Positions 1 to 64,000 of a DNA stretch of 64,000 nucleotides are shown one piece after another. Under the pieces are notes generated by a model. The model was given only the letters and a program-made list of their open reading frames with translations. It was not told where the DNA came from and did not search any database. Position 1 is the first letter of the stretch, and each line of letters begins with the position of its first letter. A program made the translations under genes and the position numbers. The DNA is taken from positions 248,001 to 312,000 of the forward strand of contig OY253675.1 of assembly GCA_958009085.1 (NCBI GenBank), read 5' to 3'. Source of the DNA: Protoeuglena noctilucae. Taxonomy: Eukaryota.

Positions 1-2369
1 GCCTTTACCAGTGCTTCCCGTCCGTCTCCATCTGTCCAAAGACCGGTGAGGCGTTTGCCTGCGTAATTCAGCCGTCCCCTGCCTTTGACACGCTCGCGCG
101 CAGGACCAATCGATGACCGCGATGTTGTATTACTTCATCCGTCCCGTCCCGCGCCGCAGGGAATCTGTCCAAGCTGGCCGTGCCGCGCAAGGTGCACCCG
201 GACGTCGCCCGCAAAGCTGCCGACGCGATTAAGCGCAAGATTGAGACGGGAGAGGACACAGGTGCGGCGCCGCAGTCGCTGAGAGGCCTCTCGGCGCGCG
301 CGCATCCCCAGCCTGCACCGACGCCCGTGCTGGCAGCTGCGGGGCACAGCACGCGACCTGCACCACACCCTGGCCGTCCCTAACCCTCACCACACACATT
401 CCAGGCTCCACCTGCGGGCCATGAGCATCACAAGTCACAAGAACCACAGTAAGAAAGCCAGTCAACCCCCGCTGTGATGTCAGCTTCTGCGTGCCCTGCC
501 GCAGTGATCGTCAAGCGCGACCGGGGCGTGGGCTACAAGGAGCGAACGGAGCACATGCTGGCCGCGATGGACGTCCGGCACCTGTCGTTCGTGCGTTCCG
601 GGGCGCGTGCTGCGCCTGGATTGAAGGACGCTGCACAGGGCAGCGGCGGGCGCGTGCGTGGCGGCGATGGGGCAGACCAGGAGTTGGCGGAGGCTCAGTC
701 TGTGGTCGACACTGGGATGGAGGCGCTGACGGTGGAGGATGGGCCGGGAGCGACGGTGCGTGCGGGGGAGGGGAATGTGTGGGGGTAGGGGCAGTGTGGG
801 GTGCAGGGGCTTGTGTGGCAGGTCTTTTGTTTTGCAAACGTCTTACGTCTCATGCGATGTGCTCCCCATGGCGTCTCCATGCCCGCAACCCCCGCAGTCC
901 GACGAGCCGTCCTGCAACAGGCGCCCGGACAGCAAGGGAGCCTGGGGCGGTGGCGATGGCGCGGTGTGCGGGGAGCTCACCATCCCAAGCGACAAGGACG
1001 CACACAGGGACTCACACAAAGACTCAAACAGGGACTTACACAGGGATGCACACCGCGGCGCTGCCGGGGCTGGCGCGCACGATGGGGCGGTGTCGACCGC
1101 GACCCCCGCCGCCCCCGCCGCGCCCGTCGCACCTGCCCGGGAGGAGCGGACGCACGCCCCGCCGTCACTCGGTGCCGCCACCAGTGATGCGGACGCCGAC
1201 CACGCCTCGCCGGAGCTCCCGGAGCTCAAGAAGCGGCGCATGCCGGACGGGGCGCCACAAGCGTCATGCTCTGTGCCTGAGAGGGACGCGGCGGGGGCGC
1301 CACGGCCGCCGCTGCAGGCCATCCAGGTGCGGCAGAGGTAGTTTATTGGCAGAGATGGTCACTGAGAGTGTCCCTGCGATGGGTTCTGGCAAGAACCTGC
1401 TCTCTCACCAACGCTCAGTCTCACTCCAGCCCTTCTCCCCGCAGCCGTCTGCGTCCGAGGCCCCCGGCAACGTGGTGCGCGCGCGGGGCGTGACCATGTA
1501 CGTGGGCCCTTCACGTGTGCCCGCGCCCAGCGCCCCCACGTCCCGGCAGGAGCTGGCGGGGAGCCACGGGGCCACGATGTGGGTGCGGGGCCGCCCCGGC
1601 TCAGCGGCGAACGAGGTGGGTTGCACAGAGATAGCATTCACATGGTTGGGGCACGGTACAATCCATGCGCATGGGAGCGCTCCCGTGCTGCTGTGTCCAA
1701 CCTGGTCAGGCGTCGTCATCAACGTCCCCATCTCTACGTCCGTTTGGCCCAGCCATACTGTCTCTGTCTCTCGTGCCGTCTCTTTACCATTGATGACCAT
1801 CAACGATCGATGACATCGGCACGTGCCCCTTGCAGGCCTGCCGCCCAGAGGGCATGGATGTGGACGCAGCACCCGCGGCGAAGAAGGGGCCGGAGCTGAA
1901 GACGGAAGAGGAGGCGAGGGCCGCGGCTGATGGTGGCAGGCCGCGCGTTGTGCGTATGTGTGCACGCCGAACCCCTCATGCACACTCGCCATGTCCTCAT
2001 CCCAGCCTGTCCTGTCTGCCACATCTGCCAAATCTGCTGCGCCTCACGGTCGCGTCTCACGCCCCACCCCCGCGCTCCTCACATGTGAGCCGCTGCTGGC
2101 ATGTGTGAGATGGACAAGCATCCCAAAAACATGCGCGGCCCTCGCCCCCCCCGCAGCGCGCCATCGCCCAGGCTATCGCCGAGCACCTCCGCCGCGGGGA
2201 GTTCGAGGCCGTCGCCCGGGACGCCCTCTTCCAGTCCATCGAGCAGCGCTGGCGCTCCGAGCAGGGTGGTGCCCTTGAGCGGACCACCTACGACGCCGTG
2301 CTGGCGTGGGCAGAGGCCGAGCACACGCTCCTAGTCGACAGCGACGGGTTCATTTACCCGGCATTTTAG
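1..2369 (+). CDS. Hypothetical multi-exon protein, 5' end outside the window; the last exon resembles a C-terminal winged-helix domain
   Basis: GT-AG-bounded codon-biased segments: GNLSKLAVPRKVHPDVARKAADAIKRKIETGEDT (160-261), IVKRDRGVGYKERTEHMLAAMD (505-570), MDVDAAPAAKKGPELKTEEEARAAA (1854-1930). The terminal exon RAIAQAIAEHLRRGEFEAVARDALFQSIEQRW...TYDAVLAWAEAEHTLLVDSDGFIYPAF ends at TAG near 2369. That these form one gene is inferred. Confidence 0.45.
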
Positions 2370-2597
2370 TAGTGTCCGCGAAATCACGTGCTCGCCGATT
2401 CAACGGCCGCGCACGCGACCCGCAGCGCGCCAGCCCCGGCGAGCGGGTGCCGCTGCCATACCCGGGACCCGCCGACCCCCCGCGGGTGGCAAGGAAGCAA
2501 GTAGAGACACTGTCATTGCGGATGATGAGGCGCGCGCGAAGGAAGGGCGCGCGCGCCGCCCCAGATGGTTGCCGGCGGCGGCACCGTCGCCCGGGTC

Positions 2598-3281
2598 TTA
2601 CTTGCCCAGCGCCTTCTTCACCAGAGCCGACCGCTGCGATCAGGGACGGCAGTTCCGCATGATGCTGCCGCTGGAGGCCCCGCGGCGGGCGCGCGGGCGC
2701 GGCGGGCGCGGCAGTCGCACCTTGACCCGCTTCATGAGGATCTGGTGGCGCTCGTAGTCCGTCAGGTTGGCCTTCTTGGCCCGCGCGGCCAGCTTCCTCC
2801 CCCACGCAGACGAGTTGAACTTCTCGGTGACGTTCAGCTTCTGCCAGGCCGACATGAGGGTCGTCTTGCGCACCCCGCGCTCCACGTCCAGAACGATGTC
2901 CGTCAGCGCCAGGCGCTTGAGGTTGTACTGGCGGCGGCTCTCCCCAGGGCCGTCCACGAGCACCTGCGCGCGGGGAGGGGCGCAGCGGTGCCGGGCGGGG
3001 AGTGCGGGTCGGACTGGGGCTGCGAGCCCAGGGAGCGCGACCCGACAGCCCCGTGAGCTTGACGGATACGCAAAACACGAGCCGCGCTGCACGGGCGCGG
3101 AGCGGCAGGCGGAGGGCGAGGAGCGGGGAGTTGCCCCTCTCTCGGCGGCCCCCGGCGAAGGGGAAGGGCGACTGACCCGGTTGGCGTCGATCACGTCGAC
3201 GATAGCCAGGAGCTTGCCGTACTCCTCCCCGTAGTTCACCAGGCAGACCCGGCCGGGCTCCACGAAGCGCGAGAACGGCAT
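2598..3281 (-). CDS. RPL14: 60S ribosomal protein L14 (eL14), 3 exons
   Basis: MPFSRFVEPGRVCLVNYGEEYGKLLAIVDVIDANR / VLVDGPGESRRQYNLKRLALTDIV...FNSSAWGRKLAARAKKANLTDYERHQILMKRVK / RSALVKKALGK* (TAA at 2598-2600). Classic eL14 sequence with GT-AG introns. Confidence 0.96.
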
Positions 3282-3766
3282 CTCGCGAGCCCCCTCCACA
3301 ACACGCCGCGCAGAAAGCCTCGGAAAGGGCGCTCGCGGGCGCGCAGGGCCGGCCACGACGCGCGGAGGTCGATGCTGCGCCTGAAACTGCAGGACAAGGA
3401 GTGTCACAGGACGCCATGCCGCGGGGGGCTCTCCTGCGCGCGTGTGGACGCATCCTACGCTTTCCGGAACCCGCCGACCCTTGCCAGTCTCTCTTGCTGC
3501 GAGGAATTGCTTGGAGAGCTCCAACAAGGGTGCCTTGACCCGTGCGCCCCTGCGCCCCGCCCGCGCGCCCACCTGGGGCCTGGCTCGAGTCTTTCAGCGG
3601 TCGGAACGTCGGAGATGGCCCGAGCGGGCGCGATACGGGGCCCGTGTCCGCTGCCGGCCCGGCAGGGCTAGGCGATCCGTGCTGTTGACCCTGCGCCGCT
3701 CTCCCGGGCACCTGGACGGTCGGTCGCTCGCGCCGACCTTCCCGCGTGTAGAGTAGATCATTCTCC
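3282..3766. promoter_or_regulatory. Probable bidirectional promoter region between RPL14 and the 5-phosphatase gene
   Basis: Head-to-head start codons at 3281 (-) and 3767 (+) are about 485 bp apart. No specific motif identified. Confidence 0.45.
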
Positions 3767-6700
3767 ATGGCATCCGAGTCCTGGATCAGCTTCGACGACG
3801 ACGGCCACGAGGTAAGGGCTGGCCCTGCGCCCCGCGACGCGCAACCGTCGCTGCGCGGCGCCTCGCAACCCTCGTCGCGGCGTCCTCCTCCGCTTTCCGC
3901 ACGCGCTTCCAAAAGCACCCTTTCCGGAACCGAGCGCGCGCCCGAGCGCCGGTGGTGTCCGCGTCACTGCGAAGCGCATGCGTTGCACCTCCCTTTCGCC
4001 TGCAGCCGCGCCCTCCGCCGGAGCCCCGGGCCCCGCCGATCCCGGAATCCTGGGAACGCCAAGCTCCGGGATGGTTCGCGTCCGCGGACGGGAACGGCAA
4101 CGGCCGGATCGCGGGGCAGGAGGCGGTGGCATTCTTCGCGCGCACCGACCTTCCCCAAGACGTCCTCAGGCGAGCCACCTGGGTCCCATTGGCACCCTCC
4201 GCACGGGCATAGCGAGACGTCACCACTCCGCCCACCCCTCGCCACCCCCGCAGCACGATATGGCGCCTGACGAAGGCCGCGGCCGCGGACCCCGCCACCC
4301 CCGGCCTGGACTACGCTGACTTTCTGCGCTACCTCCGCATGGCCGCGTTGGTGCAGCGGGGCATGGCGCCCGCCGACGCCGCCGACGCCGCGGGGTCGGC
4401 CGCCCCAGGCACCCTGCCACCCCCCCGTTTGCGTGGGCTCACCACCACCGGCGCCCCCGTCGGCGCCCCGACCGCCCCGGGCCACCCCGCGCCCGCCGCA
4501 GCGCCCCGCACCCCGCGCGCGGACGTCCCCGTCTCATCTCCTCCCCAGCCCACGCCTCAGCACACCCGCGTCGCATCGCTCTCGGTCGACCCATCCACAG
4601 GCACCCACTCGCGCCCCTCCACCGCCCCATCGGCCCAGGACGCCCGCGCAACCGCAGTGCCGGGATTTGCGTCCGCCGGCCCCACCCCCCGCGCCACGGC
4701 GCCCTCTGCGTCCATCCCACCCTCGTCGGCCATCCCACCGTCATCGGCCATCCCGCCCTCATCATCGACCCCGCCGCCCCGCCCCCGCCCTCTCCACGTG
4801 AACACCGAAGTCCGCGAGCCCCCCGCCATCGACAGCGGCGACGGGGACGAGGGACTGGCTGCCACGCGATCTCTCACGTCCACCCGGGCCCTCAACCGGA
4901 GCGCGTTTACCTCGGGGCCTGCGAGTGAGTCAGGGGGGTTGCTTTTGTGATGATGGTGTGGGGGTGGATGCTGGGGTAGATGGTTAGCAACTGAGTGTTG
5001 ATTAGACTTAAAGAACAGACACTCGATCTTGTTCCCCTCTGTCACCCCTTACACCCCCCCCTTATCACCCTCCCAACCCCCCCCCCCCAGCCATCTCCAA
5101 AACCCGAACTCCCCCTCTTTCGATGTCTCAGTATTCACGTTATTGCAATCCCCCATCCCACGCAGCCATCTCCAAGACCCGGACCCCTCCCCCCGCGTCG
5201 TCGTCGGCCGTCTACGTTTCTGACGACGTCGTGCCAGCCAAGCCCTACTCCCCCATGCTGCCGGCCCACGGGGTCCTGAGGCCGCCCTTTTCGGAGAGAG
5301 TGACGCGGGGCATGCAGCAGGCGAGGATAGATGGTAGTGGGGGTGTTGATAGCATGGAGTGGTTGCAGCAGGTGAGGATAGCAAGTGGGGGTGGTGTTGA
5401 CAGCATGTGGGGTAGGGAAGTGTTACTACATTCACAAGTCTGTCATCACCTTGCTCCTTACTCCTCACCCTCTTTTACCCCTCCCAACAGGCCTTAGGCA
5501 AGTCCCCCCAGCTGTCACTCCTCCCCAACATAGCTAAAGAACTGATAAAAAACTCTCTCGTTATCTCACCTTATCACTCCTCCTCCCCCCTCAACAGGCC
5601 TTAGGCAAGTCCCCCCAGCTGTCGTGCCTGGCGGCGTGCGAGGGGTGTGTGGTGGCGGGGACGGCTGGCAGCGCATCCATGACCGTCTACGCGGGATTGG
5701 ACGCGGCAGATGGGGCCAAGCCACCCCACACGGATGTGGCCAGGCCGCCGGTGGCGGACGCAGACGCTGCCCCGTGTGGGCACGTCATGCCGCCTGCTCC
5801 CGTGCTGTGCATGTACGCGGATGTGGTGCACGGGTGAGGGAGACGAACTGTGTGGTTGGTTGATAGTATGTATGTAGATGAGGTGTGGATGTGAGGAGTG
5901 TGCATGGTTGGTGTGCGTGACTTGCATTCATGATGAAAGCACGTTGCGACTCCTTTTCGAATATTTAGCCGTATCAATACATAATTATATAACACCCATT
6001 CTCCCCTTTCCTCCCAGTGTCATCTGGGCCGGCTTAGAGGACGGCAAGGTATCGTGCTGGCGTGCGGATGCGGCCATGGGCACCGTGCATCTGATACGCA
6101 CCTGGGAGGCATTCAAGAGGGGGGGGGTGTGCAGGTGAGAGATGTGATAGATGTGCATCTGATGGGTGTGCAGGTGAGAAGCCTTCTTACCATCATGGTT
6201 GGCCGCCGCATCGTCACCCCCTCGCCCCATCAAGTTGAATATCGATAGCAATGTGTTAGTATTCCTTTGTCTCCCCAGCATTTCCACCGTGGGCTCCGAC
6301 GGTCGCCGCCTCGTCACCGGCTCCACCTGGGGAGAGCTGCGACTTTGGTCCGCCCCCATTGGCACCGACCCACTCCACGCCAGCCCCACTCCCGCCAACA
6401 ACGCCACTGTCGCCAACACCGCCACTATCGGCGCGGGATATGGCAGCGCGGGGTATGGCAATCCAAACAGCAGCGGTGCGACGGGGGTGGGTGCGGTGGG
6501 TATGGGTGCCATGCCTCCCGGCCCGCCCCTCTACGCCACTGCTACCGCCACCCCCGGCAACGCAAATTCGATTATAAATTCGAATTCGAATTTTGCGGGA
6601 TTGCTGGCGCCCGCCCCCGCGGCCATCGACCTGAAGATGGCCTACGGGGCCCTGCCTCATGATGTGGTGCGCAATGTGGCGGTGCCGAGATGTGGGGGGG

Positions 6701-9700
6701 TGGTGTGGTCGGGGGGGAAGCACAACGCGGCGCTGTGGGACGCGGCGACGGGTGAGTGGATGATAAATGCGAGTGAGTGGATGATAAATGCGAATGGGGG
6801 AAGGAGCGCTTGGCATGGGTTTCGCAACTGGCGATGCTATTAGCTGCTGTTGGGTTGTTGTATGGCAGGCGTGGGTAGCATGATACGCTCGATCATCATG
6901 ATTGATAGTAACGATACTAAAAGTATGTTATATGATAACATGTTTGTGATATGCAAAAACTCTCTTTCCCAACAACACCCCATCTCTCCCTCACTAACCC
7001 CCAGGCCTGTTGCTGGGCACGATATCTCAAGCGGACCCCCCACCCCCCCACGGCGTGGATGTCTCGGTGGGTCTGCCCTTGGATGCTCTGGGAAGAATCG
7101 TTCCGAATCTCTCTCCCGGATTCGGGGCGCTGGAGAGCCAGGAGAGAGACAGGCTGCAGGACATCAAGGCCGTGAGGGCCCGGGTGAGCATGCAGGGGTA
7201 ATATGGATATCGGAGATATCGGAGATATGGACTATCGAGAATTTGCGATGATGGTATATGAATTGTAATTGACAAAGAGTGGCACTGATTCATTTCATAT
7301 TTACTTCGAACTTTTTGTTGATAATTTATGGTACTTGTAATGAATTTTGTAAATTACTGTTAAATTTTATGATTATACTTGCATCATAGTAATACTTTAA
7401 TACTACTTATTATCCTCCCCTTTCCTCAACCCCCCCAGGTGGTGGCGTTCGGCAAGGGCCTGCTGAAGCGCACCAAAGAGACGTTCCGCGGCTCCGGCGG
7501 CCCCACCCCCACGGCCCGGCAGAGAGCGGGGGCGGGGTTCGCTGTGCCCGGTCGCTTTTCATTGGGGGAGCTGGTGGTGATGGAGGCGGTGGGGGTGGAC
7601 TGCGTGTGGGTGGGGTACCGGGGGGGGTCGATTCAGGCGAGTGATTACAGTAATACTTGTAATAGTAATACTATTACTTTTACTAGTATAATTGATGGTG
7701 GTGATGGAGGCGGTGGGAATCCCGGTCGTGCTAAGAACCCTCTCACTGTGTATATACAGTACATGCTTACCAGCAAACTCCACTCCTCCACCCCCACTCA
7801 GATCTTCATGGTGCACGGCCAGCTCCAGTCCCACTCTTCCAATCCACAATCTATATAATCCTATCCTTGATATAATTGATATAATTGTAATTGTACGCTG
7901 ATTACCACCCACTCCTCACCCCCACTCAGATCTTCACCGCCCACGGCCAGCTCCAGTCCCACGCCTCCGTGCTCCTCCCCGACCCCACATCCATCGCCGA
8001 GATATGCGGATGCGTGTGGGTGGGGCAGGCGAACGGCACAGTCACCGTCATGGGGCTGGACGGCAGTGCAGCGGCGTCTTTCACGGCACACGGGGCGCCC
8101 GTGGTGGGGATGTGCCAGGTCGGGCCCATGGTGAGCATTTGACAATATTAATAACATTGTTATTATGATACTTATGTAAAAGTTATGACAGCTTATTGTG
8201 TCTTTCACGGCGCATGGGGCGCCGGTGGTGGGGATGTGCCAGGTCGGGCCCATGGTGAGCGACGGCGTGGTTATTATGATTGCTGTTGTTAATTACCTAC
8301 TGTTGATGGACATTGATAGCGACGTTCACGGATGTGCCAAGTCGGGCCCACGGTGAGCGAGCGAGCGAGCGACTGCATGGTTGTAATTGTTGCTTCATTG
8401 GGTGTAATATAATTATGATTCCAGTAATTATCATATATTACAGTAAAACTATAAAATTCACTCATTCGCGTGCGCCTCGCTCTCTCTCACCCCCCCTGCA
8501 GTGCGTGACGGGTGCAGCGGACGGCTGCATTGCCGCCTGGCCCGCGGCCCTGGGGCGGCCCTCCCTTCTCCCCGATAACAGCGGTAGCGATACCAGTAAT
8601 TGCAATTCCAATGCCAACAGCGCCCACGACGCGTCCATCGCCGTGGATTTGCTGCAATTGGAGGACGGGACGCCCCGGGTGAGTTGTGCGATATTACATG
8701 ATGATACTATTATCATTATTTTATGATGATATAAATATGTTATATTGCTCTATACTATAATACCTGATGTGAAAGTGACTAAGTGGGAGAGGTTGTGTAG
8801 GATTGACGGGTATGCTCGCTCTCACCTACCACCCCACCCCACCCCCCGCAGCCCCCCCCACCCATCCGCCCCTCCCCTCCCTCCCCTCCCCCCGGCCCCC
8901 GCACCGTGAGTGCCCTCCGCGATGCCTGGGCAGACGCTGTCATGCGTCAGTGCATGGGCAACGCGGAGCTGAGCGTGCTGATTGGAACGTGGAACGTGGC
9001 CGAGAAGAAACCGGACTCGGAATCCGTGCAGGCGAGTCGATATTCGTTACTTTTGTAGTTATTTTATAAAATTATTGATAATCACTTTACATGATGATAA
9101 CAGTTAGACCTGGTGATACTAATGGTATTTACAGTCACCATAACAATCCATTATCACTATCAACGCGCACCCCGCAGGCCTGGCTTAGCCCGCGATCGTC
9201 GGGCGCGGACGTGGTGATTGCCGGTCTGCAGGAAACGCAGATGGGCAGCGGTGCCGTCGCTCTGTCCACAGCCATGGAGATGCTGCGGTGAGGCACGAGG
9301 ATGGATAATGGGGATAAGTACGGTAATCATATAATTTATATGATTATTTATATAATTTATTATTATTACATGTGGTGAGCGTATCAACGACCCTTGCACA
9401 CCCCATGGACGCCTCGTCACGCCACGCTCGGTCAAATATGGATACCATATTATGATACTAGGACTATGATATAAGTATGTCAGTTACATCAACAAACACC
9501 CTTTTCCCTTCTCTTTAACCCCCCCCCGCAGCACCAAAGCGGGCGAGCAGGGCAGCGTGGTGGCACAGGAGTGGTGTGCAATCGTCCATGCATCTCTAGA
9601 CACCGGCACCCACGGCCCCTGGGCCCGCGTCGCTTTGCGGCAACTGGGAGGGATCGTGCTGTGCGTTTTCGTGAGGCAGAAGTGGGCGGGCTTGGTCAGC

Positions 9701-12700
9701 AGGGTCGAGACAGCTGCGACGGGGGTGGGCGTGATGGGGGTGGGGGCGAACAAGGGGGCGGTGGCCATTCGGTTCGAGATACTCAGGCGGACGGTGTGCT
9801 GCGTCTGTGCGCACTTCAGCGCCCACCAGGTGAGACGGGTGGTGGGGGGTGTTGGGGTGGGAGTGGGGTGGTAGTGAGGGTGGGGGTGGGGGTGGTAGTG
9901 AGGGTGGGGGTGGGGGTGGCAGAGGGGGTCGCAGTGGGGGTGGCAGTAAGGGTAGCGAGAGTGTCAGTGTGAATGCAATACTATTCAAATTTATCGATTG
10001 ACATATATCAGTATCACTCCCCTCTCTTACAGACCCAGTGGGACAAGCGCAACCAGGATTATGCAACCCTCATGCACCTCACGCGCTTCCACCACGTTTT
10101 GGGCATCGGGGCGGGTATGCCCACAGCACAAAACGCACTGGTGGCGCAGAGGCAGGTCGATCCGCCTGTGGACGACGACTCTTTGGCTGGGAAGCTGGCA
10201 GAGGGGGGTGGGGGTGGTGGTGGGGGTGGTGGGGTGGCGAGTGGAGTGGCGAGTGGGGTTGGTGGGGGTGTGGGTATGGGAAGTGGTGGTGTGGGTGGGG
10301 CGATGAGTGGGGGCACGGCAGGTGGAGCAATGAGTGGGGGAGGTGGGAGTGCGGTGGTGGCCCAGCCGAGTTTCCTGGCGGGGGCGGCGGTGCCGGCGCA
10401 ACAGGTGGGGATCGGGAGGGGTGTGGGTGGGTGGCGCATGGGTGTGGCTTGCTGGGTTTGCTGAGCCATGCATGCTTTCTCATCTTCAATCACGTCCATA
10501 TCTATCACCCCCACTCATCTCCATGTCTATCATTGTTATCTTTTTTGTTATCCATAATCCCCCATTCCAATTTTATCCAATCCAATTCCCCATCTCTCCC
10601 CAGGGTTCCGTCCCTGCCCCCGTGGCCCAGGCCCTCTCGCGTGCCCAGGGCGTGCGTGATGCGGATATCGTGCTGTGGTGCGGGGATTTGAATTACCGAG
10701 TGGACGTTTCATACGAAGAGGCCATGGAGGCTCTGAGGGCTGGGGATATGAGGAGGCTGATGGCCAACGACCAGCTGAGGGGGCAGATGACGGCGGGGAG
10801 CGTGTTCCAGGTGACAAGCAGTACTATTACTATTACTATTACTAGTACTATTACCATTACTTTTATTATTACTACTATTATTACTGTCACTATGACTATT
10901 GCTATCGCTACTAACCCAAATTACCGCTCATCTCACCCCCAGGGCTTCCAGGAGCCCCCCCTGACGTTCCCCCCCACGTACAAGTTCGACAAGAACGTGG
11001 CTGGTTTACTGGCATACGACTCGAGCGAGAAGAGGAGGGTGCCCGCTTGGACCGACCGCGTGCTGTGGAGCGCCACGGCTGCCGACCCGGCCATGGCGGT
11101 CAGGTGAGGGGGGTGATGAGTGGATAATAGTTGGTGCGTAGTATGTGCATGGCTGGGATGTTCAGTCTTCCCTCACTGCCACCCCCACTGCTACCCTATC
11201 ACCACCCCCGCTGCCACCCTCACCCTCACCCACCCCCTTCCCACCTCTCAGGGTCACCTGCAAGTCCTACAGCAGCGTCCCCTCTCTCTCACTCACTCCC
11301 ACCCACTCACCCACTCACCCCTCACCCCTCTCAGGGTCACCTGAAAGTCCTACAGCAGCGTGCACTCTCTCTCACACCCCTCACTGCACCCTCACCCACC
11401 CCCTCTCTCACACCCACCCATTCACCCATTCACCCCCACCCATCCCCCCCCAGAGTCACCTGCAAGTCCTACAGCAGCGTGCCCGACGTCATCGCTTCCG
11501 ACCACAAGCCCGTCTACGCCACCCTATCGCTGACCATGCCCCACGTGGACTTAAGGAGGCAGTCCGCGGCGTTCGCTGCGATATCCAGGCCGCTCTGGCA
11601 CCCCTGTCAGGCGCCGCCAGAACTGACGGTGGCGCCAGAGTCGGTGGTTCTGGCGGCGGCGGCCGAGGGGAGGGCGCTGCAGATCAGGCGAGGATTTGGG
11701 GGTTGGGGGGGAAGGGGGGGAGAAGAGTGGTAAATGAAATGGTGTGCATGTCTTGTTTTTGTCTGCCTGACAGAAACATATATCTTTTACATCACTGTTA
11801 CCAACGGGCATATGGACCATACAGTCAAATCATCAGAAGCATATAGCAATATTACTGTTACTATCAATTAGCAATATTAACCATCATCCATCTTCTCTTC
11901 ATCCCAACCCCAGGAACGCCTCCCCCCAGAGCGTGCGATTTTCCGTCGAGCTCATCCCCGACGACGGTCGAACCAACGCATCCACTTCCACGGTCCCGTC
12001 ATCGATATCGTCGATATCATCTACATCTTTATCCCAATCTCATCCCTCCGACTGGCTGGACGTGTGGCCGGAGGGTGGGGTGACGGGGCCGGGGGAGGAG
12101 GCGCTGGTGATGGTGGCGTACGTGGAGAGGCCGCAGGGGCACAGGTGAGGGCGATACTGTTCATGTACATTTTTGATGTACATTGTTGATATTCATCGGA
12201 TTGTATGATTGTATGTCCATACTGCTGGGGGCCGGGAGAGGGAGGCGCTGCCCACTCCCACTGCCACCCCCACTCCCACTCCCACTCCCACTCCCACTCC
12301 CACCCCACCCCACTCCCACTCCCTCACCCCCAGGCGCACCTGCCGCATCCGCATCACTGCGTTTGGCATCTATGCTGGCGCCTGCCCATCCCAGTCATCT
12401 GCAAGGGTGGTGGAGGTGGCAGTCACGGAGCCGCCTGCCATGGGGCCGGGGCAGGCCAGGCTCTACAGCAGAGACATGGGTGAGGGAGATGAGATGGGGG
12501 TTGGTGGGGGTGGGGTTTAGTGGGGGTGGGGGGTGAGAGGGAGGAGATGGTGGGGGTGGGGCAGGCTCTACAGCAGGGACATGGGTGAGGGAGTGGTCTC
12601 TATGATGAAGATGATAGCGGGAGTGATCTCACTATGATCAAGAGGAGAGAGTAAAGAGAAAAGATGGTAAAGATGTATGGCAGCCTTTGCGAACTGACCG

Positions 12701-13231
12701 CCCCTCACCCTCCACCTCTCACCCACCCCACCCCACCTCACCCAACCCCACTCACCCACCACCCCCACCACCCCCGCAGCCTACGCCCCATCTCCCGAAT
12801 CCATGGGCCTGCACCCCAACCCCGACCCATCCAACCCCGCCCCGCCGCCCGCCTACCAAGACGCGGTGGCGACCCACACGGGTTCAATCCCCGCCAACCA
12901 CCAGCACCCCCATTTCGGGCCTTACCCCCTCCCGCCCCACGCCCCGTCGCCCCACGCTGCAGCCGGTGTGGTGCAAACACACCACCAGGGTGGTTGGGTG
13001 CCCTTTGCTAACGATGAGGCATCGCCACCCACGCATGCCCGGCATGCCGCCCAAGCCCCGACAGCAGGCGCGGGTGCGGGCGGGGGTGCGAGTGGTAGTG
13101 GGGGTGGCGTGGTTGCGCAGAGCTTCGCGCAGCAGAGGGGCGGTGCGGGTGGCAGTGGGAGTGTGGGTGGGAGTGGGAGTGGGAGTGGGGCGAGTGCCAA
13201 GGGCATCACGGAGGACCTTTTGCAGCTGTGA
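3767..13231 (+). CDS. Inositol polyphosphate 5-phosphatase with N-terminal EH (EF-hand) domain, WD40-like repeats, IPPc catalytic domain and C-terminal Ig/MSP-like region (plant FRA3/5PTase12-14 type); about 20 exons
   Basis: Catalytic motifs: WNVAEK (8985), GLQE (9223), [10 protein letters not shown]...CAHFSAHQ (9747-9829), [10 protein letters not shown] (10676), PTYKFDK...[18 protein letters not shown] (10973-11068), SDHKPV (11497). EH-like [34 protein letters not shown] (4070-4168). WD-like [26 protein letters not shown] and [12 protein letters not shown]. Ends ITEDLLQL* at 13231. Confidence 0.88.
10821..10910. repeat. (TAT/TAC)n AT-rich microsatellite in a 5-phosphatase intron
   Basis: gtactattactattactattactagtactattaccattacttttattattactactattattact. 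Confidence 0.8.
12255..12320. repeat. (CCCACT)n hexamer repeat at the 3' end of a 5-phosphatase intron
   Basis: cccactcccactgccacccccactcccactcccactcccactcccactccc just upstream of the acceptor at about 12333. Confidence 0.8.
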
Positions 13232-13976
13232 CGTGACGGAATGACGATAGTTGTACTCTTGTTATGCAGCCCTGGTTGAAAGGGACGATGTAACGCTACT
13301 GAAACGATCTGGGGGTGATACTGTGGATTGTGATTAGATGGGATTACACATCACCCAGTGTAACTGTTGCCTTTGCTTTTGCTTGGATGGCAGTGCTACA
13401 CATGACTCTACAAGCCGCAACTTCAACCACACAGGTGTGGCAAGCGCACGGCTAGGGTATCGGCAATCGCAAGTCACGCATCCAAGAGAGCAGGGCAGAG
13501 TGGTGGTGGTGCTGGTGCAAGGGGGATCACGGGATCACAGTAAAAGGCGTGACGTTGTTACCAAAGAAGGAAAGACAACGAGGCGTGAAACGAGGCAAGC
13601 GTGGCATTCATGCACGCAGGGTACCAACAGCATCGCGATGGGAAAGTGACTAGCTGTGGAACTGAGAACTAGTCACACTGGCAGTGGGCTAGTCATATTA
13701 TGGATGTCCACTAGCCGCACTGGCCGTGGGCTAGTCACTCCGTCGCAAGTCACACGGGGCGGGCAGGGGCAACGGATGGGTCGTTGATGATAGGAATCCC
13801 ATTTGAGGAATCCCTCACAGCGCTCTTGCCCAGTAGGATGATGATGGCGATATTATGGCACGAGCTCATCTCATGCCGCCATCCACAAGGGCGTCCCGTG
13901 CGCACGTGCCCCACCGCACCCTTATCGGCGTCCCATGCGATCACGCTGATGATACCATCGTCAGCATCACACGCTC

Positions 13977-16432
13977 TCACGCCGCCATGAGCAGCGTGAG
14001 GGCGAGGACGGCGCAGAGGATCGCGGCCCTGGGGATGGCCGCCAGGCTCTTCATGTTGTCCGCGCTGGTGGACGAAGCCCCCATCGACACGGTCGGGTCC
14101 CAGGTGAAGGACTGCGGGGAGGGGGAGGGTGGGAACGTGGGGCGTAAGTGGATAAGTGGGGTGTTATGGGTTGTTTTGCGATGGAACAACACGATTGGGA
14201 CTATCACATAAATGACCCGTACATATGACGGTCATGGACTGCCACGAGAGACCATCTTTGGACTGCAATGGGTCTGCTGGGTCTGTCAGTCACACGCTCC
14301 CTCACCTTGTTGAAGTAGGGCACGGTGAGCGTCACCACCAACTCAGCGCTGTTGGCGCTCATCCCCTCCACGCTGCCGCTGAGCCTCCTCGACGCCACAC
14401 CACTCCCATTCCCACTCCAATGCGCAGAGGCACTGTCATGAGCAGACGCACTGGCGTTGCCATTAGCAGACGCATTGCCATTGGCGCGGCTGGTCTCGTT
14501 GATGGCCACGTCAACGTTCGCGCAGTCATACGTCGTGGTCTCTGCACCCTGGCTATCCTGCGTAGTCACGTAAGCGCACGTCTCGAAGTCCACCGATGCC
14601 TGCTGCGTGGCGCCGGAGCCCAGGGAGAGGTTGACGCGCTTGGCGGGGGTCTGGCGGGCGCCGGCAGGGGCGGGGGTGGAGGTGGCGGTGGCGTTGGTTG
14701 AGGACGAGGCGCCCACGGGGCCGCGGCGGGGGGGGCAGGGGTCCTGCGAACGAGGGGTGGGGTGAGGTGTAGGTGGTGGGATGAGGAGATGTGGGTGGTG
14801 GTGAGGACGAGAGCGTGGTGGGATGGGCGATGCAATGTGATGCTCTGGGGCGTGCTGGTGCGTCACAACAACTGGCCCCCATTCTCAGCGCTGATCTCGC
14901 TGCAGTCTGGCTGCCGGCATCACACGATCCCTGCCCCCGTGCACGCTCGCCTGGTCGGTGCAGTCTCGGACGTCGTACCAGTGGGTGCTGTTGGTGTTGC
15001 CCGACTGCTGCACTTGCACGCGCAAGTCAAGAAGAAGCCTGTTCTGGGCGGAGCAGAAGGGCCAGCCCGTGACCTGGAGGCCGAACTGCGGGGGAGGGTG
15101 GCGGCGGGGCGGGTGTTGGTGGGCGCGAGGTGGGTACTGTCAAGTGCGCGATTACTCCTTCAGCCGGTCGCGATCGCCCCCACATATTTCCTGCCAAGCC
15201 TCCATACAACCTGTCCATCCACCACCGCCACCCCTCCTCCACCTTCACTAAGTTTACATGACCAAGGTACCCAGCTCCTACCAATACAAGCACTTGGTTG
15301 CATGATAGCGCTAGTGCTCACCTTGACGGAGTCCTTCCCGACCTGCGTCACCCCCGTGGCATTGGCACTGGCAGCGACACTGGCACTGGCACTCCCGCTG
15401 GCACTGCCGCCGGCGCTGGCGCTGGCCGTGGCGTTGACGGAGAGGGACGTGGAGGCGCAGGTGGCAGAGCAGAGGTTGGCGGACAGCGGAAGGCACGGTC
15501 CCGAGCCCGTGCAGTTGGGGATCATGAGGCTGATGTCGCTGGGGCAGTTATCCGGCACCGAGCACTGCATGTGGTCCTGGGCCGCGAAGTCGACGGCCTT
15601 GCTGAACACGAACGCGTGCATGTCGAGGCGCTGGGCGTTGGGGTCCATGACGACGGTTCCGTTCCCGGCGAGTGAGGAGGAGGAGGGGCACGCCGACAGC
15701 GACGCGGCGGAGAGGGGGAAGCCGAAGAAGAGCTCCAGGGGCTGCGGGGAGGGGGCGGGAGGGACTGTGAGTTGTGGGCGCATAGCTAGGGAGGTACTAG
15801 GAAGCGGTGCATTGCATGGGGAAAGATGACGGCACGTGGTGTCATCGCCGGTGTGGCTGTCTCACCTGGGCCGTGACGTTGGCGGCGGCGGAGATGACCG
15901 GGGACGCCACGGCAAACTGCATGCTGTTGGATTCCGAGAGATTGGTCACGGACCGACCGGCGACGACGTTGCCGCTGGAATCGACCTCGGAGATGCTGTT
16001 GAGGCGGATGTCGACGTGGCCGACGCCCTCATCCGTGCTGTCGAGGAAGACGCGCAGGTGAGGCTTGTGGCCGATGGATCGCACGCGCAGCAGGCCGTCG
16101 TCGGACGTAAACGTCGCGTTGGCCTGCGTCGGAGCGAGACATTGCAGCAGGTCTTGAAACCAGGAGTAGAACGCAGCGTGGAATGATGAGCAGTAAGCAG
16201 CCGATGGCGGACGCGAGCGGCCGCGAGGGCCGCGGACGGGTGGGGCAAGCCCTCAACGCACGATTGAGGCACCTCGACAGGGACGGGTGCAGCATCTTCG
16301 CACCTGGCCGCTGGCAGAGAGCGGGCCTCCCGCGGAGAAAAGGCTCGTGGACGAAGCGGCCCCATCGGCGAGGGCCAGCCTCGCGACGAGGGCTGTGCAA
16401 GCAAGGGCGAGCCCCAGGGTCCTCGACATCAT
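13977..16432 (-). CDS. Secreted, probably GPI-anchored protein resembling the coral skeletal aspartic acid-rich protein (SAARP/CARP4) family
   Basis: Signal peptide MSRTLGLALACTALVARLALA. Motifs VDIRLNSISEVDSSGNVV, LDMHAFVF, VGKDSVK|FGLQVTGWPFCS, LLLDLRVQV and VPYFNK|SFTWDPTVSMG. Hydrophobic C-terminal tail AAILCAVLALTLLMAA*. Many N-x-S/T sites. The family assignment is from recalled motif order, not a search. Confidence 0.65.
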
Positions 16433-16875
16433 TTCCGCGAGCCAAATCCACCCTCGCTGGACCTCGTAGGTCACAGACGCGTGAGAGAGCTTGTCTAGCT
16501 CGGCAGACACTGGCCAGGACGTCCGGAAGGGTCCCGGGGCGCGGATGCAAGCCCCAGCTGTCTCCCGCGAAAGCTCTTCGGCGCGTCAGGTAGGGCGCGG
16601 ATTGACGGGCGCGATGGAAGGAGCGAGCACTGCAAAGACTGTGCAGCAATGCCACCGCGTCGGGGGCCTTAAGCGGACGCGGCCCGCGGGGCACGCCCTT
16701 CTGGCGAGACAAAATCTGAGGTTGCGGCTCGGTTTCAAGAGGACGCGGGCTGCAACGATGGAAAATCTCATCGTCGCAATTAAGGATGGGAAGCTAGGAT
16801 CGTGAGCTAGAGTACTACAGCCGGCGCAGTTCCACGCCTGCTTCACGATGGTGCGCGCGGGGCCTAACCCAGTCC

Positions 16876-19800
16876 TCACGCGTTTTGCATCTTGCTGAGG
16901 TTGGCATAGGCACCGTTCCGCGCCATCAGCTGACTGCGGGCGCAGAGGAAAGGCCGACCGCGTCGCAAAGCATCTGCAACACAGTTACGCCATCCTCGCA
17001 CCCGAGGGCGCGCTCAACAAGCATCCAAGACATCCTTCGGCGGTTTCCTCACCCGTGCGTGCCCTCCTCGACCATCACGCCGTCCTGCACGACGGCAATC
17101 TTGTCCGCGCCCACGATCGTGCTCAGCCGGTGCGCGATGACGATGGTGGTGCGCCCGCCGACCAGGCGGTCGATGGCGTCCTGCACGACGCGCTCCGACT
17201 TGGTGTCGAGCGCCGACGTCGCCTCGTCCAGCAGCAGGATGCGCGGGTTGCGCAGCACGGCACGCGCGATGGCGATGCGCTGCTTCTGCCCGCCCGACAG
17301 CTGCGTGCCGCGCTCCCCGACCTCCGTGTCGAGGCCCTGGGGCTGCTGGCTGATGAACTCCTGCGCGCAGAAGCGACACGGCGACCTCAGCAGTCAGCTC
17401 CACGGCACAAAGCCCACCCTTGTGAGGAGACGTGCAAGTGTTCACTCATACCAACCCCTCACCCATGCGTTAGCGGCCTTGGCGGCGGCGATGGTCTCCT
17501 CCTCCGTCGCGTCCTCCCTGCCAAAGAGGATGTTCTGGCGGATGGTGGTGGCAAACAGCGTCGGCTCCTGCGCCACCAGGCCCGTTTGGCTGCGCAGCCA
17601 CTGCAGGTTGAGCGACCGCAGGTCACGCCCGTCCAAAGTGACCATGCCAGCGGCCGGATCATAGTACCTGTGGGTGAGAGCGACACGGTGGGAGTGATGT
17701 GTCAGGCTTGGCATAGGAGTAGCCTCACAGCGGTGGCAGCTCATCGCAAGACGCCTCCCACCACCTCCCAGCCTCTCACCTGAGCACGAGGGCCACGACG
17801 GTGGACTTGCCCGACCCCGACTGCCCCACCATGGCCGTTTGCTTGCCGGCGGGGATGACTAGGCTGAAGTTGTTGAACACCTTGACGTGGGGCCGGGTGG
17901 GGTAGCTGAAGTCCACGTTCCGGAGCACGATCTCGCCACGGACCTGCGGATAGTCAGAAACATCCCGCTCGCTGCCACGAGTGACTCCGCCGAGCCGGGC
18001 GCCCACCCCGCCGCCATAGCGCGTCCCGAGAACCCGGTACCGCCAATTCGTCAAACAAAGACGATGGAATCGACCATACGCATCCGGTCGCATCCGCCGA
18101 CACCATGCCAAGCTCCTCTCCGCCCCTCTCACCTCGTCTGGCTGCTCCCCGGTCGGGTCGTAGGACTGGATGGGCGGGCTGCGGTCGATGGTGGAGAAGA
18201 TGCGCTGCACGGCGCCACGGCTCTTGGCGACGTCCGGGAAGCCGAGCATGGCCTGCATGAGGCCCACGTTGGCGAGGAGCACGGCAAAGAAGGATCGGAA
18301 CACATTGGAGATGGTGATCTCGCCCTTGGAGAGGAGCTTGCCGGCCCACCACCAGGAGAGGGCGTAGAAGAGGAAGAGCACGGCGTGGGAGTAGCCCCAG
18401 GCGAGGCCGACGATGAGAGACTTCTTCATGGCCGCCCGCGTGGGGCCCTCGGTGTACCTGGGGGGCGAATGGGGGTCGTCAGGGTGGGGGTACGAGGCAT
18501 TGGGCATGGGGCAGGGAGGGCACGGGGGACGGGAGGGGCGCGGCGTGACAGCGTGAGGTGATTGCGACATGAACAAGCATGCAAAAGAATGCAGAGCGCG
18601 TGACATTCCTTTGTACAACAGGTCAACCGCACATGCTGTCCATGGCTCACCTCTTGTACAGGTCGACGAGGACGGTGTCGAGGGAGAAGGCGGCGATGAT
18701 GCGGATGTTGCCGAATGCGTCCATGGCCACGCTGTTGGCCTTGGCAAACATCTCCGAGGCGCTGCCGCCCAAGCCAGTCCTGCGAGGCCGCGTGAGATAG
18801 CGTGTTGGGGCAACTAGGGGCGTCAGTCGACAACTCTGTCGAGAACCTGTGATCAGGTGCCAGGATCAGGGGCCTCGGGCTGCGCTTAGGGTGCAGGGCA
18901 CCTGTGTGTTGACGATAGTGACGGTGACAACTGCGGTGCTCATGGCATGGCTCGTTCCCACCTGAAGAACATGCCGCGGATGACGAAGCTGGACGCCACG
19001 AGCGGCACGCAGGCGATCATGACCAGGGCCAGCTTCCAGCCGAAGTAGAGGGCCAGACCCCAGCTGGCGCCCATGACGACCATGTTCTGTAAAATGAGGC
19101 CCGCCTGGTCGCCCACAGCACCCTTGACGTACCCTGCGGAGAGAGACATGGAAGAGTCTCTGCTCGCTTGGGTGCCAGACCAGCTGACCCGTCAGGACCG
19201 ACACTGGCGGCAGCGCTCCTCCCGCTCACCCGTGTCGCGGCCCAGCGCAGCCACCAGCGCCCCCGAGTTGTTCTCTGCGCGGTCGAAAAAGGCCACCTCC
19301 TGGCCCAGCACGGCCCTGCAATCGAGTCGGAAGCATGCCGCATTCTCCCATGCGAGCTCTTGCACAGATGCCGGCGAAGCGAAAGAGCCCAAACTCACTT
19401 GAAGTAGGCGAGCTTGAGGCGGTAGGCGAGCTGCTGTCCCATGTAGAAGAAGGACGCCTGCTGGATAGTGATGCTGGTGATGGCAATCTGCGAAGACCGA
19501 CCACCGGCGGTTCGTCAGCTCAGCGACCTTTTCGTTCACTGTTGCAAGCCGCTCTTTCTCTGCGTCTCCGTACCAGAGAAAGGATGAAGATGACGAGGCC
19601 CCAGTACGCCGTGCGCTCCTTCACGACGTGCTTGTTCGGGTTGTACAAGTCACCCAGCACCGTGCCCAGCATGTACGAGAACGACGGCATCAGCGCACCC
19701 GCGACCAGCGTGAAGAGGATGCCGATGGCGAAGATCGGGAGCTCCGGGCGGTTCAGCTGGAGGAGGCGGCTGCAGTGGCAAAAACGCAGACCGTGACGAG

Positions 19801-22800
19801 GCGTCTGCTGCAGCTGTGCAGCCGGCGGTGGAGCGGCTCCCATGTGCATCCGCGTTTGCTTTATCCTTACCCGAACGAGACCTTGACCTTGTCCGGGGTC
19901 GCGGCCTTGGTCTCCTGCTCACGGGATGCCGCATCGCCTGCGACGCAGAAAAACGCGCCTTTATCAGCCAAGCTCGCTTACCAAACCAACCAAGCAATAC
20001 GATTTACAAACGATACGCATAAAAATGACGCAGGATGGTTGCTATGGTTGCTGTCCTCCCCTCAAGTGCCATAGCCTGCCCGCCTGCTCACCAGAGTTGA
20101 CCTCCGTTGGCGCAGCGTGGCTTGTCTCGGTCTTGAACATGCCCGTGAAGCCTCCCTGCGGCGAAAGGGCGCGAGGCAATTATTCAATTTCTGCATTCCC
20201 ACGCATTCCAACATTTTTTGTTCTCACTGGCAATCGCCACTAGTAATGCTTACACACCTGCGACTTCTTCTTCGCCTCCTCCTCCGCCTTCTTCTGCAGC
20301 GCCACCAGCTCCCCGTACACCGACCCGTACGTCCCCGCCAGCTCCTCGTGCGTGCCCTCCTCCACCAGCCACCCCTCTTGCATCACCGCGATCTTGTCCG
20401 CGTTCTTGATCGTGCTGCGGACGAGCAGAGCGACGGCGGACCCCGGTCGCGCCAGGCAACCTCGAGCGAGGGCTGTGACCGAGCGCTGGTAGCCGCTGCT
20501 CCCGCCCCTGCTCGCCTCAGCCGGTGCGCGATGACGAGGGTCGTGCGTCCGGACGTCATCAGCTGCTCCAGCGCCTCCTGCACTTGCCGCTCCGACTTGG
20601 TGTCAAGCGCCGACGTCGCCTCGTCCAGCAGAAGGATGGGCGGGTTGCGCAGCACGGCGCGCGCGATGGCGATGCGCTGCTTCTGCCCGCCCGACAGCTG
20701 CGTCCCGCGCTCCCCGACCTGTGCAGATGCGCGCAAAGGTGCCACTGAAGCCCCGTCCACGCTTGCCGCCACCCGCACCATCTATGCACATCTCCTCCAC
20801 CCTCCCACCCAGCTCACCTGCGTGTCGTACCCATCCGGCAGCTTCATGATGAAGTCGTGCGCGTTCGCCGCCTTAGCTGCCTCCTCCACCTGCTGCTGCG
20901 ACGCGCCCTCCCGGCCATACATGATGTTCTCGCGGATGGTGGTCGCGAAAAGCGCCGGCTCCTGCGCCACCAGACCCATCTGCGCAGGGCGAGGGCGGCC
21001 GACGTCTGTCACGCTTCCGCCACACCCAATGCTGCACATGCCGAGCACAGCACAGCACCGTGCCACTCGCCACCCAGCCCAGCACTGCCACGCCCCACCC
21101 GCCGCTCCGTCGGCTCGCCTGCGACCTCAGCCACCGCAGCTGCAGGTTCCGGATGTCCACGCCGTCCAGGTACACCCCGCCGTCCAGCACGTCGTACCAC
21201 CGCATGACGAGCGCCACCACGGTCGACTTGCCGCTGCCGCTGCCGCCCACCAGGGCCAGCGTCTTGCCCGGCTCGGCGCGGAGGCTCAGCGAGCGGAACA
21301 CCGTCACATCGGGCCGCGCAGGGTAGTGGAAGGCGACGTTGCGCAGCACGATCTCCCCGCGCACGGACGAGAGGGTGTCGCCGGGGGTGTCGGGGTCAAT
21401 CTCGATCTTTCTGCGCGTGCAAAGAACCGCAGCAGGTTCACAGTCATACCATGACGCGCGCTCCCACGCGATGCGCCTCCTCCGTCGCAGGTGCCATCCA
21501 GATGCGCTGGCGAGAGCGACAGTCCAGCTTGCCCACCTGTCGATGGTCCCGAACACGCGGGCTCCCGCGACCTGAGCGCCCTTGAAGTACTTGATGTACG
21601 GGGCGGCGTTACCAAGGGAGAAGCTGCAAGGTGCCCAAAGGGTGCTTGGATGAAGCGCTCTGCAAAGCAAGTGCTACTCGCAGCAGTTGTGGACGGTGGC
21701 GGTCAGCTCACCCTCCGATCATCGTCGCGAACATGATGTTGATGATGTCACCGCCCGTCCTGTTGCCGTTGTAGACCCGCAGCCCGCCCCAGTAGAAGCA
21801 GAGGGCGTACGTCGCGAAGATGCTGCGGAAACGAGGGCAGGGAATTCGTAAATAGAAAGCACCTTGGTTTACACCAAAACTGCATCTTTGCTTGCGTAAA
21901 TGATTTTCGGAGGTCCGAGCTCTTTGAAGGTCAACTGCACCTCAGCGAACCCAGCTGCACCACCCAGAGAGCCTCACCAGAACTGGAACATGCCCAGCGA
22001 CGCTCCCGTGCCGAACGCCAGGGGCGGCACAACCGCCTTGACGCTCGTGAGCAGGTTCGAGTACCGCGAGTGCTGCTTGTCCTCGCCACCGTACGCCGCC
22101 ACGATCCTGCGACGCAGGCCAGGGCCACTGTTTCTCGACAAGGCGAGAGAGGAAGTAGCGCCAAACAAGCACATAGATTTGCCAACAGCACTTGCATCTA
22201 CCAGTTCGAATGACGCCGACGCGTAGGCAGTGACAAAAAGCAAGGCGCCCAGATACACACCTGATGTTGGCGAAGGACTCCTGGGCGACGGCGTTGGCGC
22301 CCGAGTAGGCCTTCTCGGTGCTGCGGCGGAGCCACTCCATGGTCTTGGCGGAGAGGAAGCCGGCGAGGATGAGCGCGGGCCACGCCGATAACAGCACGAT
22401 GAAGATGTCCCAGGCGCGCCAGAAGCCGATGACGACGGCGGCGATGGCGGCCGACACGTTGTGGATGAAGGTCGCGATTTTGTCGTCCATGCCCTCCTGG
22501 ATGGCGGCTGCGCGTTGAAGGGACGGGCGACCCGGGGCAGTGAGCGACGTTGGACCAGAGTGCAACGGTTTGATGCCAAACACACATTTGTGGCCTCTCA
22601 CCCGTGTCGTCGTTGAGGGTGGAGAGGAGCCCGCCCGAGGTCGCCTGGGTGTCAAAGAAGCCCACCTCCTGGCGCATCACGGCCTTGAGGTACTTCTCGC
22701 GGATGATGTTGCTCTGGCGGACGCCCACGTACATCCAGCAGGACATCTCCAAGAAGGCAGCGGCGGCAGAGCAGCCGGCCAGGATGACGAAGTAGATGAT

Positions 22801-23609
22801 GAGGCCATCGAGCTTGTGGACAAAGTCATGCATGTTGGAGGCCTGCCCGAAGCTGTTGATGACTGCGAGGTGCGAGACAAGCGCAGTGCGCGTGGGTACG
22901 CGGGCGGGCGGGGACGATTCGGACCAAGCGCTGCGCGGCCCTGCGCGTGCCACTCGCCATTGCCCAGCAGGATGGCGAAGATCGGCAGCGCCGATCCGCC
23001 ACCGATGGCCCCGATCGTGCCAAGCGCGAGGATGGCCCAGTCCGACGACGTGCAGTAGCGGTAGATGCTGAAGTACGGCACGGACTGAGCCTCCTTGGGC
23101 GGGTGCAGCGAGCCGTGGGGCCCGATGGCGTCGGACTGCAGCGCGGGCAGGAAAGCAGCGGTCAGCGGGAAGCGCCGACCGCAGCGCAGCGTCAACGGGA
23201 CTCTCGCGGCCCTCACCTTCGCGGACCGCATGCTCTCCGCCCTCCCGGTTGTCACCTCCTCCCGCACGGAGCCCTTCCCACCCTGCAGACGGATCCGGAG
23301 GTCATAAAGGTTCCCGCCTTTGGGGGCCCCGGCGCGTCCGCATCGCGCAGCGTCTGTTCCGGATGGTTGGAGGCAACTCGCCCCGCCCAAGCGCCGCCTG
23401 GGGCCGGCGCCGCCACCAAAAGGGCCCGCCTCAGTCAAATTATTGAAACAAGTTTATTGCAGCAGCCGCACACGGCGATGCCCGCCCCAGGACTTCGCCC
23501 GGCCGAGCCTTACAAAGAGTTTGCACGCACGTCCCCACCCTCCACGCGGGCAGCTAGGTGGCTGCTGCAGGGCTCTACTCGCCGAAGCTTCCCGCTTCTT
23601 CCCGGCCAT
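16876..23609 (-). CDS. Full-length ABCB-family (MDR/P-glycoprotein) transporter, copy 1 (TMD-NBD-TMD-NBD)
   Basis: Walker [11 protein letters not shown] (21255) and [10 protein letters not shown] (17828); Q-loop LVAQEP; signature [14 protein letters not shown] twice; Walker [12 protein letters not shown] twice; TMD motifs [14 protein letters not shown] and [16 protein letters not shown]. Stop TGA at 16876-16878. The start MAGKKREAS (23609) is tentative but phase-compatible via a GC donor. Confidence 0.93.
17055..17572. repeat. Near-identical duplicated tract A (NBD2 of ABCB copy 1), matching 24268-24785
   Basis: Read side by side the two tracts appear identical, including the intron at about 17361-17463 (offset 7213). 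Confidence 0.9.
20253..21240. repeat. Near-identical duplicated tract B (NBD1 of ABCB copy 1), matching about 27714-28701
   Basis: About 1 kb including three introns, with only a few substitutions and one 1-nt indel seen (offset about 7461). Confidence 0.9.
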
Positions 23610-24108
23610 GGTGCCCAGTCTCCCAGACGTGGGCAGGTGCCGGAGTTAGGCCGGGCCTGTGGACCAGGCGTTGGACCGGCAGCTGCGCTGACGCAGCGGA
23701 CGTTTCGGCGTGAGCCCGGAGCCCGGGATCGCCTCGGTGATATCGTAGACCAGCCGCCGAACCCAAGCACGTGATTCCATGTGCGCGAACACCCCACTCC
23801 GACACCCGGGTCATTTGATCAGGTCAATCGAGGTGCGCTTTTGTACACCCTTCCGGTGACTCATCTGCACACCTAGTAGCATAAAACGCGGATGGCTTAA
23901 AGGGGGAGCGCTACGGGCCTTGAAGTGAGTGAGAAAGGGGGTGAGATGCACTGTTGCGCATGTTCTACATAGATACCGATGGAAGCGCTGCGATCGGAGG
24001 GCGTTGGGACGGACTGATGCACTTCAAGTCGAGCAGCGCCTCAACCTGCAGCGTATCAGCTTGCCGCTATGGACAGGCTATCTGACACATGGAAATGCAA
24101 TCAAAAAA

Positions 24109-27100
24109 TCACGCGAGCTGCATCTTGGCCAGGTTGGCATATGCGCCGTTCCTCGCCAGCAGTTGCCTGCGAAGGCAGAGAGCTTTGCCGCAACTCCAGG
24201 TCCATGCCAACGAGCGAGATGCACGGCCACATGCCGCATGCCCGCTCCGCAGCCCCGCCCCGCACCTGTGCGTGCCCTCCTCGACCATCACGCCGTCCTG
24301 CACGACGGCAATCTTGTCCGCGCCCACGATCGTGCTCAGCCGGTGCGCGATGACGATGGTGGTGCGCCCGCCGACCAGGCGGTCGATGGCGTCCTGCACG
24401 ACGCGCTCCGACTTGGTGTCGAGCGCCGACGTCGCCTCGTCCAGCAGCAGGATGCGCGGGTTGCGCAGCACGGCACGCGCGATGGCGATGCGCTGCTTCT
24501 GCCCGCCCGACAGCTGCGTGCCGCGCTCCCCGACCTCCGTGTCGAGGCCCTGGGGCTGCTGGCTGATGAACTCCTGCGCGCAGAAGCGACACGGCGACCT
24601 CAGCAGTCAGCTCCACGGCACAAAGCCCACCCTTGTGAGGAGACGTGCAAGTGTTCACTCATACCAACCCCTCACCCATGCGTTAGCGGCCTTGGCGGCG
24701 GCGATGGTCTCCTCCTCCGTCGCGTCCTCCCTGCCAAAGAGGATGTTCTGGCGGATGGTGGTGGCAAACAGCGTCGGCTCCTGCGGGGGCCGAGGAGCGC
24801 TCAGACGTGAGGTGCATCCATGCAGCCACGTGCGCACAGCCGCGTCTGCGGCCAAAAAAGGCCGTACCTGGGCCACCAGACCCATCTGCCGCCGCAGCCA
24901 GGCCAAGTTCAAATCCCTGATGTCCCTCCCGTCCAACATCACGCTCCCGTGGACCGGGTCGTAGAACCTGCGCATGGGCCAAGCAGGAAGGCGCTCCTTC
25001 TCTGCATCCGCACGTTCATATACTGCGAGATGCTCATCACGCGTTGCGGCAGAGTTGCTTCGCGAGCTTGCGACGCGCCCGCGTGCTCACCGCAGCACCA
25101 ACGCCACCACCGTCGACTTGCCGGACCCTGACTGGCCCACGATGGCAGTCTGCCGGCCGGCGGGGAAGACAAGGCTGAAGTTGTTGAACACCTTGACGTA
25201 CGGGCGGGTCGGGTAGCAGAAGTCCACGCCCCGCAGCTCCAGCACGCCCGCGACCTGCACCGACACAAGGCCTCATGTTCAATATCGCCAGCACAACTGA
25301 TAACGGCAATACATATTTGCGTATACAGTGACCAGTACATGGTCACTGTATGTAAAGGGTCAGGTTGGCACACGCATGCGCTCCAACACGCACCTGCTGC
25401 ATGGTGTCCCCATTGGGGTCGTAGGACTGGATGGGCGGCTGCCGGTCGATGGCGGAGAAGATGCGCTGGATGGCGCCGCGGCTCTTGCCCACGTCGGGGA
25501 AACCCAGCATGGCCTGCATGAGGCCCACGTTCCCCAGCAGCACGGCGAAGAAGGCCCGGAAGATGTGCTGCGGGTGCGAGTTGAAGGGTGAACGATTTGA
25601 ATGAACAATTTACATGAGCAAATGATGCAGTTGGTATGATAGCCAACACGTGTTAGATGCCCTACAGATGTATGAGGGTGGGCGAGGGCAGTTTGCTGCA
25701 AGCGCTCGCATCCCAAATCATCATCGGCCCCACTCACCAGGAGAGAGGTGTTGTCGCGCTCCATGATTTGCCCCGCCCACCACCAGCTCAATGCGTAAAA
25801 GAGAAACATGACCCCATTCGAGAAGGCCCAGGCCAGGGAGGCGAGGATGGACTTGCGCAGGGCCTGGGCGGTCGGGCCCGAGGCGTACCTGCGAGCGAGG
25901 CGAGGGCGGGGGTGCGTGTGTGGGGAGAGGCGGCGTAATGGGCGCGGAGCGACGATTTCCACCCGGGTGGAATTGTTTGCTGCTCCAGGTAGACGCGTGG
26001 CCTCGCGCAGTGCGACCAGCACGCAACGCGGTGCCGCACAGATGGCGTCACCTTTGGAACAAAGCCACGATGGCCCCGTCCAGCGAAAACCCGGCGATGA
26101 TGCCGATGTTGCCGAACGCGTCCATGGCCACGCTGTTGGCTTTGGCAAACATCTCCGAAGCGTCGTCGCCCAGGCCGGTCCTGCAGGCGATATCAAAGGA
26201 TAGTCCATGGAACTTGGATACCCATCGCAAAACAACAAGCCCAACTTTATGCAGAGAAAAGTCCGGGCCACGAGCGGTGCCAGGTGCCAATAGCAGCCGC
26301 GTATGCCTGCTAGCTATCGCTGCAACCGCTCCCCTACCCTGGCTCACCGCATGAACTTCCCGCGGACCATGTTGGCCGAGGCCATTACCGGCACGCAGGC
26401 GATCATGACCAGGGCCAGCTTCCAACTGAAGATCAGGGCCAGCGTCCAACTGGCACCCACGACCGTCAGGTTCTGCAGGATCAAACCGACCTGGTCGCCC
26501 ACCGCACCCTTGACGTACCCTGCGGAGAGAGCAATGGAAGAGTCTGGCTGTCACACTGTGTCTGGCTGACACAAGTCTGTGTCAGATCTGCTGACCGACA
26601 CTGGTGGCAGCAGCACTCATAGTGGCGCACGACTGCCCTGCGCTCAATCACCCGTGTCGCGGCCCAGCGAGGCCACCAGCGCCCCCGAGTTGTTCTCCGC
26701 GCGGTCGAAGAAGGCCACCTCCTGGCCCAGCACGGCCCTGCAATCAAATCAAGAGCATTCCACATACTTGCTCACGTCCGCTTGTGCAGCAGCCTGAGGC
26801 AGCCAACCAGCCCTCTTGCTCACTTGAAGTAGGCGAGCTTGAGGCGATAAGCGAGCTGCTGGCCCATGTAGAAGAACGAGCCCTGTTGGAGAGTGACGCT
26901 CGTGATGCCGATCTGCAAGACACAAGAGGGCGTCGGAGTCAGGACAGCCAATTCTAGGCTTACGTGCGGCGAAGTGGCCAGGCAGCGACGGACACAAAGT
27001 TGTGTGGGTACTGTGCAACCACGACGCGGGGCGCAGCGATCAAATCACGTTAATTGAATGTTGCACAGCCGTGACAAAGCACGCACCAGGGCGAGGACGA

Positions 27101-30100
27101 ACATGACCAGGGCCCAGTGCTGGGACCGCGTCCGCACAACGTGAGGGTCCCGCGCGAAGAGGTCCGTGAGCACGGAGCTGAGCATGTAGGACATCGCCGG
27201 CATCATTGACCCGGCCGCAAAGGTGAAGACGACACCAGTCAAAAAGACGGGGATCTCGGGGCGGTTCATGGCCAGGAGACGCCTGCGAGCGAAAGGTGTA
27301 CTCTGTTACTCGTACTCCGGTGCGTCGCGGATTGAGAGCTTGCGAAAAGCGAGGCATCCACCTGAACGACACGTGAACCGGCTTGTCCTTCTCAACCCCC
27401 ATGTCCTTCTCCGACATGTTCTTGTCCTCTACATCCCCTGCAGCGTTGTGAAGAAAGCAGCGCATGATAGCAACAGGTGCAGCGCGGCGTCGGGAGCAGC
27501 ACCTCGGCAAACATGTCGATGCACACCTGCCGTCCTCTGGCGACCTGTGATGGTCTTCTCTCCACCATTGACGCTGGCATTGAAGAAGAAAGAGCCACCC
27601 TGCGCAACCGAAGAGGGCGAGACCTGGTGCAAGACATGGTGTGGCTGTGCACGTTTTTGTGCTGCAGCAGCGCGGTTACATAGGATGCAATATTTCGTCG
27701 CGCTGTCCCGACCCACACCTGCGACTTCTTCTTCGCCTCCTCCTCCGCCTTCTTCTGCAGCGCCACCAGCTCCCCGTACACCGACCCGTACGTCCCCGCC
27801 AGCTCCTCGTGCGTGCCCTCCTCCACCAGCCGCCCCTCTTGCATCACCGCGATCTTGTCCGCGTTCTTGATCGTGCTGCGGACGAGCAGAGCGACGGCGG
27901 ACCCCGGTCGCGCCAGGCAACCTCGAGTGAGGGCTGTGACCGAGCGCTGGTAGCCGCTGCTCCCGCCCCTGCTCGCCTCAGCCGGTGCGCGATGACGAGG
28001 GTCGTGCGTCCGGACGTCATCAGCTGCTCCAGCGCCTCCTGCACTTGCCGCTCCGACTTGGTGTCAAGCGCCGACGTCGCCTCGTCCAGCAGAAGGATGG
28101 GCGGGTTGCGCAGCACGGCGCGCGCGATGGCGATGCGCTGCTTCTGCCCGCCCGACAGCTGCGTCCCGCGCTCCCCGACCTGTGCAGATGCGCGCAAAGG
28201 TGCCACTGAAGCCCCGTCCACGCTTGCCGCCACCCGCACCATCTATGCACATCTCCTCCACCCTCCCACCCAGCTCACCTGCGTGTCGTACCCATCCGGC
28301 AGCTTCATGATGAAGTCGTGCGCGTTCGCCGCCTTAGCTGCCTCCTCCACCTGCTGCTGCGACGCGCCCTCCCGGCCATACATGATGTTCTCGCGGATGG
28401 TGGTCGCGAAAAGCGCCGGCTCCTGCGCCACCAGACCCATCTGCGCAGGGCGAGGGCGGCCGACGTCTGTCACGCTTCCGCCACACCCAATGCTGCACAT
28501 GCCGAGCACAGCACAGCACCGTGCCACTCGCCACCCAGCCCAGCACTGCCACGCCCCACCCGCCGCCCCGTCGGCTCGCCTGCGACCTCAGCCACCGCAG
28601 CTGCAGGTTCCGGATGTCCACGCCGTCCAGGTACACCCCGCCGTCCAGCACGTCGTACCACCGCATGACGAGCGCCACCACGGTCGACTTGCCGCTGCCA
28701 CTGCTGCCCACCAGGGCCAGCGTCTTGCCTGGCTCCGCATGCAGGTTCAGTGAGTCGAACACCCGGACGTCCGGACGGGCGGGATAACGGAACACGACGT
28801 TCCTGAAGTCAATCTCGCCTTGAATGCGAGAGAGCGTGTCACCAGGCGCGTCAGGGTCAATCGCCATCTTCCTGCACAGCCACAGCCAGACCAGTCCTTG
28901 GGTCTGATTCGATTGACATTGATGTACATTGATGTAAGTGGCGGTGGGTCCTTGAGCCCTTCCCAAAAGCCCCACTGGAGGGGCCCAGGTAACGCTGGTA
29001 ATGCTGTGCCACGCCGCCCGCCCCCGCTCGCCTGTCAATGATGCGGAAAATGCGCGTCCCGGAGATCTGGGCGTTCTTGAAGTACCGCAGGTATGGCGCT
29101 GCGTGGCCCAGCGACATCCTGCGCACACGACGAGGGAGCGGGTGATATGGCACGTCCACGCCGTGCTGAACAGTGCATTCACTCGCACCAGGCACCGCCC
29201 CGCGTCGCACCCGCCGAACATGGCGGCCATCATGCAGTTGATGACATCTCCTCCGGTCCTCTTGCCCTCTGAAACCAGGATGCCTGCGTGTGAGGGGTCA
29301 CACCCAGATCGGCACGTTGAAAACACGGGCACGATCTTCCCTCATCAACGGCCCCTTGCTGCGTGACGCACTCACCTCCCCAGTAGAAGGTGAGAGCGTA
29401 GGTACTGAAGATGCTGCGGGAAGGGTTGAGGGGAGCCGGTGGCGACGGTTGTGCAACCGTACCAGACAGCGAGCGCCGCACAATCCTGCTCCGATGCACC
29501 CGGGAATGCAAGTGCAAGCGCCTTGGCTCACTCACCAGAACTGGAAAATGCCGATCGCCAGACCTGCGGACGACCGCAGCAACAGCAGCAGTTAGCACCT
29601 ATCATTCCAAATGCTGGAGGAGCCCCTGACAGTTGCGCGCTCCACAAGTTGCGGCTGCGGCAACGCTTGCGAGCCCGCCACACAGCGCCGCGCCCTCACC
29701 GTCGACCAGGCTTAAGATGGGCACGATGCGCTTGACGCTGGAGAGCAGGCGACTGTAGGTGGTGTGCTGCACGCCCTCGCCCCCGTACGCTGCCACGACG
29801 CGGATGTTAGAGAAGGACTCCTGGGCCACCCCGTTCGCACCCGCGTAGGCCTTCTCGGTACTGTTGCGCAGCCACTGCATGCCCTTGGCGGACAGCAGCC
29901 CCGCCAAGACGAGGGCCGGGAAGGAGGCGATGAGGACGACGAAGATATCCCAGGCGCGCCAGAAACCGATGACCACGGCCGCCACAGCGCCCGAGACGTT
30001 GTGGATGAACGTGGCGATCTTGTCGCCCATGCCCTCCTGGATGCCAGCTGCGGGGGGTGTCAGAGAAAGTCAACTTGATCTGCTCATCGCGGTACGCTTG

Positions 30101-31068
30101 GTCCCATTCTATTTGGGGCTGACAAGACGATGCTCGCTCTAGGCTAGCTTGGCAAGGGCTGAGAGGGTTGAGAGGGCTGAGAGACCTGCAGCTGCACGTG
30201 CATTCGCCCTCTCCAAGCCTGGCAAGCACTGAGAGAGGGCTGTCTCACCCGTGTCCTCGTTGAGCGTCTCGATGAGCCCGCCCGAGGTCGCCTGGGTGTC
30301 AAAGAAGCCCACCTCCTGGCGCATCACGGCCTTGAGGTACTTCTCGCGGATGATGTTGCTCTGGCGGATGCCCTGAAGTGGTACACACGAGGCGAGGGGT
30401 GCGAGTGGCAGTGGCTGTGATGGCAGTGACGGTGGCGAGTGCAGCAAGCACAGTCGGGACGATGTGCGGCATCGGCAGCGGCAGCACGGGGGAGGTTCCA
30501 GTTGCGCACGGTGGCTAATGCAATAGCACGGAGCCTCACCAGCACCATCCAGCAGTAGATCTCGATGCCGTTTGTCACGGCCGCCACGACGGCGAGGATG
30601 ACGAACCAGATGATGAGCGAGTAGAGCTCCTTCACCAGCTCGTGCGTCGACGTGGCTTGCCCGAACGTGTTGATCACCCGCCCGAGGATGATTGTAAAGA
30701 CGGGCATGGACGCGCCCCCCGCCATGGCGCCAAGTGTTCCCACGATGACGAGAAACCAGTCCAGCGGCCGGCAGTAGCGGTACAGCGTCCAGTACGATAA
30801 TAACGACGCCGGCTCGGGGACCCGCCGCGGTGACTTGTCGTCCTTCCGCCCGTCATCGTGTGCGTGGGTGTTTTCGGAGCCCGCCGTCTGCGGGGAAAGG
30901 ATGGTGCGCGTCGGAAGAGCAGGCAAGGGCGGGGTCACACGAGCGTGCCACTGCAAAGCGAGCGTGCCACTGCAAAAGAGCGCGTCTTGCGACCCACCTC
31001 CGACCCCGGCAGCTGTTTTCCGTTCTCCCGGCCGGCATGGGGCCCCACCGCTCCTTTGCCGGCCCCCT
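24109..31068 (-). CDS. Full-length ABCB-family (MDR/P-glycoprotein) transporter, copy 2 (tandem paralog); first exon lies upstream, start uncertain (possibly ATG at 31277)
   Basis: Same domain order and motifs as copy 1 ([34 protein letters not shown] twice, DEATSALD twice). Ends [16 protein letters not shown] at 24109. No frameshift or premature stop noticed in the exons read. Confidence 0.92.
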
Positions 31069-31617
31069 GCGCGGCAAGTGAGGTTTACGTAACAGTTGGG
31101 ACGTCAGGAGCCCGCTGAGAGCGTGAAGAAGCACAGCGAGCCGAGCATCGCGCGCCGACATGAACGAACAAGGGATGTCGGGCTCGCTTTTTGTCAGGGA
31201 GCGCTTCATAAGGCCAAAACCGCGGGTGCTGAGTTGGACAGCTCTCGCGCTCGCCAAGTTACCCCACCGCAGCGCATCTCACTTGTTTCCCACCCCTCCA
31301 CATGATATGAGGACCAACTTCCGCAGCGGGGGATGGCGAGCGCGGGGGGCGCAGCGCTGGTGGTGCAGGAGGGGCGCCAAACCGAACTTCGACGCGTCTC
31401 TCTTTGAACAGAGTTCAGTGACAAGGGAAACAGAACTGTGTTGTGTCGCATTCAAGTGAAAGCGGGGCACCTGCGCCGACAGCCAAAAAGCAAGGAATTC
31501 TGTGTTGCAGCACACACCAGAACACGCACCAAGCCGGCGTCTCCGCGCCTTTTAGGCTGCAGGATCAGACGCTGCAAGAGAGATAGAGAGAGAGTATGTA
31601 GGGCGCCCGGATGCGCG

Positions 31618-33794
31618 TCACGCCCGCGTCGCCTTGGGCCGCATGTACGAGCTCGACCACGGCCCGCCGTCCTTGGCGTAATAGTCCATCGGGTAAGGCG
31701 CCGACGCTTCCTGCGTGGAAAGCAAAACGCGAAAATTCACGTGCGGTTGATATTTGTGTTCCAGAGAATCTGCATGGTGCCTTTGAACCCGAGCGCACGA
31801 GTGGCAGAGCATCATGTCACCTCGTCTGCTCCCTCCCACCACGCCTCGACGGCCCCCAACGCCACCATGGCCTCGAACGGCGTGAGCGTCGGTATGGAGA
31901 ATCCCTCGCCCCAGTCGATCGACAGCCGCGGGCACGCCACCTGCACCCACGCCTCGACCCCAGACAAGCGCGCCAGTCGCTCAGGCGACACTTCCGATAT
32001 CAACACCGTCACGGGGTCCACCCCAAGGGCCCGGAACCGCTCCCGCAAGGCCTCCACCACGTGCGGGCTGCCCTGCCGCCCCAGCGTCCCCATCACCAGC
32101 CCCTGCGAGCGTCGCACTTCGCCGACAGTGACAAAGCCACATCTCTGGATGTCATCACCCTGTGACATTCCCCCCCTGAGGCCAGCCAAGCGGACATTCA
32201 CCGGCAAGCTGAATACATGATACAGATTCCTGCGTTGCGGCCGGCTGTACACGCACCCACGTCTTGGCTCCCCTGGCGCGCTCGACCATCTGACGACGCA
32301 CGCGCCGCATGCCGCCCTGGTCGTAGCCCTCCCGCGTGAGCACGCGCACGTACGGGTCGTAGCGGAAGGCCGGGACGCCCGGGTTGGCGATCATCAGGGC
32401 CTCCAAGTGAAAGCGCCCGTCTGCTAGAAATACGGCCGCGTCCACCGGACCCGCCAGCACGGGCGCTGCGGGGGTCCCGGCACAGGCACTTGAAGTTGAT
32501 TGACAAGGACTGCTATTGGTTCGAGTAGAGCCACGGCACGCGTTAAGACAACGCCCGGGCGTCCACGTCAACATCGACACGGGGCGGACGTCGCGATGCT
32601 TGGACTTCGCAGCTTGGGTGGCGGCCCTGCCAGCGCAGCCGGGAATGGTCAAAGTATGTTGTAAACTTCTCGCCTGTGCAACCGAGGACCTCCCCTGGGC
32701 TCAGGGGCTTGGCCTGGGGCATGATGATGGATGGGTAGTCCTTGGCCAGCTCACGCTTGGCCGCATGCAGGCTGGACGCGAACTGGATCGTGCCCGCCAG
32801 GGCCAGACGCGTCCCGGGCTCGAAGTTGTGCCGCACGGTCGCCAGGAAATGGTCCAAGTCAATCTGCAGGTGCCCACACAACACGTTTGGCGCTCTCACG
32901 TACAGGTCTGGGTTATGATATATCCGCAGTCCCTGGCGTGTATTGGTCAGGCCGCACGCAACGCAGCGCTGTGCGGTCATGCAATGCGCGCTCCCTCACC
33001 TGGATGTCCACGAAAACGTACATGCAAGGGACGCGCGTGACGTCGACCGGCACGAGGCAGCTGTGGCCGTAGTGGACGAGAAACTCGGCCCCGAGCGCCT
33101 CCGCGCTGAAATCATCCACGCAACAGGCGCCTGCGGGCGCGCGCGGCGGTTTGCGCGTGGCGAGCCGCCCTCGCTTTCGCAGCGAGAGCCGAATGGGCCG
33201 GCGCGACCCGCACCGTACGTCACGTCGCCGAGCACGATGGTGTGCTCCACCGGCGTGAAGGCCTCAAGGATATCCGCAATCATCAGCGCGTACATCTGCA
33301 GCCCTTCGGGAAATTGGAGGGCCACCGTCTTGACGCCCGCTTGCTTGAGGCGCCACACCGTCTTGTAGATCTCGAAATTGTAGTTCTTCGGCAGCACTGG
33401 AGGAAAGATAGAGATATCGAATGTTCCCGGTGTCGAGGCAGCGCGCCGGAGGCTTTCCGGGGCCGCAGCAAGTGCGCACCGGAGGCTGCCTTGTTGAGCA
33501 GCGGGTCGTGCAGCACTTCGTCCGGTATTTGCTGCCGGACAACCCTCGAGGCATGAGCTCTTGGAGCAGCCGGGACGATAGAGCCGCTGGTGCTCGGGGG
33601 ATTCTGCGGGCGGCCGTCACGGGTCCCATCCCAAACGCTGCCCCACGCAGGCGCCGGCTGCGCTGCGGACCCAGCAACCACGGCACCTCGTTTCCTTCCA
33701 CAGCTCTCCTGCCGACGAAGCGTCTCGGCTGCGGCGGGGCCTCCTCCGCGGGCCCCTGCACCCGCCCTGCGCTGCTGGCAGTCTCGGCGGACAT
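31618..33794 (-). CDS. DPH1: Diphthamide biosynthesis protein 1 (2-(3-amino-3-carboxypropyl)histidine synthase subunit 1)
   Basis: [133 protein letters not shown]. Confidence 0.96.
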
Positions 33795-34038
33795 CGCGTG
33801 AGCTTGCGCCGCTGCTAGCTCGTCGCCCGTAAGTGTACTAGAAGGGTTTGCGAAAGCAGCATCTCACGGCGCTTGCTATCGCTGTTCAATCGCACGCCAG
33901 CTGAGTCGCTGAGTCACTCTGCCAGACTAGCTATGTGCCGAGGGTGGCGCCCAGCCCTCCCTTACTCCCTCATCCACTCCTTCCCCCCGCCCTTCGCTCC
34001 CCTCATCATCCTCCCACCCTGCCGCCGCCGAACCCGCC

Positions 34039-37000
34039 TCACCCCACCGCCGCGACCGTGTCACCGTCCTCCTCTGCTAGAATGTCCTCTGCCATTTTCG
34101 CATACGACACGTCCCGCCACCGGCCCGCCGTCCCCGGGGCGGATTCAGATGGCGGCATGCCCAGCTCCTCTCGGGCCATGCGCAACAGGTCCGCCATCCG
34201 CTCCCCGCCCACCGCACCACCGGTCGGCTCGCTCGCCTGCAGCACCCTGCGTGGATGGAACAGTCCCTGCGTTCCGTCACGAGCGGTGTTCCTCGCCGCG
34301 GCTCGCTCTCAACTGTTACCTTGTTAGCACAGCGCAGCCCACCCAGTTGGTAGCATAACTGCACCATGCACCCGCCTGTCGCCAGCAGCGCAACCCACTC
34401 CACCGCCATTCATCGTTCTCCACCTCTATCAATATGACACTCGCCTCAGCCGCGCGTCGATCTCCTTCTCCCGCGCCCTCTCCTCCCTTTCCACCCGCTG
34501 CGCCCTCAGCCAATCCTCTTGGTCCCTCCCACCCACACTCCCACCCCCCGCTCCCCTCCCCGACCCCTCCGACGCCGCCGCATCAGCTACTGACCCCGCG
34601 GCAGTCCTGGACCGCCCGCTGGGCGCGCGCAGGTTCGATTCCCACGCGTGCGGCCCTGCGCCGCGATCGCTTGGCGTTTGACCTGCACCTGCGCAGCCAG
34701 CGCCGGGATGAGATACCCCCATACGGTCAGCCAATGACAGCAGCACACGTCTTGATGGTCGGCAAAAGCGAATAGGCCATGCACGATCTCTCACCTGCCC
34801 CCTTATCCGGGCGCTCCTCAGCTATGGGCGTCATGGGCGGCATGGACGGCGCCTTGGCGGCAACGCTGTGGGCGTCGGTCTGTCGTGCTGACACATGGTC
34901 CCCCCGCTGCCTGGCCAGCTGCGGGCGCGTCGCAGGACAATCGCATGCAATTAACGAGAGTGCGCTCGGCCTCGACCAAGGTCTGGGACTCAGTGGCCAC
35001 GGGTGCGCGTGCGAGCAACGGAGTCGCGTCACGCCCCGCGCATCTGTCGCATCATTCACCTCTGCGAGCTTGCGGTCGATGTCGAGGACGGAGCGGTGCG
35101 AGGAGGCGACGGAGGCGGCGTCGTCCGTGACGGCCGCGTCCGCGCCCTCGAGGTCAAAGGGGTTCATCAGCATCGCCTCCAGCTGCAGTAAAGGAGTGGT
35201 GGAGTGAGGGATGAGCTGAGAGACGAGCGGGTTTGCGGCTGTGACGGCGACTGCATGCTACGCCTGGCCTTTATCTGCGAACGCCCACTGTCACCACCTC
35301 GTCACCCATCGCCAGCGTCCAACCCACGTCGCCCCTCCCTCACCTCCTCGTCATCCAATGCTAGCAGCCGGTCCACCAGGTCCTCCTCCTCAGGACGCAG
35401 GCTGTTGCGGCCCGCGCTCGTCGCCGTCACCCGCGACATCCCCGTCAGACCCGTCACGTCCGACACGTCGTCTGGTGCGTCAGCCTCCCCGCCCGCGCCG
35501 CCCTCGCCCAGCACGCGCTGCAGGAGGCATGGTACGTAAAGGGTGAGCTGCTTGCATGGATGCGTGCGAGCATCATGCCAGGTCTCACCTGCAGCTGCAC
35601 CTGTGCTTCCCCCATGCCCCTCAGCCCTCACCTGCAGCTGCGCTTCCCGTACCCGCCGCCTCCTCTCCCGGCGAAGGCGACGGAGCACCGTCTCCCGTCG
35701 TCGCCTGGCCCGCTCTGCCGCCGCCGCCTCGTGCTGCGGTCAAAACCCATGCGCAAGTCAGTACCGTATCAATACCGTGCATCGATACGGCACCATAACG
35801 AAGGTGCTCAGTTGTCTTGTCGTTCACCTTTTGTGGAAAGGTCTCCACGTCCACCCTCTCCTGCTCGCTCTGCTTTTTCTTCAGCACACGGTCCAGTTCC
35901 ATGACCCGCTTGTACCCTTCCCTGTGAGATGCGGGAGCGGCAGAGACTGACAGGTGAGTCACTTACGCCGACGCCCCTTGTCCGGTCAGTCACGCACAGA
36001 GCCTGTCTTGACACGCTCATTTGGGTAGCTCAACGGGAGGGCTTTATCCATGCACACGCCACGCTCACCGGACGCGCTCCTCCGGGTGGTTGAGGAAGGG
36101 GTTGAAGTAGGCCTCCACGTCGTCGCTGTCGACGCTGCGGTCGTCGTCGTCGTCCGACGCGAGGCCGATGTCCTCCAGTTTCGTGGCCATGATGCTGGCC
36201 ACCATCCTGCGCCGCAGGGGGCGAAGGCGACACTTTCGTTGCTCCCTATGCTGGAGTCGGTCGAGCGTGACACCTCAGCCACAATCCATGCTGCACTCTT
36301 GTCTTGTTATACCTCATGGATGCTCATAACGTTTGGTGATGACCCATACCGCTCGCTTGGTCAGCATCAGCGCATTGCGCGTTTCCTGCGTCGCCCTCAC
36401 CGGCTGAAGTCCGCGGCCGTCAGCTCGCCCCTGCCTCGCTCCGCAGGCAGCGACTCTTGCACCTGCGTGACGTACTCCCGCAGCTCCCCGCGAAGCGACT
36501 CTTGCCGGCGCTCCATCTCCGACAGCAGCGTCCAACCCCGCCTGCAAGAAACGGTGCATAGGAACAAGGGATGATATGAACAAGGTTAATGCGCTGCGCT
36601 TGGCACTCCCACGGGTGTCTCCTAGGACGTGGCGCTCTTACCTGGAACCAGACCCGGCCGCCTCGCGCATTGCAGGCGCGTCGCCTTTGCCCGCACTAGG
36701 GCCCTGAGTCAGGAAGGGACTGGGTCCGGCAGAAGGGCCCTCGTCCTCTCCGCTCGAAGACGCGAGGGCGTCGGCCAGCTCCACACCGACGTCACGCAGG
36801 CGCTGGCGGAGCTCCTCGGCCCCCATGTCGTCCGCCGCAGCGGGTCTCGCCGGGGCGCGGGGCACGTCGGGTCGGCGCGAGACCTGAAGGATGAGGCTGG
36901 GAGGTTGCGCTTGCTGCGGGGCGCCGCGGCGCGTGCGAATTCCGGCGCACAAGCTTGCCACGTCAGTTTGCCTCACCGCCGGGTCCGCGCCGCGGGTGCG

Positions 37001-37326
37001 GGGCCCCGCATCGGTGCCAGGGAGGCCGTCCACGTCCACGAGACCCGACATCGCGGTTTGGGAGGGCCGTTTCTGATTTGCCGAGTGATCGGCAGATCGG
37101 GTTGTTGCAGTTCCGCTCAACGAGCGCTTGGGCTGCTCCCGGCTGCCGGACAGGGGCCGCGGGGTGTAATCGCTGCGGAGAAAGGGCACCGGACGCGCGT
37201 CGTCGCGGCACCTGGATTGTCGACGCCCTCCTCGATGCGGATGGCATGCTGCAGGCATGCTGCAAGCATGGTCCGCTGCCCGCGAGTCGAGAGCAAGACG
37301 TTCGCCCACCTGGTAGGCATGGCCAT
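34039..37326 (-). CDS. Coiled-coil protein, possibly FSIP1 (fibrous sheath-interacting protein 1)-like; start uncertain
   Basis: Spliced segments REGYKRVMELDRVLKKKQSE, NSLRPEEEDLVDRLLALDDEE|LEAMLMNPF, SVLDIDRKLAE, DWLRAQRVEREERAREKEIDARLRR and RMADLLRMAREELG. The motif order recalls the FSIP1 domain (from memory). Confidence 0.5.
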
Positions 37327-38227
37327 CTTCTGTGCAAGCGAACGCTTTCGGTTCGATGGTTTGCGTGCGGCTGGCGCTCTGCGCCTGGCGGGGGAGCGGT
37401 TCAAATTGCGGGCATGCAACAGGACCGAGCGTGGTTCGCCAAAAATGTCACTGGCCGGCAGCTAGCTGACTCTTCTTCGCGACAGCAATGCGGCGGACAG
37501 ATGTAGTGAGGCGCGCCCCAGGCCCGGTTGCACTGGCACCCGACAGACCGGCCTCGATTCCCGAACCCAGCTCGCAACGCGGGTCAGTTTCGCGACCTGC
37601 TTCTCTTTCCGCCTTTTCGCAAGCATCGACAGTCCCGAGCTACGTAACCATCGCGTCTGCGGTCGACCTCGAGAGAGCATGCGTGATTTGAGCGGTGAGC
37701 CGGGCGCAACGTCGCGCCTGGACTTTTAAATTTGCACAATAGACGGGGATGAGCGCGAGGAGTCGTTCATATGCTGTTTTCGGGCTGCTAGCCCGTCTCG
37801 GATGTCGTGGCATTTCGGAGGCTCTGCTCGGCACATTCGCGCTCTTGCTGGCTCTTACAGGGCATTTGATTCGCGTCTATCGAAGCGCAATCATATGAGG
37901 CGGTCAGCGCGATTCAATTTCCGCAACGGGACACGGTGTCCCTGGGGTCACGTTCTTCGCCCAGCAGCCAATCTAGCAGGCGGCGCTCCATGCTGCACTT
38001 GAGTCTGCGTTACATATCACGTTCTCAATGACTATATGCCGCATTTTGTCCCAGATGGCGTCTGGGACCAGCATACGACTCTGCGCTGACTGTTCCAGGC
38101 GGCCCCTGACCTTTTCCCGCTTCCCTGGCCCCCGCAGGCACTGCCAGATACCCATCTTTAGTAGGACGACATGTGCCGCGGACCTGTCTGGCCGCACGGC
38201 CCCGAGGGGGCCGCACACGGGGTCGAG

Positions 38228-39015
38228 ATGGCCGCCCTCTCGGAGGGCTTCCTGGCCCGGCTGGCGCACTCTATCGAAGCATGCCCCCTGCCCTTCGCCG
38301 GCTTCGAGGATGCTCATCTCGTCGGTGAGGCCCGCAACCCGCAGCCACGCCTCGCGGCCGCTGAGCTCCCCTCTCTCTCCCTGACGTGCGCTCCTCCGCT
38401 GCGCACACAGACGCCGCCGCGCTGCAGGGCGCGGCCAAGCACAGGCCCGGCGAGAGCTGCCGGCGCAGCCAGTCCGCGCGTGTCGAGAAGGCCAAGCCCG
38501 CGTCCTGGGAGCTCCCAGCCGAGCCCGCGCATGCGCCCGAGGAGGAGGACTCGCTGTTCCTCTTCCGTTTCCACGACGCGCTGTTCCAGGAATCCAGCGA
38601 CCCTCGCCAGGGCAACTCGCTCCTGCGCAGCGGCTGCACCGACGACAGCTTCTGGGCGCACTGCAACGCGGACGGTGTTCTGGCCGAGGACCGTGCGATG
38701 CGCAAGAGCGTCCGCAAGACCAGCGTGCTGGTGCCGGTCGCTGCGGCCCCCAAGCACGGCTTGGTCAAGGTCAGGCGGGGTCTCAAGGGCCCCTCCATGA
38801 GCAGGGAGACCACCGTCCCGACCCAGGCGCCGGGCAAGGGGGGGGACGAGCAGGGCGGGCGGCGGGAGGTGCACGAGGCCGCGCCCGAGGTCCGGCACGC
38901 CCAAGATAGGCGCGTGTGCCCCGATGACCGCTGCGGCAGCGACCTGGAGGCCTGGGCCGTGCCGCTGCCGCGCCGCGCCCGCCGCTGGTGGCTCCTCTGC
39001 GGCGCGGGCCATTGA
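38228..39015 (+). CDS. Hypothetical protein, 2 exons
   Basis: MAALSEGFLARLAHSIEACPLPFAGFEDAHLV, then a GT-AG intron (about 38325-38410), then ...EEEDSLFLFRFHDALFQESSDP...RRWWLLCGAGH*. Strong C/G third-position bias. Confidence 0.55.
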
Positions 39016-40305
39016 CGCGGTGACTCGACTGCTTTCGCTGGTCCCTTTCCGTAGGCCTCTGTTTTAGCTCCATTTTGTTAGGCGCGGCACGAGCCTCGTG
39101 AGCGCTGCCCACTCCTGCTCCCTGTCCGGCCTGGCGTCCTCTCCCGTTTTCTTGGCCTCCTCGCGACGCCACACCAACGACTCTTCGTGCAGCCCTTTGG
39201 TCTTTCTTCCAGCCGCAGCCAACGGCCCTAGCTGCGATCGTACTCTGTGCGCACCCTCCTCCTGTTTCGCGCCCTTCCAACAGCCAGCCGTCAGGCGCTT
39301 GGGCCTTGGCGAGCTCCGGATGATGTGAGACTCATGGGAAGGGCCATTAACCCACCCCTTTTGAAAGCTTGGCTCAAGTTTGGCTGACACTGTCCATGAC
39401 TGGCGAGTCCGGGCTTGCTCCTCGCGCCCTCGCGCGACGGATATCGGGCAGAAACGCGACCCAAGAACCCAAGTGGGCCACCCAATTCCGATACCGTGGC
39501 TCATTCTGGAATAAAACTCCTCCTGCGACGTCCTGATGAAGGGGCGCGCGCCGTTGAGGCCCGCCGTTGCGCAGTGCCGAAGATTGTCAGACGAGACTTG
39601 CGCGGATTCCCTTTCCCGCGCGTGAGAACCCGCCTGTCGGGTGAGTCGGCGACGTTCTTTGTCCCGTCTCTCCCCCGCACCGCCAGGGAGTCACTCCATG
39701 CTCGCTGGTTGCGTGGGATCCAGGCGGCCGCGTGCCCGAGCCCTGGGAGCAGCGCTATTGCCGGCTCGGTCCACACTTGCTCGCCCTTGTCGAGGCCTCT
39801 GCGCCTCTCACACCGCCCCCTCGTCTCCCTGCGCTTTCGCCCGGCCCAAGTGCGCATTTTCCTCGCTCGACCCAGCGCTTGTAGGCTGCGCTTTTTCCTC
39901 GCACCAACATTTGGCGCCGAAAGCGCCCTGCACCCCGTTGCGCCCCCGCACGCGTCCGCTGCCTCCTGCCTGTCTTCGATGCGCTCCACACGAAGCCCGA
40001 TATGGAGCCCGTCCCTCGGGGCGGCAAAGAGCCCGCCCAGACGCGCCACTTTTTCCGTCTTCGCAGCAGTCCTTCGCCCACCGCCTGCGCTGGCCTGTTT
40101 TGGGATCTCACAAATCGGCTGCCGGGCTCCCTCCCACCAGGTAGAGCGCGGGCGCGAGAGAGATGCCTTTGAGGGTCAATCTGGGTCGCCCCTTTTCGCC
40201 GCGATGGCGCCACCACTCACCAGTCCTCTCTTGCCTGTCTGCAGTGGGCTGTGACAGCACCGGGAATCCACAGCCCACCCTGCAACGGGCGCTTCCCGGG
40301 GACGC

Positions 40306-41268
40306 ATGCGTGGCATGCCGCGAGCTCCCAGCACCGCTCTTCGCGGCGGCTCCCCCGCGCGCGTCAGCGACATCCGCGTCGAATGTGATTGTTGGGCCGG
40401 CGCGGGATCGCCGAAAGCCGTGGGCTGCGCTGGAATCGCGAAGGGCCTCGACGACCCCGCAAGCGGTGAGGGCGCGCCCCCGCCGCCCTCCGCACGCCTA
40501 TCGCGCCGCATGCTTACCGTCCGCTTAACACGTGAAGCACCTCCACGCCCCCCCGCAGATTCCGTCTTCCGCGCACGTATGGACCGTGCTGCCACCGAGC
40601 GCTTTTTGCCCACCGGCGTACCTGCCTCGGACCTCACCCGCCGCTCCTCCGAGCGCTGTCGTCCCGATGCCGTCCCCGCCGACGCCGACCCGAGGTGCAG
40701 CGACTCGTCTACCCACTACAAGGCCACCCCAGGACTCCTGGCATCGTGCTTCGCCCCCGACACCTTCGCCCAGGCGCCCACCCGCCCCTCTCACCCCAGC
40801 GACTCGAGCGATTTGAGCGACTGGGGCCTTTTCTGCGCGAGCCCGGAGCCCGGGGAGGCCTGGGCTACGACACACCCGTGGTCTCTGGCCCACACCACCT
40901 CTGCCGCACCCGTCGGCGCCAGCCCTGCGCTCTCCTGCGCAGGGTCGGGGCTTTTTGAGATCGGAGCCGACGCGCCCGAACTCCCCGGCCCGGCAGCGCC
41001 CGCCGCAGACCTCCCGGCGGATTGGGCTGACCTGTTGGCCGTGCCCGGCGGGGCGCACACTGTGGGTCTGGGAGAGGGCTGGGAAGGCCAACAGGGCCGT
41101 CGCTGCCGCCGGTGGGTCCCCGGCGCCTCCTGGCAGAGCGAGTCCGAGTCCTGGGCTCCCGAGTGTGTGGGCGCATCGCCTCAAGACCCGACCAGGCCGG
41201 GCCCGGCACGCGCCGTCGCGGCGCAGGCACAGATGCCGCTGCGGCACAAGGCCCACGAGGCGCAGTGA
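40306..41268 (+). CDS. Hypothetical low-complexity protein (boundaries uncertain)
   Basis: 320-aa ORF with a plausible intron at 40466-40558 (gtgag...ccgcag) and Ser/Pro/Asp-rich sequence. No recognisable domain. Confidence 0.3.
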   Translation: MRGMPRAPSTALRGGSPARVSDIRVECDCWAGAGSPKAVGCAGIAKGLDDPASGEGAPPPPSARLSRRMLTVRLTREAPPRPPADSVFRARMDRAATERFLPTGVPASDLTRRSSERCRPDAVPADADPRCSDSSTHYKATPGLLASCFAPDTFAQAPTRPSHPSDSSDLSDWGLFCASPEPGEAWATTHPWSLAHTTSAAPVGASPALSCAGSGLFEIGADAPELPGPAAPAADLPADWADLLAVPGGAHTVGLGEGWEGQQGRRCRRWVPGASWQSESESWAPECVGASPQDPTRPGPARAVAAQAQMPLRHKAHEAQ

Positions 41269-43145
41269 GGTGCCGGCGGCTCCCCGCAGCACGTTTCGGG
41301 GCCCAGGGTGCCTTAACGGGCACCGCAAGGATCCTGGCCCGCTCCAGCCAGCTCCATTCCCGAGCGACGCTGCGCCCCGTGCCCTCGCTAGGGAGCGGGC
41401 GTTTGGTCGCACGCGCCCTCGCATGCCCGCCACCGCCATTGCATGCCCCGCCACAGTCTGCGCATGCCAGCCAGCGACGCTGCCGGCCTCCCATGCCAGT
41501 CTCGCCTGGGCCCCTCGCTTGTGGCCAGCAGCGTTTTCCAGTCGCCCTCGCGGCGACCGCGCCCCGGCCAGCCCCGAGGGTGTATTCGTCCTATCATGAG
41601 CATGAGGCCGACGCCGGCCACCTGCCCGACGAACGTCGGGTGCGTCCGTCCGACGCCATCCTGCGCCATGCGACGCCAGTGTTCGCTATGCCCATCTGCC
41701 CTGCTCGCTATGCGCGCTATGACACCCTCACGGGCGCCAGCGCTCCGCCCCAGACTTGTACCCTAGAGCTGCCATTCCCTTGCGACCCGTCCAATACGAT
41801 ACAATGCGATTGTCCTGTCGCGCCCTTTTCTTTTGCCGCGCCGTGGTGTGGGCTTGGCCACACGCGCGACCTCGCGCCTGCGAGAGAGCTGCGCCGCCTC
41901 CGCTGCCAGCGGGGGTGGCGTCCACGCAATGCGCCGCGCAAGGCGCTCCAGAGAGTGCATGTGACATTGTGGTCGATGTACGCGGAGGGCTTCGGCTTTC
42001 CGCCACAGGGCCACGCGCGCCCGCCCGTCTCCTTTCGCCATTGCCCGCGGCTGTCGCCGCCCCACCGCTGCGCCCTGCGCGTCCCCAGTGTGACGCCGCA
42101 GCGCGCCCTGCATACGCCTTGGCCCCTCCCTCACCTTTTGGAGTGAGGGCGCTTCCCGGCCACGCCAATGCGAGGGCACACCCGGGGAGCGCTCTGTACT
42201 GATAGGGGCCGTGTGCCACTTTGCATCGAGAGGGGCTCGGACCGATTACAGGTCCGGCCCGCTCGCTACTGCGCGACGCTTCGCCTGCCTTGCCGTTCTA
42301 GCATGGGCCCGCCTGCCCAGCACGTCGCTTCCCACCTCACGTTTCGTGCGTCACAGCACATCACGTTCTGATAGACACCTCAGATTTTTGTCTCCGTCCA
42401 TCCACCCGTGCCTTTGTGTCCCTAGGTCCCTCGTTATGCCGCCGATGTCGTCCGCTGTGCGTTGTTAGGGCTTAGCTCTTGCGCCATGCCCGTGTCTTGC
42501 ATCTCCTGACCATGCCTCCGCCATGCACGCTCGCATCTCCACCCAACATCCGCCCCGCTCCTCGTTTTCCCGGCTTTGCCCCGTGCAGGCGCGTTCCGCG
42601 GGGCAGAATGCTTTGAATCGAACCGCTGATTAGCTGTGCTGTCAGGTTCAACCTGACACGACAGTTCAGCGACAGGGGTAACAGGGGTGCCCCCAATGGC
42701 GCTGTCGGTTGGCTGTGGTTGGGTCAGGTCAACAGCAGCACGAGCTGTCCAGAGCCCGACAGCATGAATGGTGACGATTTGTGGTGCGTCGTTCGCTGAC
42801 CATGGGTGTGACGAGCACGACGATGCAAATCGATAGGCAAGTTCGAGTCCCGGGCTTCAGAGGAACGAACGAACCCAAAGCCGAAGCAAAGCATTAGCAC
42901 AGCAGGGCCCGACGAGCCCAGCGCTCCACACGCCCCGCGACCCAGCCACAGCGGACGGTCCCAGCCCCACAGCGACCCACGCACGCACGAGCGCTATTCT
43001 CCCGCCACTGAAGAGACGTCAGCGCTGTCGACCACGCGCTTGGTTGTTCAGGACTAGAGGCGCTCTTTGGAATATGACATGCCCCTCTGTTCAGGAGTAG
43101 AGGTCGTCGTCATGAGACGCCTCTCTGTTCATGAAAGTTGAACTC

Positions 43146-48036
<4,891 letters not shown>

Positions 48037-48274
48037 GTTCAGATCCTTGTCCTCGAACTCCAGGGACGCCTGGCTAGGGACGACGCGGCCAAGATCTCAG
48101 CGCTCGACGCTCGCACTGGTGGGGAGCAGCAGCGCACCCGTCAACGGCTGTCCGGTCGCGAAGCACTGCTAGCGGCACGCAGAGACTCTGTCCCCACCAG
48201 CTCGCCGCGCCTGGGTCCAAGAATCCTCGCAAACTCAACTCGTGACGGTTCCTGTCGTCTTGCCAGAAACCTCA

Positions 48275-51200
48275 CTAGTCGAGGCGAAGGGACGCGCTCT
48301 CCCTGCGGCAGAGGAGAGGGACGGACGGTCGGAACGCGGCACGGCTGGCCCCGGCCCCGGGGGCCACGATGAAAGCCCCGCACACTCTCACCGTATGGAC
48401 TTGGCGAAGGGCGTGTGCGCGCTGACGGGGGCCCGCAGCGCCCGCAGCTCCCGCGCGAGCGCCTTCCTCGCGCGCTCGGCGTGCCGCGCCTCGAGCGGGG
48501 CCACGGGCACCGTGACGTCGGGCCGCCAGGTCGACCCATCGTACTTCTGTGTGGGCCAGAGCGCAGGCAGGGTGTCCTTGATGCTCAGCGTCGCGTGTAA
48601 GAGCAGGTGGCATGCGCGGAGACTCGATCCCAGCGCCAGCCTCCGCATCTTTCCTATGCTGGTCTCGCAACCACCCCCGGCTCGCCCTCTCGACCGTGCA
48701 CCCTGCTCTTGGCAAACAACGCACAAAAGCTACATCCTCCCTCCCTCTTCACCTTGAGCGCGGCCTCCTTCTCGGCCTGGTGCGACCGCGCGAGCTTGAG
48801 GCGCTCGATGTGCCGCTGGTTGGAGCTGATGCGGCGAGCAACCGCGACCTGGGCTGCCTCGCTCGTCCCCGTCACCGTGCCAGTACCGGTGCCAGTGCCC
48901 ATGCCGCTCATGTCCGCAGTCGAGGGGATGCTCCCGGGAGACGGCGCCACGCCCTGTCCTGCCCTGCACAGCACGAAGCCACGCACAAGCCTTTCACATG
49001 CCCGGGAGTCCTCACCCCGACACCCAGACTCTCTACAGCACCTGCACCCTCACATCCCGATGCATAGTACACGCAGCCAGCCAAAAGCGGCGTCGTTGCG
49101 CGCCCCCGCGCCCGCACCTGGGCCCAGGGACCGGTGACGGAGGCCCCACGTGTGCCAACGCACTGTCGCGGCTGAGGCGTAGGTCGTGGACGGAGATGGC
49201 GGGCGTGTTGGGTGCGCTGGTGAGGAGGGATGCGTCGTCGCGGAGGCGGAAGGCGGCCAGGCCGTCGGCCTTGGGCCTGCGTGGGGGTGGCGAAGTCAAA
49301 GACCGGGGCGTGAGGCGGGGCACAGGGCACGCTGTGGGTGGATGCAGGCAGCAGCTTGCTGACGAGCGCCGCTTGCAGATCGGTGATTGCGAGTAGATGA
49401 TGTGTGGTAGGCGAGTGGGTGAGTGGATGGCGTGTGCAGTGTCGCCTCGCTCACCCCCCCACGATGCCCTCGACGGCCAGTGGCTTGAAGAACTTGGCGA
49501 TGTCACTCGCGACGTCCCCGTCCTGGCTGCCGAGGGACTCGTCCTCACGATCCGAGCTCACCGTCCGCATCGACTGGGCAACAGAGGGCAGGGGTGGCGG
49601 TTTGTGAAGTCAAAGTGACACCCGTGGGTAGCACAGGGCAGGGCAGCGATGCGAACACGCACCGGCGAACGTGAACGCAGCAGCAACTTCCGTGCCGCGC
49701 CCTCACCAGCATCGTGCTGTCGACCGCAGGCGTGCGGGCCATGACGTCGTTGAACCGAGCCTCAAGTCCCGTCTGCTGCCCCCGCGCCGCACCGTTGCCC
49801 GTCCCCCTTTCCACGCCCCTCCGCCCCTCGGGCCCCGCCGCGCCGCCCCGCGCCCCGCCCGCAGCGCCGCCCCCGCCCCCGCCCTCCCACCGCGCCGGCA
49901 CATTGGTGCTTGGGTTGGCCCACACCGGCCGCTCCCTCCCCGGGCTCATCGTCCCGGCTGGGGACTCGGTGCGGGAGCTGCCGCGGTCCGTGCTGCTGCA
50001 AAACGACGCAGAAAAGCCGCGATATTAGGCCACGATGAAGATACGGAGCGCAGGTTGTTAAGCGCCAAGGGCGTCGCCAAGGGTTCGTGGCATGCATACT
50101 TGGACAAGCAATGGGCCAGGCGGTCTCACCGGGGCCGCGACTTGCTCCGCGAGGACGCCGTGGGGCTGCGGTAGTGCCCGGGACGCTGCCGAGGCGCAGA
50201 GAGGGCGCGGGGCCGGCCGTTGCCCAGGACCCTGGCCACGGCCGTGGGCGGGTTGATGCTGGGCCGGAACGTGCACTCCTGCAACTCCTGGCGCTCTCTG
50301 CGGGCAAGATGACGTGGGCGCGACATGATTACATTGCAATTGTCATGTTTATGACAATCATTCCCTGCACGTCTCCCCGAGTCTCCTGGTTCGGGTCTCC
50401 CAGCCCGCGCCCGCACCTTTCGGCACGCATGTCGGCCTCCTGCCGCCGGCTGCGCAGCCGGATGCTCTCGAGCCACGCCTTCTGCGACTCGTAGTACTCC
50501 TGCGGCCTCTGGTGCCCGTCCTGCATCTTGGCCCTCAGGATGGCTTTGGAGGTGGCGTTCATCCGCACGCCCTGGGCCACCACGGGGTCCTTCTGCACCA
50601 GCTCCGCGTATCGGATCAAATCCAAGTTGCGATCCCGCTCGTCCCGCTCCCGCAGCAGCTCCGCGCCGAGCTGCGCGAGGTAGTCGATGCGGCTCGTTCC
50701 CTCAGGGAGCACCCTGGTCTTTAAAGAGGCCAGGTCGGCACGGTAACGGGCCTCGGCCTGCTGCCGCGACAGCTCCGACATGGACTCGTACTGCGGGAGG
50801 ACGCGGGAAGGCCGCTGCGGTGACTGGCTGCCGCTTACGCAGCCGTATCCCTCGGCATGCGATGGAGTGTTGCACAAATGCCTCAGTGATGCACCGCGCA
50901 CGCACCTGGGACTTGGGTGGTGGGAGGAGCCCCGCCTCGGCGTCGGCATCCAGCGTGCGCCGCACGAAGCTCGGGTTGCGCGCGCGGAGCTCCGTCGACA
51001 GCCGCGGCGCCTGCCCCTGGGACCGCCCCCGCCGCGACGCCGGCGACGGCGACTCCCCCTCGCCGCCCGGGGCACCCTTCGCGCCCCGCTCCTTCACCTG
51101 CCGCACGCGGTCCGGGGTCCAACCGGCGCGCGCGGCCCGGGCGGTTTGGACCGGAGACGTGGGGCGGTCCGAAAAGGCATTGCCGCGCCCCGTGCCCCAC

Positions 51201-52280
51201 GCTGGGGCTGCCGACCGGGGCCGCTCGGCGCCCCTGCCGCTCGCGCCGGGGCCGGCGCCGTCGCGTGGCGTCACCTCGGCCGGGACGGCGTGAGAGGCGA
51301 TGGGCCCGGCCCGTGATGCCGGCCGCGCCGTCTGCGGCCGCGGGTGCTCCGGGCTGCGCGCGGGGCTGCGTCCCGAGACCGCTTGGCTGGCGCTTGGCCG
51401 CTCGGCGGGCCCCGCACCGCGCGACCGGTCCTGCCCATCAGCCTTCTTGGTGGCGAGCATGGCGACTCTCGGCAGCTGCCCCAGTGCAAGCTTCTTCTGC
51501 GAGCCCCCAGTCGACAGGTCCCGCTGCGAAGCGCTCCGGGCGGTGAGGACGCGCTCGGCGTCGGCGGCCGCGCGGGCCACCATCGACGAGGAACGTTTGG
51601 GGGACACAGTGGGGCGCGGCGGGGGAGGGGCGGTGGGGGTGGTGCGGCTCGAGCTCTGCTGGGGGCCAGGGCCGGACGGTGCGGACTCCCCGAACGAGAT
51701 GGAGCCACTCTGCGGGGGATGGTGGTAATCCTAGGCATGGTGACAGGGCGGGTGGAAGTTGCATGGGCCGACGGGCGGCATGGGTTCGCATGTCCTAGCG
51801 AGGGTGCGGGTGTGGGCGGCATCGTGAGCGCGGGCGAGATGAGGCTCTCTGCGACGAAGCGCTGTCTCACCTGCGCCGGGCTGCCAGCGAAGCCTGCCAC
51901 TTGGTGGGAGGAGAGGCCCGCCCCGGGCGCAGAGGCCGCGGAGCTCTGGATCGACGACCGGAGGGCCAGCGACCCCGATTTGTTGCTCAGCGGTGCGAAC
52001 GCGCTGCCTCCTTGCGCCGAATCCTCCGCCTTCGCCGAGCTGCGGAGCACGCGGGCGGCAGGCGTTTCGATCCAGGGCGGCATGCGATCTGGGCGGCGAG
52101 CAGCGCGCGACGGCCGCAACGCGCCGATCCGACCCTGCCGTGTCAACAGGATGAACTTACCCGGTCAGAGAGGAGCGCAGGGACCGGGTTTGGCGGCGGA
52201 AGGCGCCGCCATCGTTGTCACTCCGTCGGGCCCCTCCACCGCTCGAATCCCCGAGCAGACGCGCTCCCTCCGAGGCCATG
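48275..52280 (-). CDS. Large low-complexity/coiled-coil hypothetical protein with a 'ELQECTFRPSIN' motif, possibly cytoskeletal or flagellar; start uncertain
   Basis: Spliced segments YESMSELSRQQAEARYRADLASLK, RMNATSKAILRAKM, RERQELQECTFRPSIN, PVFDFATP, RHIERLKLARSHQAEKEAALK, KYDGSTWRPDVTVPVAP. Phase-compatible last exon ESASLRLD* ends at 48275. Confidence 0.5.
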
Positions 52281-53098
52281 CCGCTGCCGTGGCGGAGCTT
52301 CGCGTCGCCGCTTTGCCGTATGCGGTGCGCGACGTGCCGGACGCGAGGCGGTCGCCGGGGTGCAGGACCCTCCCCGCAGCGACACCTGCGTGAAGGAGCG
52401 CGCCTCTGGTGGCGCCGGTCCCGCACAGCTAATCCGGGTTTACTTCCCTGATGCGCAACATGGATCCGATGGGGTCCCCGGCCCTTCCCCAGGCGAGAAA
52501 TTCGGATGGCGACATGCTTGGGGAAAAGGCCCCGGAAAGCGAGCACCAGCGAGGCGCCGAGCACGGCAGCACACGCACCCAACAAGGAGAGGAACCAAAG
52601 CACGCAGAAATCAGGTCTGAGGGGCGAAGGGACGCCGGGGTCAGCGATCCCAGGTGGCTGCATAACATCGACCATGGGTCCCGCCCCAGCCCCACCTGGA
52701 TCGTGTAGATCAAAGCTGAGGCCGGTCGTGCGTGCGAGGGCACGAATGGCGTGCTGGTTTTTCAGGCCGGCTGCAAGTGCGCGCCGGAGCGGGTACAGAT
52801 GATGATCGCGGGGTGGGAGCAGCCAGCTACCGCTGTTTTTAACCACTGAGGATCGAAAGGCCACGTTGCGGGAAAAACCTACCGCCAGAAAACACAGCTG
52901 CTCGTTCGAACTCGTCATTTCAGCAAGTCGGTGGCTCGCAACCAGCACCTCTTCTCCACGGTCGCCCTGGTGGCACGTTTGCCGGGCTCTTCCCGTGTCG
53001 AGGGGGTCGCGGTTCGTGCGAAAAGAGAACACGGGCGTGTGGGCGCCGCCGGGCCTCACCCCTGCAATCCATAGCCGTCTCGCTGGGGACTGTCAAGC

Positions 53099-56000
53099 AT
53101 GCGGATATTTTGCTGGACCTATCTCGGTGAGCAGCGCGGGCCATCGCACGGCTCGCGCCGCAGCGGGTGATGCTGGGCGTGCCGCGCCTCTCCTCGGGTC
53201 GCCGCTGTCCCCAGCTGCAAGCTTTGACCGATCTCCATCGTGCCGCTGCTCCAGGGACGGCGCTCGCCGTGGACGCGAGCAGCAATACCCGCCCCAGCAG
53301 CACGGCAACCGTCGCCTGGCTCAAGCAGCACATCGCCGCTTCCCACCGTGCGAGATTCCCTGACGAGGTAAGCGTCGACAACCTTTCGGGAGGCTCGGCC
53401 GGGCAATGTATCGCGCGCCGAGGGGAATTGCGGGGCATCCTGCCACGTCTTGTACACCGCCCCGCAGCGCCGATGCTGCGTATGTTTGACCGCGCGGACA
53501 GTGACACGCCTTCCTATGTCGCTATCTTCTTTCCAGGATGATCTGGACCCTTCCCGCGCCGTGCTCGTGATTCCCGGCCGCGACGACACGCTGGCCCCAT
53601 ACAGCCCCGGCTTCGCCCTCCTGGACGACCTGCCGTTCCTCCACATCCTCAGGTTCGTTTTATTGCTTGATTTGTCATATGTTCGCGTGGCTTGCGCCCG
53701 TGGAAGCCTCGGCGCCGACCCGCGGCCGCCACTGCAGCTGGCAGCTACGTCAATATTTCCATCCGCCGAGCCGCTGGAGCCTCCGCCGCATCCTCGCAGG
53801 GACGACGACACGGTTTACTTCTTGCCGGGCCCCGCGAGCGCCCTGAAGACCTTCCTGGCTCCCCGCCACCACGCCATCCCCGTCCCGGCCCCGGCCGCCC
53901 ACCTCGCCCTCCCTCCTCCGTCCCACCTGCGAGCGCATGCGCCGCATCCCCGTGACCACACCCACGATCCCGCGATCGTGAAGCGAGGCCGACCGGCTCC
54001 GCCAGAGTCGCCGAGGGATCATGATGCGAGGGAGGGGTCCGCGGCACTGGCAGTGCCATTGCCAGAAACCGCCTCTGCGAAGCGCGGGGGGCAGCTGGCG
54101 AACGGCGGGGACGTTGAGGGGGCTGAGAGGGGCGAGGGCGAGGGTGCGGGTGCTGGGAGAGGCGAGGGGGAGGCGGGGGCGGGTCAAGCGGTGAAGAGGA
54201 GGGTGCGGGTTGATGATGGGGGACAGGCTGATGTGGGACGAAAGATTGATAGGAGACAGAACGATGGGGTGTCAAAGGATGTGAAGGAGAAGCGAGGGGC
54301 GAAGGAGGGTGTTGGGAAGGGCGGAGCGGGTGGGGAGGTGGGCAGGGCTGTGGAGGTGTCTAAGGCAAGCGAGGCATTGGCGAAGGGGGAGGTTAGGGGC
54401 GGGGCTGGGAAGAGTTCTGCTGAGGGTGGGAAGGGTTCTGTTGAGGGTGGGAAGGGTGGTGGTGGGAAAGGTGCTGTTGAGGGTGAGAAGGGAGCTAGCG
54501 AGGGTGACAAGGGAGCTAGCGAGGGTGGCAAGGGTGCTGGAGCGAAAGTGGCTGCCGAGGGTGGGAAGGGTGGGGTTGAGACGGGGGCTGCTGACGGTGG
54601 GAAGGGACTCGGTGGGAAGGGAGTTGCTGAGGCTGGGAAGGGCGCTGTTGAGGGCAATAAGGGAGTTGCTGAGGGTGGGAAGGGCGCTGCTCAGGTCACA
54701 GTGCCAGTGCCAGCGGCACCGCCTGTGCCGTCACAGCAGGCGATGTCATCTTCTTTCGAGTCATCGTCAAATGACGACACGAAATCACCTAGACGATCGC
54801 AGTCCGGCGATTCGCCATCTGGCGCGTCGTCAGCCAGCCGCGGCGCCTCGCCGGCAGGAGGGGGTGCGATGGGGGGTGCGATGGGGGGCAAAGTGGCTGG
54901 TGGAGAGGCTATGGGCGAGGCTGTGAGCAGAGCTGGTGGGGAGTTGGTGACGGCAAATGACGAGGGCTTGATGGTTAAGGGGGGCGCTGCGAGCAATTCG
55001 TCGACGCGCTCATCGTCGTTATCATCATCATCCTCCTCGTCGTCATCATCTGACACCTCGCCTACTAGTCGCTCATCTGACAGCACCAGGAGCCGTCGCG
55101 CGAGCGGGGCCTCGTCTGGGAGTGGCAAGCGAGATGGGGCGAAGGCTGATAGTATCAGTGGGGGTGGGAGTGGCAAGCGAGATGGGGCAAGGGCTGATAG
55201 TGGGAGTACGAGTGGGAGTGGCAAGCCAGCAGAGCGAGGGACAAAGCAAGCTGGGTCAGGGTCAGCGACTGACAGTGGGAGTGGGGGTGGCAAGCGAGGG
55301 CACAGGTCGACTGCAGACAGTGGGAGCGACCGTAGATCTGGGTCGAAGAGTAAGAGTGGGAGCACTACTATTGACAGACGGTCTGGGTCCACTAGCACTT
55401 CTAAGAGTGGGAGGGGGAGGGGGAGTGGGAGTGGGAGTGGAAGTGGGGGGAGTGGCGAGGGTGGGTCTGGGGACGAGGTGTCTGACTTGCCGCCACTGAG
55501 GGAGCTGCTGACCATGCACAAGCAGAGCATGCGCAACAGGTGAGCCGTTGTGGTATATGGAGCGGCTGTGTGTATGGAGGGCAGCTGCTGACTGACTATG
55601 TGCAAGCAAACCCATTCATGCACACCGTCACTGACGGATGTGTGCCCTCTTCACGCACAGCTTTCCTTTTTTCCAACGCACCCCTCTCCGGATTCGAACG
55701 CAGGACCACCGAGGCCCTCCCAGCCAGCTCCACCCCCGCCCCCGCAACCACCGCTGCCCTCGCCAGCCCCGCCCCCACCCCGCACCCACCATCGCGCCCG
55801 GTCCCTGACATCGTCGTGCCAGCAACGCCAGAGCCGGTGCCAGCGACGCAGGCGGTGGACGGCGGGGAGGTGGTGGAAAAGGGGAACAGCCGGGGATTGA
55901 ACGGTAACCTCCCTGCAGCGGCCAATGGGCATGGTGGAAGGCATGGGGAGGGGGATGACGATGAGTCGGACGATGGGCCTGCGAGGAAGCGACCGGGGTC

Positions 56001-56490
56001 GACAAAGGGCAAACGCAGTCGCGACGGCAAGGGTGGGGATGGGAGGGGTGGGGATGCGAGGGGTGGCGATGGGGATGCTGCCAAGAGCCCTGCTAAGAAG
56101 GCGCGGAGTGGTGCGGATGGGGCCGGCAAGACAAGCGGAGTAATAGTGGGGAGTGCCAATGGAGCTGGGGCTGCTGATGGGGTGGGTGGGGCAGGTGGCA
56201 AGGGTGCGCCTTTGAAGGGTGCGAGTGCGGGTGGCGGTGCGGGTGCGGGTGTCAGTGCGGGTGCAGGGGCCTCCAAAAAAGGTGCTGGGGTTGGCGAAAG
56301 GGGCAGAAGGGGCGGAGAGGGTGGGGCGGGGGACAGAGGGGCGAAGGGGCGGGGTGCAGGGGCGATGACTGGGGTGGCCGATGGGGTGGTGCCAGGGAGA
56401 CGCAAGGGTGCGAAAAGGGGGGTTGCTTCTGAGAAAGAGCCCGCGGCTGTTGCCAAGCGGACCCGGACGAACATGAAAGCGGCAGGATAG
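53099..56490 (+). CDS. Hypothetical protein with a small folded (ubiquitin-like?) N-terminal domain and a long G/S/K-rich disordered tail with NLS-like motifs
   Basis: Phase-compatible exons MRIFCWTYL|GTALAVDASS...TVAWLKQHIAASHRARFPDE|DDLDPSRAVLVIPG...FALLDDLPFLHILR|DDDTVYFL. Then GGKGA-type repeats, a poly-Ser tract, PARKRP, SPAKKAR and RRKGAKR. Stop TAG at 56490. Confidence 0.6.
54400..54690 (+). repeat. Coding tandem repeat encoding (A/V/S)EG(G/E/D/N)KG(A/S/V) heptapeptide-like units
   Basis: Repeated gagggtgggaaggg variants translating as SAEGGKGSVEGGKG...ASEGDKGASEGGKG...VAEGGKGAA. Confidence 0.75.
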
Positions 56491-56987
56491 AGACGGTGGC
56501 TTTCATGATGCCACCTTATTGCCGGTGTCGGTGCAGGGGTGCTTGAGATGTCAGTGGGTTGCTCCTGTTGTTTTTGTTGGCAGATTGGGGTCGCGACAGG
56601 CGTTTTTGCTATGGTGGGAGCGAGCTTTGAAAGCATGCTGGGGCATGTCTTTGAATGTCGGCATGCAGGCGCACAAAGTCTCACAGTCACAGCAGAGCGT
56701 CAGTGTGCTGGTCAGAGCGGCGTGGGCCAATGAGGCCTTCAAAATCTACCCCTTATAATCACTTGCACAGTGAACACACACACCCATCCCGCCTCCCATA
56801 CCTACACTGCTTGTCCCCACCCACCCCCCTTCACTTCCCACCCCACCAACCTCCACAACCCCTCTCAAATATTCTTCCATCTCCCTTTCACTTGACCCAC
56901 CCCCTCAGTTGTCTTCCTTGGCCCGCCGGTGCTTGACCAGTAACCCGCCGGTACTTGATCAGTAACCAGTCACAACCACCCACCCCC

Positions 56988-59080
56988 TCAGTTGTCCTTC
57001 TTGGCCCTCCTGTACTTGCTCGGCTTGCGCCCCGCCGCCGCCGCCTCGGCCGCCTCCTCCATCGCACGCTCCTCCTCCTCACCCGCATCACCACCCGCGT
57101 TGTCATCACCACCATCGCCGCCCTTCTCGCTCTCCTTCGCTGCACCCCCGTCGCCCAGGAGCTTCTCGTTAGCCTTGGCCTTGGCCTCCTGGTCCCTGGC
57201 CTTCTGTAGATGGGGAATAGTTGTAAGGGGCATGAAGATAGTATGACTGAGGTACCGGCAGTACAGACACACAGCACCCTTCCGAGGTAAGCTAGCCCAG
57301 CCATCCCTCCCTCACAGCCACTCCACCCACCTAGTCGTCCCAGACCTTCTCACAATCTCATGACCAATACAACTCCCAACTGTCACCTTGTCGTCCCAGG
57401 CCTCAAAGTCATCATGATTTATTACAACTCCCCAACCCTCACCTTGTCGTCCCAGGCCTTCTGGTCCCGGTCGTTCTCTCGGCTGTCCTTAGTCAAAAAG
57501 ACGCCGTTCATGACCACGATGAAGAAGACCATGATGCCGCTGACCAGGATGCCGAACTCGATGTTCTTCATGACCTGCAAAGAGAGGGGTTGGGTGGTGG
57601 GGTGAGTGGGGATGAGTCAGCAAGCGATGTTCTATGATAAGCTCTGTTGGAGAAAGGGCGGTGTGGGGGTGAGTCAGCACCCGTCGGCGTGTCGCCAGGC
57701 GTGGTCAACAGTACACCTGCATATCGCCATGCCGTGTGTCGCAATATGAAGTGAAACACAGCCGTTACGCACCGAGGCGTATTTGAGGAAGACAGGGTCC
57801 TCCCTCAGCTGGTTGTTGGTGGTCATCAGGAAGGCAATCTCCTCCACGCTCAGCTTCACGCCGTTGTTCTTTTCGATGTAGCGGCTCAGCAGGGCCTGGG
57901 CCAGGACGTAGTAGATGCGGCGGTCCTCCCGGAGAAGAAAATTTAAAACATACGTGGCCTGGGGATAGGGGGGGGGGGGGGGGGGGCGAGGGGGTTGATG
58001 ATGGCACAATTGACGTGTGGCCTGTCGTGGGCAAGGGCGGCGACGGGCGATGAGCTGCGTGGTATACATGACAGGACAGGGCCGCATGCCAGTATCAACG
58101 ACAGCCAGGGTCCAGATGCTGTCGGGGCTGTGGCGATGGGCCAAGGGGCGCAGGTGTTGCCGAGGGCGAGGTGGCCCCGCTAAGCAGGCTCGGGTTCAGC
58201 AGGCTCGGGCTCAGCACGCGCCTGGAAGAGGAAGGCTCCGAGGAAGACGTTGAGGATGGTGAAGATGATGATGGTGGTGCGCTCGCCGCGCCCGACGCGG
58301 TTGCCCGCCACCTGCGGGCACGACGTCAATGCTTTTTTCACCCCATGGACGTTCTTGCAAGCCAGCGGAGAGATGTTTGCATAGAACCGTGTTTAAACTA
58401 CCACGTCAGCGCGCACCTGGCCGGTGAGGTAGGCGCTCCCGCCCGCCATCGCGCAGAGGAACATGAGCATCTGGCTGGGCGCGTCGCGGGTGAAGATGTA
58501 TAGAGATCCCAAGTAGGAGGCGTAGACGACCACCCACACCCTGCGAGGGAGGGGCGGGCGAGGGCATGCGGCGCCTCCCGCGCGCCGCGGCGCGCCACAG
58601 GCCCGCCGGCCCCGCGGTTGTCACCACTGCACGTAGGTCAGGTATTTCAGGTGGCGGCGGTGCATGGCCATCCACTGCGGGACAGAGGGCCGCGGGGAGC
58701 CGTTGCGGGCGCCGCGAAGGCTCGCGCGGGCGCACGCAGAACGGCAAGAATCTCAGGGGGCGCGGGGAGCCACGGCCTCGCGCGCGTGACCCACGCCGCG
58801 CCGGCCAGGGACGGGCCACGCATTCTTCGTCCCCTTCGCATGCCGGCTGCGCAGTCTCAAGGTGCTCTAAGGGTGGCGGCCGGCGAAAAGGCGGGTAACG
58901 GTGGCAGGGCCGACCTTGTACCGGCTCTCGATGACCATACGGTTCTCTGCGTCCGTCCCATCGTTCGTAGGCATGCCCATGGAGCGGGCGACGTTCACGG
59001 TCTCGTTGTACATCATCGCGCCCCTCGGATCGACGTCGAAGAAAGGGTCCGGGGCTCGGACTGGGCAAGCGGAGTCTCGC
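56988..59080 (-). CDS. Hypothetical multi-pass membrane protein with acidic/charged C-terminal tail; start uncertain
   Basis: Hydrophobic exons WVWVVVYASYLGSLYIF, MLMFLCAMAGGSAYL, TIIIFTILNVFLGAFLFQ and IEFGILVSGIMVFFIVVMNGVFL. Ends RKPSKYRRAKKDN* at 56988. Confidence 0.65.
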
Positions 59081-59409
59081 ACGCGGACAATCGCTCGAAA
59101 TGTGGCATTGTGGGCAACTGCACCGCCGGGACGGTCGTCTCCCTGCCCGCAACGGTCGCTCTGACACCCCAAAAGGGGCACTTCCCCGCGCACCTCCCGG
59201 CCCTCCCGTCCCCTCTTCGTCGCAAAGCGGCAGCCGGGTCGAGGTCCACAACCCTCGCGCTTCCTCTCCGGCTAAAAACACTCTCGCGGGCTGCTCGTCT
59301 TCACGACCGCATCCGTTCACGGACTCCGCGAGCCCCGTCCAGCGGGGCGGCGCATTGCAGCTTCCTCTCTTGACGTGGCGTCCCCTAGGCTCCGGGCCTG
59401 CGGGAAGCC

Positions 59410-62400
59410 ATGAACTTCGACGCGTTTGACGCCTTCAGCACGTGGTTCCGGGGGCCACGGGCCAAGGACGACAATGGCGGGGGGTCCCGGGCGTCCTCCG
59501 TCACCGGTGAGGTCCTGTCCCGCCGGGCCCGCGCACATCGTTCCTCGCAGCCCCGCGGGGCCAGCGGGGCTACGAGCCCGGCGTGGATTCCCAAGGGCGC
59601 CCCGTATCGCCCGCGGGGCGAGCCGGCCGGCGCGGATGCCGTGCAGTCTTATCCAGAGTCGCAGATGCCGCGCATCGGCTGTTCGCGCGCGATCGCTCCT
59701 CGCTCGGCCCGCTCGCGCAGGTGCGTCAACTGTCTCGGTCCCCACGGAGCTCCCGGACGACCCGCAGACGCTCAAGACGATCATCAAGTGAGAAGCCCGC
59801 GGGAGGAGGAACGCGCGGTCGTGGATACATCGCATCGCCGCTTCCGCGGGCGGACGGTCCGCGCGATGGGTGCGAGTGGCCGGGGGAGGCACTGCGATGA
59901 TGATAGCGAACCCCGTCCCCGCCGCAGGCGCCTGAAGCAGGAGAACGCCACCCTCAAGTCCCGCACGACCTCCTACGTCTCCCGTGGGGCGCTCCTGCGC
60001 GATGGCCTGCTGTACATGGAGACCGACACCTCCCGTGAGCCCGCCGGCCCCGCGCCTCGGCCTCGCGCCCGCCGGGTCGCGCCCGCCGCGAGGACCTCGA
60101 GTGGGCTCGGAAACGCACAGCTGCGCTGCGCTCTTCCCCGCAGTCTTCTTCTCCGAGTCGTGGGTGCTGCGTTACTTCGTCCTGTCCGGCGACACGCTGG
60201 TGTACTACGCCGACGAGGGCGCCGAGAAGAGCAGCACGCCGCTCGGTTTCAAGCGCGTCGGAGGCACGCGTGTGCTCGTCGAGGGGCCCAAGAAGCACGG
60301 GCACTACTGGGCTTTCTTCGTCGATGCGGACGCCGGTGAGAGAGGCCTCTGCGCGACTCGCGAGCGGCGATCCGCCGCGGAAGGCGATCTGGCAAAGTGT
60401 CATGTAATTGTCTTCGCAGAGACGCCCGTGCGGCTGTCGACGGAGTCGAAGTCGGACCTGGACGGCTGGGTTCGCGCTTTGGAGCGCATCGGGTGCAAGG
60501 TGGAGTTCATGAGCGACGAGCTGCGGCCTCCCGCGCGGCAGTCGCGACGCGGGATCGCCGCGGCAGGAGAGCCGGAAGGCAAGAGACCCTTGGCGCAGCA
60601 TTGGGTCGGCGACGGTCCTTGCCTGTCCGATGCGCATCCTGCGGCCTCCAGTCGTCCGTTGCAAACCTCCCACATGAGCTAATCGCATCCATCGATCGCT
60701 CAGAACTACACACCCGCAGGTCTGGACCGCACGGGCTCGTCCTCGCGGCGCCAGAGCCTGGGCCAGCGCCGGGGTCACGCCGACGAGGTCGCCAACGCCA
60801 CGCCCGTGCTGCCCCGCACGCCCGTCAAGGAGAGCCCGGCGAAGGGCGGCGACAGCGCGCGCGGGGAGCCGGGGGACGGTCCCGGTGGCGCGGGCAAGGG
60901 AGGGGCGGGGGAGGGCGACAACGCGACGACGTCGGCCGTGACAATCGAGGAGACGGTACAGGCGAGTGGCTGTGGCTGTCGTGACTGGTGATGTGATTGA
61001 AAACGTGTGATAACCATAATCAGGTGAAAAGATGGTGCAGGCGAGTGGCTGTGGCCGCAGTTGACACACACGCATCTGCCGGTATCGTGTCCGACCATTC
61101 TATTGTCAGTCGCCTTATCGTTTTCATCTCACCGTGTTCCCTGTCGCAGAGGCACAAGCGCAAGCGGGGTGACATGCGTGGCAGCACGCCCCTCCACCGC
61201 CGGTCGGTCTTCTCGCCCCTCTCCTCCGAGGTGAGACCGAGAGAGCGAGCGAGTATTTAAGAGTGCAGTGCAACGTCTTTGCTCGTATGGGCGTGTATCA
61301 TGCATCATTATGATGCCTCTGTGACAGCGTAACAGGGTAAGCCATATTGCTGGCGCTGGTTGCTAGCTACCAGCACTTGCTCCTCTATCGGCCACCCACC
61401 CCCACCCAACCCCGCAGCGCACGGCCGAGCTCAACACCGACTGCTCTTACCTACACCTCCCTCACATTTCACTTACACCACTTCATAACACTTCACCCAC
61501 CCCTCACCCCCACCGCACAGCCGAGCTCAACAACGACTGCTATCGTATCAGCTATCACACGATATTCGAATAATCTTTTCACCCAACCCCAACCCCATCC
61601 ACCCCCAGCGCACGGCCGAGCTCAACACGGAGGGCCTCGTCAACCTCTGCGCCGTGGTGCTCCTGGCCGCCAACTTCCGCCTCATCCTGGAGAACATCCG
61701 CAAGTACGGTCTGCTGTCCAAGCCATTTGAGTGGCTGCGCATCACGGAGGTCCACCCAAGGCTCATGGCGTCGTGGCTGTCGCTGCCGACGCTGGCCATG
61801 GGGTCGCTGATGGTCGAGGTGAAAGTGGGATCAGGGATCTCTGTATTGTGTTCATGTCGTCAGCAACACTACTGCTACCCCACTGCTAGTGGAGGGGAGC
61901 AGTGGTGTGTTGGGAGGTGGATCGTTCCTGTTTTAGATCGTGGTGTTGCTGCTGGTATAGGTGAGCAGTGGTGGTGGTGATGGATTTGCGTCCTGGCTGT
62001 CGCTGCCGACGCTGGCCATGGGGTCGCTGATGGTGGAGGTGACTGGTAGGGTCAAAGGGAGGCCACGCCACAGTATATTGCCCCCCTCACTGATCAAACC
62101 ACAATCACCCCCCCACCCCCCCCAACCCCTCCTACCGGCCCCCCTCACCCTCACCCCTCAACCCACCCCTCACCTCCTCCCCCAGAAATGGGCCGCCTTG
62201 CGCCTGTCCAAGGAAAAGGGCAATAAGCGCGCCCGCCGCCTCACGGAGACCCTCACCGTCACCTGCCAAGCGGTGCTCACCACTTTGACCGTGGCACTGC
62301 CCTGCCTGGCCATGGCGTTCGAAAAGGGAGACCCCGCCATCCTCGCCATGCCGGGCTTCTTCCTCATTTCTTCCGCTGTCGTGCTGTGGATGAAGCTGGT

Positions 62401-63612
62401 CAGCTACGCGCACTGCTGTGCGGACTGCCGGGTGCTCAGGCGGCAGGGGGCGGCGTTGCCGGGGGAGCCGGGGTGCGAGGCGACGCTGGAGGACGTGCCG
62501 GCGGGGCAGGGGACGTACCCGGACAACCTGACGGTGCAGAACATGGTGAGGGGTGGTGGGGGTGTGAGGGGGTAGGGGGGTTGGGGAATGGTTGGAGCAG
62601 CTTGAATACTACTCAGCTATTACCCATCCCATCACTCTCAACCCCCGCAGCTGTACTTCATGGCCGCCCCCACGCTCACCTATCAGGTTGCGTACCCCCG
62701 CACCCCCAAGATCCGGTACAAGTGGTTGGCCAGGCGTGTGGCCGAGGCAGTCGTGACGGCCGCCCTCCTCGTCTTCCTCATCCAACAGGCGAGGAAAGGG
62801 TGTGAAGTGGTTGTTATTGTATAACCATTGATGATGATTGGTTATAGTAAGGGTGGATGGATACAAGATATGTATAAGTTGCAACTTAGTACTATGTAGC
62901 ATGCGAGTGGGGCTGTCGCGTGGTCATTATAACAGCAATCAATCCTTTTTTGTCTTCCCGCAGTACATCGAGCCGGCCGTGTCCAACTCCCTGGTCCCCT
63001 TCGACCAGATGGACCTTTCGCTGATCGTGGAGCGCATCCTCAAGATATCCCTCCCCATGCTCTACGTCTGGCTCACGGGGTCTTATTTGCTGTTCCACCT
63101 TCTGCTCAACATCTCCGCAGAAGTGCTCAGGTGAGAGAGGGATGGGGGGTGTGTTGGGTTGAATAATAAAGCAATGATTAATTTAATCGAGTCTAGTTAC
63201 TATAATATCAATTATCTAAATTGTAATGATAAAATTGTTGATATAATATAAACAATATGTATTTTATAAACATAAATTTATCAAAAAGACAGTGACCATT
63301 CCCTACCCCCTTGGCAGGTTTGGCGACCGCGAGTTCTACCGTGATTGGTGGAACGCCCACACGCTCGAGGACTACTGGCGTTTGTGGAATATGCCCGTGC
63401 ACCGCTGGATGCTCCGCACCGTCTACTTCCCGTGCATGCGCGCGGGGCTGGGCAAGTCCGGGAGCGTGTTCGCGGTGTTCTTCGTTTCGGCCGTGTTTCA
63501 CGAGCTGGTGGTGGGGGTGCCGCTGCGGCTCTTCCGAGCGTGGGCGTTTTTGGGGATCATGTTCCAGATCCCCCTCATCATGCTCACGCAGTGGATGGAC
63601 GCGCGGCTCAAG
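59410..63612 (+). CDS. DGAT1: Diacylglycerol acyltransferase type 1 (MBOAT) with N-terminal pleckstrin-homology domain; 3' end beyond the window
   Basis: HRRSVFSPLSSE, GLVNLCAVVLLAANFRLILENIRKYG, WMKLVSYAH, YPDNLT, YFMAAPTLTYQ, QQYIEP, FGDREFYRDWWNA, YWRLWNMPVHRW, FVSAVFHE (catalytic His). PH-like SWVLRYFVLSGDTLVYY...VRLSTESKSDLDGWVRAL at 60158-60480. Confidence 0.95.
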
Positions 63613-63862
63613 GTGGGACGCATGGACTGGATATCGATAGTAATGATAGTAACGATAGTATTGATGGTAATAGTCGTGGTGATTTTCTTATCATGCTCAC
63701 GCAGTGGATGGACGCCAGGCTAGGGGAGGCGGGGTGGGGGCGGTGATGGTTATAGTAATAGTGCTGGAAGGAAGAGTACCTTTTCTGCAGTCTTACATGA
63801 CCTCATAAGCGCTGCTGCACCCCACGCCACCCACCCCACCCTACTTATCGCAGTTCGCACCC

Positions 63863-64000
63863 CACCTCACCTCACCTCACCTCACCTCACCTCACCTCAC
63901 CTCACCTCACCTCACCTCACCTCACCTCACCTCACCTCACCTCACCTCACCTCACCTCACCTCACCTCACCTCACCTCACCTCACCTCACCTCACCTCAC
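63863..64000. repeat. (CTCAC)n pentanucleotide microsatellite running off the window end
   Basis: Perfect ctcac repeats from about 63863 to 64000, inside a DGAT1 intron. Confidence 0.95.

Follow-up and report, generated by a model that had tools for sequence, protein, structure and literature searches.

Edges of coding sequence are repeated within the adjoining non-coding DNA in four genes of the marine microalga Protoeuglena noctilucae, and these repeats, which we call echoes, are probably neutral scars of an error-prone local duplication process at coding/non-coding boundaries that leaves a short templated copy together with a spacer. Self-BLAST and direct reading of the window (the whole 64,000-nt stretch of DNA that was analyzed) identified 23 repeat families: 11 in the 5-phosphatase gene, six in CDC48, two in the 57-kb membrane gene and four in DGAT1. 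By class, they comprised 13 splice donors, six acceptors, two stop codons and two exon-internal pieces. Echo copies were 16–75 nt long, all in direct orientation, and had offsets of 21–220 nt (median 95). The original prediction had estimated about 18 such cases, with direct copies of 15–60 nt lying 50–250 nt away; self-BLAST, sequence reading and gene models showed that the repeated exon edges are real, and the predicted copy length, orientation and offset range stood. Self-BLAST of the window returned 48 direct and no inverted HSPs of at least 35 bits at offsets of 20–250 nt, and no direct HSPs of at least 35 bits at offsets of 400–1000 nt in the whole window, a sharp excess of direct repeats within the shorter range. 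Gene models were frame-checked, with CDC48 introns taken from RNA joints, and on these models every non-microsatellite family had one copy at a coding edge and the other, or others, in the adjoining intron or 3′UTR. The families in the 5-phosphatase gene were:

Family R, 5088..5187 (+): acceptor echo at 5088-5106, true acceptor copy downstream at 5163-5181; offset 75.
Family M, 5313..5407 (+): exon end (5320) and GC donor at 5313-5356, second copy at 5364-5407; offset 51; a tandem of whole units.
Family A, 5478..5623 (+): acceptor echo at 5478-5516, true copy at 5585-5623 with exon start 5598; offset 107.
Family B, 6125..6179 (+): donor copy at 6125-6140 with exon end 6134, echo at 6164-6179; offset 39; within the spacer lies a patch of 11 nt that was copied from exon sequence 68 nt upstream.
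Family C, 6752..6793 (+): 21-nt perfect tandem pair from the donor GT onward, without any exon part.
Family D, 7572..7717 (+): exon-internal 22 nt (7572-7593, donor 43 nt away), intron copy at 7696-7717; offset 124.
Family E, 7780..7962 (+): acceptor echo at 7780-7834, true copy at 7909-7962 (21 nt of intron and 33 nt of exon) with exon start 7930; offset 129.
Family F, 8076..8360 (+): donor copy at 8076-8136 with exon end 8130, successively more decayed echoes at 8200-8260 and 8330-8360.
Family N, 11244..11484 (+): acceptor echoes at 11249-11282 and ~11332-11365, true copy at 11451-11484 with exon start 11454.
Family Q, 12085..12250 (+): exon-internal piece at ~12085-12106, intron copy at ~12228-12250.
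Family P, 12457..12593 (+): donor copy at 12457-12488 with exon end 12479, echo at 12562-12593; offset 105.

Exon 5 of this gene also carries in-frame tandem duplications with periods of 18 and 15. The CDC48 families were:

Family c1, 45274..45401 (-): donor copy at 45353-45401, intron echo at 45274-45322; offset 79.
Family c2, 44875..44991 (-): exon tail at 44969-44991, echo at 44875-44897 with the 12 nt before its GT missing; offset 94.
Family c3, 44668..44798 (-): acceptor copy at 44668-44697 with first exon base 44691, upstream intron echo at 44769-44798; offset 101.
Family c4, 44353..44480 (-): donor copy at 44447-44480, echo at 44353-44386; offset 94.
Family c5, 43400..43512 (-): donor copy at 43471-43512, echo at 43400-43441; offset 71; whole-unit type.
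Family c6, 43091..43166 (-): last codons and stop at 43146-43166 (stop 43146-43148), 3′UTR echo at 43091-43111; offset 55.

The remaining families lay in the 57-kb membrane gene (K and L) and DGAT1 (G to J):

Family K, 57328..57459 (-): donor copy at 57423-57459 with last exon base 57443, echoes at 57368-57403 and 57328-57350; 55-nt units.
Family L, 56895..57018 (-): CDS end and stop at 56978-57018 (stop 56988-56990), 3′UTR echo at 56895-56935; offset 83.
Family G, 60951..61055 (+): GC-donor junction at 60951-60976 with exon end 60961, echo at 61030-61055; offset 79.
Family H, 61395..61628 (+): acceptor echoes at 61395-61445 and 61505-61541, true copy at 61588-61628 with exon start 61609.
Family I, 61768..62042 (+): donor copy at 61768-61822 with exon end 61818, echo at 61988-62042, 96% identical; offset 220, with an unrelated spacer of 165 nt.
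Family J, 63577..63715 (+): exon tail at 63577-63602 with exon end 63612, echo at 63690-63715; offset 113.

Exon ends were echoed downstream and exon starts upstream, and triple copies with graded decay were present, both as had been predicted. The three-copy arrays occurred at four donor or acceptor sites (8076/8200/8330, 11249/11332/11451, 57328/57368/57423 and 61395/61505/61588). In these arrays the copies farther from the exon were shorter, more decayed and presumably older, which fits repeated events at a live junction, and the data support that duplication acted repeatedly at the same junctions. The echoes sit in the interior of existing introns, 35–185 nt off the junction; their offsets modulo 3 split 6/11/9, with no preference for multiples of three, and a stop codon is present in one echo. 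Two of the 23 families echo a stop codon and have no splice site (43091/43146 and 56895/56978), and two others are exon-internal pieces copied without a junction (7572/7696 and ~12085/12228), so the link to boundaries is not specific to splicing. The link to splice junctions as such that was originally proposed is not supported in that form, and has to be widened to coding/non-coding boundaries in general, stop codons included. The excess of donor echoes over acceptor echoes (13 versus 6) is expected if an extra upstream AG is less tolerable.

The CDC48 and DGAT1 copies were reproduced in separate marine-metagenome DNA contigs, which matched the window over 43765-45998 with four differences and no gaps and over 59572-61803 with no differences. 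Isolate contigs were identical over 43000-49826 and 49895-57986, and the copies differ from one another by substitutions. Short-read contigs do end at the 55-nt repeat near 61803, as an artefact of assembly or polishing might produce; given that independent DNA carries the same copies, we attach almost no credence to that explanation. RNA contigs from two studies had joints that cross the whole intron, and among the joints listed the exon-contiguous site alone was spliced at the five echo-bearing CDC48 junctions; such contigs report dominant splice forms, and rare isoforms drop out of them.

As predicted, extra intact-looking GT and AG sites have been left behind in the introns. GT or GC was retained in 12 of the 13 donor echoes and nine of the 13 have AG immediately 5′ of it, the arrangement of a recursive site. 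These features would be expected if echoes were selected as splice elements, either as decoy donors that recruit U1 or as AG|GT recursive sites for the removal of a lengthened intron in two steps, as would the much better preservation of the exon-derived part than of the surrounding DNA and the frequent ending of the likeness directly after the GTGAG donor motif. However, 92% identity by itself predicts this rate of survival (12 of 13) for a 2-nt site, and AG before GT is the plain exon-end consensus. Splicing offers no reason for echoes of stop codons or of exon interiors, and no regularity is seen in position, length or offset. Echo junctions are absent among the RNA joints listed, and many long introns of the echo-bearing genes have no echoes. 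Selection for a splicing role is therefore improbable.

The placement of the echoes was far from random. In a junction scan, 13 of 84 junction windows matched or exceeded the best score among 3,444 comparisons with non-adjacent introns that served as the null, which excludes chance, and within 42 introns none of ~171 intronic windows had an independent repeat of this kind (p = 3 × 10^-7). Among 25 copy events, 24 had a source overlapping an exon, compared with a mean probability of 0.47 under random placement. The product of the per-event probabilities is 5 × 10^-10, a figure that covers 25 of 25 events and not the observed 24; with intronic pairs taken as half as detectable, the value is ~2 × 10^-5 (hand estimate, 0.64 per event, 24 events). 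The null model offered with the original prediction, of common duplications surviving only where they span junctions or lie in introns, did not fit as stated, since about half of the pairs should have been wholly intronic and no independent pair of the echo type was found in 42 introns. Contiguous tandem pairs of 9–33 nt do occur within introns and, together with the tandems of exon 5, indicate that duplication is common in this DNA. Introns with an echo had a mean length of 264 nt versus 175 nt for the others (p = 2 × 10^-4). This excess of ~90 nt is close to one offset and supports the expectation that local direct duplication had expanded these introns.

The process was also uneven among genes, with 23 families in ~19 kb of four genes versus none in the 29 kb occupied by DPH1 and the ABCB pair. 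Local direct repeats of at least 31 bits were absent from 13,737-43,091 (ABCB pair, DPH1) and from the DNA before 5,088 (RPL14), in agreement with the earlier impression that these genes are free of echoes, and echoes were absent from the five-intron gene adjoining CDC48. We counted this uneven distribution, and spacers without a match in the window, against the reading of echoes as repair scars. The lack of wholly intronic pairs also counts against it, as a position-blind process should leave them, and its rescue needs the assumption either that lesions originate within coding DNA or that copies inside introns decay far more quickly. It is possible, if rather doubtful, that duplication is instead targeted to coding/non-coding boundaries, where lesions at exon edges would be mended with a short copied tract and filler DNA. 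Such lesions could come, for example, from forks that stall at the border between a GC-rich exon and a simple-sequence intron, or from nicks coupled to transcription or splicing. Were this so, exon-edge duplication would be a major driver of intron growth in this lineage, whose relative has an intronless copy of the same gene, and the AG|GT echoes would arrive as recursive or alternative sites ready for use.

The spacers bear most directly on how the copies were made. In most events they were 19–165 nt long and mostly unrelated to the flank. They matched nothing else in the window, where long-range similarity among spacers and introns was confined to microsatellites and the ABCB paralogues. 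Clean whole units were seen in about six of the 23 families (including 5313/5364, 6752, 43400/43471, the 55-nt units at 57.3–57.4 kb and an 83-nt unit at 11.2 kb), and most of the others had spacers non-homologous to the flank. The description of the process as tandem consequently suits about a quarter of the events and not the majority.

An alternative is that the events were plain whole-unit tandem duplications (unit equal to the offset, 40–220 nt) straddling junctions, in which the intron half was eroded fast by slippage and indels in low-complexity intron DNA, the exon half decayed by point changes alone, and wholly intronic duplications were lost through the same erosion. The five or six clean families agree with this, as do short collinear patches of 9–11 nt in families F, c5, H and c4 and introns of mostly cryptically simple sequence in which short units form arrays. 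Likeness of spacer to flank is weak and in the predicted direction (mean z ~1.3 over 15 events versus ~-0.3 in the opposite direction, a hand average), and with units of ~95 nt and introns of ~175 nt, ~70% of tolerated duplications would straddle a junction. On the other hand, codon positions 1 and 2 of the echoes differ from the exon at 14 of 381 sites (3.7%), from which intron halves ~90% alike would be expected, and most are unalignable. The 61768/61988 spacer is of complex sequence and 165 nt long, its echo is 96% identical, and with only 143 nt of intron after the echo a second copy of the spacer is impossible. Finally, across 19 families the share of the offset taken up by the exon part reaches 0.56 at most, where randomly straddling units would give a uniform spread to 1 (~2 × 10^-5, hand estimate from the coordinates). 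We regard this explanation as unlikely.

The exon-derived parts of the copies were ~4–10% diverged. Exon and echo differed at 33 of 574 exonic sites, split 8/6/19 over the codon positions, and 22 of the 33 differences were synonymous, a pattern consistent with a copy that drifts freely next to an exon confined to synonymous change. Two of the four differences between the 45274/45353 copies match variants of environmental RNA contigs in place and base (45391 and 45394). Both observations would also follow from aberrant recombination with a diverged allele or strain, in which the exon end breaks, is lengthened along a homologue with a like exon and an unrelated intron, and is then end-joined, placing an exon edge and a foreign intron head ahead of the resident copy. 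This would explain a near-identical exon part and conserved donor motif followed by unrelated DNA. Yet the synonymous excess is equally expected from later exon change and GC-rich third positions, a diverged haplotype is absent from the DNA contigs listed, and exon-internal copies and triple arrays are left unexplained, which makes such recombination highly unlikely. An intron-borne, introner-like mobile element with long target-site duplications would account for the order copy-insert-copy, and the 5-phosphatase gene of a relative is intronless, meaning that many introns were gained here or lost in the relative. Against this, the spacers show no family likeness in the window, inverted local repeats are lacking, the duplications are variable (16–75 nt versus 3–5 nt for introners, PMC11282704), and the echoes sit within existing introns and create none. 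We consider a mobile source very improbable indeed.

Overall, we hypothesize that a break or stalled fork in or beside a coding edge most likely undergoes error-prone repair that recopies a tract of 16–75 nt in direct orientation, usually joined through a spacer of 19–165 nt. The product would be tolerated only where one complete coding edge, with its donor, acceptor or stop signal, remained contiguous to the rest of the exon, and selection may be the cause of the sharp copy ends. The visible remnant would be a second copy of the edge stranded ~100 nt off in the intron or 3′UTR. The spliceosome would stay on the exon-contiguous site, and the intron would gain ~95 nt per event.

Within the literature searched, this kind of mutation is already known, and its density, spacers and boundary restriction are new. 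Small direct duplications (<100 bp) from staggered double-strand breaks that are filled in and end-joined are an established mutation class (PMC8355091). Like them, the echoes are direct, recurrent and local, with copies of similar size, and about a quarter of our events are contiguous head-to-tail; they differ in their mostly unrelated spacers of 19–165 nt and in that all echo-type events involve a coding edge. In the Rogers model, with vertebrate ATP2A1 as the case (PMC3265369), tandem duplication of an AGGT-bearing exon segment gives birth to an intron. There, as here, the mRNA is not altered when AG|GT is duplicated; AG|GT is re-formed in nine of the 13 donor echoes, which in formal terms makes an intron of the DNA from one GT to the other. 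Here, however, the segment straddles a pre-existing intron, introns are lengthened rather than created, and no intron bounded by two copies or newly made by duplication was found in the window. Introners, transposon-derived introns with target-site duplications of 3–5 nt (PMC11282704), resemble our case in the host, a marine alga of a lineage rich in introns that look young, and in having a repeat of exon sequence next to intronic DNA; unlike them, the window has no repeated element family or terminal inverted repeats. Recursive splice sites and fungal twin introns (PMC12403724, PMC8469720) likewise juxtapose AG|GT inside an intron. The echo sites differ in arising as copies of exon edges and show no sign of being removed stepwise, and the AG plus donor motif in nine of 13 donor echoes equals the exon-end consensus and is expected by descent. 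In the human FGG gene, a 403 bp pathogenic duplication at the exon 8-intron 8 junction (PMC9052919) similarly repeats exon end, donor and intron head in tandem. In the human case splicing takes up the duplicated donor and the gene no longer works, whereas here at least 13 duplicated donors exist alongside dominant transcripts that are spliced correctly; this coexistence implies that the exon-contiguous site is strongly preferred.

Comparison of coding edges with the DNA beside them revealed that exon ends and starts in the window have repeatedly left a second direct copy, an echo, in the adjoining intron or 3'UTR. The gene map underlying this comparison was based on Pfam matches on open frames and on homology.

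Near 3 kb, minus strand: RPL14 (Pfam/homology)
4.3-13.2 kb (4258-13231), plus strand: inositol 5-phosphatase with beta-propeller (Pfam/homology)
17-31 kb, minus strand: two tandem ABCB transporters (Pfam/homology)
Near 33 kb, minus strand: DPH1 (Pfam/homology)
43.1-47.4 kb, minus strand: CDC48 (Pfam/homology)
48-50 kb: unnamed gene directly upstream of CDC48, with five introns
57-58.7 kb, minus strand: small membrane-protein gene (the 57-kb gene)
From 60.7 kb, plus strand: DGAT1 (Pfam/homology)

The G+C content of the 64-kb window is 64%, and its gene introns are ~90-380 nt long. CDC48 introns were defined by GT-AG joints in RNA contigs from two independent metatranscriptome studies, and the spliced gene gives an unbroken reading of ~807 residues. 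The phosphatase model has 18 introns, of which 16 are internal and the outer two were read directly, and runs for 1,173 codons without a stop; the models of DGAT1 (seven introns) and the 57-kb gene (five introns) are likewise stop-free. An HMM exon finder scored exons and even echoes as coding-like, over-called GC-rich parts and left the strands unseparated, and was therefore excluded from the counts. RNA contigs from two studies link the unnamed upstream gene with the first exon of CDC48 by skipping 600 nt with GT-AG ends (47405-48004, minus strand). This joint could represent an intron of the 5'UTR, a transcript common to the two genes or splicing after read-through; a two-gene contig is no proof of a single transcript. 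Seven of the 42 introns (~17%) have a GC instead of a GT donor, a share far higher than the ~1% of most eukaryotes, and one GC donor in DGAT1 is itself echoed (60951/61030). Two organisms considered as candidates for the source did not fit the window: 0.45 introns per gene are given for one (PMC9481584) and ~60-65% GC donors for the other (PMC4028052).

GC donors: 5321, 7637, 9032, 11688, 57959-58221 (minus strand), 60962 and 62789

Echo families, each comprising one coding-edge source and its echo or echoes and named by their start coordinates, were called by direct reading of the sequence with the gene models overlaid. There were 23: 13 at donors (exon end and its donor copied), six at acceptors (acceptor and exon start copied), two at stop codons and two exon-internal.

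43091/43146: last codons and stop of CDC48, copied into the 3'UTR
56895/56978: last codons and stop of the 57-kb gene, copied into the 3'UTR
7572/7696: exon-internal piece, copied into the next intron
About 12085/12228: exon-internal piece, copied into the next intron

The copies are 16-75 nt long and 82-100% identical, at offsets (distances between copies) of 21-220 nt (median 95), and the source lies 0-15 nt from the junction in all families except the two exon-internal ones. Three copies occur at four sites, and at 8076/8200/8330 and 57423/57368/57328 the copies become shorter or less well preserved with distance. Self-comparison of the window (>=35 bits) found 48 direct and no inverted local HSPs at offsets of 20-250 nt, and no direct HSPs at 400-1000 nt. 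In a junction scan of the 42 introns, 51-nt donor and 57-nt acceptor windows were compared with the rest of their own intron, the other 41 introns serving as the null. Thirteen of the 84 junction windows equalled or exceeded the top null score (20.5, of 3,444), and 11 donor and eight acceptor windows scored above all 41 of their respective nulls. These data bear out and extend the original prediction, which had described about 18 echoes in the phosphatase, CDC48, the 57-kb gene and DGAT1. As it had also stated, echoes are absent from RPL14, the ABCB pair and DPH1: the self-comparison gave no local direct repeat of >=31 bits before 5,088 or within 13,737-43,091. The junction scan detected no echoes in the five-intron gene adjoining CDC48. 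In unannotated DNA, 54403-54695, 55117-55226 and 63858-64000 hold longer tandem arrays: ~7-15 repeats of period 36/21, 2.3 repeats of a 48-nt unit and, at the window end, a (CACCT) microsatellite of ~28 units.

The echoes are present in independent DNA. The stretch occurs in isolate runs and, nearly unaltered, in public marine metagenome and metatranscriptome runs; isolate contigs are identical to the window over 43000-49826 and 49895-57986. One marine metagenome contig spans 43765-45998 with four differences and no gap, and a second spans 59572-61803 with none, so that four CDC48 families (c1-c4) and two DGAT1 families (G and H) are real in wild DNA. With the copies contained in both kinds of contig, the chance that the echoes are an assembly or polishing artefact is practically nil. 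At all five echo-bearing CDC48 junctions, the RNA contigs of both studies join the exons at the exon-contiguous copy, among the joints listed. Low-level splicing at echo sites may nevertheless occur, because such contigs lose rare isoforms and the joints are seen only in part; parts without RNA coverage are uninformative on echo-site use.

Are duplications simply most visible at junctions? Sliding 51-nt windows wholly within the 42 introns (1,210 windows, ~171 independent), judged at the threshold of the junction scan, gave no independent match, only microsatellites and echo-to-echo matches within triple arrays (13/84 junction vs. 0/171 intronic; Fisher's test, p = 2.8e-7). In a placement simulation, event length and offset were kept, the copy was dropped anywhere in the intron and the source was taken from either side. 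The mean chance of the source overlapping an exon by >=8 nt was 0.47 per event, whereas 24 of 25 copy events did so (for all 25, the product of per-event chances is 5e-10). The null model offered with the original prediction, in which short tandem duplications are common and selection spares only those that span junctions or lie in introns, does not fit as worded. Wholly intronic tandem pairs do exist where they are short (9-33 nt) and contiguous, which indicates that general slippage exists and that only the spacer-bearing type of 40-220 nt is confined to boundaries. A perfect 19-nt tandem pair with an acceptor-like motif, wholly within an intron of the echo-free ABCB genes (30940-30976, minus strand), is a young, purely intronic, contiguous duplication. 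If the coding-edge restriction is mutational rather than an effect of visibility, it would imply a boundary-linked source of DNA breaks. Intron-end hairpins that stall forks at junctions were considered and rejected, as three intron folds were not significant against shuffles (z = -1.7, +0.8 and -1.4).

The original prediction had attributed the echoes to active local tandem duplication. This was supported in part. Five families consist of clean whole units in which unit and offset are equal.

5313/5364: 51-nt unit
6752-6793: 21-nt unit
43400/43471: 71-nt unit
57.3-57.4 kb: 55-nt units
11.2 kb: 83-nt unit

In the remaining families, global alignment against shuffles found no recognisable homology between the DNA separating the copies (the spacer) and that beyond the second copy. 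Alignment z ranged from -1.2 to 3.3 in the direction expected of a tandem unit (mean ~1.3 over 15 events, averaged by hand, vs. ~-0.3 in the opposite direction), and collinear patches of 9-11 nt remain in only four families. The exon-derived part of the echoes is young: 33 of 574 exonic sites are mismatched, and 14 of 381 (3.7%) at codon positions 1 and 2, from which a whole-unit duplicate of equal age should keep its intron halves ~90% alike. In the clearest non-tandem case, 61768/61988, a 96% identical echo lies beyond a 165-nt spacer of complex sequence, and the intron 3' of the echo is too short for a second spacer copy. In addition, the exon part makes up at most 0.56 of the offset in 19 families (by hand from coordinates), a fraction that a randomly straddling unit would often exceed. 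Based on the unalignable spacers, the young exon part and this ceiling, most events read as a short templated copy plus spacer. Plain tandem duplication combined with very fast intron turnover would account for the same spacers if simple-sequence introns become unalignable at a much higher rate than the copy derived from the exon; we consider this unlikely, though it retains some weight. The ABCB paralogues, 80-90% alike in most exons, were tried as a clock for intron versus exon decay and found uninformative, as ~1 kb of them is almost the same. They share two near-identical blocks, 17050-17572 vs. 24263-24785 (99.8% over 523 nt) and 20253-21270 vs. 27714-28731 (three mismatches in the first ~960 aligned positions, 20253-21212), a similarity that points to recent gene conversion.

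The spacers have 62 direct 8-mers in common with their neighbourhood and 30 with control regions, a roughly twofold difference, and one contains an 11-nt patch copied from the exon 68 nt upstream. No excess of inverted 8-mers was found in the spacers after one G-rich/C-rich case was set aside. Polymerase-theta style snap-back templating was rejected as the main route for lack of inverted local copies and of an inverted 8-mer excess.

We hypothesize that a break or stall arises in or beside a coding edge, and that repair would copy a short flanking tract in direct orientation and join it through filler, a route inferred by analogy with small duplications described at staggered breaks (PMC8355091). 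Events within exons would be lost unless in frame, and edge events would survive only where one complete edge with its signal remains. The latter condition would explain why so many copies stop 5-9 nt inside the intron, immediately after the donor motif, and why stop-codon echoes include the stop; it would also account for the lower number of acceptor echoes, an additional AG upstream being the greater hazard. Two in-frame tandem duplications of low-complexity, Asn/Ala/Gly-rich sequence, with periods of 18 and 15, lie next to each other in exon 5 of the phosphatase (6393-6460, plus strand).

Differences between exon and echo fall 8/6/19 by codon position; 22 are synonymous and 11 are not, one of these being a stop. 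This pattern fits an unconstrained echo beside a synonymously drifting exon. Selection of the echoes as decoy or recursive splice sites could draw on the GT kept intact by 12 of 13 donor echoes and on the AG|GT of nine of 13, but descent from the exon edge would give both, and neither stop-codon nor exon-internal echoes suit such a role; we regard it as improbable. At 45274/45353, two of four differences coincide with variants in environmental RNA contigs, which suggests that at these sites the exon changed rather than the echo, or that the echo derived from another allele. A diverged allele as the general template is very improbable in our estimation. Environmental RNA contigs vary in the CDC48 exon at 45391, 45393 and 45394, and these include the two variants whose bases equal those of the echo at matching positions.

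The 16 echo-bearing introns average 264 nt and the 26 others 175 nt (Mann-Whitney p = 2e-4). As this gap is close to one offset, the gain per event is put at about 95 nt of intron. G+C content was rejected as a mark of echo introns (0.53 vs. 0.55, p = 0.5), and offsets showed no bias toward multiples of three (6/11/9). No intron bounded by an exon-edge duplication was seen in the window, and the echoes therefore document intron growth rather than intron birth. Of five loci from a metagenome scan for relatives, only contig L001 (G+C 76%) was useful. Its phosphatase, the closest relative's (P0002, 998-4735; 69% identity on the query exon), is one unbroken frame of 1,246 codons, compared with 18 introns in the window gene, which makes an intron-by-intron comparison impossible; either massive gain in the window's lineage or loss in the relative took place. 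Many introns are rich in G/T in their 5' half and in C/A in their 3' half, and the halves can pair end to end (43750-43929, minus strand; 9837-9953; 12251-12323; 46686-46800), and the array at 9.8 kb is an inverted match to that at 12.3 kb. Islands of AT-rich DNA (<=39% G+C in 31-nt windows), many of them runs of purine-purine-T triplets, lie mostly in introns of the phosphatase (5000-12700), mid-CDC48 (44700-45600) and DGAT1 (62800-63800); introns elsewhere in the window are G+C-rich.

Intron growth and the source of intron DNA are poorly known, and here blocks of ~95 nt were added at least 25 times in 19 kb; since each can be dated against the exon it belongs to, intron expansion is recorded directly. 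On the practical side, gene predictors and read mappers will misplace junctions at echoes. A search of full-text literature (main texts) found no report of dense, spacer-bearing coding-edge copies in adjoining introns. Related processes have been described: break repair is well known to generate small duplications (PMC8355091), and a duplicated AGGT can create an intron (PMC3265369). Introners, as characterized in PMC11282704, have 3-5-nt target duplications and form element families, neither of which is seen in the window's echoes, and an introner-like element with long target duplications is a highly improbable source. The mutation kind is thus already described; what is new, as far as the searched literature goes, is how densely it occurs, the presence of spacers, the many duplicated splice signals that are tolerated and the coding-edge restriction. 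In the human case of PMC9052919, a 403-bp duplication of an exon-intron junction is pathogenic through use of its extra donor, whereas the genes of the window tolerate at least 13 duplicated intact donors, which bears on how the spliceosome of this organism picks its sites.

What the first reader, a model, noticed from the sequence alone, without database searches (positions are those of the whole stretch)
4925..12780. Two intron classes with a 5'-to-3' switch inside genes
Seen: in the 5-phosphatase, CDC48, the 57-kb gene and DGAT1, introns within about 1-1.5 kb of the start are short and CpG-rich. Later introns are longer, CpG-poor and polarised: G-runs after the donor (e.g. 9836-9950), an AT-rich TAT/GAT centre, and CCCCAC/CTCAC tracts before the acceptor. 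The switch falls near 4925, 46860 (-), 57990 (-) and 60960. The 7-kb ABCB genes never switch. Inference: gene-body DNA methylation or transcription-coupled mutagenesis in constitutively expressed genes. The complementary G-rich and C-rich ends could also fold to juxtapose splice sites or form G-quadruplexes/R-loops that promote the echo duplications.
Basis: partly seen in the sequence, partly recalled or inferred. Interest (0 to 1): 0.7.

Follow-up and report, generated by a model that had tools for sequence, protein, structure and literature searches.

The report
Two intron types split by promoter distance
In this marine alga, introns near gene starts are short and GC-rich, while introns further along several genes are longer, G-rich at one end, C-rich at the other and hold copied splice junctions; this is a sharp form of a known 5'-to-3' gene gradient and may show how introns grow.

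Summary
In five genes, introns starting within 1.1 kb of the start codon are never polarised (0 of 14). Beyond that, 25 of 38 are.

The 36 distal introns have a median length of 219.5 nt against 119 nt. GC skew runs from +0.70 to -0.70 along each one. Thirteen of the 36 hold copies of the flanking exon edge plus splice site; none of the 97 others does.

- **CpG loss is weaker than it looks.** G and C sit at opposite intron ends, so GpC is low too. With local composition controlled, CpG is 0.74 of expectation, and TpG/CpA show no excess.
- **Exons barely change.** GC3 falls from 0.90 to 0.84.
- **Skew reverses inside each intron.** That argues against transcription-coupled mutagenesis.
- **Intron type tracks distance to the nearest gene start.** The ABCB pair is the exception.

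My reading is promoter-centred GC maintenance, probably biased gene conversion. Away from it, non-coding DNA drifts AT-rich, introns grow by junction-spanning duplications, and G-run and C-run splicing signals persist. Bridging of intron ends is plausible only in silico.

The parts
3767..13231 (+). g1: gene for an EH-like N-terminus, a beta-propeller and an inositol polyphosphate 5-phosphatase. It has 21 exons and 20 introns, and the spliced reading frame is open for 1666 aa.
   Evidence: Pfam Exo_endo_phos2 and Beta-prop_IP5PC_F match successive exons. The junction 10810|10943 joins profile positions 217 and 218. The translation is open. RNA contigs confirm four introns and two exons.
3812..4253 (+). 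The two promoter-proximal introns of g1 (3812-4005 and 4170-4253). GC is 0.72-0.73, CpG o/e 0.82-1.37, and there is no G-to-C polarity.
4925..12779 (+). The 18 distal-type introns of g1: 4925-5165, 5321-5597, 5834-6017, 6135-6278, 6752-7004, 7184-7438, 7637-7929, 8131-8501, 8679-8851, 9032-9177, 9288-9531, 9830-10038, 10405-10603, 10811-10942, 11104-11453, 11688-11913, 12145-12333, 12480-12779. The switch is at 4925.
   Evidence: Feature table. RNA joints for the four introns 10811-10942, 11104-11453, 11688-11913 and 12480-12779.
9837..9953 (+). G-run array just after the donor of intron 9830-10038. Periods are 6, 12 and 24 (GGGTGG and similar), and donor-like GTGAGGG units recur in it.
   Evidence: TRF; sequence; G4 motifs at 9837-9868 and 9902-9940.
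11225..11375 (+). An 83-nt tandem unit made of a C-rich tract, CAG and a copy of the next exon's start. These acceptor echoes (11253-11282 and 11336-11363) lie inside intron 11104-11453, and the last acceptor is the one used.
   Evidence: TRF; echo alignments; RNA joint 11104-11453 in 3 runs.
8200..8350 (+). Two donor echoes (8200-8254 and 8330-8350). Each is a copy of the end of exon 7930-8130 followed by GTGAGC, 124 and 222 nt after the real donor.
   Evidence: sequence.
12553..12584 (+). Donor echo followed by GTGAGG inside intron 12480-12779. The upstream donor is the one used.
   Evidence: RNA joint in 3 runs.
5091..7840 (+). Further g1 echoes: 5091-5115 and 5491-5516 (acceptor echoes), 7696-7717 (copy of an upstream exon segment) and 7802-7840 (acceptor echo).
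43146..47404 (-). CDC48. Proximal-type introns are 47050-47143 and the transitional 46677-46875. Distal-type introns are 46005-46261, 45502-45677, 45120-45357, 44692-44957, 44239-44451, 43750-43929 and 43281-43491. Echoes lie at 45279-45325, 44875-44914, 44769-44792, 44358-44386 and 43421-43441. The first coding exon and the start (about 48055) are uncertain.
   Evidence: Pfam; the model aligns as a single HSP with intronless homologues; echoes were mis-called as 42-nt and 18-nt exons that would duplicate peptide.
56737..58671 (-). g57, a membrane-protein gene. Introns 58541-58624 and 58312-58416 are proximal type, 57959-58221 and 57575-57772 are transitional, and 57204-57442 (echo at 57387-57403) and 56737-57005 are distal type. 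The last is a weak model with odd splice sites.
59410..64000 (+). DGAT1 (PH domain plus MBOAT), which runs off the window. Introns 1-5 are proximal type. The switch is at 60962. Distal introns are 60962-61149, 61231-61608, 61819-62185, 62546-62650, 62789-62963 and 63131-63317. Echoes lie at 61418-61440, 61514-61532 and 61988-62038. The last intron carries (CACCT)28 at 63858-64000.
   Evidence: Pfam.
13460..16432 (-). g2, a secreted-like gene convergent with g1. Introns 16124-16303 and 15742-15865 are proximal type. Introns 15086-15321, 14744-14950 (GC-AG) and 14112-14305 are weakly distal type (C-rich 3' ends, CpG o/e 0.67-0.70, no echoes).
   Evidence: RNA contig pieces 13460-14111, 14306-14742 and 15322-15741.
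16876..31066 (-). Tandem ABCB_1 (16876-23231) and ABCB_2 (24113-31066). They have 48 modelled introns, none of distal type (1 of 48 polar), even beyond 3.5 kb from any start. Four intron pairs are 99-100% identical between the two copies.
   Evidence: Pfam; RNA joints for ABCB_1 16934-19870.

Best explanation
The window holds two states of non-coding DNA.

Shown:
- Within about 1.1-1.8 kb of a gene start, and through some whole genes, introns are short, GC-rich and CpG-rich and lack polarity.
- Farther from any modelled start, in the distal parts of g1, g2, CDC48, g57 and DGAT1, introns and the g1/g2 UTR spacer are lower in GC and longer.
- These distal introns are almost free of C next to the donor and almost free of G next to the acceptor.
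- A third of them carry intact pseudo-splice sites with copied exon edges.
- A sixth gene, the unmodelled g53, shows only a fall in raw CpG o/e, and none of its introns were measured.

Inferred:
1. A promoter-centred process keeps DNA GC- and CpG-rich. GC-biased gene conversion at promoter-proximal recombination sites is the most likely candidate. Away from it, unconstrained sites drift toward an AT-richer equilibrium of about 0.4 GC. Synonymous sites are largely held by codon selection.
2. In that distal state introns grow by tandem duplications whose copies lie 56-220 nt from the real splice site and span the junction. Such duplications are harmless because the outermost splice site stays in use. 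They seed arrays of donor-like G-rich units and of branch-site-like and acceptor-like CTCAC/CCCAC units.
3. The G-runs and C-runs are kept because they mark, and possibly bridge by base pairing, the ends of these longer, AT-richer introns.
For: Position.
- For non-ABCB introns, the distal-type fraction rises with distance to the nearest modelled start: 0 of 34 below 1.2 kb, 6 of 16 at 1.2-1.8 kb, 7 of 10 at 1.8-2.5 kb, 6 of 8 at 2.5-3.5 kb and 17 of 17 beyond 3.5 kb. The correlation of distance with GC is rho -0.66, p 9e-12.
- All five switch points fall between the last proximal-type intron at 403-1180 nt and the first distal-type intron at 1111-1794 nt from an ATG.
- Two GC-rich zones of about 3.5 kb straddle the divergent promoters RPL14/g1 and g57/DGAT1.
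- Two distal domains lie between convergent genes, g1/g2 and g53/g57.

Regional substitution bias.
- Echo copies differ from their exon source at 41 of 549 sites. GC-to-AT changes are 23 of 368 and AT-to-GC 7 of 181, which gives an equilibrium GC of about 0.38. That is close to the GC of distal intron cores.
- Distal exons show a small shift in the same direction (GC3 0.843 against 0.898).

ABCB exception. The only long genes that stay GC-rich are tandem paralogues with four introns 99-100% identical, meaning ongoing conversion between them.

Duplication growth.
- 13 of 36 distal introns against 0 of 97 others hold echoes (Fisher 6e-9).
- 8 of 10 donor echoes keep GT or GC, and 7 of 8 acceptor echoes keep AG.
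- RNA contigs from 3 runs use the outermost sites in the two introns shown.
- Extra GTGAG occurs in 5' halves (19 against 11.5 +/- 3.5) and CTCAC in 3' halves (33 against 12.8 +/- 3.6).

Splicing signals.
- 15 of 36 distal introns against 4 of 97 others have 3 or more GGG in the first 40 nt and 3 or more CCC in the last 40 nt.
- Predicted bridging pairs are 20 against 9.5, with z -1.59 against +0.05.

Known precedents. These include G-triplet and C-triplet introns and AC/GT bridging introns (PMC4691745, passages), G-rich and C-rich intronic enhancers (PMC2481429, passages) and steep 5'-3' GC gradients in GC-rich plant genomes, where the abstract names GC-biased gene conversion as a factor in external gene regions (PMC4684703, abstract).
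Against: - No recombination, polymorphism or methylation data were available, so the agent behind the promoter effect is inferred.
- Exon GC3 hardly changes (CDC48 stays at 0.84-1.00 in its distal part). The explanation therefore needs strong codon selection in every gene.
- Two stretches do not fit a pure distance rule. ABCB introns beyond 1.8 kb are 0 of 27 distal type. The region 39-43 kb has weak coding signal yet stays GC-rich with CpG o/e about 1.
- g0 introns 1-2 are more than 2.8 kb from a modelled start and are proximal type, though g0's own start lies outside the window.
- Bridging is as strong in composition-preserving shuffles (20.2), and GGG and CCC loads are uncorrelated per intron (rho 0.22, p 0.19).
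- MFE per nt is weaker in distal introns than in proximal ones (-0.28 against -0.34).
- In human LCAT intron 4 the stem was not needed for splicing (PMC2481429).
- Only 12 shuffles per intron were run.
- The distal set was defined after seeing the data, and everything rests on one 64-kb window.
Confidence: 0.4

Rival explanations
1. Methylation outside promoter islands. DNA far from promoters is cytosine-methylated, while promoter zones and some whole genes are protected. Deamination then lowers CpG and GC in the distal domains.
For: - There is a real CpG deficit in polar introns after local control (0.74 against 1.01).
- Distal exons show a deficit in all three codon contexts (0.80, 0.87 and 0.84 against 1.34, 1.04 and 0.98).
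- In echoes, CpG sites changed at 14 of 97 against 19 of 271 other G/C sites (Fisher p 0.037).
- The dependence on promoter distance also fits unmethylated islands.
Against: - TpG and CpA show no excess relative to proximal introns.
- CpG transitions are only about 1.7-fold those at other G/C sites (6 of 97 against 10 of 271).
- Some AT-rich stretches show no raw CpG deficit (the window 9001-9500, mostly intron, has o/e 1.27).
- Most of the raw deficit comes from G/C segregation, since GpC o/e is 0.68 too.
- CpG decay cannot produce the sign-reversing skew, the echoes or the CCCAG acceptors.
- The long, transcribed ABCB genes are unaffected.
- CpG spacing showed no nucleosome-scale periodicity, though that test was inconclusive.
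Confidence: 0.2
2. Selection on promoter-proximal introns. Introns within about 1 kb of the start are kept short and CG-rich because they boost expression, as in intron-mediated enhancement in plants, or because they suit early co-transcriptional splicing. Distal introns are simply unconstrained.
For: - There is a sharp dependence on distance from the start.
- The two types have different acceptor consensus. CGCAG is found in 65 of 97 proximal-type introns and CCCAG in 16 of 36 distal ones.
- Proximal 5-mers are CG-rich, such as GCGCG and CGCGC.
- That proximal and distal introns differ in composition in plants is recalled from the intron-mediated-enhancement literature. I did not read it here.
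Against: - ABCB, g48 and DPH keep the proximal type far beyond 1 kb from their own start.
- The g1/g2 UTR spacer also drops in GC, and exons shift slightly. Both point to a regional cause, not an intron-specific one.
Confidence: 0.15
3. The distal introns are recent insertions of a mobile intron-generating element (introners) with G-rich and C-rich terminal inverted repeats. The echoes would be its target-site duplications.
For: - The G-rich 5' and C-rich 3' ends are reverse complements at the motif level (GGGTG/CACCC, GTGGG/CCCAC).
- The organism is marine. That introners are common in such algae is recalled; I saw the Huff, Zilberman and Roy 2016 paper only as a reference entry.
Against: - All-against-all BLAST of 133 introns finds no shared family, only low-complexity G and C tracts.
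- Echoes lie inside the intron, 56-220 nt from the real site, and carry their own splice site. They do not flank an insert.
- Exon-derived echoes are 92.5% identical to the exon, while the spacers between them are much more diverged.
Confidence: 0.05
4. Transcription-coupled mutagenesis or repair asymmetry in the gene body produces the skews.
For: The skews follow the transcript orientation on both strands: g1 and DGAT1 on the plus strand, CDC48, g57 and g2 on the minus strand.
Against: - A strand-asymmetric process gives one sign along the whole transcription unit. Here GC skew goes from +0.70 to -0.70 within each intron.
- AT skew is about 0.
- The 5' parts and the ABCB genes are transcribed but unaffected.
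Confidence: 0.03

Closest known systems
5'-to-3' GC gradients and step changes at introns in GC-rich plant genomes such as rice. [quoted passage not shown] 2015, PMC4684703, abstract read). Related titles were seen only in the listing.
   Same: The 5' part is GC-rich and GC is lower further 3'. Changes occur stepwise at introns. Some genes stay GC-rich throughout, so genes are bimodal.
   Different: Here the coding GC3 hardly moves (0.90 to 0.84) while intron GC falls by up to 40 points. The distal introns also gain polarity, arrays and echoes, none of which is part of the plant pattern as described in that abstract.
Structured 'bridging' introns: (AC)m-(GT)n introns of zebrafish and (GGG)m-(CCC)n introns of human (Lin et al. 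2016, PMC4691745, abstract and passages read).
   Same: Complementary simple repeats lie within tens of nt of the two splice sites. G triplets follow the donor and C triplets precede the acceptor. Predicted structures are more stable than shuffles.
   Different: No per-intron co-occurrence signal was found here (rho 0.22). Bridging follows from composition alone. Nothing is known of U2AF dependence. The restriction to promoter-distal introns is not reported in the passages I read.
G-rich and C-rich intronic splicing enhancers that compensate for weak polypyrimidine tracts (Murray et al. 2008, PMC2481429, passages read).
   Same: GGG and CCC motifs lie inside short GC-rich introns close to the splice sites.
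   Different: In that work the two motif types were interchangeable and the stem was not needed. Here the two types are strictly segregated, with C at only 0.08-0.15 near the donor and G at 0.07-0.13 near the acceptor.
Human F7 intron 7 minisatellite, whose first unit spans the exon-intron boundary and gives silent 5' pseudo-sites (PMC1557585, abstract read).
   Same: A repeat unit spans the junction. The pseudo-sites have an intact consensus, and the most upstream donor is used.
   Different: Here it is not one locus but 13 of 36 distal introns. It occurs at acceptors as well as donors, usually with 1-2 extra copies whose spacers have diverged.

Membership tests
(GGG)m-(CCC)n / (AC)m-(GT)n bridging introns (Lin et al. 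2016) | Complementary repeats close to both splice sites (3 or more GGG in the first 40 nt and 3 or more CCC in the last 40 nt) | tested here: met
   15 of 36 distal introns against 4 of 97 others.
(GGG)m-(CCC)n / (AC)m-(GT)n bridging introns (Lin et al. 2016) | The two repeats co-occur in the same intron more than independence predicts | tested here: inconclusive
   GGG load against CCC load per distal intron: Spearman 0.22, p 0.19, n = 36.
(GGG)m-(CCC)n / (AC)m-(GT)n bridging introns (Lin et al. 2016) | Predicted bridging structure is more stable than shuffled controls | tested here: met
   Median z is -1.59 against +0.05 (MWU 5e-6), with 20 bridging pairs against 11.6 in full shuffles. Shuffles that preserve each third give 20.2, so the effect comes from composition. 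Only 12 shuffles were run.
(GGG)m-(CCC)n / (AC)m-(GT)n bridging introns (Lin et al. 2016) | Repeats required for correct splicing, and splicing independent of U2AF2 | not testable with these tools
   This needs minigenes or splicing extracts.
Introners (transposon-derived introns) | Many introns share one sequence family | tested here: not met
   BLAST of 133 introns against each other finds only low-complexity G and C matches. This covers the window only.
Introners (transposon-derived introns) | Short target-site duplication flanking the inserted element | tested here: not met
   Echoes are 17-55 nt long, lie inside the intron 56-220 nt from the real site and carry their own splice site.
Gene-body or outside-island CpG methylation signature | CpG deficit with matching TpG/CpA excess, independent of base composition | tested here: not met
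   CpG is 0.74 of local expectation, but TpG (1.33) and CpA (1.33) match those of unaffected introns (1.36, 1.32).
Gene-body or outside-island CpG methylation signature | Measured 5-methylcytosine over the CpG-poor domain | not testable with these tools
   No methylation data could be reached.
gBGC-driven 5'-3' GC gradient | GC of neutral sites falls with distance from the recombination-prone 5' end | tested here: met
   Intron GC against distance to the nearest start: rho -0.66, p 9e-12 for non-ABCB introns and rho -0.31, p 0.03 for ABCB.
gBGC-driven 5'-3' GC gradient | GC3 of coding sequence follows the same gradient | tested here: inconclusive
   GC3 is 0.898 in proximal against 0.843 in distal exons of switching genes. 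There is no drop in CDC48 or DGAT1.
gBGC-driven 5'-3' GC gradient | AT-to-GC fixation bias and recombination hotspots at promoters | not testable with these tools
   This needs polymorphism data or crosses.
Junction-spanning minisatellite (F7 IVS7 type) | Repeat unit spans the exon-intron boundary and pseudo-sites keep the consensus | tested here: met
   8 of 10 donor echoes are followed by GT or GC at the homologous place, and 7 of 8 acceptor echoes are preceded by AG.
Junction-spanning minisatellite (F7 IVS7 type) | Only the outermost site is used | tested here: met
   RNA contigs of 3 runs join 12479|12780 and 11103|11454 across the echoes. Only these two echo-bearing introns appeared in the truncated joint table.

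The most novel reading that the evidence does not exclude
Distal introns may be a distinct, self-renewing intron architecture.
- Tandem duplications that span the splice junction would keep producing arrays of donor-like G units and branch-site-like or acceptor-like C units.
- The complementarity of these arrays would bridge the splice sites, giving structure-assisted splicing that arose independently of the fish AC/GT introns.
- A promoter-anchored chromatin or recombination boundary at about 1.1-1.8 kb would decide where in a gene this architecture can exist.
Probability: 0.15. Interest if true: 0.8.

Novelty: new variant of a known kind. Interest (0 to 1): 0.55.

Why it matters
Three points would matter if the pattern holds genome-wide.
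- **A clean natural system.** One gene would carry two intron architectures side by side, with a boundary set by distance from the promoter. That would let regional mutation or conversion regimes be separated from splicing constraints.
- **Intron growth caught in the act.** The echoes show introns growing by duplications that span the splice junction. They also give dozens of natural tests of how the spliceosome chooses among identical sites.
- **A practical warning for annotation.** My own gene finder turned echoes into false micro-exons that duplicate peptide segments (CDC48 45279-45320 and 44358-44375; DGAT1 61961-62038).

Tried and rejected
- **Whole genome.** None is held for this window, so no genome-wide test was possible.
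- **Relatives.** The one metagenome scan, with a CDC48 exon, gave 80 loci, the best at 94% amino-acid identity over that exon. None is the same species. GC-rich hits are intronless or have a single intron. The intron-bearing low-GC hits (L001, L002, L011) have introns 1 and 3 codons away from window introns 5 and 7, not at the same sites. The age of the distal introns therefore stays open.
- **Introner family.** Rejected.
- **CpG periodicity at nucleosome scale.** The autocorrelation shows no clear peak in either domain. The result is dominated by detrending and exon-intron alternation, so it is inconclusive.
- **Lineage.** One Atlas look-up with a DGAT1 exon returned only generic MBOAT clusters. 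The lineage was not determined. A green-lineage origin is only a guess, resting on my recollection that beta-propeller 5-phosphatases (Pfam Beta-prop_IP5PC_F) and PH-DGAT1 are typical of plants and green algae.
- **Expression level.** The contig depths cannot rank genes, so 'constitutively expressed' was not tested.
- **Earlier notes of this scan.** Nothing relevant was found.
- **Literature.** Searches found no description of this two-class pattern in an alga. Passages of the Pelagomonas genome paper (PMC9481584) say nothing about it. These searches cover only the held open-access library.
- **Region 37-43 kb.** Only one good coding segment was found (38410-38967, plus strand). I could not show that CDC48 has a convergent neighbour.
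- **Technical failures.** A script error was fixed.

Full report
**What the window is.** The window is 64% GC with a whole-window CpG o/e of 0.94. No whole genome is held for it. Public runs that hold the stretch are labelled as one cultured organism and as marine metagenomes and metatranscriptomes. DNA-type runs hold 0.84-0.99 of the sampled words of 3700-13300, so the introns with their repeats are not an artefact of a single assembly.

**Genes found.** Pfam hits on long ORFs and my own HMM gene finder give the following genes.

| Gene | Strand | Span |
|---|---|---|
| g0 | + | 3' part, to 2369 |
| RPL14 | - | 2598-3281 |
| g1 (EH-like, beta-propeller, inositol 5-phosphatase) | + | 3767-13231 |
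| g2 | - | 13460-16432 |
| ABCB_1 | - | 16876-23231 |
| ABCB_2 | - | 24113-31066 |
| Diphthamide synthase (DPH) | - | 31624-33629 |
| g34 | - | 34727-37051 |
| CDC48 | - | 43146 to about 48055 |
| g48 | - | 48276-52083 |
| g53 (low-complexity) | + | 53516 to about 56490 |
| g57 | - | about 56700-58671 |
| DGAT1 (PH plus MBOAT) | + | 59410 to past the window end |

**Checks on the gene models.**
- Metatranscriptome contigs confirm four g1 introns, two long g1 exons, both RPL14 introns and many ABCB_1 introns. The joint table was truncated, with 26 joints not shown.
- The spliced g1 frame is open for 1666 aa. Its exons match successive parts of the phosphatase profile, with an exact 217|218 join at 10810|10943.
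- My CDC48 model aligns as a single HSP with intronless homologues.
- The remaining introns are predictions. The gene finder had two intron states built in, so every class statement below rests on measured features, not on its labels.

**The observation.** The 36 introns I assigned to the distal type are g1 introns 3-20, CDC48 4-10, g57 5-6, DGAT1 6-11 and g2 3-5. I chose this set after seeing the table. Searches give these contrasts with the 97 other introns:
- Median length is 219.5 against 119 nt.
- GC is 0.52 against 0.63.
- Raw CpG o/e is 0.43 against 0.95.
- GC skew falls steadily from +0.70 in the first decile to -0.70 in the last. In the other introns it goes from +0.36 to -0.25.
- The signal is as much avoidance as enrichment. 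C is only 0.08-0.15 of bases in the 5' third, and G only 0.07-0.13 in the 3' third.
- The acceptor is CCCAG in 16 of 36 distal introns and 3 of 97 others. CGCAG is found in 11 of 36 and 65 of 97.

With an objective polarity cut-off of 0.9, switching genes have 0 of 14 polar introns within 1.1 kb of the ATG and 25 of 38 beyond (Fisher 1.4e-5). Other genes have 0 of 19 and 2 of 56. The last proximal-type and first distal-type introns start at these distances from the ATG:

| Gene | Last proximal type | First distal type |
|---|---|---|
| g1 | 403 nt | 1158 nt |
| CDC48 | 1180 nt | 1794 nt |
| g57 | 899 nt | 1229 nt |
| DGAT1 | 1169 nt | 1552 nt |
| g2 | 567 nt | 1111 nt |

Of the 48 ABCB introns, none is of the distal type.

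**Qualifications to the observation.**
- Six of the 14 proximal introns in switching genes are 170 nt or longer.
- Only 16 of 36 distal introns have a centre below 0.5 GC.
- Raw CpG poverty is confounded, as the next section shows.

**CpG and methylation.**
- GpC o/e is low in distal introns too (0.68 against 1.26), because G and C sit at opposite ends.
- I shuffled within 10-nt blocks to hold local composition. CpG is then 0.74 of expectation in polar introns (173 against 234 +/- 11) and 1.01 in the rest.
- TpG and CpA are equally over-represented in both classes (1.33 and 1.33 against 1.36 and 1.32). The deficit is real but modest, and the expected deamination products are missing.
- Exons change little. 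GC3 is 0.898 in the proximal and 0.843 in the distal exons of switching genes, and 0.903 in non-switching genes beyond 1.2 kb.
- CpG o/e at codon positions 3-1 is 0.98, 0.84 and 0.91 for those three groups.
- CDC48 keeps GC3 at 0.84-1.00 throughout.
- There is therefore a small regional shift in coding DNA and a very large one in non-coding DNA.

**Transcription-coupled asymmetry.** The skews follow transcript orientation on both strands, but they reverse sign within every distal intron, and AT skew is about 0. A strand-biased mutational process acting on the whole transcription unit cannot produce that.

**Echoes.** I aligned the 60 nt of exon on each side of every intron (plus 8 nt of the intron) to the intron interior. 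The null was the same flank aligned against introns of other genes.
- Strong copies turn up in 13 introns, all of the distal type: 13 of 36 against 0 of 97 (Fisher 6e-9).
- Eighteen echo segments cover 549 aligned nt with 41 mismatches.
- Eight of 10 donor echoes are followed by GT or GC at the homologous place, and 7 of 8 acceptor echoes are preceded by AG. They lie 56-220 nt from the real site.
- RNA contigs of three runs join across the echoes in introns 11104-11453 and 12480-12779. They use the last acceptor and the first donor.
- The gene finder mistook several echoes for micro-exons that would duplicate peptide. CDC48 would read ...[24 protein letters not shown]... and ...SAPCVL SAPCVL.... 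Homologues carry one copy.
- The exon-derived parts are far better conserved than the AT-rich spacers between copies. I cannot explain this. Fast slippage in the spacers and conversion from the exon are both possible.

**Substitution direction in the echoes.** Taking the exon as the ancestral state, GC-to-AT changes are 23 of 368 and AT-to-GC 7 of 181. That gives an equilibrium GC of about 0.38. CpG sites changed at 14 of 97 against 19 of 271 other G/C sites (p 0.037), but CpG transitions are only 6 of 97 against 10 of 271.

**Motifs and folding.**
- The commonest 5-mers next to the donor (GGGGT, GGGTG, GTGGG, GGTGG) are reverse complements of those next to the acceptor (ACCCC, CACCC, CCCAC, CCACC).
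- CTCAC is enriched in the 3' halves of both classes: 33 against 12.8 +/- 3.6 in distal introns and 18 against 7.9 +/- 2.6 in the others. It is probably the branch-site word.
- Extra GTGAG is mildly enriched in distal 5' halves (19 against 11.5 +/- 3.5).
- Fifteen of 36 distal and 4 of 97 other introns have 3 or more GGG in the first 40 nt and 3 or more CCC in the last 40 nt. This is the criterion used for human G-triplet and C-triplet introns in PMC4691745.
- Among introns of 100 nt or more, RNA folding gives a median z of -1.59 for 36 distal and +0.05 for 64 other introns. Predicted pairs between the first and last 35% number 20 against 9.5.
- Against a specific structure: shuffles that keep each third's composition bridge equally well (20.2). 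GGG and CCC loads are uncorrelated per intron (rho 0.22, p 0.19). Energy per nt is weaker in distal introns (-0.28 against -0.34). Only 12 shuffles were run.
- Canonical G4 motifs sit at relative position 0.07-0.13 in most of the 10 of 36 distal introns that have one. Only 1 of 97 others has one.
- There is no shared repeat family among distal introns.

**What sets the position.**
- I measured distance to the nearest modelled start codon of any gene, not just the gene's own. The distal-type fraction of non-ABCB introns is then 0 of 34 below 1.2 kb, 6 of 16, 7 of 10, 6 of 8 and 17 of 17 beyond 3.5 kb. The correlation of distance with GC is rho -0.66.
- This explains why DPH, g34 and g48 never switch. 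They are short, and their 3' ends abut the next promoter.
- Two GC-rich zones of about 3.5 kb straddle the divergent promoters RPL14/g1 and g57/DGAT1. Two distal domains lie between convergent genes, g1/g2 and g53/g57.

**Exceptions to the distance rule.**
- The ABCB pair has 0 of 27 distal-type introns beyond 1.8 kb, with only a weak GC decline (rho -0.31). Its two copies share four introns at 99-100% identity, which indicates ongoing conversion between them.
- The stretch 39-43 kb has little coding signal yet stays GC-rich.
- g0 introns 1-2 are also proximal type although far from any modelled start. g0's own start is outside the window.

**Reading.** I think a promoter-centred process keeps DNA GC- and CpG-rich. 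Away from it, unconstrained sites drift toward about 0.4 GC, introns lengthen through junction-spanning duplications, and G-run and C-run signals are retained or amplified at intron ends.
- GC-biased gene conversion at promoter-proximal recombination sites is the best candidate for the first step. It predicts a distance effect from any promoter, a small GC3 shift in the same direction and GC-rich tandem paralogues that convert each other.
- It is also a factor offered for the similar, milder gradients of GC-rich plant genomes (PMC4684703, abstract).
- Protection from methylation is the main rival and cannot be excluded without methylation data.
- The polarity is best read as a splicing feature, with precedent in G-rich and C-rich intronic enhancers (PMC2481429) and in bridging introns (PMC4691745).
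- The use of the outermost of several identical sites has a precedent in human F7 intron 7 (PMC1557585, abstract).
- All mechanistic steps are inferred. What is shown is the anatomy, its statistics within one window and RNA use of the outer sites in two introns.

**Novelty.** My searches of the held library turned up the component phenomena, but no description of this combination in an alga. The lineage of the organism was not established.

Noticed in passing
window 20415-21070 vs 27876-28531, and 17361-17462 vs 24574-24675: The tandem ABCB_1 and ABCB_2 genes share four introns at 99-100% identity, while other intron pairs have diverged. This points to recent gene conversion between the two copies.
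   Followed up: partly
whole window; examples 11688-11913, 14744-14950, 5321-5597: GC-AG introns are unusually common: 17 of 133 modelled introns, mostly with the donor GCGAG. One (11688-11913) is confirmed by RNA contigs, and a second (14744-14950) is supported by the length of an RNA contig.
   Followed up: partly
window 53372-56487 (+): Long open frames encode a Gly/Lys/Ser/Ala-rich low-complexity protein with 21-, 36- and 57-nt repeats and strong G skew. It looks like a plus-strand gene convergent with g57. The gene finder could not model it.
   Followed up: partly
window 39000-43100: About 4 kb of GC-rich DNA (0.62-0.74) with CpG o/e about 1. It has long ORFs on both strands, almost no coding signal and no Pfam hit. 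Its nature is unknown, and it does not fit the distance rule.
   Followed up: partly
window 63858-64000: A perfect (CACCT)28 microsatellite, the reverse complement of AGGTG, in the last DGAT1 intron. It runs off the window.
   Followed up: no
window 17074-17242: One contig of run X10 differs from the window at 28 positions plus 4 indels within 170 nt of an ABCB_1 exon. It may come from another strain or another paralogue.
   Followed up: no
window 47405-48073 (-): The start of CDC48 is unresolved. The conserved N-terminus begins just after an acceptor at 47404, and the model needs a 582-nt first intron and a short first exon near 48055.
   Followed up: partly
window 756-1444 (+): Two introns of g0 (756-897 and 1327-1444) show partial distal-type features: a G-rich 5' end with a 17-nt repeat and CpG o/e of 0.41-0.61. 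g0 converges on RPL14.
   Followed up: no
window 8131-8501 and 5321-5371: Some echoes keep the reading frame (75 nt and 51 nt), so use of the inner donor would insert 25 or 17 residues instead of breaking the frame. Which donor is used at these two sites was not visible in the truncated RNA table.
   Followed up: no
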